Made by a program: the position numbers and the translations under genes | Notes under the pieces: generated by a model | Databases searched by the model: none | Told to the model about the DNA's origin: nothing | The model's input: only the letters and a program-made list of their open reading frames with translations | Part shown: one piece after another, positions 1 to 36,666 of the stretch | Layout of the letters: each line of letters begins with the position of its first letter | Position numbering within the stretch: position 1 is the first letter of the stretch | DNA from: an uncultured bacterium | GTDB lineage: Bacteria > Poribacteria > WGA-4E > B28-G17 | DNA length: 36,666 bases | Assembly: GCA_964535855.1 (NCBI GenBank) | Contig: CAZHVH010000001.1 | Location: forward strand, 1-36,666 | Reading direction: 5' to 3'

Positions 1-11
1 TCTCCGCTGCT

Positions 12-317
12 CTATTCAGCTTCTGTCCTGTTTTCTTTTAGCACAGCCCATGTGACGGGAAGTTCTCCATCGAGCTCCACGGGCAGGTTTATTCGAAACT
101 GGCGTATGTTTTCCCCTTCGACCTTTATCTCCTCGAAGTGAATCGGGTGCTGGCATGCCACGACTCCCAATCCCACTTTCCCCTCTTTGAACCCTTTCCT
201 CTCGAAGTCGGCATCACCCACCCTCATACGTAATACCCCGTTCAGGTGGATGACGGGGTTAGCCGTCGCAATCGCCTTTGGAACGGGAGTTGTGTTATTG
301 GGGTTAAGATTGTCCAA
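12..317 (-). pseudogene. Truncated 3'-end remnant of a DUF1080/concanavalin-A-like lectin-glucanase gene, a fragment copy of the intact gene at 33005..33703
   Basis: The translation HLNGVLRMRVGDADFERKGFKEGKVGLGVVACQHPIHFEEIKVEGENIRQFRINLPVELDGELPVTWAVLK equals the C-terminal ~70 aa of the 232-aa protein at 33005..33703, with one E/K change. The 23 upstream codons and the last 8 codons are unrelated. The signal peptide and the N-terminal two thirds of the domain are absent. Confidence 0.55.
40..250. repeat. Left copy of a 211-bp direct repeat (partner at 33030..33240)
   Basis: Base-by-base comparison at a constant offset of 32990 nt gives one mismatch (65 c vs 33055 t). Identity ends sharply at 250/251. 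It decays over about 10 nt below position 40. Confidence 0.97.
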
Positions 318-344
318 GGTGAAATGTTACAGGGGAGGCGAAAG

Positions 345-473
345 ATGAACGTACTGATAACGGGCGGAGCGGGGTTCACCTCATATGAGATCGCAGGACA
401 CCGTCTACTTTCCGCCTCTATCATGAGAGAAGCGAGAGGCAATACTCACTTTCAAATCGCCTGGGTCATTTAA
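345..473 (+). pseudogene. Possible N-terminal remnant of an NAD-dependent epimerase/dehydratase gene
   Basis: An AGGGGAGG Shine-Dalgarno precedes ATG 345. The product starts MNVLITGGAGF, the classic Rossmann GxxGxxG N-terminus of SDR epimerases. It then loses resemblance and stops after 42 codons. Confidence 0.3.
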
Positions 474-616
474 TTCATAAGATGATACCGTATCGTAAGG
501 CTTTCAGTATCCGTGATGTTTATTGTATTGTAGAGGAGACTTCTCCGCTGTTAGAGAAGCGCTTTGATCGTGAGGGCGGAATGTCAAGATTCCATGACGG
601 GTTGATCTCAGGCAGG

Positions 617-3600
617 TCAATCTCCCCAACTTTCCCCGTGAAACTCAAGGGATAGGGGTAGCTTACTGCTATCAACCATCAAGATATACCCTTCCCCTGG
701 AGAGAGGAGGAAATTACTGGGAGAATCGGGAGGCAAGGAGGGATAATAAAACGTGATTTTAGGGGTGGGCTCGATCTTTATAACCTGCTCGATAGCCCCA
801 TTTGATATCCACACGAGGTCTGAAGCTCTTCTTACTCTTCGGTCATCGACGGGCAGGCCGAAAAGGAAAACCTTGGAGTTTATCAAAACGCTTCCGACCC
901 ATTTTCTGCCCTTAAGCGTAACTTCCGCCGGTTGGTTCATAACGACGATATATCCTCTTCCGCCTTCTACAGGCAGGTTATTGAGGGAGTCTGGTCCCAT
1001 AGATCGGGTATATGTGACGAACTTCTCCTGCTGTGAATCATAACATACTATCGCAACGCATGAAGGACCTATTCGATCGGTTAGATCGTCCAGACTCCTG
1101 AGCTCCGGATCGTTTACCGGTATACTTATCAGATTTAGCCCTCGTTTAAGTTTCAGTTTGAACGTATATTGATTTTTCAGAAGGAGTTCCAGTTTATAGG
1201 TTCCGATATTTCCCGCCCTATCGGTTGCCGTAAGTTCTATCTCTTTCTTGCCATCAGCCGCTAAATTTTCAGAGGAGATTTTAAATCTAAGCAGGAAATT
1301 TCCGGGTTCGACCTCCGAAAACTCAACGGGTTCAGATCTAGTGGTATCTAGAGGGCTTAAGTCGGCTTTGACATCGCATTCCAGCTCACATTTCGCTTTT
1401 ATCTCGATCTCATCACCGTTTTCAACCCTGTAGCGATTAACCTGTACACCGTAAATTTCGGGAGGAAGTGTATCGATGGAGATACGTTTCGAATAGGAAG
1501 CTACGTTGTCGAGAGGATCTGTCAAGCTGACCGTAAGGATAGCATTATACTCCTCTATCCCATCGCGCGGCGAAAAGGTGTAAGTATATAAGCAAGCCTC
1601 AGGAGTTTTTTCCTTCTCCACCATCTCCGTCTCCTCAATTATGCCGGGGCCTATCGAGAGTTTCACGCTAGAGTCCGGCTCCCCCTTGACCGTTATTTTG
1701 AGGGTTTCACCGCGTTTGATAACATCTTTATCCACTGAGACCTGGTATATCTCAGCGATCGCATCGATATTGACGATTCCCGTCCTTGTCTCGCTATTTC
1801 CATATTTATCGGTCAATGATACGCTTAATAGATCTCCAACAGCTTTATCTCCAGGTTTGACGGTATACGATCCGGAGTAACTGCCGGGGTGATCGGGATT
1901 TTCCTTAAGCGGGACATCCTGGACAACGTCCTTGATGGAGAAAGTTCCAGTGCAGCTAGGTTCAGCTTCAACCATAACGGACAGTTTCACTCCCGCCTTG
2001 GCTTTATCCGGAGATACCGTAATATCGCCGATCTGTACCACAGCATCTATCCATATTTTCCGGTCACTGGATTTGGTGGCTGTTTGCCCCGATTCATCGG
2101 TTAGAGTGACCGTCACATACTCACCGTCGACGTAGTCTCCCGCCTTAACCGTGTATTGCGCTGACCATATCCCGTTACTCTCGCGCAGTTCTCCCTGAAT
2201 GTCCTGACCGATTTGAAAGCTGCCGGATATAGCCTTGAATATATCCCTATTCAGGTGTGCTTTTATAAGTATGGTATCACCCGCAACGGCTGCATCCTCC
2301 TCCTCTGGTGATTGATGGATCACGCTTACCTCTACGTATTTGATCCGACTTCTATATCGAAATATGGCTGAGGCGATCGCCCCGGATTTACCGCCTCGGG
2401 CTATGAATCTGATATAATGGTTGTCGGGATAATCCTCGGATATCAGAGCGGAAAGTTTGAACATGCCGTTTTCATCAGCTTTGGCGGACAGCCGTTCACC
2501 GTCGAAGTCGATGGTGATCTCCTCCCCTGGATAGAACCAATCGCCGCTGAGATCAACTTGGGTTCCCAGGGTTCCCTCCCCTGGTGATACCATCAGACTG
2601 GGGTTAGAAGTTGTGATGGTTTTAGCGATTTCCTCCGTAAATCCGGAACCAGAGCCTTTGACTTTCACAGTTGTGCCGCTGATACCGGACGGAAGAACAC
2701 ATTCCGCCTTAAAGCTTCCCCTCTCATCTGTGGTTCCGTCGCTATCAATCCGAAGAGAAGTTCCATTCAGCTCAACTGAGATATCCTCTTGGGGACCAAA
2801 GCCTATCCCCTCAACGATTAGCTTTAGCTTTCTCTGGGAAACCTCTTTAATGATCGGCGAGTAGACCACGGTTACGGAAGATGAAAGTGTTCCATCGTCG
2901 GCTACGATAAGCGCTTCACCACCCGGCTGTTCATCCAGAATCAGAGATTTGGTGAATTTCCCACCTTCGGCATCAGCCTTAACCGTTTCAATCACCCCGT
3001 CCAGCCCAAGGGATATCTTAACAAGCCTTCCAGGCATAAATCCCTCACCGTGTAATTCTACCCGTTGTCCCGGAACTCCTTCGATCTGCCGAAGGTGTGT
3101 CTCATCCGGGGCTATGAAGTAAAGGGATGGTATCACGGTAAATCTGGCTTCATTTACCCCGTCCGTCACCACATATTCACCGCCAGATACCTGAGGAGGA
3201 ATCCTCATTATAGGATCACCGTTTGCATCATATCCGACGAACGAGAGATTGTAAGATCCGAATTTAAGATTGAAAGGATAGGTAGTTCCTTTAACCGTGA
3301 AGCTGCTACCTGGTTCGCCTCTATCCGGTATTAGCTCAAGTCTCTCAAGGGCGATTATGGGTTCTGGATAAGAGACAGGATATTTCGACTCAGACCCCGT
3401 AACGGTTATAAAGTTCTCTCTTTTTCTAAGCAGCTCATCGGTCAGGACGAAATTCGCTTCGAGACTTCCGTCATGAAGAGCCTTTACGGGTTCAATCGCA
3501 TCATCGACGAGCAAGCCACCAAATCTGATCTCTATCTCCTCACCGGGGACAAAACCGCTTCCATATATATAAAGCACATCCCCTGCTTGGGCGCTATATC

Positions 3601-6016
3601 CTAGGACGCGAAAACCTCTCCTTTCAATTTCCGCTCCTGTGATCTTCGGTAGAATTCTGAAGGGAAGGTATTTCGTCTCATCCCCTATCTCCACTTTTAA
3701 AACCTTATCCCCGAATTCCTGAGGTGGAATCGCTATGGGGAGGGAAAAACCACCGAACTCGTTGGCATTGCCTTCAAGCAGCAGCTTCTCGTATCCGGTT
3801 TTCCCAAGCGATATCCTGATATCGACGTAAGGTTGATATCCTGAGCCCATGACACTCACGATCTCGCCCGGGGCACCGGATTCCTTATCAACTCTCAGAG
3901 ATTCTAATAGCGTGAACTTAGCTTCCTTAACTTTCCTCCCGCTCTGGTATATAGTGATCCTTTTCTCACCTGCCCGAGGAATATCTTGAATGGTTGATGA
4001 AAGGGAGAAAAATCCCATCTCATCCGTTGATCCCGTCGCCAAAAGTCGGTTTAATCCTGCATCATCCTCTATATAAATACCTATAGCTTTTAAGGGTACA
4101 AACCCTGCGCCTTGAATTTTTAAAACACTTCCGTTCTCTGCCGATGAGGGTGAGATGCTGAGAAATCTTGTGTCATCGAGCTTAGATACGATGATTTTGC
4201 AGTCTGCTTTTCCCTCATCTTCCACCTCAGAAGCGATGACAGTAAAGGTCCCACTCGCTCCATCGTTCATAACGATAGAGGTGCGAAAAGATCCGTATCC
4301 ATCCGTCCTTACTTTCCTGTTAAATCTGGGTTGCTCCTCTTCAATATAAACATCCACATCTGAGTTAGGTGCAAACCCATTTCCTTCTATCGATATGAGA
4401 ATCCCTTCTACCTCTGCCGATATGGAGGGCACCAGGGTAAGCTCTTTGGTGACCTCCGATCTGAGCTGGAAACTAGTAGCTTCAACCTTCAATGTTTTAG
4501 GGCCCCTTGGCATGTTCGGAACGTTAAACCTCAAGATAAAGCTGCCGTCAGGCGGCACGATATACCGCCCAAAGCTTCCGTTTCCGAGATATTCCCTGTT
4601 CAGCGGGACCCCGTTGAAGTCAAAGCATGAGATGGAAGGGGAAAGGGCGTTAAGCTCCACGTCTATCAACCCGTTAGATGGAAAACCCTCGCATCTCAGC
4701 TCCATCTCCTCTCCCGGGTGAATTTGACCATCGGAAGGAAAGCCCGAAACTTTTGGAGTTGGAACATACCTGATCGATTCGACATCGGACAGACCGGATC
4801 TTTCCCCAATAGCCGACACGATGAGATCTGTCGGTTTGTTTTGTATGATCCATCCCTTTTCCAGGACGAAACTGGACCTGAATTCCCCCATCTCGTCCGC
4901 GACGATCGGTTTAATTTCCCTGGAGCCGATTCTGATTTCGACGATCTCACCAGGGGCAAAGGCTGTACCGGTTATCGAGAACTCCTGGCCTATTTCGCCG
5001 AACAGCGGGGTTATCTCGATCTGAGGTATTACCGTCAACGCGTTATCCGCTATATATATCAGGTTATCATCCTGGTATATCCACAGATCTTTCAACCCAC
5101 CCGGAAGTTTCGGCAGCGTTAAATCGGCGGAAACCTTTCCATATTCATCGCTGCTGAACAGCCCAAGGGATCTGCCTTCTGGGTAAATTTTAAGTTGGAA
5201 GCGGGGAGGAAATCCACATCCCTGCAGGGTAATCCGCCCTTCAGACTTGACATTGATCGGATCGACCGATCTCAGCCTTGGCTCTATCAGAAAGGAAGTG
5301 GTATATCTCCGTCCCGAGCTTCCCGTCAACTCCACATCCCTCAAACCGTAGGTGAAATCCGGAACGATAAATTCGAATTCCACCTCTCCAGTATCTGAGG
5401 CGATGATCGTGGCTGGAAACGTTGGAGGGCTTATATTGCCGATATGCAAGGAGATAATCTCTCCTGAAGCAAAACCGGTCGCCCGGCATGTAATTCTCTC
5501 ATCCGGCTTGCCATAGTACCTTTCCAGCGTCATACCGCCCCCCACGATAACCTCGCTCCATCTCGCCCTAAGTCCAAGGAAATTCGGGACCGGTAATCCC
5601 CTAGAATCGGTTAACTGTATTGACCCATCCTTGAATCTAAGATCGGTTTTTCCACTTCGTATAGCTCGAAAATTCAGCGTAACAAGGTGAATCATCCCGT
5701 AGGCTTCCGAGCTCTCCTCATGATCGAAAGCGACCGTGACGGATATGAGATCTCCAGTTGGATAAACGCGTATATTGTTCGGAAATATCTGTGGTTGATA
5801 TTCGATGATACCAGAATCAAACTCCAGGGTGAAGCTGACGGCGAGAAGTTTATCCGCGACGGCCTCGACGCTCAGCGTGAAAAGTTCACCCTCGTTCAAT
5901 ATACCCTTAGAGGGTATGAGGAGAAGCTCCGGGGTTAGAGCTTCCACGTGTAGGGGGAAAACCATGAAAAACAGCAGGGAAAGGAAGGCTAGAATATAAG
6001 TCCGCCTTTGAATCAT
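617..6016 (-). CDS. Giant (1799 aa) secreted multidomain surface protein: signal peptide, cohesin-like domain, ~12 IPT/TIG-like repeats, 4 Ig-like modules, 2 tandem C-terminal modules
   Basis: Uninterrupted 5.4-kb ORF whose ATG lies 23 nt after the flgM stop. Sec-type signal MIQRRTYILAFLSLLFFMVFPLHVEA|L. Residues ~27-160 look cohesin-like (LFTLSVEAVADKLLAVSFTLEFDSGIIEY ... LVTLNFRAIRSGKTDLRF). Repeats carry a G-x-G-F/Y-x-P signature (ITLQGCGFPP, FSITGTAFAPGE, ISIEGNGFAPNS, LKIQGAGFVPLK, VSVMGSGYQPYV, LYIYGSGFVPGE, VELHGEGFMPGR, LIVEGIGFGPQE, VDLSGDWFYPGE). Four modules end Y-T-V-K-x-G-D ... L-T-D-x-x-G-N ... I-D. Confidence 0.85.
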   Translation of the reverse strand: MIQRRTYILAFLSLLFFMVFPLHVEALTPELLLIPSKGILNEGELFTLSVEAVADKLLAVSFTLEFDSGIIEYQPQIFPNNIRVYPTGDLISVTVAFDHEESSEAYGMIHLVTLNFRAIRSGKTDLRFKDGSIQLTDSRGLPVPNFLGLRARWSEVIVGGGMTLERYYGKPDERITCRATGFASGEIISLHIGNISPPTFPATIIASDTGEVEFEFIVPDFTYGLRDVELTGSSGRRYTTSFLIEPRLRSVDPINVKSEGRITLQGCGFPPRFQLKIYPEGRSLGLFSSDEYGKVSADLTLPKLPGGLKDLWIYQDDNLIYIADNALTVIPQIEITPLFGEIGQEFSITGTAFAPGEIVEIRIGSREIKPIVADEMGEFRSSFVLEKGWIIQNKPTDLIVSAIGERSGLSDVESIRYVPTPKVSGFPSDGQIHPGEEMELRCEGFPSNGLIDVELNALSPSISCFDFNGVPLNREYLGNGSFGRYIVPPDGSFILRFNVPNMPRGPKTLKVEATSFQLRSEVTKELTLVPSISAEVEGILISIEGNGFAPNSDVDVYIEEEQPRFNRKVRTDGYGSFRTSIVMNDGASGTFTVIASEVEDEGKADCKIIVSKLDDTRFLSISPSSAENGSVLKIQGAGFVPLKAIGIYIEDDAGLNRLLATGSTDEMGFFSLSSTIQDIPRAGEKRITIYQSGRKVKEAKFTLLESLRVDKESGAPGEIVSVMGSGYQPYVDIRISLGKTGYEKLLLEGNANEFGGFSLPIAIPPQEFGDKVLKVEIGDETKYLPFRILPKITGAEIERRGFRVLGYSAQAGDVLYIYGSGFVPGEEIEIRFGGLLVDDAIEPVKALHDGSLEANFVLTDELLRKRENFITVTGSESKYPVSYPEPIIALERLELIPDRGEPGSSFTVKGTTYPFNLKFGSYNLSFVGYDANGDPIMRIPPQVSGGEYVVTDGVNEARFTVIPSLYFIAPDETHLRQIEGVPGQRVELHGEGFMPGRLVKISLGLDGVIETVKADAEGGKFTKSLILDEQPGGEALIVADDGTLSSSVTVVYSPIIKEVSQRKLKLIVEGIGFGPQEDISVELNGTSLRIDSDGTTDERGSFKAECVLPSGISGTTVKVKGSGSGFTEEIAKTITTSNPSLMVSPGEGTLGTQVDLSGDWFYPGEEITIDFDGERLSAKADENGMFKLSALISEDYPDNHYIRFIARGGKSGAIASAIFRYRSRIKYVEVSVIHQSPEEEDAAVAGDTILIKAHLNRDIFKAISGSFQIGQDIQGELRESNGIWSAQYTVKAGDYVDGEYVTVTLTDESGQTATKSSDRKIWIDAVVQIGDITVSPDKAKAGVKLSVMVEAEPSCTGTFSIKDVVQDVPLKENPDHPGSYSGSYTVKPGDKAVGDLLSVSLTDKYGNSETRTGIVNIDAIAEIYQVSVDKDVIKRGETLKITVKGEPDSSVKLSIGPGIIEETEMVEKEKTPEACLYTYTFSPRDGIEEYNAILTVSLTDPLDNVASYSKRISIDTLPPEIYGVQVNRYRVENGDEIEIKAKCELECDVKADLSPLDTTRSEPVEFSEVEPGNFLLRFKISSENLAADGKKEIELTATDRAGNIGTYKLELLLKNQYTFKLKLKRGLNLISIPVNDPELRSLDDLTDRIGPSCVAIVCYDSQQEKFVTYTRSMGPDSLNNLPVEGGRGYIVVMNQPAEVTLKGRKWVGSVLINSKVFLFGLPVDDRRVRRASDLVWISNGAIEQVIKIEPTPKITFYYPSLPPDSPSNFLLSPGEGYILMVDSSKLPLSLEFHGESWGD

Positions 6017-6039
6017 CTCTCTCTTCTCTTCGGAAATGA

Positions 6040-6333
6040 CTATATCTCATCGAGCAACAATGCCTTGAGCAACTCTTCTGCAACTTGAGATAAGGGGACG
6101 TTGTACTCACCCTGTTCTATTCTCCTGGCGAGATCATCCACCTTTCCAGATCGGATATCCGGGATCTCTTTAAGCTTGCCCATTGCTTTAGCTACGAGTT
6201 TACCTTCTTCTGATAAAACCGCTATATCTGATCGGAAATCCTCAGACTCACCGCCCCTTTGGATGTTCCTCTCCCGGGATGAAGGGTGGGTCTCCACGCC
6301 TAAGATCTTATAGATGCTGGGTAATATCTTCAT
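6040..6333 (-). CDS. flgM: Anti-sigma-28 factor FlgM
   Basis: 97 aa. DIAVLSEEGKLVAKAMGKLKEIPDIRSGKVDDLARRIEQGEYNVPLSQVAEELL matches the FlgM C-terminal signature. The ATG overlaps the fliD stop (ATGA at 6330..6333). Confidence 0.82.
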   Translation of the reverse strand: MKILPSIYKILGVETHPSSRERNIQRGGESEDFRSDIAVLSEEGKLVAKAMGKLKEIPDIRSGKVDDLARRIEQGEYNVPLSQVAEELLKALLLDEI

Positions 6334-8768
6334 CTTGATCTCCCTCCACCTATACTCATCAGGGAGATAATCTGTAGGTTAAAGAGCTGCTGGGATAAGA
6401 AACTGGACTGAGTCTGCAAATTACCTAGAGCCTCCTCGAGTTTTGAATATTGCTCCATTAGCTTTTGTCTTGTCTCTTCAATTCGTCTGTCGAACTCCTC
6501 CAGTTTGTTATTCGTTTCGGATATTCTTCTGTCGATTATCTGGATTCTGCCGTCGATTACTCCCGTGTAAACCTGGGTATATCCCGAGAGGATACTCTCG
6601 ATTTTCTCGGCTATACCTTGAGTTGAGCTACTGGTAGTCGCGAATATCTCCGCTACCCCTTCGGGGTCTTTCTGGATGGCCTCCCTCAATTTGCTATAAT
6701 CCCTTATTGTTATATCTAAACCGCGTAAGATCTGATCCAAAGTTACCGTTCCGGCAGAGGGTTTTCCTATTCCGATGCTGATCAGGCTGTTCTTTCCCGA
6801 GGGAAGTCCCTCAACCTGTTCCATCATCGCCTGATTGAGACGCCGAACGAGAGCTTTAAGAGTCGGATCTCCTCGAAGGGCATTGGTATTGATAGATTCC
6901 TCAGTCCCTTCCGAGGTCTGTTGCTGAGACACTAAAGGTATAAAGACCTTCTCACGTATATAGCTTATGGTCTCGTTATAGGAATCTATGAAATCCTGAA
7001 TTGCCTGAACGGCTTCATCCACATCAGCTTCAATCTCGATCTTAACTGTCGTTCCTGGAGCGCTTTTTTGAAGTGAGAGCGTAACACCGGGAATGGCGGA
7101 GTCAATGATATTCGAATTCGAAATCACCTCATTCCCATTTACCGTGATCTTGGCGTCCTGACCGGGTTCGACCTGACTTTGATTGAGCTTAAGCTTTGAA
7201 AGCAAATTACCGTCTCCATCTTGGAGGTTAATCTTCGGACTGCCCGTCTTTTCAGATACCAGATTGAATTTATCCTCGTTTATATCGTAATAAGCATTGA
7301 CACTCGCGTCGGAGGAATTGATCTTGATTATCAGATCCTGAAGGGTATCAGATGGATCGAAATCTATCCGAGTTCCGTTTATGTTGAAGTAACCAGGGCT
7401 TGTTATGCCGAAAAGGATCTGTAGAGTCCTGGAAGGGTTGATAGCCCCGAGCTTAAACTCGCTTTCAACAATCACCTCCGAACCGTTATTCACCTGATCG
7501 GCCTGAGAGAGACCAACGACATCTAGAAAGTTGGAGGTATCCCCTGAGCTCCCTACGTTTATCCAGGGCGTTTCGCCATCCTGACTTAACACTATCTTAC
7601 CGTCTTGATATGCAGCGGTAACACCTGTGGTATTAGTGACGCTGTTTATCTTTCCCAGCACATCATCTATCGTGTCGCTCAAATCGACAAATAAACTTGT
7701 TCCATTAATCGAAAAGGTTCCGGTGTTAACGTTCCATTTGAACGGCGTCTGATCGCCTTGGTCGATGAAATGAAGAGCATCTGTATCGCTGAATTCGCCA
7801 TCCTTACCGATATATCTGCTTTTCAAGGTTGAGCTTGTCAATCCTATAACGTCGAGGAAGTCGGTCTTACCCGCGAGGGAAGCGGAATTTCCCCCTTGTG
7901 GGGCGGAGATCGTAAGGGTCTGTGTTGAATCGTCATATGAGACACTTAATCCGGCATTTTGCAATTGATCTTTCAGATTCTCCAGTGTGGTGTCAGAATC
8001 GATGAAGATATCGTTTCCATTTACCGATAAAATGCCGATTCTAATGCCGAGGTTAATCACTCTATCGGTTAAAGCACCGGTGATCTGATATGAATTACCG
8101 GGGCGTAATTTCAAATCGCCAATGCCGTCGGTATCATCCAGGAGCTGAAGCAGGTTGGAATTTCCGAAGAACTGGATTTTATAATCCTGACCAAGAGCGA
8201 TCTGAAGATATTTATAGCTGTTCTCCGTTTCAACGCTCGCCTGGAGGATGTTCGAATCACCAACGGCTGAGTTTATAGCATTTATAATTCCCTGAATGTT
8301 CGTTGTATCAGTGCCGCCTACCTCGACGGCATATTTGCCTTGGAGGGTACCATCCGGATTGGAAATTTGGAAGTATATTTTCCCTTTATGGATTTTAACA
8401 AGCCCTTCTGTCCCATCAAGAGGTGTCCCTAACTCATCAGAGGACTCGACCCTGGAGGGGGTTGCCAATTGATTGACGACAACTTCATAGGTTCCTGTGG
8501 GAGCTTGGGAGGAGATAGATGAAATATTGACTATGCTTTCATCGGAGGAAGTTCCTATACGGGATGTAAAGGTGGAATGAAACTTTAACCCGCTTGCTTT
8601 CGACTGAAGAGCTAACAATCTAGCTTTTATATCCTGTAGTATAACGCGCTGGGACTGAAGATCGGTTAATTTAGATTCTATTCGCGTTCTAGGCTGTCTT
8701 TGGATCTCTATAAGCTGATCGATAATTTCCTGAGTATTCAACCCTGATATCAAACCATATACGTTCAT
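6330..8768 (-). CDS. fliD: Flagellar filament cap protein FliD (enlarged, 812 aa)
   Basis: N-terminal GLISGLNTQEIIDQLIEIQRQPRTRIESKLTDLQSQ and C-terminal IIDRRISETNNKLEEFDRRIEETRQKLMEQYSKLEEALGNLQTQSSFLSQQL are the conserved FliD terminal helices. The central part holds 3-4 Flagellin_IN-like repeats. GAGGTG lies 7 nt before the ATG. Confidence 0.9.
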   Translation of the reverse strand: MNVYGLISGLNTQEIIDQLIEIQRQPRTRIESKLTDLQSQRVILQDIKARLLALQSKASGLKFHSTFTSRIGTSSDESIVNISSISSQAPTGTYEVVVNQLATPSRVESSDELGTPLDGTEGLVKIHKGKIYFQISNPDGTLQGKYAVEVGGTDTTNIQGIINAINSAVGDSNILQASVETENSYKYLQIALGQDYKIQFFGNSNLLQLLDDTDGIGDLKLRPGNSYQITGALTDRVINLGIRIGILSVNGNDIFIDSDTTLENLKDQLQNAGLSVSYDDSTQTLTISAPQGGNSASLAGKTDFLDVIGLTSSTLKSRYIGKDGEFSDTDALHFIDQGDQTPFKWNVNTGTFSINGTSLFVDLSDTIDDVLGKINSVTNTTGVTAAYQDGKIVLSQDGETPWINVGSSGDTSNFLDVVGLSQADQVNNGSEVIVESEFKLGAINPSRTLQILFGITSPGYFNINGTRIDFDPSDTLQDLIIKINSSDASVNAYYDINEDKFNLVSEKTGSPKINLQDGDGNLLSKLKLNQSQVEPGQDAKITVNGNEVISNSNIIDSAIPGVTLSLQKSAPGTTVKIEIEADVDEAVQAIQDFIDSYNETISYIREKVFIPLVSQQQTSEGTEESINTNALRGDPTLKALVRRLNQAMMEQVEGLPSGKNSLISIGIGKPSAGTVTLDQILRGLDITIRDYSKLREAIQKDPEGVAEIFATTSSSTQGIAEKIESILSGYTQVYTGVIDGRIQIIDRRISETNNKLEEFDRRIEETRQKLMEQYSKLEEALGNLQTQSSFLSQQLFNLQIISLMSIGGGRSR

Positions 8769-8801
8769 AACCCTACACCTCAGATGAAGTCCTAGTAAGG
8801 A

Positions 8802-8828
8802 TTATCGACAGCAAGATGCTAAAGTTTA
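8802..8828 (-). promoter_or_regulatory. Sigma-28 (FliA)-type promoter upstream of fliD
   Basis: The minus strand reads TAAACTTT-AGCATCTTGCT-GTCGATAA, against the consensus TAAAGTTT-N11-GCCGATAA (equivalently TAAA-N15-GCCGATAA). The -10 element ends 33 nt before the fliD ATG. The -35 element starts 4 nt after the upstream stop codon. Confidence 0.7.
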
Positions 8829-8831
8829 GCA

Positions 8832-9719
8832 CTAGCTGAACCATGTCCAGAATTTCCACCATCGTCTCGAAGCCTTGGAGCGTAATCTGTTAAGTTGTCT
8901 AGTCTGCTCCTCAAGCTGGCGGGTTAATTGCATGATTATGGCGTCCGAACGCCTCCTGGCCTCCTCAAGTTGAGCCTCCCTTTGGTGAGCTATCCTGAGC
9001 TCCTCACGAAGCCTAGCGACTTCCTCCCTTAGCATGTTTATCTGCTGGATCAGAGGATCCTCCACCTCCGGCATTCCGAGTTCATGAAGTTCAATCTGTC
9101 TGCTGAGGACGTAGCTGACGATTTTATCCTGTAAGCTAAAATCGGTGAATTTAAAGTTTACCCCGAGTCCGAAAACATTGCTTTCCGGTCTCATTCTAAA
9201 GATCCTAATCACATTGGCTGGTATCGTAAATCTACCTTTATCAGACAATTCGAAATCGAGGTTTATCTCCGCGCCCTTAGGAATTTCACCTTCACTTTCT
9301 AGCCCCAGCGATATCAACATTCCCGATCCGCTGACGTTCAATGCTGTCCCCTCATAGTTCCGCTTGCCGTACTCAGTTTGAATTTTCACAGGGATATCGA
9401 CAAGCACCCTCGCGAAATTGCGCATAGGTATGGGGTTTTCCTCATCTAAAGCGACGACCAACATGTCATAACCGGTAACCGGATCAGGTTCTATAAACTG
9501 AGCTATGGTTCTATAAGTTCTATTTTCCCCGCTGTTGGTCAACTCAGTTATCATAACCTCTGTTCCCTTCTTTATGGCGATCGAATTGCCATCCTCATCT
9601 ATAGGAGGGATGATCTTAGCTATGGTGGAATCCAAGTACCTTATCCGGCTTTCGTACTCCGGTATCCCCTCTATATTCACTTTTATCCTTCTATTGATCT
9701 TGATACTTCTTTTAGGCAT
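8832..9719 (-). CDS. YcgR-like PilZ-domain c-di-GMP receptor with C-terminal coiled coil and Trp-rich tail
   Basis: PilZ motifs RxxxR (RNFAR) and N-x-S-x-x-G (NVSGSG) are present. I prefer ATG 9719, which is preceded by GGAGGGGG. The ORF-track start at 9746 is a TTG. The C-terminus is a heptad-rich REEVARLREELRIAHQREAQLEEARRR... ending RRWWKFWTWFS. Confidence 0.75.
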   Translation of the reverse strand: MPKRSIKINRRIKVNIEGIPEYESRIRYLDSTIAKIIPPIDEDGNSIAIKKGTEVMITELTNSGENRTYRTIAQFIEPDPVTGYDMLVVALDEENPIPMRNFARVLVDIPVKIQTEYGKRNYEGTALNVSGSGMLISLGLESEGEIPKGAEINLDFELSDKGRFTIPANVIRIFRMRPESNVFGLGVNFKFTDFSLQDKIVSYVLSRQIELHELGMPEVEDPLIQQINMLREEVARLREELRIAHQREAQLEEARRRSDAIIMQLTRQLEEQTRQLNRLRSKASRRWWKFWTWFS

Positions 9720-10695
9720 CGGATTTATCCCCCTCCGTATTTTCAACCTTTCTGAGGTTTCTAAGCTTGAGGGTTAACTCGACCCATCCGCGAGTCAAAT
9801 TGAGGGCCTTAGCGATTTGATCGGCGGAGTAGCCGGAGTCGAATAGACCGTATATCTCTCGCGCCTTAGAGGCGCTATCAGAGATGGATTCACCTAGGTT
9901 GACCTCCGAGGAAGCCTCTGAAGGCTTTATCGGAACTGATTTTTCCTCCGGTTTCTCCCCCTCAATTTCATCTTTATGTTTTAGCTCCTCTATTTCTGCT
10001 ATCAACCTCGCCTCCTGAGCTCTCATCTCTTCCAGGTTTTCCCTGGCCTGTTCAGCCTCCGATCTGGCGATCTCGAGCTCATGTTGAAGCTGTCCTATCC
10101 TCTCCTTTATCTGTTCGGCCTTAGCCTTTGACTCATCCGCTTCTCTTTTAGCCGCTTCTATCTCCGCTATGATTCGCGCCTCGGCAGCTAAAACTTCGCC
10201 TAAGTTTCTCTTGGCATCCTCTGCGACTTTCATTTCCCTATCCCGCTCAGCTTCTATCGCCTTAAGCCTCTGATTTGCGCGAATAAGATCCGCCCTTGCC
10301 TCCTCTGTTTTTCTCCTGAACTCCTCCACTCTCGGTTTCAATCGCTCTATCTCACGCTCTATATTTCTTTTCGAATCAGCTATCACATCGAGCTCTGCCG
10401 AAAGTCTCGCCTCGAGCATTTTAAGCTCCTCGAGCCTTTTTTTAAGCTCCTCCTCCTCGTATCGAGCTTGATTTAGACTTTCCTCAAGCCGTCTGTTTTC
10501 ATCTCGAACAACATCGATCTGCGCTTTCAGCTCATCTATCTTGTCCATCTCCGATTCCAAGATCGCTCTGAGTTTCGTCCGTTCGATTTTCAAGCTATCC
10601 AGATCATTTTGATTTTTCTCCGCCATTCTTCTGGACAGTTCCGATTGAACCTTAAGTTCTTCGAAATTCATCCTTTCGATCTCATTTCTATTCAC
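9712..10695 (-). CDS. Coiled-coil protein with a C-terminal HTH-like module (resembles DUF2802/DUF6115-type flagellar-locus tails)
   Basis: 327 aa with a GTG start after GAGGTGG. About 250 aa are E/R/K/A-rich heptads with the internal repeat EAR(I/L)IAEIE. The tail is AREIYGLFDSGYSADQIAKALNLTRGWVELTLKL. Confidence 0.6.
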   Translation of the reverse strand: MNRNEIERMNFEELKVQSELSRRMAEKNQNDLDSLKIERTKLRAILESEMDKIDELKAQIDVVRDENRRLEESLNQARYEEEELKKRLEELKMLEARLSAELDVIADSKRNIEREIERLKPRVEEFRRKTEEARADLIRANQRLKAIEAERDREMKVAEDAKRNLGEVLAAEARIIAEIEAAKREADESKAKAEQIKERIGQLQHELEIARSEAEQARENLEEMRAQEARLIAEIEELKHKDEIEGEKPEEKSVPIKPSEASSEVNLGESISDSASKAREIYGLFDSGYSADQIAKALNLTRGWVELTLKLRNLRKVENTEGDKSDA

Positions 10696-10704
10696 GTTTC
10701 CACC

Positions 10705-11031
10705 TCAGACCTTAACATCCAAGATATGGTGCTCAGGATCTATAAAACCCATATGCTCTTCGGCTTCCGTTTCAAATCGGCTTGAGCTTCGGTAATATCG
10801 GTTTTCACTATCTCTCCTTCTATTATGTCTTCCATGCTCCTGGGTTTGAATCGGCTCATGTTCCGGTCTCTCTGGGTGTTGCACTTGGATTTGGCGCTGT
10901 CGTATAACCTGTTGTAACTTCACGGCGAACTCATGTTGTTGATTAACCAAGCCTTGCTGATATGCTTCCTGAACCCTTTGGACTTCAAGCGTTCTAGCCA
11001 AAACGCTTTGGGTGCCTATCGGATTCGGCAT
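10705..11031 (-). CDS. Small Q/H/R/E-rich hypothetical protein
   Basis: 108 aa. The ATG has an AAGGGAG Shine-Dalgarno 9 nt upstream. It overlaps the fliA 3' end by 38 nt. I recognise no family. Confidence 0.45.
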   Translation of the reverse strand: MPNPIGTQSVLARTLEVQRVQEAYQQGLVNQQHEFAVKLQQVIRQRQIQVQHPERPEHEPIQTQEHGRHNRRRDSENRYYRSSSRFETEAEEHMGFIDPEHHILDVKV

Positions 11032-11833
11032 CTTGAATCACTCCCTTTGTTTCGCTTATGAAGGTCCTCAGCCTGCCTCTTATCCTAAGCACGGCCTTCG
11101 TATGTATTTGAGAGACTCTGGACTCCGATACTTTTAAAACGGCCCCTATCTCTTTCAAGGTTAGCCCCTCGTAGTAGTAGAGGGTTATGACCAGTCTTTC
11201 CCTCTCAGGTAGCTTCTCTATCGATTCGATCAACACTTTTTTCAGTTCTTTCATCTCCAACTGCTGAAGTGGGTCGGGTCTGGTATCTCGTATCGTATCA
11301 ACTATCTCTATCGGCTCATCATCTTCGCCGCTAGTGACGGTCTGATATAAGGAAAGTATGGTAACATGACTTACTTGATCGACGAGGTCGTGAAATTGCT
11401 CAAGCGATATAGACAGGTAATCAGCCATTTCCCTGTCGGAAGCGGGTCTACCCAGGGTATTTTCAAGTTGAGCATATGCCTTCTCAAGCTCGATCTGTTT
11501 ATGATATGTGGTGCGAGGCACCCATCCCAATTTTTTGGATTCGTCCAATATAGCGCCCTTTATTCTTTTAAGGGCAAAGGAGACAAAGCTAGTTCCATAA
11601 TCGAGCTGATATCTGTCGACGGCCTCTATCAGACCGGTGATTCCACAGCTGTAGACGTCGTCGAAATCCAAGGTAGGGGGAGGTGAGATCATCATCCTAT
11701 CGATGGCGTACTTAACGAGACCAACGTACTTTAAGATTAGCTCTTCCCGAGCTTCCCTGTCGCCATCCTTTTTAAACTTCAACCATAGCTTTTTTTCATC
11801 TTCTTCCAACCGATCATACCAGCGTGACATCAT
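10994..11833 (-). CDS. fliA: Flagellar sigma factor FliA (sigma-28, SigD/WhiG family)
   Basis: Region 2 is GITGLIEAVDRYQLDYGTSFVSFALKRIKGAILDE. Region 4 is LPERERLVITLYYYEGLTLKEIGAVLKVSESRVSQIHTKAVLRIR. The start forms an ATGA overlap with the upstream ORF. Confidence 0.9.
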   Translation of the reverse strand: MMSRWYDRLEEDEKKLWLKFKKDGDREAREELILKYVGLVKYAIDRMMISPPPTLDFDDVYSCGITGLIEAVDRYQLDYGTSFVSFALKRIKGAILDESKKLGWVPRTTYHKQIELEKAYAQLENTLGRPASDREMADYLSISLEQFHDLVDQVSHVTILSLYQTVTSGEDDEPIEIVDTIRDTRPDPLQQLEMKELKKVLIESIEKLPERERLVITLYYYEGLTLKEIGAVLKVSESRVSQIHTKAVLRIRGRLRTFISETKGVIQDAESDRHPKRFG

Positions 11834-12150
11834 CGCGTCATCTTAGTTATTCCGTCATCATCGATATCTATCTGTATTGTTGGCTCCCCCGAAGGAGCTT
11901 CCTCCTTTACTTCACCTTCCTTCTGTTCCTCTTTAATGTGCGTGAGATAGGCCAGGTAGAAAAAGATGGTTCCCACCCCCCACCCAACGACGAAGAAGAT
12001 GAGGAACGCTATAAACGAGTGATATAATACGGTTTGCAAATCGGCCGTTGAGAAGAGCCCAGGGATCAAAACGATGAAAAAGGCCACCCCTCCAAACACA
12101 GCTCCTAACTTCTGGGGTAACTCTACCAGATTACGGGGAAGCTCTGACAT
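11830..12150 (-). CDS. Small two-TM membrane protein, hypothetical
   Basis: Two hydrophobic helices (LGAVFGGVAFFIVLIPGLF and FIAFLIFFVVGWGVGTIFFYLAYL) followed by an acidic tail. The start is ambiguous. ATG 12150 gives no overlap. ATG 12207 overlaps the upstream gene by 49 nt. Confidence 0.5.
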   Translation of the reverse strand: MSELPRNLVELPQKLGAVFGGVAFFIVLIPGLFSTADLQTVLYHSFIAFLIFFVVGWGVGTIFFYLAYLTHIKEEQKEGEVKEEAPSGEPTIQIDIDDDGITKMTR

Positions 12151-12158
12151 CGCTTTTC

Positions 12159-12896
12159 TTATATTCCTCCAGCTTCTCTCTCTAGGAGCTGGTGAAAGAG
12201 CACACATTTCTGTATGTTCCTTCGCCTTTCCTCTCCCTCAGGGCCGAGGAAATTTTGCTCCTCATCGAATTCTATACCTATGAAATCGAAGGTTACAGCT
12301 TCTACCTCCCTCTGATATTTTCGTATGACCGTCCCGAATAACTCCATCTCATCGGAATAATCGAACTCACGCTTGGCTCCAAGTCCAGCTCTCTTAAGGC
12401 CTACAGGCAGGCTGAAACTCACGACAACATGATCACCCAGATTTGCCTCCTGAGGCGATTCGAGCTCTACCCTGAGGAGTATCCCTCCGGCGCTAAGGTT
12501 AACACATCTGACATCATCATAGACCCTAGGGGGCTGGAAGCTGGTGGTAAGCTTCAATGATTGGAAGGGAGATGTGATGGCCTGCCTTACGAATCTTCGA
12601 ACCCTCATGGGGGGATCTGGGGGTTCCATGATGGTGAGAGGTTCTCCTGTACTACGATCGGTGGTCTGTTCGCGAACCTTGGTGGTATAGGTAGTGGCGG
12701 GTCCTCCCTCAGTCTGTTCAAAGATCATTATCGTCCTTCCGGTTTCCAGGTGGAGGATGCTGCCACTTTCGCTGATGGGCGATTCGGCCACTATGTAGTC
12801 CGGCTTTATATCGAGTATACGGCTTGGATACTCCATTATACGAGGGCCTGTCCTGAGCTGAAGCGTAACCCTTCTTTCTATTTGTCGCTTAGCCAT
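12159..12896 (-). CDS. YcgR-like PilZ-domain c-di-GMP receptor
   Basis: RxxxR (RRFVR) and N-x-S-x-x-G (NLSAGG) motifs are present. The preferred start is ATG 12896, in a TAATG overlap with the flhG stop and preceded by AAGGAGAGGG. The ORF track extends to 13001. Confidence 0.75.
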   Translation of the reverse strand: MAKRQIERRVTLQLRTGPRIMEYPSRILDIKPDYIVAESPISESGSILHLETGRTIMIFEQTEGGPATTYTTKVREQTTDRSTGEPLTIMEPPDPPMRVRRFVRQAITSPFQSLKLTTSFQPPRVYDDVRCVNLSAGGILLRVELESPQEANLGDHVVVSFSLPVGLKRAGLGAKREFDYSDEMELFGTVIRKYQREVEAVTFDFIGIEFDEEQNFLGPEGEERRRNIQKCVLFHQLLEREAGGI

Positions 12897-13771
12897 TATC
12901 CCTCTCCTTGGTTTTGGATTTCGATCAAAAGATTGAAGAACTTGAGTATAACTTCGCTCACACCAATCTGCCCCATTGGAGGTCGGTTCGCATATATCCA
13001 ATCAACGATCTCCCTGATGTTCTTTGAGGCCGGCGAATCAGGAGAAACCTGCAAAAACGGCAATTTCCTCTCGCAGGCGGCGTTAACGCGCTGATCCAAC
13101 GGCACATATCCTGCCGTGCTGAGGTCGAAATTCAGGAACTTCCTGGCTGTGCTGGTTATGCTCTCGGCCACCAATAGCGCTTGATTTGGTCCTTCAGCCA
13201 TATTGACCAACAACGCAATATCGGTCTCTCTAAAACCATCATTGCTGTTCAACATCGACTTTATGGTCGCATAGCATTGGGCCCTCGCTTCAGGCGCAGG
13301 GGTAACCACGAACATAAGCTCCGGACACACCATAGAGAGAACAACGGACTGAAATGAGGATAACGTGCCTAGATCTATAAGCACGAACGGGTAATCCCTC
13401 TCGATTCTCTGGAAGTACTTCCTGATCCTTTCACTCACCCACGTTCGGTCTTCGATAGCATCCAGATCTATCTCGCCGAGATCTATCACTTTCACTTTCT
13501 CGATCGATGTAACAGCGGGAGAAGCTCTCAGACTATATTCGCCTTTTATCAGCCGCTCTGCCACGGTAACATCAGGGAGCTCCTCGACCCCCATTATAGG
13601 GGAGATTCCCTTTGAAGAAGCATTGATTATTATCACATCTCCTATCCTCTCTGTCAACCCGGCGGCTATATTGTAGATTATAGTTGACAACCCCACCTTT
13701 TCCTTCGCTCCTATTACGCCTAAGACCCTTTTGGCTACCAACTGCTTAAGCTTATCGGCTTGGCTTCTCAT
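12896..13771 (-). CDS. flhG: MinD/ParA-family flagellar number regulator FlhG (YlxH) with a degenerate Walker A
   Basis: The gene lies directly after flhF. VLGVIGAKEKVGLSTIIYNIAAGL aligns with the MinD/FlhG segment xxVxSGKGGVGKTTxxxNLAxxL. The Walker B-like DYPFVLIDLG and a C-terminal amphipathic helix VILKFFNLLIEI are present. Confidence 0.75.
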   Translation of the reverse strand: MRSQADKLKQLVAKRVLGVIGAKEKVGLSTIIYNIAAGLTERIGDVIIINASSKGISPIMGVEELPDVTVAERLIKGEYSLRASPAVTSIEKVKVIDLGEIDLDAIEDRTWVSERIRKYFQRIERDYPFVLIDLGTLSSFQSVVLSMVCPELMFVVTPAPEARAQCYATIKSMLNSNDGFRETDIALLVNMAEGPNQALLVAESITSTARKFLNFDLSTAGYVPLDQRVNAACERKLPFLQVSPDSPASKNIREIVDWIYANRPPMGQIGVSEVILKFFNLLIEIQNQGEG

Positions 13772-13776
13772 AGCGT

Positions 13777-14895
13777 CTACCCTTGCATCCGCTTTGAGCG
13801 GAGATTTTCCAAGATCTTCCCCATAAGATCGGGGTTTAACATAAAATCGACTATACGATCTATCGATGCTGGCTCTATATCATCCGGGACGTCCTGGCCT
13901 ATCCCGAAATATGATATCGGGTATCTGGTCGTATATGCGATGTTAACGAGAGAATCCAAAGATGTAGTTTCATCAACCTTCGTGAATATGAGGTTTGTGA
14001 CCGAGAGCTCACCGTATTCATCGATCACTTTCAGGAGATCCTGATATTTAGTGGTGGAGGTGAGCGCTAAGTGAACCTCATCTGGATTTAAAGATGAGAC
14101 ATACGCCTTGAGTTCAGCCATATGTATCTGATGAGTTGGACTTCTCCCCACAGTGTCCACGAAAACGATCTCCTTGCCTTCGAAGGAGTCGACAGCCTCT
14201 CGAGCCTCTTGAGGGCTGGTAGCAAGCTTTATAGGAAGGTTGATTATATCCGCGTAGGTCTTGAGCTGTTCAAAAGCGGCTATTCTATAGGCGTCTATGC
14301 TAACCAATCCGACGTCGTGGCCTTTCATTATAGAGTAGATGGCGGCGAGCTTCGCCGTGGTGGTGGTTTTGCCTACTCCGGTCGGGCCGACCAGAGCGAC
14401 CACTTTGGTTTTATCGCCGTCGATGGAGATCTCCCCTGAGATGGGGATGATTTGGCTCATCCGCCCGGCGAACTCCCTTTTGACCTCCTCAAACGTCAGC
14501 TCCTTTCCCTCTCTAAATCTCGTCGAGAGTATGTCATCCAAGAGGAATACCGATCTTTGAGCAAGCTCCCTGATCACGCCTTTTTTGATTATATCAGCGT
14601 ACACATCGTCCAGGGCCTTTCGAATTCCGACATCTATCTCCTCCTCCTCAACTCGCCTGGGTTCAACTGGAGGACGAGGCTTCTCCCTTATTGCTTCCAA
14701 AGTTCTTCTTCGCTTAGGTTTAACTTCAGGGTTAACGCCGGCTACAACTTCCAACATGTTCTTGCCCAGGAGGCCGAAAAAGCGCCGCCTGCGAATGTTT
14801 TTGATGCTAAGTATCACGGCGCCGGGCCCCAAGTCCTCCTTAATTCGGGCCAGCGCCTCAGTCATACTTTCAACCTCATAGGTTTTAACTCGCAT
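13777..14895 (-). CDS. flhF: SRP-type GTPase FlhF
   Basis: G1 is GPTGVGKTTTTAKLA, G3 is DTVGRS and G4 is TKVDET. The preferred start is ATG 14895 (MRVKTYEVESMTEAL), preceded by AAGGAGGG. The ORF track extends to 14958. Confidence 0.9.
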   Translation of the reverse strand: MRVKTYEVESMTEALARIKEDLGPGAVILSIKNIRRRRFFGLLGKNMLEVVAGVNPEVKPKRRRTLEAIREKPRPPVEPRRVEEEEIDVGIRKALDDVYADIIKKGVIRELAQRSVFLLDDILSTRFREGKELTFEEVKREFAGRMSQIIPISGEISIDGDKTKVVALVGPTGVGKTTTTAKLAAIYSIMKGHDVGLVSIDAYRIAAFEQLKTYADIINLPIKLATSPQEAREAVDSFEGKEIVFVDTVGRSPTHQIHMAELKAYVSSLNPDEVHLALTSTTKYQDLLKVIDEYGELSVTNLIFTKVDETTSLDSLVNIAYTTRYPISYFGIGQDVPDDIEPASIDRIVDFMLNPDLMGKILENLRSKRMQG

Positions 14896-14917
14896 GCGGC
14901 ATCCCTCCTTGATATTT

Positions 14918-17011
14918 TCAACTTTGCGGTCTTGCTCCGATGACTCCCACCGTCTCAACTTCCACGCTAGGATCTATCTCCTCATACGATAAAACACCAA
15001 TGCTCGGCAACATAGGTGCTATAAGACGACGGATATGGGGACGAATGGCTGAGGAACAGAGTATAACAGGCCTTATCCCGCGTGTCATCAACTCCTCCAA
15101 GGTGCGAGGTATCTCATTAAGAACCTGACGTAACAATCTAGGCTCCGGTGCAAATTGCACCCCTTCCTCGGTCATCTGGACGGATTCCTTCAACCTATTC
15201 TCCAGATCCGGATCGAACATCACCACTTGGAGTTTCCCATTCACCTTATACTGATCCACTATTTCCCTCCTGAGAGCCTGACGCACATATTCTACCAGGA
15301 GGTCGGTATTAACTATGGTGGTACCATCCGGTCGTCTTATGGTCGCCTTTCTTCCGTAATCGGCAAGCGTTTCTAGGATGGTCGTGAGATTTCGGATGGA
15401 GACCCTTTCTTCCAGCAGTCCACGTAGAACCTTATGCACATCAACCACCGACATGATATCAGGGATCAAGGCGCTAACCACAACGGGATTTCTCTCACGT
15501 AGGGAATCCAACATGTTCTGGACATCCTGAAGGCCTATCAGCTCATGGGCATAGCGTTTGATCACCTCTTCCAGATGGGTTGCCAAGACGGCGGAAGGCG
15601 TTACAACTACATACCCGGCCTTTTCAGCCCTTTCCCTCTCCGAGATAGGTATCCAGAGAGCTGGAGCACCAAACGCCGGGTCTTTCGTCTCTATACCCTC
15701 TATTTCCTCAGTTACGTTTCCAGGATTCATAGCGAACAGATGATTGGGCATGAGTTCCCCCCTAGCAACCTCTGAGCCTTTGATGCTGATTCTATATGAA
15801 GAGGAAGGAAGGGTCGGGTTATCGGTTATCCTTACAAGCGGTATTCTGTATCCCAACTCCCTAGCACAGCGTCTCCTTATCTCAGGTATCCTTTCGAGCA
15901 GGTCACCTCCCTGATCCTCATAAACGAGCGGCAATAAGCTATACCCTATCTCCACCAGGATCATATCGGGCTCCGCCAGTTCTGCTCCTTCCTCAACTGG
16001 CGTCGGTGGTGCTTCCTCCTCAGGAGGTCTCTCCGGCCTTCTAGCAGAGCGCCAAAGCACAAAAGCCGCCGCTCCGATGGCGAATGATATTATAACGAAC
16101 GGGAGTGTCGGTAAAGGCGTAAAGACACCGAAGAAAAAGAGAGCTATCGCCACGATCGCCATAGCAAGAGGTTGCGATAGCACCTGACGAGTCATATCGT
16201 ATCCCAGATCGATCTCTGACGAGGCACGGGTGACAAGTATTCCAGTCGCGGATGAGACGATCAAGGCTGGTATCTGAGTTACCAATCCATCGCCCACCGT
16301 CAGTATCGTATACGTGTGCACCGCCTGTGATAAACTCATCCCTTTCTGAATAAGTCCTATGGAAAGTCCACCGATTATATTTACCAATATTATGATGATG
16401 CCGGCTATGGCATCTCCCTTGACGAACTTGCTCGCGCCGTCCATAGCGCCATAGAAATCCGCCTCTCTCTGAATTTCTCTTCTCCTTTCCCTCGCCTCCT
16501 CATCTGTTATCAATCCGGCGTTCAGATCGGCATCTATGGCCATCTGTTTACCCGGCATCGCATCCAGTGTGAATCTGGCAGCGACCTCCGCCACCCTTTG
16601 AGCGCCGCTTGTAATAACGATGTACTGTATGGCGACCAGAATCAGAAACACCACAAACCCAACAACTATGTTTCCTCCGACCACAAACTGGCCAAACGCC
16701 TTTATCACCTCGCCAGCATACGCGTTGAGAAGTATCAGGCGGGTGGAAGCCACATTAAGGGCAAGCCTGAACAACGTGACCACAAGCAGCAAAGAGGGAA
16801 AGACCGAAAGATCTAAGGATTGGCGGCTGTATATGGTCAAAAGCAGGAGTATCAGGGAGAAAGATATGTTAAACGTCAGCAGGACATCCAATAGACGGGT
16901 GGGCAGGGGAATTACCATCATGACTAGGATCGCGATAAGAGCTATCGCTATGAAAACGCTGCCAAACCTTAAAGCCAAACCTATATTTGAAATGGTTCTA
17001 CCACCAAGCAT
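14918..17011 (-). CDS. flhA: Flagellar export gate protein FlhA
   Basis: 697 aa. It has a multi-TM N-terminal domain, the FHIPEP-type block GAQRVAEVAARFTLDAMPGKQMAIDADL, and a large cytoplasmic C-terminal domain. Confidence 0.95.
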   Translation of the reverse strand: MLGGRTISNIGLALRFGSVFIAIALIAILVMMVIPLPTRLLDVLLTFNISFSLILLLLTIYSRQSLDLSVFPSLLLVVTLFRLALNVASTRLILLNAYAGEVIKAFGQFVVGGNIVVGFVVFLILVAIQYIVITSGAQRVAEVAARFTLDAMPGKQMAIDADLNAGLITDEEARERRREIQREADFYGAMDGASKFVKGDAIAGIIIILVNIIGGLSIGLIQKGMSLSQAVHTYTILTVGDGLVTQIPALIVSSATGILVTRASSEIDLGYDMTRQVLSQPLAMAIVAIALFFFGVFTPLPTLPFVIISFAIGAAAFVLWRSARRPERPPEEEAPPTPVEEGAELAEPDMILVEIGYSLLPLVYEDQGGDLLERIPEIRRRCARELGYRIPLVRITDNPTLPSSSYRISIKGSEVARGELMPNHLFAMNPGNVTEEIEGIETKDPAFGAPALWIPISERERAEKAGYVVVTPSAVLATHLEEVIKRYAHELIGLQDVQNMLDSLRERNPVVVSALIPDIMSVVDVHKVLRGLLEERVSIRNLTTILETLADYGRKATIRRPDGTTIVNTDLLVEYVRQALRREIVDQYKVNGKLQVVMFDPDLENRLKESVQMTEEGVQFAPEPRLLRQVLNEIPRTLEELMTRGIRPVILCSSAIRPHIRRLIAPMLPSIGVLSYEEIDPSVEVETVGVIGARPQS

Positions 17012-17020
17012 GGTCCCACC

Positions 17021-18127
17021 TTAAGCTATCGCCAGCTTGGGCGAATTAGTCATGGCATAAACATAAGCTAGGATCTCAGCTACTGCCTCATAGAACTCCT
17101 CAGGTATCTCCTCATCTATATCAACGGCCTTGTAGATCGCTTGTGTTAAAGGTGGATTCTCGACGATCGGGACCCTGCTTTCAACGGCTATCCGTTTTAT
17201 CTTTTCGGCTATTAACCTTGCTCCCTTAGCCACGACAAAAGGAGCATTGCGTTCCGACGGCTCATATTTAAGAGCGACGGCAAGATGGACCGGGTTGGTC
17301 AAAACCACGTCTGCCTCGGGAACCCTCTGCAGCATTCGTCTCCTCGATATCTCCCTCTGCATCGATCTGATTCTCGCTCGCATGTGGGGGTCACCCTCTG
17401 TCGCCCTGAGCTCCTCCCTGAACTCACGCAATGTCATCATAAGGCTTTTCTCGTAATCCCACCTCTGGTAGAGATAATCGATTATAGCCAGGATCACCAG
17501 AGCTATACAGGTTCTGAAGAATATCTGAAACGAAGCGTTGGCTATATATCCGATAGTTGGGGCTATCCCCATATCCGACAGATAGGGCAGTTCAGGTACT
17601 TTGGCTTTGATCGTCACATATCCTACATAGGATATGATGGCTATCTTGAGCAAAGCCTTGGCCAACTCGAAAAGCGATCTCAGGGAAAATATCCTCCTCA
17701 GGCCATTAACCGGATTTATCCTCTCCATCCTCGGGATCACCGGATATGATGAGAAAACCACGCCCACCTGAACTATGTTTGCAAGCATAGCCACGACAAA
17801 AGCCATAAGCAATATCGGTAATACGAGATATCCGCTCTTAATGAGCATAGAAGTCGTGCTTGATGATATATACTTAAGCGCTGCGTCGGTATTTTGAGCG
17901 GTTTCAGACCGGACTACATCGGCCACATATGGGATCTTCTCGAAAGAGGATGTAAATAGCGCCAGTATATTCGTGTACACGCTTCTCGAATATAACAATA
18001 ACATTAACAGCACCAAAACCAACACGGCAACCGAGCTGAGTTCTATGCTTTTAGCAACCTGCCCTCGGCGTCTTGCCTCTCTGCGCCTTCGCGGCGTTGC
18101 TGGAAATCTTCTTTCAGGGTCTCTCAT
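17021..18127 (-). CDS. flhB: Flagellar export switch protein FlhB
   Basis: The N-terminus is PTPRRRREARRRGQVAKS, followed by 4 TM helices. The autocleavage-type motif is LTNPVHLAVALKY (NPVH rather than the canonical NPTH). Confidence 0.93.
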   Translation of the reverse strand: MRDPERRFPATPRRRREARRRGQVAKSIELSSVAVLVLVLLMLLLYSRSVYTNILALFTSSFEKIPYVADVVRSETAQNTDAALKYISSSTTSMLIKSGYLVLPILLMAFVVAMLANIVQVGVVFSSYPVIPRMERINPVNGLRRIFSLRSLFELAKALLKIAIISYVGYVTIKAKVPELPYLSDMGIAPTIGYIANASFQIFFRTCIALVILAIIDYLYQRWDYEKSLMMTLREFREELRATEGDPHMRARIRSMQREISRRRMLQRVPEADVVLTNPVHLAVALKYEPSERNAPFVVAKGARLIAEKIKRIAVESRVPIVENPPLTQAIYKAVDIDEEIPEEFYEAVAEILAYVYAMTNSPKLAIA

Positions 18128-18131
18128 CGTT

Positions 18132-18923
18132 CTATGACCTCAGGAAGCTTAAAAGCTCCAAAATCTGTCTGAAGAGACGATCATCAAAAAGCCTTGAGAG
18201 GACCAAGGCCGTCATGGGTAAAGCCTCCATCACTATGAAGAGGCCAATTCCTATTTGAAGGGGAAAACCCACTATGAAGACGTTCATCTGGGGAACAGTC
18301 CTAGCCACTATACCTAAGGCAACGGTCGAGAGGAACAGAATCGCCAAAGCCGGAGCAGCCATTTTAAGCGCCAGCATCCACATATCCGAGGAGAGTCTGA
18401 TCACCAGCTCCGTGAAAGGAAGGGATTTCGCATAAGATGCTGTAGTCAACGGAATAACCCTAAAGCTCTCCATAAGCGTTCCTAGAAGAATCCGATGGGC
18501 GTTGAGAGCGAGAAATAAAGCCAACGCCAGAACATACTGGAATTGGCCTATCAGGGGAATTTGCGCTCCAGTTATCGGATCAATTATGTTTGCTATTCCG
18601 AAACCCATTTGAGTATCAACCATCTGCCCTGCCAGAAAGGCAGCGTTCATAAGCATGGTAACCACAAAGCCTATAATCATCCCTATAGCGAATTCCTTCA
18701 ACACCATCAAAGCGAATGGGATAATCCGTGTAGGTAATTCGAGCCCATTCAGGTTAAGGGTTGGATATATAGCGGCCGAGATCAACAACGCTAAACCGAT
18801 TCTCACCGGAGCCGGAATAGTCCGACTTCCAAATACTGGCGCCATCGTGAATATGGCTGAGATCCTGGCAAATACCAGGCCGAAAAGTTGAACCTGAAGA
18901 ACTGAAAAGGTGGCCAGGTCCAT
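18132..18923 (-). CDS. fliR: Flagellar export apparatus protein FliR
   Basis: 263-aa polytopic membrane protein in the conserved fliPQR-flhB position. Confidence 0.88.
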   Translation of the reverse strand: MDLATFSVLQVQLFGLVFARISAIFTMAPVFGSRTIPAPVRIGLALLISAAIYPTLNLNGLELPTRIIPFALMVLKEFAIGMIIGFVVTMLMNAAFLAGQMVDTQMGFGIANIIDPITGAQIPLIGQFQYVLALALFLALNAHRILLGTLMESFRVIPLTTASYAKSLPFTELVIRLSSDMWMLALKMAAPALAILFLSTVALGIVARTVPQMNVFIVGFPLQIGIGLFIVMEALPMTALVLSRLFDDRLFRQILELLSFLRS

Positions 18924-18926
18924 CCC

Positions 18927-19211
18927 TTATCTCACTATATCGTAATAGATCCAATCCGGCAATGATACGAGTATGTTGGAGAAATAATTCAACATAGTCA
19001 TAAACATCCATTTTCCGAAGATGGCAACGGCTGCAGCAACCGCTAATATCTTAGGTACAAAGGTGAGAGTCATCTCCTGTATCTGAGTTACGGCCTGGAA
19101 TATGCTCACCAATAGCCCTATGATCAGGCCGAATCCTAAAATGGGCAGGGCGACCTCGAGCCCGACCATCAAGGCATTTCTGCCCATGTCGACTATAAAC
19201 TCCTGTGTCAT
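18927..19211 (-). CDS. fliQ: Flagellar export apparatus protein FliQ
   Basis: 94 aa. Two-TM hairpin LPILGFGLIIGLLVSIFQAVTQIQEMTLTFVPKI, typical of FliQ. Confidence 0.9.
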   Translation of the reverse strand: MTQEFIVDMGRNALMVGLEVALPILGFGLIIGLLVSIFQAVTQIQEMTLTFVPKILAVAAAVAIFGKWMFMTMLNYFSNILVSLPDWIYYDIVR

Positions 19212-19226
19212 TCTCCTCCTCCTCCT

Positions 19227-20000
19227 TTACGTTCCAAAACTTTGAAGCAAGGAGCCTACTATCATATGCCACCCGTCAACCGCTATGAAGAGAAGTATTT
19301 TGAATGGTAAAGATATCATCACGGGCGGCAGCATCAACATCCCCATGGACATTAACGTGCTGGCTACCACCATATCGATAATTAGAAACGGAATATAGAT
19401 AAACAGAGCCATCATAAAGGCAGTTTTCAACTCACTCACCACAAAAGCCGGTATTAAAGTTAAAGTCGGCACCTCATCCGGACCGCTTACCGGAACCTTC
19501 TTGCCGGAGAAATGCATGAACAGCTCTATATCCCCTTCTCTTGTCTGTGAGAACATGAAGCGTCTCAGCGGTGCTATCGCCTGATTGAAGGCTGTCTGCC
19601 TATCTATCCGTCCAGCGAGATATGGTTGAAGTGCTTTGTCGTTAATCTCCTTACCCACGGGGGTCATTATGAAGAATGTCATAAATAGAGCCAGTCCGAT
19701 GATTATCTGGTTTGATGGAATCTGCTGCGTTCCGATCGCCTGCCTGACGAAGGAAAGAACTATGACTATTCTGGTAAAAGAGGTCATCATGACCAGAATA
19801 GCGGGGGCGAGGGTGATGATCGTAAGAACGAATAGGATCTCAAGGGTTATGGCTACATCCCTCGGCGATTGAGCTTCTCGCACACCTATATTCAGGTTTG
19901 GGAAGGGCAAGGGTAGCCCTTCTTGGGCTGAGGCGAAACCTGAGATGAGGATCAACGCTATGGAGAGAACCACCAATGTTAACAGAGCTTCCCGATTCAC
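19227..20000 (-). CDS. fliP: Flagellar export apparatus protein FliP
   Basis: A signal peptide is followed by the conserved blocks IPSNQIIIGLALFMTFFIMTPV and FIYIPFLIIDMVVASTLMSMGMLMLPP. Confidence 0.93.
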   Translation of the reverse strand: MNREALLTLVVLSIALILISGFASAQEGLPLPFPNLNIGVREAQSPRDVAITLEILFVLTIITLAPAILVMMTSFTRIVIVLSFVRQAIGTQQIPSNQIIIGLALFMTFFIMTPVGKEINDKALQPYLAGRIDRQTAFNQAIAPLRRFMFSQTREGDIELFMHFSGKKVPVSGPDEVPTLTLIPAFVVSELKTAFMMALFIYIPFLIIDMVVASTLMSMGMLMLPPVMISLPFKILLFIAVDGWHMIVGSLLQSFGT

Positions 20001-20001
20001 G

Positions 20002-20508
20002 TTAGATACCTTTTCCTATCTTACCTGACCACCGTTTAAGATGCGATAGAAAGGAGAAGGAGGTCACGTCACCAGCGCTACTCTTTATAAGCTCGATTTC
20101 CTCCTGATCTGTGATCTCACTAAGCATCTCTATTCGGTTCTCCGAGACTCCGAGGATCAAAATCCTCCCCGGCATCCCGATCATATAAATGGTCTTCTTA
20201 GGACTTAGATGTAACACGCCCAGGATGGAGAAAAGATTTGAGGTTGAAGGCTGTGTGATCTGCCGGCTCCAAAATCGTCTCATCAGATAAACAGCGGCGT
20301 AGATCAAACCGAGTATCACAATGAGAGCGATAAAGAGCCTTATGAAAGCGAGAAACCCTATCTCAGGGGGTCGAGGAGGGGAAACCTCCCTCCTCTGGAG
20401 AAATTGACTTTTAGGCTCTTTTTCACCTTCCTGGGCGTAGACTAAAATCTGCTGCTCAAGCAGCGATATCAGCAATAACACTAGCAAGCAGATAATTCTT
20501 TTATTCAC
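20002..20508 (-). CDS. fliO: Flagellar biosynthesis protein FliO/FliZ
   Basis: 168 aa. It has a central TM helix and then KKTIYMIGMPGRILILGVSENRIEMLSEITDQEE. It lies between fliN and fliP. Confidence 0.75.
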   Translation of the reverse strand: MNKRIICLLVLLLISLLEQQILVYAQEGEKEPKSQFLQRREVSPPRPPEIGFLAFIRLFIALIVILGLIYAAVYLMRRFWSRQITQPSTSNLFSILGVLHLSPKKTIYMIGMPGRILILGVSENRIEMLSEITDQEEIELIKSSAGDVTSFSFLSHLKRWSGKIGKGI

Positions 20509-20867
20509 AGGATCTTATTTAGCCTCTCCTCTTCAGTTATAATCTCAACGATTCTAACACCGTAATTATCCTTATATGTGACCACCTCACCGGTGGCGAA
20601 AAATCTATCATTTACCAGCAAATCCACAGGCTCTCCTGCTATTTTATCCAATGGTATAACCTGGCCAACGCTCAGATTAAGCACCTCTCGCAGGGTCATC
20701 TCAGTTCTACCCAGCTCGACTGTTATCTTCAGAGGGACACCCAGAAGTTTCTCCAAGTTTCCAAGGCCTATCTTTGAGGCTTCTTCTTCCAATTCCGGAA
20801 ACTTGACCGGCCGAGCAACCTCCTTCTGTTCCTCCTCATTATCGGTATTGGTTCTTTTTTCATCCAT
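20505..20867 (-). CDS. fliN: Flagellar motor switch protein FliN
   Basis: SpoA-type domain LREVLNLSVGQVIPLDKIAGEPVDLLVNDRFFATGEVV. Confidence 0.88.
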   Translation of the reverse strand: MDEKRTNTDNEEEQKEVARPVKFPELEEEASKIGLGNLEKLLGVPLKITVELGRTEMTLREVLNLSVGQVIPLDKIAGEPVDLLVNDRFFATGEVVTYKDNYGVRIVEIITEEERLNKIL

Positions 20868-20885
20868 GAGATTCCTCTCCTATGA

Positions 20886-21899
20886 TTAGGTTGTGTTGTT
20901 TTCCTCTTCCTCCTCTTTTATCTCCCTCAGTATTTTAAATCCCATCTGACGCCCTTTTATAACCCCTGGTTTTGCTTCAAAACGTGGGGTATTCCCCACA
21001 ACGATTATCGCGGGAGCATCAATGGGGGTTTTAAGCGGGATTATATCCCCCACTTTAAGCTCTAGCAACTCACTCAATGTCATCTCATCCTCGGCCAACA
21101 CACATCTGACAGTAAGTGTAACTCTTCTGACCTTTCTCTCCACGAGGAGCCTAGTCGTATCATCCCCCGGCCCCTTGAGCTTTCCCGGTTGAAGCATGGA
21201 TTTGATAGGCTGAAGAACTACATATGGAATACATACCCTCATATTTCCGGTGAAATAGTCGACTCCAGTCTGTATGGACACATCAAATTGAGCCAGTATC
21301 ACCGTATCATCGGGCATAACGCCCAGCTCTATAAATTGAGGCCTCGATTCGTAGCTACTATATTCGACCTCTTCCAGCTCATAGTAGCCTTTCCAAGATT
21401 CCCTAAGGATATCCAAGGCATTTTTTGATATGTTTTCCATGATTTTAGCTTCTATCTCGCTGAGTTCCCTCAATTCCTCCTCCCTTATCGGTGCGCCTTC
21501 CCCTCCCAAAAGTTTATCGATGAAAGCATAAACCAGCTCCAGGTCGAACTGCAAAACTGATACCCCTTTAAGGGGTGGCATGAAAAAGGTAACGGCGTAA
21601 GTATAGGGTGAGGAGCTGAGGGAATCCATGAATTCCTCATATGACATCTGCTGTATTCCCTCCGATGATAGCCTTATCTCCAGCACAGCTCTCAGATAGC
21701 CGGATAGCCACGATCTAAAGCTGTTTCCAAATCTGTTGAAGATGTCCTCTAACGTTCTTACCTCCGTGGTAAGGGTGAGCTTTTTACTGAAATCATATCG
21801 TACCGGTTCCTCAGGCTTTCGTTCTTCCTCGGCTGCTTCGATCTCCGCAAAGAGTTTTAGACTTTCCAGTTCCTCTTTGGTCAAGCTCTCCTTTTTCAT
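20886..21899 (-). CDS. fliM: Flagellar motor switch protein FliM
   Basis: 337 aa. N-terminal LTKEELESL resembles the CheY-P-binding peptide. The C-terminal SpoA-like block is LSELLELKVGDIIPL. The gene sits in the conserved fliL-fliM-fliN order. Confidence 0.9.
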   Translation of the reverse strand: MKKESLTKEELESLKLFAEIEAAEEERKPEEPVRYDFSKKLTLTTEVRTLEDIFNRFGNSFRSWLSGYLRAVLEIRLSSEGIQQMSYEEFMDSLSSSPYTYAVTFFMPPLKGVSVLQFDLELVYAFIDKLLGGEGAPIREEELRELSEIEAKIMENISKNALDILRESWKGYYELEEVEYSSYESRPQFIELGVMPDDTVILAQFDVSIQTGVDYFTGNMRVCIPYVVLQPIKSMLQPGKLKGPGDDTTRLLVERKVRRVTLTVRCVLAEDEMTLSELLELKVGDIIPLKTPIDAPAIIVVGNTPRFEAKPGVIKGRQMGFKILREIKEEEEENNTT

Positions 21900-21923
21900 G
21901 GACGGTTGCCTCCCAAATTGGCG

Positions 21924-22310
21924 TCACTGCACGACGAATCTCGTGAATTGGATTTCAAAGTCTTTTCCTATTATATCCGTTATCCCCTTGTCCCCTTTCA
22001 ATTTTTTGATTAAATCTTCAGGGGTAACAGATTTAGGATCTTCTTCCTTCAGAGCTTTAACAAGAGCATTAACCAGAGCCGCTTGTAGATCTATTTTTTT
22101 CTCCTCTTTGTTCTTGAGTTTCCCCGGTACCTTTACAACTATCTCAGCGCTGAGAAAAGCTTCCTGAGATCCGACGTTAACTATGAAAGGTTTGCCGAAG
22201 GTTATATAGGTGTTTTTCTCCTTGCCGCACCCTTGACAGACTAGGATAAATGAGATAGCCGTGAAAATCGCCACTAATAGCAAAACAAGCTTTTTTCGTC
22301 TCATTATCAT
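21924..22310 (-). CDS. fliL: Flagellar basal-body-associated protein FliL
   Basis: 128 aa with a single N-terminal TM helix. It has KPFIVNV ... AEIVVKV and the C-terminal FTRFVVQ, and lies between motB and fliM. Confidence 0.75.
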   Translation of the reverse strand: MIMRRKKLVLLLVAIFTAISFILVCQGCGKEKNTYITFGKPFIVNVGSQEAFLSAEIVVKVPGKLKNKEEKKIDLQAALVNALVKALKEEDPKSVTPEDLIKKLKGDKGITDIIGKDFEIQFTRFVVQ

Positions 22311-22323
22311 CCTCCCTAGATAT

Positions 22324-23070
22324 TTAAGGTCTGAAGATCATATCGATCCTTCTATTGCGCTTCAGCCAATCCTCATAGGATTCGCCCTTCTCACGTTTAA
22401 GCAGATGGACTTTTCCCATGGCTTTAACCGTAAACCTCTCCTCCGGCAATCCCAGCTCCTTGACGAAGAAGTCGACGACGCTAACGGCCCTGGCGGCTGA
22501 TAGCATCCAGTTGTCCTTTATATCCCAACTCCCGAATTTCTTGGGTTTGGTCACGACTTGAGGATCGGCATAACCCACTACGGTAACCTCCTTGCGAAAG
22601 TATTTTATAACGGGCTCAAGCTTCCTCAGAGTTTCCTTACCATCCTCTTTCAACTCCGCCTTTCCCTCATCGAAAAGAGCAGCCTCACGAATTCTAACTA
22701 TGACTTCTCCCTCCTTCTCCTCAATCTCGATGTTTTTCTCCCCGAGACTCTGTTTAGCGCCTTCCTCCTTGCCGGGAATAGGTATAGGCAAGGCTAGAGA
22801 AAAGGAGGAGATGGGTTCTCCTCTTCCCGGATTCGGTTCAGGTAGGTCTCCGGGCTCAAATATCCTCTCACCGGCATTTAGAACGCCGAGCGTACCCTGC
22901 AGGGATATGACTATCTGCCTGAATTTCTGAACGTCCAAGGTTGAGAAGGCGAACAGGAATACGAAGAAGGTCATGAGCAGGGTAATCATATCTCCGTATG
23001 TTTCAAGCCACTTAGGAGCCCCTTCCTCGACGGTTTTCTCTATCTCCAACTCCGCTTTTTTTCTGCGCAT
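22324..23070 (-). CDS. motB: Stator protein MotB
   Basis: The TM helix carries the conserved Asp (WLETYGDMITLLMTFFVFLF). The OmpA-like C-terminus is NWMLSAARAVSVVDFF ... NRRIDMIF. Confidence 0.9.
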   Translation of the reverse strand: MRRKKAELEIEKTVEEGAPKWLETYGDMITLLMTFFVFLFAFSTLDVQKFRQIVISLQGTLGVLNAGERIFEPGDLPEPNPGRGEPISSFSLALPIPIPGKEEGAKQSLGEKNIEIEEKEGEVIVRIREAALFDEGKAELKEDGKETLRKLEPVIKYFRKEVTVVGYADPQVVTKPKKFGSWDIKDNWMLSAARAVSVVDFFVKELGLPEERFTVKAMGKVHLLKREKGESYEDWLKRNRRIDMIFRP

Positions 23071-23088
23071 CGATTTTCACCTCCCGGA

Positions 23089-23928
23089 TCAGTCCGCTGT
23101 CCCCGGAATCTCAGCAGCTCTTTCGGCGATGCCGGCTGCTGCTTCTACCCTGTTTCGCACCTCGTCCCTCTGTGCCAGAGGAACGTAGAACAACAGTTTA
23201 TCCAATACTCTCGAGGGAGATTCCCCGTTGGCTATAGAAGTAAGACCCTCTATGATCATCTCTCTGAAATCCCCCTCCTTGGCAAGCTGTTCGGTCATCC
23301 TAGAGGCTATCGGGAACATGACGAGATTGGCCAGCAGGACACCGTAGAAGGTAGTGATAAGCGCCAGCGCCATGTTCGGACCGAGCTGACTTGGATCATC
23401 CAACTTTCCAAGCATCAGGATCAGGCCTATAAGGGTTCCCAACATGCCGAACGCCGGGGCGTAGCTGCCCCATCTTCTAAACACCTCTTGATTATCCTTT
23501 TGGGCTTTCTTATCTGACTCGATATTAACCTGCAGTAGTTCGGCAGCGGCATCAGGATCAGGTGTATTTGTAACCGTATCCACAGCTTGCCTGAAAAAAG
23601 GATCGGTCACGTTTTCAGCTGCTGCCTCCAACCCCGTTAATCCTTCTCTTCTGGCTGCCATGGCCAGCCTGTACATGATTTCTAAGGTCTCGGCGTAGGG
23701 CAGAGGTGTTGGAAAGAAAACGCTCTTAAGGCTTTTAAAACTGGCGAGAAGCTGCCGGGGCGAGAAGCTTCCTACTGTAGCAAAGAAGGAGCCGAAGAAC
23801 ACCACCAGGAAAGAGGGACCGTTTATGAAGGTGCTTGGCACACCTTGGTTAAGGTATATTCCTATAAACACCACAACGATCCCTAAAATTATCGCCAGTC
23901 CTGTATTTAAACCCATAAAGCTCCCCAT
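23089..23928 (-). CDS. motA: Stator protein MotA
   Basis: 279 aa with 4 TM helices. Conserved block YAPAFGMLGTLIGLILML ... ALITTFYGVLLANLVMFPIA. Confidence 0.9.
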   Translation of the reverse strand: MGSFMGLNTGLAIILGIVVVFIGIYLNQGVPSTFINGPSFLVVFFGSFFATVGSFSPRQLLASFKSLKSVFFPTPLPYAETLEIMYRLAMAARREGLTGLEAAAENVTDPFFRQAVDTVTNTPDPDAAAELLQVNIESDKKAQKDNQEVFRRWGSYAPAFGMLGTLIGLILMLGKLDDPSQLGPNMALALITTFYGVLLANLVMFPIASRMTEQLAKEGDFREMIIEGLTSIANGESPSRVLDKLLFYVPLAQRDEVRNRVEAAAGIAERAAEIPGTAD

Positions 23929-23944
23929 TATTCACCTCCGCTTA

Positions 23945-24145
23945 TTATTTCATACCCAGTTCGGGGTTGTGAACCAACCTTTTGTACTCTATAACCTTCC
24001 TGATTAACATACCAGGTGAATCGTTAACCCTCAATTTAGAACCATCGATGAATGTGATGATGGTCGAAAGCCCCTCCTCAACATATTTTATGAGGTCAGC
24101 GTTGACCACCATCTTTCTACCGTTAACGCCTATGACCTCTATCAT
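23945..24145 (-). CDS. flbD: Flagellar protein FlbD
   Basis: 66 aa. MIEVIGVNGRKMVVNADLIKYVEE..TIITFIDGSKLRVNDSP matches the FlbD family. It lies directly upstream of motA. Confidence 0.85.
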   Translation of the reverse strand: MIEVIGVNGRKMVVNADLIKYVEEGLSTIITFIDGSKLRVNDSPGMLIRKVIEYKRLVHNPELGMK

Positions 24146-24165
24146 ACTAATTTCACCACCTTATT

Positions 24166-24879
24166 TTAAGAACCATTGCTTCCGGAGGATTCAACTCTTA
24201 ACAGACCGACCTGTAGCTTAGCAGCTTGGGACTTATTCTTGAAATTGGAAAGTATCTCAAGGGCTGTAGCCTTATCCATATTCCTGAGGATATCGAGAAC
24301 CAGCTTCTCATTGCCCTCAGTCACCATCTGCGATAGCATCTCGGCTGCTTTGGAAGATCGCATATCTTCATACCCTTTTGCCAGCTTTTTCAGCTCCTGT
24401 TGGGAGATAACCTGTGAGGTTTGAGGTTGGGGTTTCATCTTCTCCAGCTCACTCATTTTACTCTGTATCTGCCTATTGATGTTCTGTATCTTCTGCTCCA
24501 ACGCCTTTAGCTGGTCCATCTTCTGGGTGATCTTTTGTTCTATATCGTCCAGCTCCTTTAGCTTTTGTTCTATACGCGTTTGAAGCGATCTGAGTCTGAA
24601 CCTTAAAGCCTCTTCAGCATCTTCTTTCATCTTGATTTTCTCTCTTTGCTTCTTCAAGGTCTCGATTATATCAGCGACATCCTCAACGGAACCGCCCTTC
24701 TTGGAACCACCACTCGCTTCCGAGACGGATGGAGCTTGAGGTTGAACCTCCGGATTTGAGCCTTTACCTTTGTGGATGGAACTTTTTATTCCGCCTACGT
24801 CTCCCAGATAAATCAGGGAGCCGGCAGCTATTATAAGTATAGCAGCCGCTATAATGATTATGGACTTAACCCCCATCAC
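24166..24879 (-). CDS. MotE/YlxF-family flagellar protein (TM helix, coiled coil, MgtE_N-like domain)
   Basis: N-terminal TM helix IIIIAAAILIIAAGSLIYL, then a Q/K/E coiled coil. The C-terminus is KAAEMLSQM...LVLDILRNMDKATALEILSNF. The gene follows fliJ, as ylxF does in Bacillus-type operons. Confidence 0.65.
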   Translation of the reverse strand: MMGVKSIIIIAAAILIIAAGSLIYLGDVGGIKSSIHKGKGSNPEVQPQAPSVSEASGGSKKGGSVEDVADIIETLKKQREKIKMKEDAEEALRFRLRSLQTRIEQKLKELDDIEQKITQKMDQLKALEQKIQNINRQIQSKMSELEKMKPQPQTSQVISQQELKKLAKGYEDMRSSKAAEMLSQMVTEGNEKLVLDILRNMDKATALEILSNFKNKSQAAKLQVGLLRVESSGSNGS

Positions 24880-25343
24880 ATCACCCCTTCAGGCATCTGT
24901 GTGCTCTTCCTATGATATCCGTTAGTGGTTACCATGTCTAGAAGGGTCATCTCCCCCTTGGACAGCTTTTCAAGGAATCTCCTGTAATCTCTATCCCTTA
25001 ACTTCTCGAAGATCTTCCGTTCCTTAATCGCTTGAATTGTTTTTTCCCTACGTCGGTTTACCTCAAGATCGGCCTTTCTAATCCTTGAGGCTTGATTCTG
25101 AAGCTCGGCGTTTAGATGGGAAAGATATCTATGGGCCGAGATATATCTCAGAGGGTTCCATCCCACCTTCTGCCCGGTTCTCATTTCGTCCATGACCTCC
25201 GATATCTCCGACTCGATCTCCTCCCTCCGCTCGATCTCCTTTCTGAGAGCGATGATGGCCTCAGATAACTCCCTTTTCCTAATATCTTCGATCTCTTTCT
25301 TCAGGTTCAAAATTCTTTCAAGCCTAAACGTATATCCATACAT
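24876..25343 (-). CDS. fliJ: Flagellar export chaperone FliJ
   Basis: 155 aa and all-helical. FRLERILNLKKEIEDIRKRELSEA. It starts 2 nt after the fliI stop. Confidence 0.8.
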   Translation of the reverse strand: MYGYTFRLERILNLKKEIEDIRKRELSEAIIALRKEIERREEIESEISEVMDEMRTGQKVGWNPLRYISAHRYLSHLNAELQNQASRIRKADLEVNRRREKTIQAIKERKIFEKLRDRDYRRFLEKLSKGEMTLLDMVTTNGYHRKSTQMPEGVM

Positions 25344-25345
25344 AG

Positions 25346-26674
25346 CTAAGCTGAGGAAAGTATCATTTTAAGCTTTTGCAAGCTTTCCGTGAATATCGCC
25401 TTTTCCGATATGTTCTGTCTTAAGATCTGATTGATAGGCTCTATAAGTTTTAGGGCCCTATCCATCTTCGGATCACTTCCATGCACATAGGCACCTACGT
25501 TAACCAAATCCTCTTTCTCCCTATAGACGGCCAGTAGCTCCCTCGCTTCGGCAGCAAGCTTCTGATGTTCCTCATCGGCTATCTGAACCATCAATCTACT
25601 CAAGCTGTTGAGAATATCTATCGCCGGGTAATGATTCTTCGAAGCCAGTTCCCTTGAGAGAACGATATGGCCGTCCAGGATAGCTCTGACGGCATCGGAT
25701 ATCGGCTCGTTCATATCATCGCCTTCCACCAGTATGGTATAAATTCCCGTTATACTACCATTCGACTCGGAACAGCCCGTCCTTTCAAGCAATTTAGGCA
25801 AAAGAGCGAAAACTGAGGGGGTGTATCCTCTTGTAGTTGGCGGTTCGCCGGATGAAAGGCCCACTTCCCTTTGGGCCACAGCGAATCTGGTTATCGAGTC
25901 CATCATGAATATCACATCATGACCCTGATCTCTGAAATACTCAGCTATAGCGGTTGCAAGGAAAGCCCCTCTTATCCTCATCAATGCCGGCTGATCCGAC
26001 GTGGCAACCACGACCACCGATCTCTTAAGCCCCTCCTCGCCTAGATCCTCCTCTATGAACTCTCTTACCTCTCTCCCTCTTTCGCCTATCAGAGCGATGA
26101 CGCTGACGTCGGCCTCGGTATATCTGGCCGTCATACCCAGTAATACGCTTTTACCGACACCGCTGCCGCCGAAAATACCGATTCTCTGGCCTTTCCCCAG
26201 GGAGGTGAATAGGTCGATGGCCCTAACTCCTGTGGTTATCATCTCAGTTATCCGGCTGCGTTTAAGGGGATGAGGTGGGGAGCTATAGACAGGATATTCA
26301 TCCTCAACCTTAATCGGTCCTAACCCATCCATCGGCTCACCCAACCCATTGAGGATCCTACCGAGCAGACCACGTCCGACCTTTACGGTTAATGGCTTGC
26401 CGGTGGTTACAACCTTGCTTGAGGGTGATATGCCCGTCATATCACCCAATGGCATTAGTATAGCATCTTCATCTCGAAACCCAACTACCTCCGCCAGAAT
26501 TTCCCGCGACATATCATGAGGATAAACCTTGCATACCTCTCCCACAGGGACCTTAATACCACGGGCTTCAATGGTAAAACCTATAACTTTGCTCACCTGC
26601 CCGGTGACTTCTATCGTTCTGAGGAGCTTAAGGCGATTTATATATCTCCTAAGATCGATCAACCCCCTCGACAT
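25346..26674 (-). CDS. fliI: Flagellar export ATPase FliI
   Basis: Walker A is GGSGVGKSVLLG and Walker B is HDVIFMMDSITRFA. The layout is F1-beta-like. Confidence 0.95.
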   Translation of the reverse strand: MSRGLIDLRRYINRLKLLRTIEVTGQVSKVIGFTIEARGIKVPVGEVCKVYPHDMSREILAEVVGFRDEDAILMPLGDMTGISPSSKVVTTGKPLTVKVGRGLLGRILNGLGEPMDGLGPIKVEDEYPVYSSPPHPLKRSRITEMITTGVRAIDLFTSLGKGQRIGIFGGSGVGKSVLLGMTARYTEADVSVIALIGERGREVREFIEEDLGEEGLKRSVVVVATSDQPALMRIRGAFLATAIAEYFRDQGHDVIFMMDSITRFAVAQREVGLSSGEPPTTRGYTPSVFALLPKLLERTGCSESNGSITGIYTILVEGDDMNEPISDAVRAILDGHIVLSRELASKNHYPAIDILNSLSRLMVQIADEEHQKLAAEARELLAVYREKEDLVNVGAYVHGSDPKMDRALKLIEPINQILRQNISEKAIFTESLQKLKMILSSA

Positions 26675-27512
26675 CCTCCGTCTCCCGTCCCGTTTTCAAA
26701 GCCTCGACTATTTTTTTTAATTGTCCCCCGATCTGAGCGTCTATCTGACCGGTGGATGTGATCACAACGCATCCCCCTGGTTCGACACTCTCATCTTGGA
26801 CTATATCGATTATCCTGGACTCAGCTACTTCTGCGAACAGATCATCTTTAAATTTATCCAGATGTTTCATGTCCTTCGGATTGACTTTGATTACCAACCG
26901 ATCGTTTTCGAGGGAGTACTTGATAACAGCCTTGACCAGGTTTTTGATAACTCTGCCTGAGTCGATTTCATCTTGAATCACCTTACGCGCTATTGAAAGG
27001 GAAAGGTCCACAAGTTCGGGCTCGGCCTCCTGAAGGATCTTCTGCCTCTGGTCAATCACGCTTCTAGCTATTGCCTTTAGCTCCTGTATGGCCTCGCGAA
27101 ATTCTGCCTTCCCTTTTTCGAATCCCTCATCATATCCTCTTCTGTATCCGGTTTCATATCCCTCTTCCCGTCCCTTTTCCACCCCCTGGGCATGCCCGCT
27201 ATTGAATCCTTCTTCTCTGCCCTGTTCAAATCCCTCTCGATATGCTCGAGCTTTAATCTCCTCGGCCTCATTCCGCGCCTTTTCCAGAATCGATCGTTTT
27301 TCGTCCTCGGCCTCCCGAAGCGCTTTCTGCTTTATGCTTTCAGCATCCTGACGAGCTCTCTTCAGGATTTCCTCTGCTTCCTGTTGAGCCCTCTTGATTT
27401 TCTCCTCAATCTCTTTGAGATCCGGTTCAACCTTCTCGACTTCCGTTTTTTTCTCAAAGCCGATCAGCACAGGCTCCGGTATCACCCTGATATTGCGAAG
27501 GATCCTGGCCAC
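26649..27512 (-). CDS. fliH: Flagellar export ATPase regulator FliH
   Basis: Charged N-terminal helices are followed by an A-x3-G-(x3-G)10 glycine repeat. It overlaps fliI by 26 nt. Confidence 0.85.
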   Translation of the reverse strand: MARILRNIRVIPEPVLIGFEKKTEVEKVEPDLKEIEEKIKRAQQEAEEILKRARQDAESIKQKALREAEDEKRSILEKARNEAEEIKARAYREGFEQGREEGFNSGHAQGVEKGREEGYETGYRRGYDEGFEKGKAEFREAIQELKAIARSVIDQRQKILQEAEPELVDLSLSIARKVIQDEIDSGRVIKNLVKAVIKYSLENDRLVIKVNPKDMKHLDKFKDDLFAEVAESRIIDIVQDESVEPGGCVVITSTGQIDAQIGGQLKKIVEALKTGRETEDVEGVDRS

Positions 27513-27530
27513 GATCTCCTCCCTATCCTT

Positions 27531-28517
27531 TTATATCACTTCCTCCTCCACGAGGGATCTTGAAACTGTTATCTCGCCGTTGGCTTCAAGATCTCTTATC
27601 ACATCGAGTATCTTCCTCCTCGCCTCGTTGACCTGAGATGCTGGTACAGGTCCCATATCGATCTCCATCTCTATATCTCGTCTTAGCCTGGATGGAAGGG
27701 CGTTGAGGAACTTACTGGTAACCTCCGGTGAAGCTCTCCTCAAAGCCGCTGGCAGCAGGCTTGTATCGATTCTGCGTATAACGATTCTCTTCATGTCGGA
27801 ATCAGAGATATTGACTATATCCTCAAAGGTGAACATTTTATCGCGCACACGCTGAGCTAGGAGCGGGTCCATACTTCCCAATATGGTTTTCTGTAGGTTG
27901 GCATCGGCCCGCACGAGGATCTGAGCCAACCTGCCTGTTCCGTCTCCAAGCCCGCCCCTTGCTCCGGAAGATACCTTTTGTAGCTTTTCTTTAAGCGCCT
28001 CCTCAACCTGTTTCAGGGCATCCGGGGTAACTCTTTCGAGCTCAGCTATCCTACGGGCGACGTCGTTACGTCTGCTAGGTGGATCTATACGTGATAAGAC
28101 CTGGGCGGCTTTATCGGGAGACAGGCTGGAAAGGACAACCGCTATAGTTTGAGGGTGTTCGTTCTGAATATAGGTGTATATATCATTGGGGTCAGCATCC
28201 CTTAAAAAGGCGAAGGGGGCTGTGGAAAGCAGATGTCTGATCTGTTCGGTCTTGCGTCTGCCGGCGTATGAACCGTATGCCGCTTCCAGTATCTTTTGGA
28301 TATCGACGAGATCACCATATATGTCATGTTGTTCCTTCAATTCGTAGAACTCCCTCAGAACCCTATCCCTTTCCTCAGGGAGTGCATTTTTAGCCCCCTG
28401 GGCCAGCTCATATATCACAGCATCTCGGGCCTCTTCCCATAGCAGTTTAATCACTTCGGCGGCCGCCTCATTCCCAAGAAGGGTCAACAGCACAGCGGCC
28501 TTTCTTGCACCTTTCAT
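27531..28517 (-). CDS. fliG: Flagellar motor switch protein FliG
   Basis: 328 aa. The N-terminus is ARKAAVLLTLLGNEAAAEVIKLL. The middle and C-terminal domains include MFTFEDIVNISDSDMKRIV. Confidence 0.92.
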   Translation of the reverse strand: MKGARKAAVLLTLLGNEAAAEVIKLLWEEARDAVIYELAQGAKNALPEERDRVLREFYELKEQHDIYGDLVDIQKILEAAYGSYAGRRKTEQIRHLLSTAPFAFLRDADPNDIYTYIQNEHPQTIAVVLSSLSPDKAAQVLSRIDPPSRRNDVARRIAELERVTPDALKQVEEALKEKLQKVSSGARGGLGDGTGRLAQILVRADANLQKTILGSMDPLLAQRVRDKMFTFEDIVNISDSDMKRIVIRRIDTSLLPAALRRASPEVTSKFLNALPSRLRRDIEMEIDMGPVPASQVNEARRKILDVIRDLEANGEITVSRSLVEEEVI

Positions 28518-28520
28518 CTC

Positions 28521-30200
28521 TTATTCCTCCTTTTCCTCCTCCGTGATCCAGCGGCCGATTATCTCGGCCACTATATCGGGATGTTCCCTCGCAAAATTTA
28601 TTATCTCCTCAAGCTGTTTTCGTTTCCGTTCCTCCTCCTCTCGTTTTTTCCGTTCCTCCTCTTCCTGCTTTCTCCGTTTCTCTTCTTCCTGCCTTAGTCT
28701 TTCCTCCTCTTCCTTTCTCAGCCTCTCCTCCTCAAGTTTCCTTATTCTCTCTTCCTCCTCTCGCATCGCTTCAATAAGCCCCGGTATCGGAACTTCAACG
28801 CCAGGTCTTACCTCCTCAGGAGCAGCAGGTGGCACTTTCTCTATCAGGATAGATCTGAGGAAAAGCAGGACTGCTATCACTATCAGGGCTATGACCCCCA
28901 TTTTAAGCGGTTCATGCCACCAGACCTCGGCCTGAGCTGCCATTTCAGGCTCGCGCAATAAGCTTGCCGGCTCAACCACCACGCTTTCGGAACTGTTCGG
29001 ATAGCTATTTGAGACCAGATTGCTCACTATCTTCTTAATGCTGTCCTTATACCCTTCGATGGAACGGTCGATCAAAATCGAGACGGAAACTTTCTTCACC
29101 TCAGGCGATTTCTCTATTTCCTCTTTAACTCTGTTTACCTCGTAATTAATAGTCTGCTCTCTGAGTTCATACTCCGATTCCTGAGGAGCTTCCGTTTCGA
29201 CATACCCTGGGATATTAGAAGTGACTCCCGGCACTCCGCCTGGCTGTCCTCCCGGAGTTCCCTTGCCGGTGTAGAACTCACGCCGTTCCTGCTTGCTTAT
29301 CGGTATTCCCTCCTCACCGACGACAGGGCTATAGAGTTCCCTCCGGATTTTGTGGGATGTCAGATCCAATTCGACATCCACCATCACGATGACCTTTTCG
29401 GGGCCGTATGCCTGTGCAAGAGCGCTCTGAATTTTGCCCTTCAAATCCATCTCATAATCCTTCTTTATCTTCCTCTGATCCTGGGTCAACTCCAGCTTAT
29501 CCAGACCGGCTGATTTATCCTTTATCAGGTGCGACAGATAAATACCATCGACGGTGATGCTTATCGTCTCCGAGCTCAACTTTAGCCCTGGGACCGCCCT
29601 CGCTACGAAACTAGCTATAGCTTGTATGTATTGGGGTTTAAATCTATCGCTCCCATCAGTTGTGATCATGATGCTTGCAGTGGTAGGCTCCTGTTCTTCT
29701 AGGAAGAGCCTTCTGCGCGGCATCGTGATCAGGACCCTGACGTACTTAACGCCAGGGAAATGCCTTATAGTTCTTTCTAACTCAGTTTGAAGGGCCGCTT
29801 GCAGGTTTATCCGCTGCTGTTGATCGGTCACCCCCAGCCTTGTCCGCTCGAACAGTTCGAATCCCGGGTGTTTAGCTTCCTCCTTGGGTAATCCCGCCGT
29901 TGCCAGCTCTACATAGGCCTTTTGAAGGTCTTTTTTCGGCACTCTGACCTCATTCTTATCCCTCGAGACCTGAACGTCTATCCCTACCTCCGCTAGTTTC
30001 GCTACCACATCTCTCAGATCGCTGCTGGTGAGGTCTGTATACAACACAGCGTATTCGGGTTTGTTAAACAAAAATCCGGTGATAATGAGGGTTATCAGGG
30101 CAGCAGCCACGACCGCTACTATAATGACCTTATATGCCGGTGGGAATTTATTCCAGAACTCACCAACGCTTTCTGTAAAATGCTGGAGTTGTTCTCGCAT
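28521..30200 (-). CDS. fliF: MS-ring protein FliF with a C-terminal ER/K-rich insertion
   Basis: 559 aa. TM1 is VIIVAVVAAALITLIITGF and TM2 is MGVIALIVIAVLLFLRSIL, with periplasmic ring-building domains between them. The C-terminal FliG-binding-type helix is IINFAREHPDIVAEIIGRWITEE. Confidence 0.92.
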   Translation of the reverse strand: MREQLQHFTESVGEFWNKFPPAYKVIIVAVVAAALITLIITGFLFNKPEYAVLYTDLTSSDLRDVVAKLAEVGIDVQVSRDKNEVRVPKKDLQKAYVELATAGLPKEEAKHPGFELFERTRLGVTDQQQRINLQAALQTELERTIRHFPGVKYVRVLITMPRRRLFLEEQEPTTASIMITTDGSDRFKPQYIQAIASFVARAVPGLKLSSETISITVDGIYLSHLIKDKSAGLDKLELTQDQRKIKKDYEMDLKGKIQSALAQAYGPEKVIVMVDVELDLTSHKIRRELYSPVVGEEGIPISKQERREFYTGKGTPGGQPGGVPGVTSNIPGYVETEAPQESEYELREQTINYEVNRVKEEIEKSPEVKKVSVSILIDRSIEGYKDSIKKIVSNLVSNSYPNSSESVVVEPASLLREPEMAAQAEVWWHEPLKMGVIALIVIAVLLFLRSILIEKVPPAAPEEVRPGVEVPIPGLIEAMREEEERIRKLEEERLRKEEEERLRQEEEKRRKQEEEERKKREEEERKRKQLEEIINFAREHPDIVAEIIGRWITEEEKEE

Positions 30201-30219
30201 TTCAGTGCTCCTTATAATA

Positions 30220-30513
30220 TTATACCTGCATATGCATTATCTCCTGATACGCATCCACTAATCTGTTTCTCACTTCAACTAAGAACTGAAGGGCTAGCCT
30301 AGCTTCCTCTATCGCTATCATCACTTCATGGGTATTTTCCACTTTTCCTAGAGCGAAGTTAACCGCCATCTCATCGGCTTTAAGCTGCATCCTATTTATC
30401 CTGGAGAGCGCCTCTTTGATCGTATCCTTGAACGACTTAGTCTGTACACCTAAAGAGCGTTGAAGCCCAATCTCAGAGAAACCCACAGTTGGTTTTATCG
30501 CCTCTATCCTCAT
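30220..30513 (-). CDS. fliE: Flagellar hook-basal body protein FliE
   Basis: 97 aa. The C-terminus HEVMIAIEEARLALQFLVEVRNRLVDAYQEIMHMQV is typical of FliE. Confidence 0.85.
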   Translation of the reverse strand: MRIEAIKPTVGFSEIGLQRSLGVQTKSFKDTIKEALSRINRMQLKADEMAVNFALGKVENTHEVMIAIEEARLALQFLVEVRNRLVDAYQEIMHMQV

Positions 30514-30524
30514 AAATCACCCCC

Positions 30525-30926
30525 TTATCTCATGACCATATCGAGCCTTTGGTATTTAGCAGACAGCAACCTTGTCGTTATCACGTAATACATTGAGTTT
30601 TTATATAGCTCCGCCATTTCCCTGTCTATATCGACATTGTTTTTATCGTTCCGCATAGATGTATCGTTTTCCCGAAACAGCCTTGGCTTAACATCTTGTA
30701 TTCCGGGAGTCCCAATCGGGATATGCTTAGGGCGCGTGGTTATGCCTCTGAAAACGCCCTTGTCCAAGGCAAGGCGAAGCTGATGTTTAAAATCAACATC
30801 TAGTCTTTTATACCTCGGCGTATCAACGTTGGCTATGTTATGAGCCAACGCCTGATGCCGCAATGAAGCCCCGTCTAAAGCCTTTTTCAGGACGAGAAAC
30901 GTTTCGCTGTTAAATACCTTTAGCAT
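30525..30926 (-). CDS. flgB: Proximal rod protein FlgB
   Basis: 133 aa. It carries the rod N-terminal motif LRHQALAHNIANVDTPRYKRLDVDF. Confidence 0.85.
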   Translation of the reverse strand: MLKVFNSETFLVLKKALDGASLRHQALAHNIANVDTPRYKRLDVDFKHQLRLALDKGVFRGITTRPKHIPIGTPGIQDVKPRLFRENDTSMRNDKNNVDIDREMAELYKNSMYYVITTRLLSAKYQRLDMVMR

Positions 30927-30931
30927 CTTTC

Positions 30932-31372
30932 TTACCCCCTCTTGTCGAGAAACCTGCTGTTAGACCTTATTTCACCTTTGATGTAGGCCTCACCAGCTCT
31001 GGCGATATCCGTAAGCCCTGCACCGGTTTTCCTCAAAACCGACATCATCTTCATCAATCTATCCTCCGCCCTCCGATCCAGGCTTAATATTGAATTGATA
31101 AGTTTCTCCTGATCCTTAATAAGGGAAACCACTCGCTCGGAAAGCTCTGAAGGGAGTTTTGAACGCAGTTTGTTCCAACTTGCCTTTAAGTCTTTGATGT
31201 CTTCATCTATCTGGGACAATCGGTCGATAAGCTCGGCTCTCTCGCTCATCAGAGACATAAACCCTTCAACATCAGAGCGGTCGAGGGCGGAAAGTTGATC
31301 TTCAGCTATGCTTAGGATCCGCTCGTATATCTCGTTTTCACTGCGAAGAGAGGCTAGAAGCTTGGATATCAC
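30932..31372 (-). CDS. flgN: FlgN-family-like export chaperone (tentative)
   Basis: 146 aa and all-helical. LLASLRSENEIYERILSIAEDQLSALDRSDVEGFMSLMSERAELIDRLSQI fits the FlgN pattern. The GTG start follows GGGGGGAAGAG. It overlaps the upstream gene by 35 nt. Confidence 0.5.
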   Translation of the reverse strand: MISKLLASLRSENEIYERILSIAEDQLSALDRSDVEGFMSLMSERAELIDRLSQIDEDIKDLKASWNKLRSKLPSELSERVVSLIKDQEKLINSILSLDRRAEDRLMKMMSVLRKTGAGLTDIARAGEAYIKGEIRSNSRFLDKRG

Positions 31373-32915
31373 CTCTTCCCCCCAGATCCTTGATGATTTT
31401 TTTGATCTTATCTGCCTCGCTACTTTGACCCGTCCTTACGTAGCACTCCGCCATCTGTTCGAGAGCGTAGAGCTTAAAGTTTCCCTGAGCACCCTGCCTG
31501 TAAGCTTCAACCGCCTTCTCGTACTCCCCCTTTCTGAACATTATGTCTCCGACGAGCAGGTACAGCTTGAGAAGAGATCTTCTGATCTCAGGTGAAACCC
31601 TGCCGATATCAGCGATTCTCTCGATGAAATTTCTGGATACTTCAAGGGCCCGATCGTAATCTCCTATTTCAAAGTAGGAGTCAGCCAGTCTATATCCATT
31701 TTCGTAATCGAGTCTCTTACAATTCCAGGCGATTCTGTATGCCTTTACGGCATTACCATACTGACCCAATTCGTAATATGCCTGTCCTAACAGCGATGCT
31801 ATGTCGATCCTGCGGCTTATATCGTCTTCAGCCAGCTTAGAGGCTTCTCTAAGGATTTGAACGGCCTCCCGCAGATGAGGAACATCTCCTATTTCTATGT
31901 ATGACTGACTCAGCTTTATCATTGATTCGAGCATCAGAGGAGCATAACCATTCGCCCGATTTCTGCTCACACAGGGTTTGAGATACTTGACGGCTTCGTC
32001 CGGAGAACCTAACTCCAGGTAAATTTCACCCAGCCTCAGCATTGAGGTCATAGCTTCAAGCTTATACAGCTCGTACTTTTTTTCCTCTATGGATTTCAAG
32101 GCGATCTTATATGCCTTCATCCTCTTCGGCAGGCTTTTCGGATCAAAAGCGTAGGAATCACCTGCCGCGATGGCAACGCTGGGAGTCAAAGCGCTTTCCG
32201 GGAAATCCTCCAGGAACGATTCAAACGTCGCCTGAGCTTCCTCCACATCACCCATGTCCCAAAGGCATCGTCCTAGCATGTAACGAGAATCGTCAGCAAG
32301 TTTGAGCGAAGATCCACCATGATCCTTCACCATGCGGTAATATTCAGCTGCTTTCCGGACATCTCCACGCATGTATAAAGTCGTTCCAACCCAGAAGGCA
32401 GCGAACTCGGCTTCCATAGAGTCGGGATATGCTTCTATGGCTTCCCTATAAGAGGTTATGACTCCATTTTTCCCCAGGAGGGTGGACTCATAGAGTTCCT
32501 CGCGCTTCAAGGCTTTCAGCACGGGAAGCTGAGAACGGAGGGAATCGCCCACTCTGAACATTACGAATTTACGATAGGGCACATCCAGCCTGTTACGGAC
32601 ATCATAAGCCGCCAACTTAAATCCGGCATGAGCAGCAACTAGGTAATCGAGGGCACTTTTGAGAGTCCTCTCCTTTTCGTCCCCGTGAAGCAATTCAGCT
32701 TTTTGGGTTTCCTCTAATCCTTTCTTATAAAGCTCCTCTACGCGAGCGATCTCATAGGTTAACTTTTCTTTCTGCCGATTCGCCTCGTAGATCTGCTCAA
32801 GAGCACTGAGTGATTCCTCGTAATGCCCAGACTTGATTCCGAAGGAAATATCATCTAGCCCCCAACCACCAGAGCAAATCACTATTAAAGTGAAAATCAC
32901 GGATAAACCCGCCAT
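31338..32915 (-). CDS. TPR-repeat protein with an N-terminal hydrophobic signal or anchor; first gene of the flagellar operon
   Basis: 525 aa. The N-terminus is MAGLSVIFTLIVICSGGWG. It has many TPR-like units (LGQAYYELGQYGNAVKAYRIAW, LADSYFEIGDYDRALEV, VGDIMFRKGEYEKAVEAYRQG, MAECYVRTGQSSEA). Confidence 0.75.
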   Translation of the reverse strand: MAGLSVIFTLIVICSGGWGLDDISFGIKSGHYEESLSALEQIYEANRQKEKLTYEIARVEELYKKGLEETQKAELLHGDEKERTLKSALDYLVAAHAGFKLAAYDVRNRLDVPYRKFVMFRVGDSLRSQLPVLKALKREELYESTLLGKNGVITSYREAIEAYPDSMEAEFAAFWVGTTLYMRGDVRKAAEYYRMVKDHGGSSLKLADDSRYMLGRCLWDMGDVEEAQATFESFLEDFPESALTPSVAIAAGDSYAFDPKSLPKRMKAYKIALKSIEEKKYELYKLEAMTSMLRLGEIYLELGSPDEAVKYLKPCVSRNRANGYAPLMLESMIKLSQSYIEIGDVPHLREAVQILREASKLAEDDISRRIDIASLLGQAYYELGQYGNAVKAYRIAWNCKRLDYENGYRLADSYFEIGDYDRALEVSRNFIERIADIGRVSPEIRRSLLKLYLLVGDIMFRKGEYEKAVEAYRQGAQGNFKLYALEQMAECYVRTGQSSEADKIKKIIKDLGGRGDIQASSLSSQ

Positions 32916-32962
32916 GGCCCCCGCCTTATAAGCCCATCCTTTTCGGTCTTTTGAACAAAAAC

Positions 32963-32991
32963 ATTTTACAACATCTCAATGGCAATGTCAA
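32963..32991 (-). promoter_or_regulatory. Sigma-70-type promoter of the long flagellar operon
   Basis: The minus strand reads TTGACA-TTGCCATTGAGATGTTG-TAAAAT, with a 17-nt spacer. An A/T tract (GGAAAAATTTTTG) lies just upstream. The -10 element is 47 nt before the TPR gene ATG. Confidence 0.65.
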
Positions 32992-33004
32992 ACAAAAATT
33001 TTTC

Positions 33005-33703
33005 CTATAACCCCTTTTGCTCTGCCTTCAGCACAGCCCATGTGACGGGAAGTTTTCCATCGAGCTCCACGGGCAGGTTTATTCGAAACTGGCGTATGTT
33101 TTCCCCTTCGACCTTTATCTCCTCGAAGTGAATCGGGTGCTGGCATGCCACGACTCCCAATCCCACTTTCCCCTCTTTGAACCCTTTCCTCTCGAAGTCG
33201 GCATCACCCACCCTCATACGTAATACCCCGTTCAGGTGGACCCAGATCCACATCCCGTCCAGCTTAACCTTGATGTGATCCTCCGGGAATTTCACCTCCG
33301 ATGGCTCCATCCTTATTGTGTTGAAGCTTCCATTTATGAGCTTATATACGGTCAATCCGTCAGCGTTCAGCTTTAGCGCGTAACCGTTCAGCTCATCCAC
33401 CATTCTGAAAAGAAGCAACGCCTGATCGCTCTCCTCCGCCCCTTCCTCAAATCTGACCGTGAGCTCTATGGTGCCGTTCGCTATATTCCATGGGCTTTGT
33501 AAAAGGGTGTAGAAGGCGCCGGAGAGGTTCCTGGCTTCCATCGGCAGATCCTGACTCTGGACGTAGGCACCCCCTTCAACTTTCCACTCACCCGATATGA
33601 CCTTCCATCCGTAGTTATCGCCGTCCTCGAAATCGTCTATGAAGATCCCACCGAAGGCCGGGGTTAGGGAAAGAAGAAGCAAAGGTAACACTAGGCTTTT
33701 CAT
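33005..33703 (-). CDS. Secreted DUF1080/LamG-like (concanavalin-A-like lectin-glucanase fold) protein
   Basis: Signal peptide MKSLVLPLLLLSLTPAFG. FIDDFEDGDNYGWKVISGEWKVEGGAY and the C-terminal GKVGLGVVACQHPIHFEEIKV are typical of this fold family. Confidence 0.6.
   Translation of the reverse strand: MKSLVLPLLLLSLTPAFGGIFIDDFEDGDNYGWKVISGEWKVEGGAYVQSQDLPMEARNLSGAFYTLLQSPWNIANGTIELTVRFEEGAEESDQALLLFRMVDELNGYALKLNADGLTVYKLINGSFNTIRMEPSEVKFPEDHIKVKLDGMWIWVHLNGVLRMRVGDADFERKGFKEGKVGLGVVACQHPIHFEEIKVEGENIRQFRINLPVELDGKLPVTWAVLKAEQKGL
33030..33240. repeat. Right copy of the 211-bp direct repeat (partner at 40..250)
   Basis: It lies inside the 3' third of the intact DUF1080-like gene and is 210/211 identical to 40..250. 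Confidence 0.97.
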
Positions 33704-33715
33704 GGGAAGTTCCTT

Positions 33716-34510
33716 CTATCTGACCTTTACCGAAGCCCAGACCGTGGTAAGCTTTCCCCCAGGTGAAACAGCCAGGTTGACCTTTACAAACTTCAACTCA
33801 GCGAAAACTGATGGATCGGTCCAGCTTCTATCAGCCACGTCTTTAACGCTCCATATCAGCTTGTGATCCCTTGGTCCCTTGTCATCGTCATCGTTTAAGT
33901 GGGTGTTAAACCCGATAACCAAGCCATCGCTCAGTTTGATCCCCCATGTCTCAAGCGGTAGAGCAGCTTCCACAGCCCATCCATAATCGGTGTCCACTAC
34001 GAAAGCTTTCGTCTTGGTGTTAGGCCCTTGAAGCTGCCCCACACATCCTCCCAGCTTGGGGTTATCCGGATCTCCTCCCACGTTGTCCCTTCCTATCGTC
34101 ACCTGCGAGTCGTTCCCGTCATAGGCCCCAGCTTTCTCATTGCCGCCGTCTATATATATCTCTACTGAATCATCCTTCCACACATCGCATCCCGTATCTT
34201 CATCCACCACCTTCTTATCGTCGTAAACCTTGAAAGCGACGTAGAGGAACTGTTCATCGGCGAGACAGGCGAACTCATATGAGGCGTCCTTATCGTCCGG
34301 AGCCGGCTGCGTTCCCATATCATGGGGCACTTTATGCCAGGGAACAGCTTTGGGCCAGTCGTTAAACTTGCCGTCAAGTTTCACGGTATAGGGGAAAGCA
34401 CAGTTATATATGACACCGAGCTTCCCCGGATCTACCCCCGCCGAAAACACAAGCGGATTAACAAAGAACATAACGATTGAGATGGCTGTGAACATAGATC
34501 TTATTTTCAT
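33716..34510 (-). CDS. Secreted carbohydrate-binding family 9 (CBM9/DOMON-like) protein
   Basis: It has a signal peptide. LDGKFNDWPKAVPWHKV ... EQFLYVAFKVYDDKKV ... WKDDSVEIYIDGGN fits the CBM9-like pattern. It ends 12 nt upstream of the DUF1080-like gene. Confidence 0.6.
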   Translation of the reverse strand: MKIRSMFTAISIVMFFVNPLVFSAGVDPGKLGVIYNCAFPYTVKLDGKFNDWPKAVPWHKVPHDMGTQPAPDDKDASYEFACLADEQFLYVAFKVYDDKKVVDEDTGCDVWKDDSVEIYIDGGNEKAGAYDGNDSQVTIGRDNVGGDPDNPKLGGCVGQLQGPNTKTKAFVVDTDYGWAVEAALPLETWGIKLSDGLVIGFNTHLNDDDDKGPRDHKLIWSVKDVADRSWTDPSVFAELKFVKVNLAVSPGGKLTTVWASVKVR

Positions 34511-34544
34511 CGTTAAGCCCCCATTCCGACTTTAACTGAAAGCA

Positions 34545-34573
34545 AATATATCACACTATTCAACATCTGTCAA
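34545..34573 (-). promoter_or_regulatory. Sigma-70-type promoter with extended -10 for the CBM9/DUF1080 gene pair
   Basis: The minus strand reads TTGACA-GATGTTGAATAGTG(TGA)-TATATT, with a 17-nt spacer and a TGn extended -10. An AT-rich stretch lies upstream. The -10 element is 34 nt before the ATG. Confidence 0.6.
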
Positions 34574-34727
34574 GAATATCCTATTTATTTTATTTCCTAA
34601 AGGTAATCCAAAAGCGACCTGCTGTCAGCCAGTTTGAAAACGCCCGCCGTCGGCTGCACGCCGACCACCGTAACTGATTGAAATTAACCGCTGATAACTG
34701 AAAGCTAAAGCAGCTATGCTATGAGCG

Positions 34728-34756
34728 TTGCATTTTACCATAAGGAGTTGTATCAT
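34728..34756 (+). promoter_or_regulatory. Possible sigma-70-type promoter for the oxidoreductase/isomerase pair
   Basis: TTGCAT-17 nt-TATCAT, 30 nt before ATG 34787. An AGGAGGA Shine-Dalgarno lies in between. Confidence 0.35.
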
Positions 34757-34786
34757 TGATGATGAACCTCATCAGGAGGAACGGAT

Positions 34787-35767
34787 ATGAAGTTGAAAAC
34801 CTGCTTGATCGGATGTGGAACGATCGCTCGTGAACATGCAAGAGCATATGCTGAGCTTAAAGACGAGGTGGACGTCTTCGCCTTTGACATCGACGCCGAC
34901 AAGGCTCGAGAGCTATGCGAGGAGTTTGGATTTGCTGGCACGTTCGCCTCCCTTGAGGAAGCCCTCAGCTCACCTGATGTGAAGGCCGTCGATATATGCC
35001 TTCCACATGATCTTCACCTTCCGGTTGCGCACATGTGCGCCGATGCCGGCAAACATATCCTGATGGAGAAACCGATAGCCAGGACGCTCCAGGAAGCTGA
35101 CCAGGTGATATCTGCAGTCCGATCCGCGGGGGTGATACTTATGATCGCGGAGAACATGCGGTTTCACCCACCCGTTGTAGAGGCTAAGAAGCTCATCGAT
35201 AAAGGTGCCATAGGAAAGCTTAACATGGTTCAAGCCAACTCATGGCAGTTCCACATCCCACCGGGCTGGAGACGATCGAAGGAAAGGACCGGCGGTGGAA
35301 CGCTCATCGACCGAGGAATCCACTTCCTAGATATACCCCTCAACCTCGCCGGACCCGTGGAGACGGTCTACGCCCTGAAACCTCCCCAGACGGTGAAGGA
35401 GATGGAAGGGGAGGATGGAGCGCTGGTGCTGATGAAGCACAGAAACGGAGTGATAAGTGAGGTCAACGTGACATGGGGCACCCCAGGAGCACCTCAAGGG
35501 CCTTGGTTCATCGCATGTGGGACCGATGGAAGCATTTACGAACAAAACGGCCTCTGGATCGAAAAGATGGGCGGAGAGAAAAGCTCGATTCCCACAGATC
35601 CTCCGGATAGGGCGATGTTCTTGGAGATAGAGCATTTCGTCAGGTGTGTTAAAGAGGGGAGAGAACCTATCGTAACCGGCGAGGTGGGAAGGGAGGATTT
35701 AGCTCTGGTAATAGCGGCGTATAAATCCATGGAAACCGGGAAACCGGTGGAGGTGAGTGAATTATGA
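34787..35767 (+). CDS. Gfo/Idh/MocA-family NAD(P)-dependent oxidoreductase
   Basis: N-terminal Rossmann fold LIGCGTIAREHARAY, the EKP motif ILMEKPIA, and a C-terminal alpha/beta domain. Confidence 0.85.
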   Translation: MKLKTCLIGCGTIAREHARAYAELKDEVDVFAFDIDADKARELCEEFGFAGTFASLEEALSSPDVKAVDICLPHDLHLPVAHMCADAGKHILMEKPIARTLQEADQVISAVRSAGVILMIAENMRFHPPVVEAKKLIDKGAIGKLNMVQANSWQFHIPPGWRRSKERTGGGTLIDRGIHFLDIPLNLAGPVETVYALKPPQTVKEMEGEDGALVLMKHRNGVISEVNVTWGTPGAPQGPWFIACGTDGSIYEQNGLWIEKMGGEKSSIPTDPPDRAMFLEIEHFVRCVKEGREPIVTGEVGREDLALVIAAYKSMETGKPVEVSEL

Positions 35768-36600
35768 AGGTGGGATTTCTAACCGCTGTTTTGAATGATC
35801 GTCCCCTAGAAGAGGTATTAGATCTCGCTAAAGAGACGGGCTATGATGCCGTGGAGATAGCAGCATGGCCGTGGAGCAGGCATATCTCGCCCAGAGAGGC
35901 GGCGGAGGGGAAGGCCGAGGAGATACTCGGTAAAGTTCACGAGAAAGGGCTGACTATCTCAGCTTTAACCTGTCATGTCAACCATATTCACCCCGATAGC
36001 TCGGAGAGGGAAAACCTCAACGAGCATTTCAGGTGGGTTATACGGGCGGCAGGGGCGATGAAAGTTCCCGTGGTAACGGCAGTCAGCGGCGTTCCCCTAT
36101 CCGATCTGGATGAGACGCAGAACTGGGAATTGTTCAAAGGGATCATGGGTGAGCATCTTAAAGCAGCGGAGGAGGTGGGAGTCAAGATCGCGATCGAGAC
36201 CTTTCCTCCGTTTATGGTCCACAATATCCCCACGATCGAACGTATGTTCAACGAACTTCCTCAGGAGAACCTCGGTTTGAACTTCGATCCCTCGCATTTC
36301 GTCTGGCAAGGAGTTGACTATCTTGAAGCTGTGCGCCGTTTCGGAGATAGGATCTTCCACTCACACGCGAAGGACACGGAGATTCTAGATCATATCCTCA
36401 GGCTTGAGGGGGTGATGGGTAAGGGATGGTGGAGGTTCAGAATACCCGGCTTCGGTCAGGTAAACTGGAAGGCGCTTATCAGCACCTATAAGGAGGTGGG
36501 TTACGACTACGTGATCTCCTTCGAGCACGAAGATCCGCTCTTCGGCCCCGAGGAGGGTGTGAGGAAAACGGCCGGGTTTTTAAAGGAACTGGTGAAATAG
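35764..36600 (+). CDS. Sugar phosphate isomerase/epimerase (xylose isomerase-like TIM barrel)
   Basis: TGYDAVEIAAWPW, KIAIETFPP, NFDPSHF, HSHAKD and SFEHED blocks are present. The start forms an ATGA-type 4-nt overlap with the upstream gene. Confidence 0.8.
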   Translation: MKVGFLTAVLNDRPLEEVLDLAKETGYDAVEIAAWPWSRHISPREAAEGKAEEILGKVHEKGLTISALTCHVNHIHPDSSERENLNEHFRWVIRAAGAMKVPVVTAVSGVPLSDLDETQNWELFKGIMGEHLKAAEEVGVKIAIETFPPFMVHNIPTIERMFNELPQENLGLNFDPSHFVWQGVDYLEAVRRFGDRIFHSHAKDTEILDHILRLEGVMGKGWWRFRIPGFGQVNWKALISTYKEVGYDYVISFEHEDPLFGPEEGVRKTAGFLKELVK

Positions 36601-36629
36601 AAAATCCGATCGATTAGGAGAGGGGAAGG

Positions 36630-36666
36630 ATGGGCCTTAAAGCAGGAGCATGTAAAGGAGACGATG
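36630..36666 (+). CDS. 5' end of an unidentified ORF running off the window
   Basis: The ATG is preceded by AGGAGAGGGG. Only 12 codons are visible (MGLKAGACKGDD). Confidence 0.25.
   Translation, partial: MGLKAGACKGDD

Follow-up and report, generated by a model that had tools for sequence, protein, structure and literature searches.

A duplicated gene segment as a possible hinge for gain and loss of flagellar genes in a Poribacteria population of hydrothermal vent sediments

Results and discussion

Organisation of the locus

The stretch of DNA analysed (36,666 nucleotides, hereafter the window) belongs to a population of Candidatus Poribacteria from hydrothermal vent sediments. Protein records put the length of its contig at 38,273 nt. 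It contains a 32.8 kb block encoding the flagellar export gate, MS/C ring and stator, together with FlhF/G, FliA, FliD, FlgM and a giant secreted protein (Table 1). In the direction of transcription, the block begins with genes for a TPR protein, an FlgN-like protein, a rod-like protein, FliE, FliF, FliG, FliH, FliI and FliJ. These are followed by FlbD, MotA, MotB, FliL, FliM, FliN, FliO, FliP, FliQ and FliR, and finally by FlhB, FlhA, FlhF, an FlhG-like protein, PilZ, FliA, a second PilZ, FliD and FlgM. Unnamed ORFs are interspersed among some of these genes. No hook, distal-rod or flagellin gene lies within the block, nor does any replication gene. Pfam scans of the named block genes and several unnamed ORFs returned only flagellar, PilZ, TPR or Ig-like families or no family at all, the four ORFs without one lying at 9712-10695, 10705-11031, 11830-12207 and 24166-24879. 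This upholds an earlier reading of the locus, made from the sequence only, in stating that the block has no integrase or transposase; no site-specific recombinase is present. The window also contains no tRNA and no Rfam match. Among 15 billion proteins, no homologue of the TPR protein exceeds 55% identity, and a single homologue of FlhA exceeds 58%, found in one distant relative (92%). Upstream of the TPR gene, conservation with the distant relative L009 is limited to the intergenic region that holds the operon promoter.

Table 1. Features of the block, the repeat copies and the flanking genes (window positions).
Feature	Position	Strand	Description
B'	12..36	-	Alternative 3' tail after the left copy; ENRTEAE and stop at 12-14
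F_L	37..250	-	Left repeat copy, orphan; 214-bp segment of the DUF1080-like gene
y spacer	251..616		Separates the orphan fragment from the giant-protein gene
Giant-protein gene	617..6016	-	1799 aa, Ig-like repeats; last gene of the block
Flagellar genes	6040..32915	-	Assigned by Pfam scans or precomputed Pfam annotation
Intergenic region and operon promoter	32916..33004	-	TTGACA-17-TAAAAT, ~32959-32991
B	33005..33026	-	3' tail of the intact gene; AEQKGL and stop
F_R	33027..33240	-	Right repeat copy, within the intact gene
A	33241..33703	-	Unique 5' two-thirds of the DUF1080-like gene; signal peptide
CBM9 gene	33716..34510	-	Upstream partner of the DUF1080-like gene

Upstream of the block lies an intact ORF of 232 aa (33005-33703, minus strand; ending ...VLKAEQKGL) that contains the right repeat copy. 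Its product matches PF06439 (DUF1080 / 3-keto-disaccharide hydrolase) weakly, at 18.5 bits against a cutoff of 26.8 (E=0.002), over almost the whole profile, and its orthologue P0004 has a precomputed PF06439 match. The CBM9 gene upstream of it is kept in every relative examined. Compared with genome contigs, the DUF1080-like protein matched Ca. Poribacteria B28_G17 at 58% identity, there with an SBP_bac_5 gene downstream, and otherwise only two irrelevant sequences. The left copy lies at the other end of the block, within a 101-aa ORF (12-317, minus strand) that ends ...VLKENRTEAE. The layout proposed in the earlier reading, an intact A-F-B gene, 33 kb of other DNA and then an orphan y-F-B' with different last codons, is therefore correct.

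The y spacer has no homologue in any compared locus except that of the same strain. Part of it (~331-425, plus strand) is possibly a relic, comprising the 5' end, of an SDR epimerase/dehydratase gene, to judge by the translation of 345-425 (MNVLITGGAGF...). Pfam gave no match on this stretch, and its alignment with residues 1-21 of a dTDP-glucose 4,6-dehydratase in the PDB is not significant (E=0.9). Beyond the left copy, the block-bearing strain carries GH2 and SBD_N genes; an exact look-up of a 63-aa gene also located there returned only its own contig.

The repeat and its two copies

A repeat search of the whole window revealed a single direct-repeat family, comprising the two 214-nt copies at a spacing of 32990 nt, and no further long repeats or inverted repeats of any kind. 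The copies are identical at 212 of 214 positions, with mismatches at 39/33029 and 65/33055. Repeat search and alignment thus confirm the slightly shorter pair first described (40-250 and 33030-33240, 210 of 211 identical, direct, 32990 nt apart). The abrupt end of homology reported for the left copy at 250/251 was likewise seen, and homology ends just as sharply at 36/37. A repeat of this kind cannot have arisen by chance. The repeat search found no terminal inverted repeats at the ends of the insert, and a 7-nt inverted match there (GGGGTTA, 254-260 / 33009-33015) was judged to be due to chance.

Both copies were also recovered in an independent MEGAHIT assembly from the same population (ERZ27248349), in which they differ at five of 214 sites (74, 98, 119, 186 and 212). 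The contigs of this assembly cross both copies and are unbranched throughout. Within 141-mers, the five sites tie A to B and y to B'. Since these SNPs lie less than 141 nt apart, they phase A-F_R-B and y-F_L-B', which rules out a chimera as well as an empty site accompanied by a free circle. The y|F junction at 250/251 is present in five runs; unitigs of read size from runs X2, X4 and X6 contain it. The repeat with its four junctions is real, and the contig is not an assembly chimera. The misassembly caveat raised from the sequence is thereby answered, through SNP-phased contigs and junction-spanning unitigs from other runs.

It is accordingly very improbable that the arrangement is an artefact, whether a chimera formed through a collapsed repeat or a block that exists as a separate circular molecule beside a chromosomal empty site. 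Such an artefact would fit the de Bruijn graph of run X1, which is two-in, two-out at the repeat and in which the two outer flanks go together by depth (13.6 and 14), as do the two inner edges (8.2 and 6.4); in addition, the 185 identical bases of the window copies exceed common k-mers. However, the five copy-specific SNPs tie each copy to its two flanks, a separate circle would have to persist with a block devoid of replication genes, and a co-occurring block-less strain, of the sort present in other runs, accounts for the depth pattern. The lower depth of the block in run X1 (6.4-8.4x, against ~14x for both outer flanks) suggests such co-occurring block-less cells, though these depths were read from the k=31 contigs of a mixed community and carry little weight as evidence.

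The near-perfect match of the window copies probably overstates their similarity, as an effect of assembly through a multi-strain repeat and in part of collapse, since the copies in ERZ27248349 differ at five of 214 sites and the central 185 identical bases in the window are a mixture of the F_L and F_R states seen there. These mixed states also fit a co-occurring block-less allele. F_L and F_R are about as divergent from one another as either is from the block-less alleles described below, and have no common derived state that separates both from them. At site 186, F_L and all block-less alleles carry the ancestral G while F_R has a private A. One block-less allele, L004, has the F_R state at site 98 and the F_L state at sites 119 and 186, these being the only three informative sites; another, L017, has a different SNP pattern.

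Block-less relatives and the age of the block

Strains with ~99% identity in the neighbouring genes were found without the flagellar block in at least 8 samples, on contigs from ENA, JGI, NCBI and Logan. In these strains a full-length A-F-B' gene (P0003/P0009, 233 aa) is followed by the same 85 nt as the left copy, and no close homologue of FlhA or the TPR protein was found. Homology to the flank of the left copy extends over these 85 nt beyond the stop codon and takes in the final 44 nt of a Wzz gene. A second breakpoint, inside Wzz, is present in all block-less contigs found, none of which has an intact Wzz. In runs X7 and X8, one contig passes from the B' flank via F into A with no block sequence. 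Tail B is confined to the block-bearing strain, and tail B' ends the full-length gene in block-less strains. The intact chimeric A-F-B' gene, predicted earlier as the product of a crossover between the repeats, thus exists in many natural samples. Its occurrence in close relatives points to a natural hinge for gain or loss of the motility genes and not to an assembly error.

A sister species (82-84% identity) retains a remnant of the giant-protein gene between its DUF1080-like and GH2 genes. There, the DUF1080-like gene is followed by 25 nt, by the last 154 nt of the giant-protein gene including its stop, and then by the GH2 promoter. The remnant corresponds to window positions 617-770 (89.6% identity, E=2e-54) and was found in four assemblies; in the block-bearing strain, too, GH2 and SBD_N follow beyond the left copy. 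The block was therefore at this locus before the species split, and its absence represents a loss. Scans of metagenome contigs with the N-terminus of the distant relative's giant protein, and with a 28-mer conserved in the remnant, gave no match.

The block has a lower GC content than its flanks (47.7% vs 52.9%; GC3 0.53 vs 0.63), and the tetranucleotide correlation in the same comparison is 0.76-0.82 vs 0.91. A distant relative with 71-73% identity has a GC deficit of the same size (51.6% vs 56.8%). The recommended comparison of GC and codon usage thus shows an offset, but as it recurs in the distant relative it is no mark of foreign DNA, and the idea of a recently acquired foreign block was rejected. 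The sequence-only reading had described a DNA segment recombined into the gene. It was right insofar as B' is the tail of the full-length gene of block-less strains, but the remnant in the sister species means that the block is not a newcomer.

Origin of the block-less and block-bearing arrangements

We tentatively propose, while stopping short of calling it probable, that the duplicated F acts as a hinge and that block-less strains are deletion derivatives, formed by one crossover, of an ancestral block-bearing locus. F is an internal 3' segment of the CBM9-linked DUF1080-like gene, genuinely duplicated around the block, which already stood between the DUF1080-like and GH2 genes in the common ancestor with the sister species. 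A single RecA-type crossover between F_L and F_R would release the whole block as a circle and leave an intact chimeric A-F-B'. The block-less strains, dominant in other samples, would then most simply be deletion derivatives that have heritably lost the flagellar core. Both the direction of the crossover, as deletion, and the manner in which the orphan F copy first arose are inferred. F_L is unlike a recent in-genome copy of F_R, since the two have no derived state in common and all alleles are approximately equidistant. Deletion would thus need either an ectopic 214-bp patch, or a donor with F beside Wzz, which is the block-less arrangement, to account for the orphan copy. Against deletion, moreover, the reverse reaction or recombination between haplotypes yields identical structures. 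Given that the distance between F_L and F_R matches the distance of each to the block-less alleles, the repeat may be either the substrate of the deletion or the scar of recombination between block-bearing and block-less haplotypes.

The founding event may have been deletion by F x F recombination, or a block-less strain may have re-integrated the block. Because the block is ancestral at the locus, an arrangement produced by integration would be a re-gain from a conspecific donor, which places the insertion model of the earlier reading within the species. Here, a block-less A-F-B' strain would have taken up block DNA from a block-bearing conspecific, regenerating an intact gene and displacing its own 3' end. 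An F-B-block-y fragment would either have closed into a circle and entered through one crossover in F, or have integrated with one end joined by homology and the other illegitimately. That linear DNA can circularise and then undergo a single crossover is documented for E. coli (PMC3240628). The layout is the exact product of an insertion-duplication, B' is the common tail of the population while B is unique to the block-bearing strain, and F_L and F_R are as divergent as alleles of different strains. F_R matches L004 at site 98 and not at 119 or 186, and F_L does the opposite, a pattern that a crossover between 98 and 119 would leave; the reverse reaction is, however, equally expected to give this pattern, which comprises only three informative sites. 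Further, the circular form has not been seen, no donor with another context is known, the gain would be a return to the same place, and uptake of 33 kb through 214 bp of homology is demanding. We consider re-gain by either route rather unlikely. An alternative to which we give still less weight is that the repeat is a by-product of the polymorphism and not its cause. The block-less haplotype would have come first, through an illegitimate deletion with one endpoint at the end of F and the other in the spacer upstream of Wzz, and a block-bearing cell would then have recombined with block-less DNA anchored in B'-Wzz, trapping the 214 bp of F by homology-facilitated illegitimate recombination (HFIR). 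Trapping of short foreign stretches beside an anchor is typical of HFIR (PMC5361080 and references therein). The stop of the giant-protein gene abuts the GH2 promoter in the sister species, which argues that the 4.7-kb y-F_L-B'-Wzz-Wza-63aa segment is a later addition in the species of the window. Without F_L, the tail at 12-36 and positions 251-344 would form an ordinary ~160-nt spacer between Wzz and the relic of a co-directional downstream gene, and the ancestral G at site 186 unites F_L with the block-less alleles. Against this, the downstream gene relic lacks statistical support, a neutral 214-bp insertion must have become fixed, and no block-bearing haplotype without F_L was seen, the y|F junction being present in every block-containing run that covers it. 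More doubtful again is a reading of the block as an integrase-free, RecA-dependent cassette that excises as a circle via the F repeats and is re-captured by block-less conspecifics, which would make motility a reversible trait at the level of the population.

Comparison with known systems

The locus resembles a Campbell-type insertion-duplication, in that a gene segment occurs twice, in direct orientation, around intervening DNA, with one gene complete and the other truncated. The repeats are copies of a segment of the target gene, and a one-copy allele joined to both outer flanks exists; this empty allele is the crossover product, and no site-specific recombinase is needed. It differs in that vector or plasmid functions and an observed circular form are lacking, the bracketed DNA is ancestral and not foreign, and the copies are ~2% apart in the phased assembly.

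Flagellar clusters have been lost by large deletions in non-motile lineages, as in the E. coli Flag-2 scar, Shigella and Yersinia pestis, and also among Poribacteria in sponge-associated as against free-living lineages. As in these cases, a large block that some members possess is missing from close relatives, and a scar is kept (the 154-nt remnant of the sister species). Unlike in these cases, the deletion endpoints in the conspecific strains fall at a 214-bp direct repeat, and the fusion gene that remains is intact. Like integrase-driven islands at tRNA genes, the block is strain-variable, tens of kilobases long, bounded by direct repeats and unlike its flanks in GC. It has, however, no integrase, tRNA or short att-type repeat, and its GC offset is common to the distant relative and hence intrinsic to the genes.

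C-terminal displacement and orphan 3' fragments are also known from rhs, CDI and T6SS effector loci, for which HFIR has been proposed (Kirchberger et al. 2017, PMC5361080); Jackson et al. 2009 is cited there in the same context. Such loci likewise combine a constant 5' part with alternative 3' tails and a displaced orphan, carrying a piece of the constant region, downstream of the cargo. They involve toxin genes, whereas the protein here is secreted, DUF1080-like and CBM9-linked. In place of toxin tips and immunity genes, the tails are 6-7 residues long with no evident function and are followed by the flagellar operon or the Wzz gene; the cargo is 33 kb, and a single orphan is present instead of an array.

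Implications for motility in Poribacteria

The process invoked is ordinary homologous recombination and leaves current concepts unchanged. Poribacteria are uncultured, and flagella distinguish free-living lineages from sponge-associated ones. In the present population, the flagellar core is a presence/absence polymorphism within one species-level population, and the sister species shows a separate and more ancient deletion of its own at this locus. If the cassette reading were true, motility would be traded against the neighbouring exopolysaccharide-export cassette in sediment Poribacteria. For trait calls from metagenome-assembled genomes, a single 214-bp repeat determines whether a bin appears motile. 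The F hinge offers a concrete mechanism for repeated loss, and possibly re-gain, of motility without the enzymes of mobile elements.

The repeat and its two gene contexts

A repeat search of the window found a single long direct repeat, a 214-nt gene segment (F) whose two copies carry two mismatches at a spacing of 32,990 nt. The right copy, F_R, belongs to an intact DUF1080-like ORF that adjoins a CBM9 gene, has a signal peptide and gives a weak but full-length match to PF06439 (the 3-keto-disaccharide hydrolase/DUF1080 family). Upstream of 250/251, the ORF around the left copy, F_L, has nothing in common with the intact gene, and the last seven codons of this ORF read ENRTEAE* versus AEQKGL* in the intact gene. 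The locus order is intact A-F-B, the flagellar block, then y-F-B', where A is the gene's unique 5' part, B and B' are alternative 3' tails, and y is a spacer. The tails B, B', and B'' all part within 12 nt of one common point after ...CTGAA. Two codons near the DUF1080-like C-terminus are hypervariable, LP[V/L/I]TWA[V/A/M/T]LK, in alleles otherwise ~99% identical (window 33027-33060 and 37-70; proteins P0001, P0003, P0009, and P0010), with a further Thr variant in sequencing run X1.

Features of the window that bear on the repeat
Feature	Position	Strand	Description
F_L	37-250		inside 101-aa ORF 12-317
y	251-616		spacer
Giant-protein gene	617-6016	minus	part of the block
Block (GC comparison)	617-32915	minus	flagellar genes and giant-protein gene
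flhA	14918-17011		FlhA
F_R	33027-33240	minus	codons ~155-226 of intact 232-aa ORF 33005-33703
A	33241-33703		unique 5' part of the intact gene

Phasing of the two copies

The window sequence is of metagenomic origin, and protein names assign it to Candidatus Poribacteria; the runs containing it are metagenomes from hydrothermal vents and sediments. For X1, the run that matches best, the repeat graph of Logan k=31 contigs is two-in, two-out, which makes the caveat of the sequence-only reading, that such a repeat is a classic cause of assembly chimeras, a real concern. An independent MEGAHIT assembly of the same population (ERZ27248349) contains two contigs that match the window at 99.9% identity. 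One, k141_537726, links the right flank to the block by way of F_R; the other, k141_611050, leaves the block via the giant-protein gene, y and F_L and extends 25 kb further. Five sites (F positions 74, 98, 119, 186, and 212) distinguish the copies in this assembly; they lie less than 141 nt from one another and from the unique flanks, so that k=141 contigs phase A-F_R-B and y-F_L-B'. Judged from their sequence, these contigs exclude both a chimera and the other walk through the graph, an empty chromosome with a free 33-kb circle, and they uphold copy by copy the layout first described. The y|F junction is also crossed without mismatch by read-size unitigs of three other runs (X2, X4, and X6).

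The repeat is thus real, but the near-perfect identity first noted (210 of 211 positions) is probably inflated. The window's copies have their central 185 nt in common, with A, C, and G at sites 74, 98, and 119; these states are a mixture of both phased copies and equal those of the block-less allele L017, which points to partial collapse across a repeat present in several strains. An identity of about 209/214 is the better estimate. Depth in X1 (k=31 contigs) is ~14x in the flanks versus 6-8x in the block, which only suggests that block-bearing and block-less forms co-occur. The two ERZ27248349 contigs end and start at window ~12671-12819, overlapping by ~149 nt, suggesting a graph branch (strain variation) within the block's FlhG/PilZ region.

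A block-less allele joins the outer flanks

The product predicted for one-step deletion, A-F-B', exists. The closest database protein, P0003 ('hypothetical protein J7M22_04525 [Candidatus Poribacteria bacterium]'; 233 aa, 99% identical), is of this type, as are P0009, P0012, and P0013. Block-less contigs were found in ENA, JGI, NCBI, and Logan assemblies from at least 8 samples, and all run from CBM9 to the A-F-B' gene with no flagellar genes nearby. Down to 33027 these contigs agree with the right flank and gene, then with window 36-1 and a further 74 bases of the ERZ27248349 contig. In all, homology on the B' side thus reaches 85 nt beyond the stop codon and takes in the final 44 nt of the convergent Wzz gene. 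Beyond this remnant the contigs turn to an ADH/amidohydrolase/crystallin region, a second, separate rearrangement. Directly after the Wzz remnant, L004 differs from L017 by a 148-nt insertion (L004 10794-10941) holding a long imperfect hairpin (GGTTAAGGTCGAGAGACGAGAG...CTCTCGACTCTTAACTCTCGACC), which may be a small repeat element.

Single Logan contigs of runs X7 and X8 pass directly from the B' flank through F to A, and neither run holds any block sequence. In a collection of 15 billion proteins, no hit exceeded 55% identity to the block's TPR protein, and none exceeded 58% identity to its FlhA save that of one distant relative (92%). Within what assemblies can show, block-less strains therefore lack the block altogether rather than harbouring it at another site. 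Across CBM9 and A, the window, L004, and L017 types are roughly equidistant, with only 11-15 differences in 1270 nt.

The block is old at the locus

A sister lineage (L021, L026, L027 = GCA_012962275.1, and L028) is 82-84% identical in CBM9, DUF1080, and GH2. In order, the lineage has CBM9, a DUF1080-like gene ending in a third tail, 25 nt, a giant-gene remnant, 4 nt, the GH2 promoter, GH2, and SBD_N. The remnant comprises the giant-protein gene's last 154 nt including the stop codon and aligns with window 770-617 at 89.6% identity (E=2e-54). In the window strain, GH2 and SBD_N lie beyond F_L, Wzz, and Wza. The giant gene, and by implication the whole block, therefore sat between the DUF1080-like gene and GH2 before the two species split, the sister species having lost the block through its own deletion.

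A distant relative (L009/L015; 71-73% nucleotide identity, FlhA 92% at amino acid level) has the complete block with its gene order unchanged, the TPR gene at one end and a giant protein of 1803 aa at the other; its upstream context differs. In Poribacteria MAG B28_G17 (L013/L022), at a similar distance, the gene after CBM9-DUF1080 is an SBP gene. In the base-composition comparison that the sequence-only reading had proposed, the block is 5 points lower in GC and 10 in GC3 than both flanks. The same 5-point offset recurs in L009, whose overall GC is 4 points higher, so the offset is a property of the block genes rather than a mark of recent import. The 92% relative aside, the nearest named FlhA homologues (53-58%) are from Firmicutes (Negativicutes, Syntrophomonadaceae, and Thermosediminibacterales), which may bear on the flagellar system's deeper origin.

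Pfam searches of the named block genes and several unnamed ORFs returned flagellar, PilZ, TPR, and Ig-like families or none, and no mobile-element machinery, in agreement with the earlier remark that integrase and transposase are missing. The window has no tRNA and no Rfam match. An integrase island was rejected.

Variable segments beyond F_L

Past F_L, k141_611050 encodes in order a Wzz/GNVR tyrosine kinase, Wza, a 63-aa ORF, GH2/CBM60, and SBD_N. At L002 16883-16959, only ~10 nt separate the edge of the 63aa-Wza-Wzz cassette from the 63-aa ORF's start codon, and at that edge homology to the GH2 promoter region of the sister species resumes. 'ATTGA' stands at both edges of the 4.7-kb y-F_L-B'-Wzz-Wza-63aa segment, once where the giant gene stops and once immediately ahead of the GH2 promoter; a 5-nt microhomology or a target duplication may account for it. 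After SBD_N, the block-bearing strain (L025 1-4407, k141_611050) encodes a DUF87/HerA-like ATPase (604 aa) and proteins of 628 and 292 aa; the sister L021 instead has a 247-aa ORF, DegT aminotransferase, NDK, and DUF1015. By this comparison the region is another strain-variable segment, possibly a defence island.

Origin of the two states

The directly repeated gene segments around the block, the one-copy allele joining the outer flanks of both F copies, and the ancestral presence of the block at the site are firmly established. The two states are related by one homologous crossover in F. We tentatively prefer, at somewhat short of even confidence, to regard block-less strains as deletion derivatives, in which one F x F crossover in a block-bearing cell would yield an A-F-B' strain, because, given the orphan copy, no coincidence is needed and the direction agrees with the sister-species scar. 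F_L and F_R have no derived state in common that block-less alleles lack, and each has 5-7 differences from them, a pattern compatible with either direction of crossover; F_L looks more like another strain's allele than a fresh copy. That resemblance fits a crossover of the opposite sense, in which a block-less cell regained the block from a conspecific, and single-crossover integration of circularised linear DNA is documented (PMC3240628). This is the integration model first put forward, now applied to exchange within the species. Given the sister remnant, which makes the block old at the locus, the gain would be a return to the same place, and we consider this origin rather unlikely.

The divergence of the copies is equally well accommodated by a scenario in which illegitimate deletion first gave the block-less haplotype and 214 bp of F afterwards became trapped in a block-bearing cell. 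The trapping step would be recombination with block-less DNA anchored in B'-Wzz, a homology-facilitated illegitimate recombination of the kind discussed for orphan arrays (PMC5361080). In the sister species the giant gene's stop lies directly at the GH2 promoter, so the 4.7-kb segment is a later addition, which favours this trapping scenario; we nevertheless judge it the least probable of the three. The layout is the same as that of insertion-duplication products and similar to that of C-terminal displacement loci, from which it differs in its non-toxin gene and in its cargo, a flagellar operon.

Under F x F deletion, as under the other two models, the repeat is now able to delete the block in a single step. 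Within an uncultured phylum, the locus offers a well-documented natural case in which a flagellar core block, polymorphic for presence or absence, hinges on a repeat; an older deletion at this site arose independently.

Follow-up and report, generated by a model that had tools for sequence, protein, structure and literature searches.

A giant gene encoding cohesin-like and Ig-like domains follows fliD and flgM in a predicted sigma-28 late operon of an uncultured bacterium

A 5.4-kb ORF lies directly behind the flagellar genes fliD and flgM in the stretch of DNA analyzed here (36,666 nucleotides, hereafter the window), which raises the question of whether the gene for a giant, apparently exported protein has become part of a late flagellar operon and, if so, what its product might do there. 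In Salmonella and E. coli, fliD and flgM belong to class 3 operons (fliDST and flgMN) behind FliA promoters of the TAAA-N15-GCCGATAA type, and the anti-sigma gene lies inside the regulon that it controls. The window resembles this arrangement in having a FliA-type promoter motif ahead of the two genes; it differs in that fliD and flgM form a single unit with overlapping codons, that fliS, fliT and flgN are absent, and that the operon has an extra, non-flagellar gene. Our best reading is that a sigma-28 late operon has recruited the gene for a fibrillar adhesin or scaffold.

All three genes are on the minus strand (Table 1). The fliD stop codon and the flgM start codon overlap by four bases, ATGA, at 6333-6330 (-4 nt). 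flgM terminates in a TAG whose last base is 6040, and the giant opens with an ATG at 6016, the earliest start codon after an in-frame stop; the short spacer between them is purine-rich, with a run resembling a Shine-Dalgarno sequence. At this junction no terminator-like site was predicted, the RNA did not fold more stably than shuffled versions (z = -0.95), and no additional sigma-28-like site was found. The genes downstream of the three include no fliS, fliT, flgK, flgL or flagellin gene; the giant is followed by a 101-aa ORF without a family match and then by convergent Wzz and Poly_export genes. A sequence-only reading of this DNA had claimed the ATGA overlap, a giant ORF starting 23 nt after flgM behind a purine-rich Shine-Dalgarno sequence, a junction free of hairpins and promoters, and a downstream region devoid of the flagellar genes named above; all of these held when the overlap, spacer, junction and downstream genes were inspected directly.

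Table 1. Features of the fliD-flgM-giant region, with window coordinates and the evidence for each assignment.
Feature	Position	Strand	Evidence
fliA, sigma-28 factor, presumed to recognize the promoter	10994..11833	-	TIGR02479 FliA_WhiG; Pfam Sigma70 r2, r3, r4
PilZ-domain protein, coiled-coil tail ending WWKFW	8832..9746	-	Pfam PilZ 6.5e-11
Predicted sigma-28 (FliA)-type promoter	8802..8828	-	TAAACTTT-N11-GTCGATAA; full site TAAACTTTagcatcttgctGTCGATAA
fliD, filament cap protein, 812 aa	6330..8768	-	Pfam FliD_N 8.5e-22, FliD_C 3.5e-48, Flagellin_IN 4.9e-11
flgM, anti-sigma-28 factor, 97 aa	6040..6333	-	Pfam FlgM 6.1e-13, 49 bits vs cutoff 25
flgM-giant spacer, 23 nt, purine-rich, Shine-Dalgarno-like run	6017..6039	-	tcatttccgaagagaagagagag
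Giant ORF, 1799 aa, exported fibrillar adhesin- or scaffold-like (predicted)	617..6016	-	ORF + translation
Predicted Sec-type signal peptide, residues 1-26	5939..6016	-	Basic n-region (RR), hydrophobic core YILAFLSLLFFMVFPL, then VEA/LT
Cohesin-like beta-sandwich, residues 27-168	5513..5938	-	AF2 model + Foldseek
Ig-like stalk, residues ~165-1200, 12-13 repeats of ~88 aa	2417..5524	-	Internal repeats, NF058592
Big_13-like Ig modules, ~4 of ~95 aa, residues ~1230-1620	1157..2329	-	Internal repeats, Pfam Big_13
Tandem pair of an undescribed ~90-aa module, residues 1618-1799	620..1165	-	Alignment, profile search

The only sigma-28-like site in the 36.7 kb window, at 8828-8802, begins 3 nt past the stop codon of the PilZ gene next upstream, and its 3' edge was read 33 nt ahead of the fliD ATG. 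Using a criterion of a -35 element TAAA(GTTT) and a -10 element GCCGATAA separated by 11 nt, the site matched 14 of the 16 positions of the consensus TAAAGTTT-N11-GCCGATAA; shuffled sequence is expected to yield 0.01 sites at ≤2 mismatches. A relaxed scan with TAAA-N15-16-NCGAYA detected no further site on the minus strand of the window. Matching boxes were found between PilZ and fliD in three other, divergent lineages (L001, L005 and L011), and the same box also precedes flagellin in L005. When the boxes of the four lineages were aligned, the CTAAA and GTCGAnAAT cores were invariant while the spacer varied. This phylogenetic footprint supports the site, which had been proposed from its 14/16 match and its position relative to fliD, as a real sigma-28-type promoter with predicted dependence on FliA. 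A FliA/WhiG sigma factor gene is located 2 kb upstream within the same co-directional flagellar array, and its product scored 225.5 bits against NCBIfam TIGR02479 FliA_WhiG (cutoff 189.6). The PilZ gene is the conserved upstream neighbor of the promoter (4/4 lineages). No terminator was detected between PilZ and fliD, and read-through from the fliA operon may therefore contribute to transcription.

A survey of gene order in relatives showed that fliD-flgM-giant is retained in three lineages, namely the window, L001 and L011. Giant proteins of L001 (P0002) and L011 are 61% and 26% identical to that of the window, their FliA proteins are 82% and 49% identical, and their flgM-giant spacers measure 19 nt (with GGAGG) and 47 nt, respectively. 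Since the genes that follow the giant are different in each of the three lineages, the conserved unit ends with the giant. A sister lineage (L005/L006) has the same fliA...PilZ-fliD-flgM array, with neither a giant nor a remnant of one after flgM; a 3658-aa protein encoded downstream of fliS in L005 was rejected as a counterpart because it is unrelated to the giant. Beyond these lineages, a word-indexed homology search with the full giant recovered a single homologue (P0002, with the same synteny), and a chimeric query joining the N-terminal domain to the C-terminal pair gave no match. An exhaustive HMMER search with a profile of the C-terminal module recovered four colinear full-length homologues at ∼25% identity, and members of the family, whose tip is cohesin-like, are about 1650-1800 aa long. 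Three distant full-length homologues each follow a comEA-like gene, in neighborhoods where neither flagellar genes nor a sigma-28 box occur, which indicates that the giant family is not intrinsically flagellar. With the most similar FliA sequences found (42-49% identity) as anchors, 80 metagenome loci were inspected and none had the array within 10 kb, and a metagenome scan with a PilZ profile gave no match. A scan of GTDB genomes with FliD identified one Zixibacteria MAG (36% identity) with the order flagellin-fliD-fliS-flgN-flgM and no giant, and Hydrogenedentota-type FliD loci consisted of fliD-fliS only.

These distributions bear on whether the position of the giant is meaningful at all. 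It could have landed behind flgM by rearrangement and be expressed independently of the flagellum, from a weak promoter of its own inside flgM or fliD. Such a history would fit the non-flagellar, comEA-linked setting of the distant orthologs, the missing giant in L005/L006, a weak sigma-70-like match inside fliD (6571-6544), and a truncated epimerase remnant just 3' of the giant, which hints at past rearrangement. However, the gene order and short spacers (19-47 nt) have been kept in three lineages although identity falls as low as 26% for the giant and 49% for FliA, the junction is too short for a terminator and none was predicted there, and sigma-70-like matches in the region are not clearly above expectation (22 vs 15.3 ± 4.1 in shuffles). 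We therefore consider neutral adjacency unlikely. Recent foreign insertion was rejected separately, because the giant gene has the same GC content (0.46-0.50) as the remainder of the cluster. Its place as the third gene after fliD and flgM, with a conserved sigma-28-type promoter ahead of all three, suggests instead that the giant is probably switched on together with late flagellum assembly.

The giant protein has the build of a fibrillar adhesin, that is, a signal peptide, a tandem Ig-like stalk and a terminal non-stalk domain. Its N-terminus reads as a classical n-h-c Sec signal peptide, from which Sec export is predicted, and a hydrophobic N-terminus is present in 6/6 members of the giant family. 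Export through the flagellar type III apparatus, whose substrates have an axial-protein or FlgM-like N-terminus and no cleavable Sec signal, was rejected as a route because of this predicted signal peptide, which ends VEA/LT. In the stalk, about 10 of the ∼88-aa repeats were detectable and a further 2-3 were divergent. Summed over the repeats, the GxPGS Ig-like domain (NCBIfam NF058592) scored 83.1 bits (cutoff 45; E = 1.1e-23), and the repeat profile matched repeats of the Bap biofilm-associated protein (7dm0, E = 8e-4). By contrast with the roughly 12 IPT/TIG-like repeats described in the sequence-only reading, the number and Ig-like character of the repeats stood but the TIG assignment did not, as the GxPGS type fits better: the whole giant gave no match to Pfam TIG (PF01833) at E ≤ 0.01, and 2 of 20 repeats matched weakly (best E = 0.048). 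The ortholog P0141 has a TIG sum of 26.9 bits (cutoff 20.9). Following the stalk repeats, three strong and one weak module of ∼95 aa were mapped to residues 1265-1620; Pfam Big_13 scored 28.9 bits on the whole giant (cutoff 27) while single modules matched weakly. Together with the C-terminal pair, this repeat map agrees with the four Ig-like and two C-terminal modules described previously.

The N-terminal domain was likewise said to be cohesin-like, and this is supported by predicted fold. Its AF2 model (pLDDT 73.2, pTM 0.70) has nine strands, as in the cohesin jelly-roll, and the top 30 Foldseek matches of this model in the PDB were all cohesins (probability 1.0, E down to 2e-4, TM 0.5-0.65); it superposes on cellulosomal and non-cellulosomal cohesins of types I and II with a TM of ∼0.6. 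Two orthologs scored above the Pfam Cohesin cutoff (P0141, 27.8 bits; P0124, 53.4 bits). The window sequence itself, however, remained below it: Cohesin (PF00963) was the sole Pfam match, at E = 0.09 and 13.4 bits against a gathering threshold of 24.1. A PDB sequence-profile search with the domain returned no cohesin match. The giant further differs from known cohesin systems in having one such module, no dockerin nearby and no SLH anchor; a dockerin-type motif, D-x-N-x-D-G, was absent from all ORFs of the five loci searched by regular expression (the window, L001, L004, L009 and L011).

At the opposite end of the protein, the two units of the C-terminal pair span residues 1628-1695 and 1717-1783. 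A search with this module matched 377 representative proteins at E ≤ 1e-3; almost without exception two copies lie side by side, and in 69 of 149 cases the pair was situated at the extreme C-terminus. Carriers include subtilases, GH39, BNR/FG-GAP proteins and multi-cohesin proteins, and the cohesin-like domain type of the giant is present one to three times in carriers P0192, P0164, P0208 and P0124. Neither a Pfam match nor a PDB sequence match was obtained for the module, and the AF2 model of the pair had a pLDDT of 37. Because the pair is common to many secreted proteins, it most likely serves in surface anchoring or sorting. No LPXTG motif, T5SS barrel or T1SS signal was found in the giant, nor was a Por_Secre_tail or CHU_C domain (T9SS); a T9SS-type domain follows the tandem pair in some other proteins (P0134 and P0161). 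The giant was rejected as type IX secretion cargo because this C-terminal sorting domain is absent.

The two termini together evoke a cellulosome-like scaffold, whose tip would recruit partners, either classical dockerin bearers encoded elsewhere or proteins with the C-terminal pair, with the shared pair fixing both scaffold and enzymes to one surface and sigma-28 timing coupling enzyme display to motility. The cohesin-like fold of the N-terminal domain, its recurrence in the four pair carriers listed above, the pair on a subtilase, a GH39 and BNR/FG-GAP proteins, and the glycan-related genes of the window (CBM9-like and 3-keto-disaccharide hydrolase-like) are consistent with this scenario, to which we nevertheless assign a low probability. 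The giant has a single cohesin-like module, the ORFs of the five loci contain no dockerin-like Ca-binding motif, and cohesin-like modules are reportedly common outside cellulosomes.

A direct role in the flagellum was also considered, in which the giant would be a sheath, a filament coat or a cap-binding component docking on the large FliD or on flagellin. Its gene is directly linked to fliD, and the FliD of the window, which is 66% identical to its L001 ortholog, is of unusual length; FliD measures 701-824 aa in the three giant-bearing lineages versus 608 aa in L005, which has no giant. The predicted Sec signal peptide, however, speaks against passage through the flagellar channel, orthologs exist without flagellar neighbors, the architecture is that of a generic fibrillar adhesin, and Pfam and NCBIfam searches did not relate the giant to any known sheath or filament protein. 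We regard such a flagellar component as very improbable.

With moderate confidence, we propose that the sigma-28 promoter drives a fliD-flgM-giant transcript and that the giant is a Sec-exported fibrillar adhesin or scaffold. The promoter at the end of the long flagellar gene array would give rise to a single three-gene transcript, the last gene of which would supply a protein with a cohesin-like binding module at its N-terminal tip, a stalk of ∼16-17 Ig-like domains and the C-terminal pair. As flgM would be part of the same transcript, operon output should rise only once completed hook-basal bodies export FlgM and sigma-28 is freed. Cells completing a flagellum would thus also deploy a long surface protein, which could serve, for example, in attachment to particles or partners that swimming brings within reach. 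A bolder version, in which the sigma-28/FlgM checkpoint times a new cellulosome-like surface system and the tip binds the C-terminal tandem module or the enlarged FliD or flagellin, appears to us quite doubtful. If the tip did bind the tandem module, which occurs on secreted proteases, glycosidases and scaffolds, the module would be a dockerin analogue and head-to-tail fibers would be possible; if it bound FliD or flagellin, the flagellum would become an adhesive or enzyme-bearing organelle.

Certain adhesins and secreted enzymes are known to fall under flagellar regulons, although as a rule the control is indirect and their genes lie at other loci. The link of a giant, apparently exported protein to a flagellar operon is unusual, yet not unprecedented in kind. 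The gene for the giant repeat adhesin FrhA of Vibrio cholerae is controlled as a class 4 flagellar gene, under a hierarchy that includes FliA (PMC6890996). FrhA belongs to the RTX adhesins and is secreted by the type I route; its gene lies away from flagellar loci and is regulated via a flagellum-regulated diguanylate cyclase, CdgD, whereas the giant described here has a predicted Sec signal, cohesin-like and Ig-like domains, and a gene within the fliD-flgM unit. In Bacillus subtilis, SigD controls secreted autolysins (PMC3865298). These are Sec-exported non-flagellar products under a flagellar sigma factor, as is proposed for the giant; they differ in being enzymes encoded in separate operons, rather than a giant repeat protein predicted to share a transcript with fliD and flgM. 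Fibrillar adhesins, among them the Bap family, typically combine a long Ig-like stalk with a signal peptide, a terminal domain for binding and a terminal anchor (PMC8286594). The giant shares this layout, with a candidate binding tip and a putative anchor, and its repeat profile matches Bap repeats; it departs from them in having a cohesin-like tip in place of a known adhesive domain, and an undescribed C-terminal tandem module.

A gene for a giant adhesin- or scaffold-like protein thus appears wired to fliD and flgM, an arrangement that has survived deep divergence. If expression follows gene order, the surface fiber would be made only after the hook-basal body is complete, a simple way of linking swimming to attachment in a lineage that is uncultured and probably particle-associated and glycan-degrading. 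The analysis also delineates a giant protein family with a cohesin-like tip, and a C-terminal module that merits a family definition and a structure. The single named relative of the C-terminal part comes from Candidatus Poribacteria.

The window carries one long co-directional flagellar array. It runs from a FlgN-like ORF and one rod-like ORF through fliE, fliF, fliG, fliH, fliI, fliJ and a coiled-coil ORF to motA, motB, fliL, fliM, fliN, fliO, fliP, fliQ, fliR, flhB, flhA, flhF and a MinD-like flhG, and continues with a YcgR-like PilZ gene, a 125-aa ORF, fliA, a 108-aa ORF, a 327-aa coiled-coil protein and a second PilZ gene, directly after which fliD, flgM and the giant ORF close the array. 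The fliD stop and flgM start codons share bases in an ATGA, and 23 nt separate the flgM stop from the giant ATG, which is preceded by a purine-rich run. The genes, spacings and promoter listed in the sequence-only reading were all recovered where it had placed them.

Features of the fliD–flgM–giant unit and of distant homologues of the giant protein
Feature	Position (nt)	Strand	Giant residues	Description
Sigma-28-type promoter	8828-8802	-		TAAACTTT-N11-GTCGATAA
fliD	6330-8768	-		812 aa
flgM	6040-6333	-		97 aa
Giant ORF	617-6016	-		1799 aa
Sec signal peptide			1-26	classical; predicted cleavage after VEA; read from sequence
Cohesin-like domain			27-168	
Ig-like stalk repeats			~165-1200	12-13 repeats, ~88 aa each
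Big_13-like modules			~1230-1620	~4 modules
C-terminal tandem pair	620-1165	-	1618-1799	module ~90 aa
Full-length homologue paired with ComEA-like gene, L009	9505-15361			
Full-length homologue paired with ComEA-like gene, L012	7517-13244			
Full-length homologue paired with ComEA-like gene, L013	7404-12938			

The promoter fits between PilZ and fliD, starting 3 nt past the stop codon of the former, with its end 33 nt short of the latter. It is the single site in 36.7 kb with two or fewer mismatches to TAAAGTTT-N11-GCCGATAA (0.01 expected from shuffles), and a relaxed scan of the coding strand found no second sigma-28-like site. Equivalent boxes occupy the PilZ–fliD spacers of three divergent relatives, namely loci L001 (TAAATTTC-N11-GTCGATAA), L005 (TAAAGCTT-N11-GTCGATAA) and L011 (TAAAGATT-N11-GTCGACAA), with an additional copy upstream of a flagellin gene in L005. 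In the aligned sites the CTAAA and GTCGAnAAT cores never change and the spacer is freely variable, the footprint expected for a functional two-box promoter. With a FliA/WhiG-family sigma factor gene 2 kb upstream, the proposed sigma-28 promoter is well supported in silico. The PilZ protein encoded before it has a coiled-coil tail and a terminal WWKFW that is invariant in 4/4 lineages (alignment A8).

The flgM–giant junction had been described as lacking a hairpin or promoter, and this held: no terminator-like site was predicted there, its RNA folded no better than shuffles, and so short a spacer cannot accommodate both a terminator and a promoter. The GC content of the giant gene is also that of the cluster. 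The strongest argument for its putative membership in the unit is comparative. Its closest homologue (P0002, 61% identity) lies behind PilZ-fliD-flgM in L001 and L002, with a spacer of 19 nt containing GGAGG in L001. An exhaustive HMMER profile search, seeded with a 94-column profile of the C-terminal module, recovered four more full-length, colinear homologues at ~25% identity, which a word-indexed protein search had missed. One of these four, P0196 (L011; GCA_024278235.1), is placed behind flhF-flhG-PilZ-x-fliA-x-coiled coil-PilZ-fliD-flgM with a spacer of 47 nt. FliA identity to that of the window is 82% in L001 and 49% in L011. Neutral adjacency, in which the giant gene came to lie behind flgM by rearrangement and is expressed independently, is weakened by this conservation of tight spacing over deep divergence. 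Downstream genes differ in each of the three lineages, so the conserved block ends at the giant. FliD is unusually long and has a large insert with Flagellin_IN motifs; its length is 701-824 aa in the three giant-bearing lineages versus 608 aa in L005, where the giant is absent.

The sole Pfam match of the N-terminal domain was Cohesin, below threshold (E = 0.09). Orthologs pass the Pfam Cohesin cutoff, and a two-sequence AlphaFold model gave a nine-stranded beta-sandwich (pLDDT 73) for which the top 30/30 Foldseek matches in the PDB were cohesins. The claimed IPT/TIG-like repeats are present as Ig-like repeats, but they missed the Pfam TIG threshold and instead exceeded the NCBIfam GxPGS Ig-like domain cutoff (83 vs 45 bits), with similarity to Bap biofilm-protein repeats. 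The four further Ig-like modules correspond to the Big_13-like region, and the two C-terminal modules, reported as uncharacterised, indeed found no sequence counterpart in Pfam or the PDB. The family they define comprises 377 representative proteins at E <= 1e-3. The module occurs almost always as an adjacent pair, often at the extreme C-terminus; it is carried by a subtilase, a GH39 and a BNR/FG-GAP protein as well as by proteins containing between one and three cohesin-like domains, and in some proteins a T9SS sorting domain follows the pair. For the C-terminal part of the giant, the only named relative is from Candidatus Poribacteria.

This layout of signal peptide, binding tip, Ig-like stalk and terminal module matches that of fibrillar adhesins (PMC8286594), and by architecture the giant protein would be a fibrillar adhesin or scaffold. 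Precedents in principle for its flagellar regulation are V. cholerae frhA, whose regulation is that of a class 4 flagellar gene (PMC6890996), and Bacillus autolysins, which are under SigD control (PMC3865298). Sigma-28 late operons with non-flagellar cargo are a kind already known, and the present unit would be such a case; our literature search found no published case of a comparable gene embedded in a fliD-flgM transcript.

FlgM export via the completed hook-basal body frees FliA in the Salmonella and E. coli model. By analogy, and given that its gene comes after fliD and flgM downstream of a sigma-28-type promoter, the giant protein would be made once FlgM leaves through that structure, such that flagellated cells would at the same time display a long surface fibre with which to attach or recruit partners. 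We consider this the most economical reading. A cellulosome-like scaffold that recruits partners is compatible with it, but a partner is lacking: a scan for dockerin-like motifs was negative in the window and in L001, L004, L009 and L011. The Sec signal and the orthologs in non-flagellar settings weaken the case for a structural accessory bound to the flagellum. As far as sequence analysis goes, the earlier interpretation of a co-expressed surface protein is supported, and both the conserved gene arrangement and the undescribed family of C-terminal modules provide concrete, testable points.

The fliD-flgM-giant order holds in L001 and L011 but not in all relatives. In the sister lineage (L005/L006), whose FliA is 50% identical and as distant as that of L011, the array is the same through flgM, but the genes after it are small ORFs plus flagellin, flaG and fliS, and no remnant of the giant was found. 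The homologues in L009, L012 and L013 lack both flagellar neighbours and a sigma-28 box; each is directly preceded by a ComEA-like helix-hairpin-helix (HHH_3) gene, a second conserved gene pairing of the family. Furthermore, in a metagenome scan anchored on FliA, none of the 80 loci kept as best matches (42-49% identity) had PilZ, fliD, flgM or the giant within 10 kb. From the non-flagellar homologues, L005/L006 and these FliA loci we conclude that the giant family is older than the flagellar link and independent of it, and that the link is a derived trait of one small clade of uncultured bacteria. The nearest GTDB FliD (36% identity) is from a Zixibacteria MAG, whose locus reads flagellin-fliD-fliS-flgN-flgM with no giant. 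By this gene order, a looser fliD...flgM linkage is present outside the clade.

In that MAG, a distant relative (L004, OY760907.1, 9995-13641), the genes downstream of fliD are fliS, a FlgN-like gene and flgM, and the window arrangement looks like such a block minus fliS and flgN. An RPEWFLGEPTF segment is conserved in the ComEA-like genes of L009, L012 and L013, and in L012 this gene overlaps the giant homologue. From position 16475 of L005, after flagellin-flaG-fliS-130 aa, an unrelated 3658-aa He_PIG/Big_9 repeat protein provides a second, independent case in which a giant Ig-repeat protein neighbours late flagellar genes.

Many fla clusters place hook genes between fliJ and motA; in the window this interval (23928-24879) is instead taken up by a 237-aa coiled-coil ORF (24166-24879) with a gap of 238 nt, and flgD, flgE and fliK were not found there. 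The customary flgB-flgC pair was not evident within 30525-31372, where a single rod-like ORF (30525-30926) with a weak Flg_bb_rod match precedes fliE and is itself preceded by an ORF scoring as FlgN/FliT-like (30932-31372). Two PilZ-domain proteins lie within the array (8832-9746 and 12159-13001, minus strand). Lastly, a short ORF at 345-473 (plus strand) opens with MNVLITGGAGF, which is the Rossmann N-terminus of an NAD-dependent epimerase/SDR, and breaks off after ~42 codons. Convergent with the giant gene, it resembles the remains of a truncated gene and hints at past rearrangement at the end of the operon.
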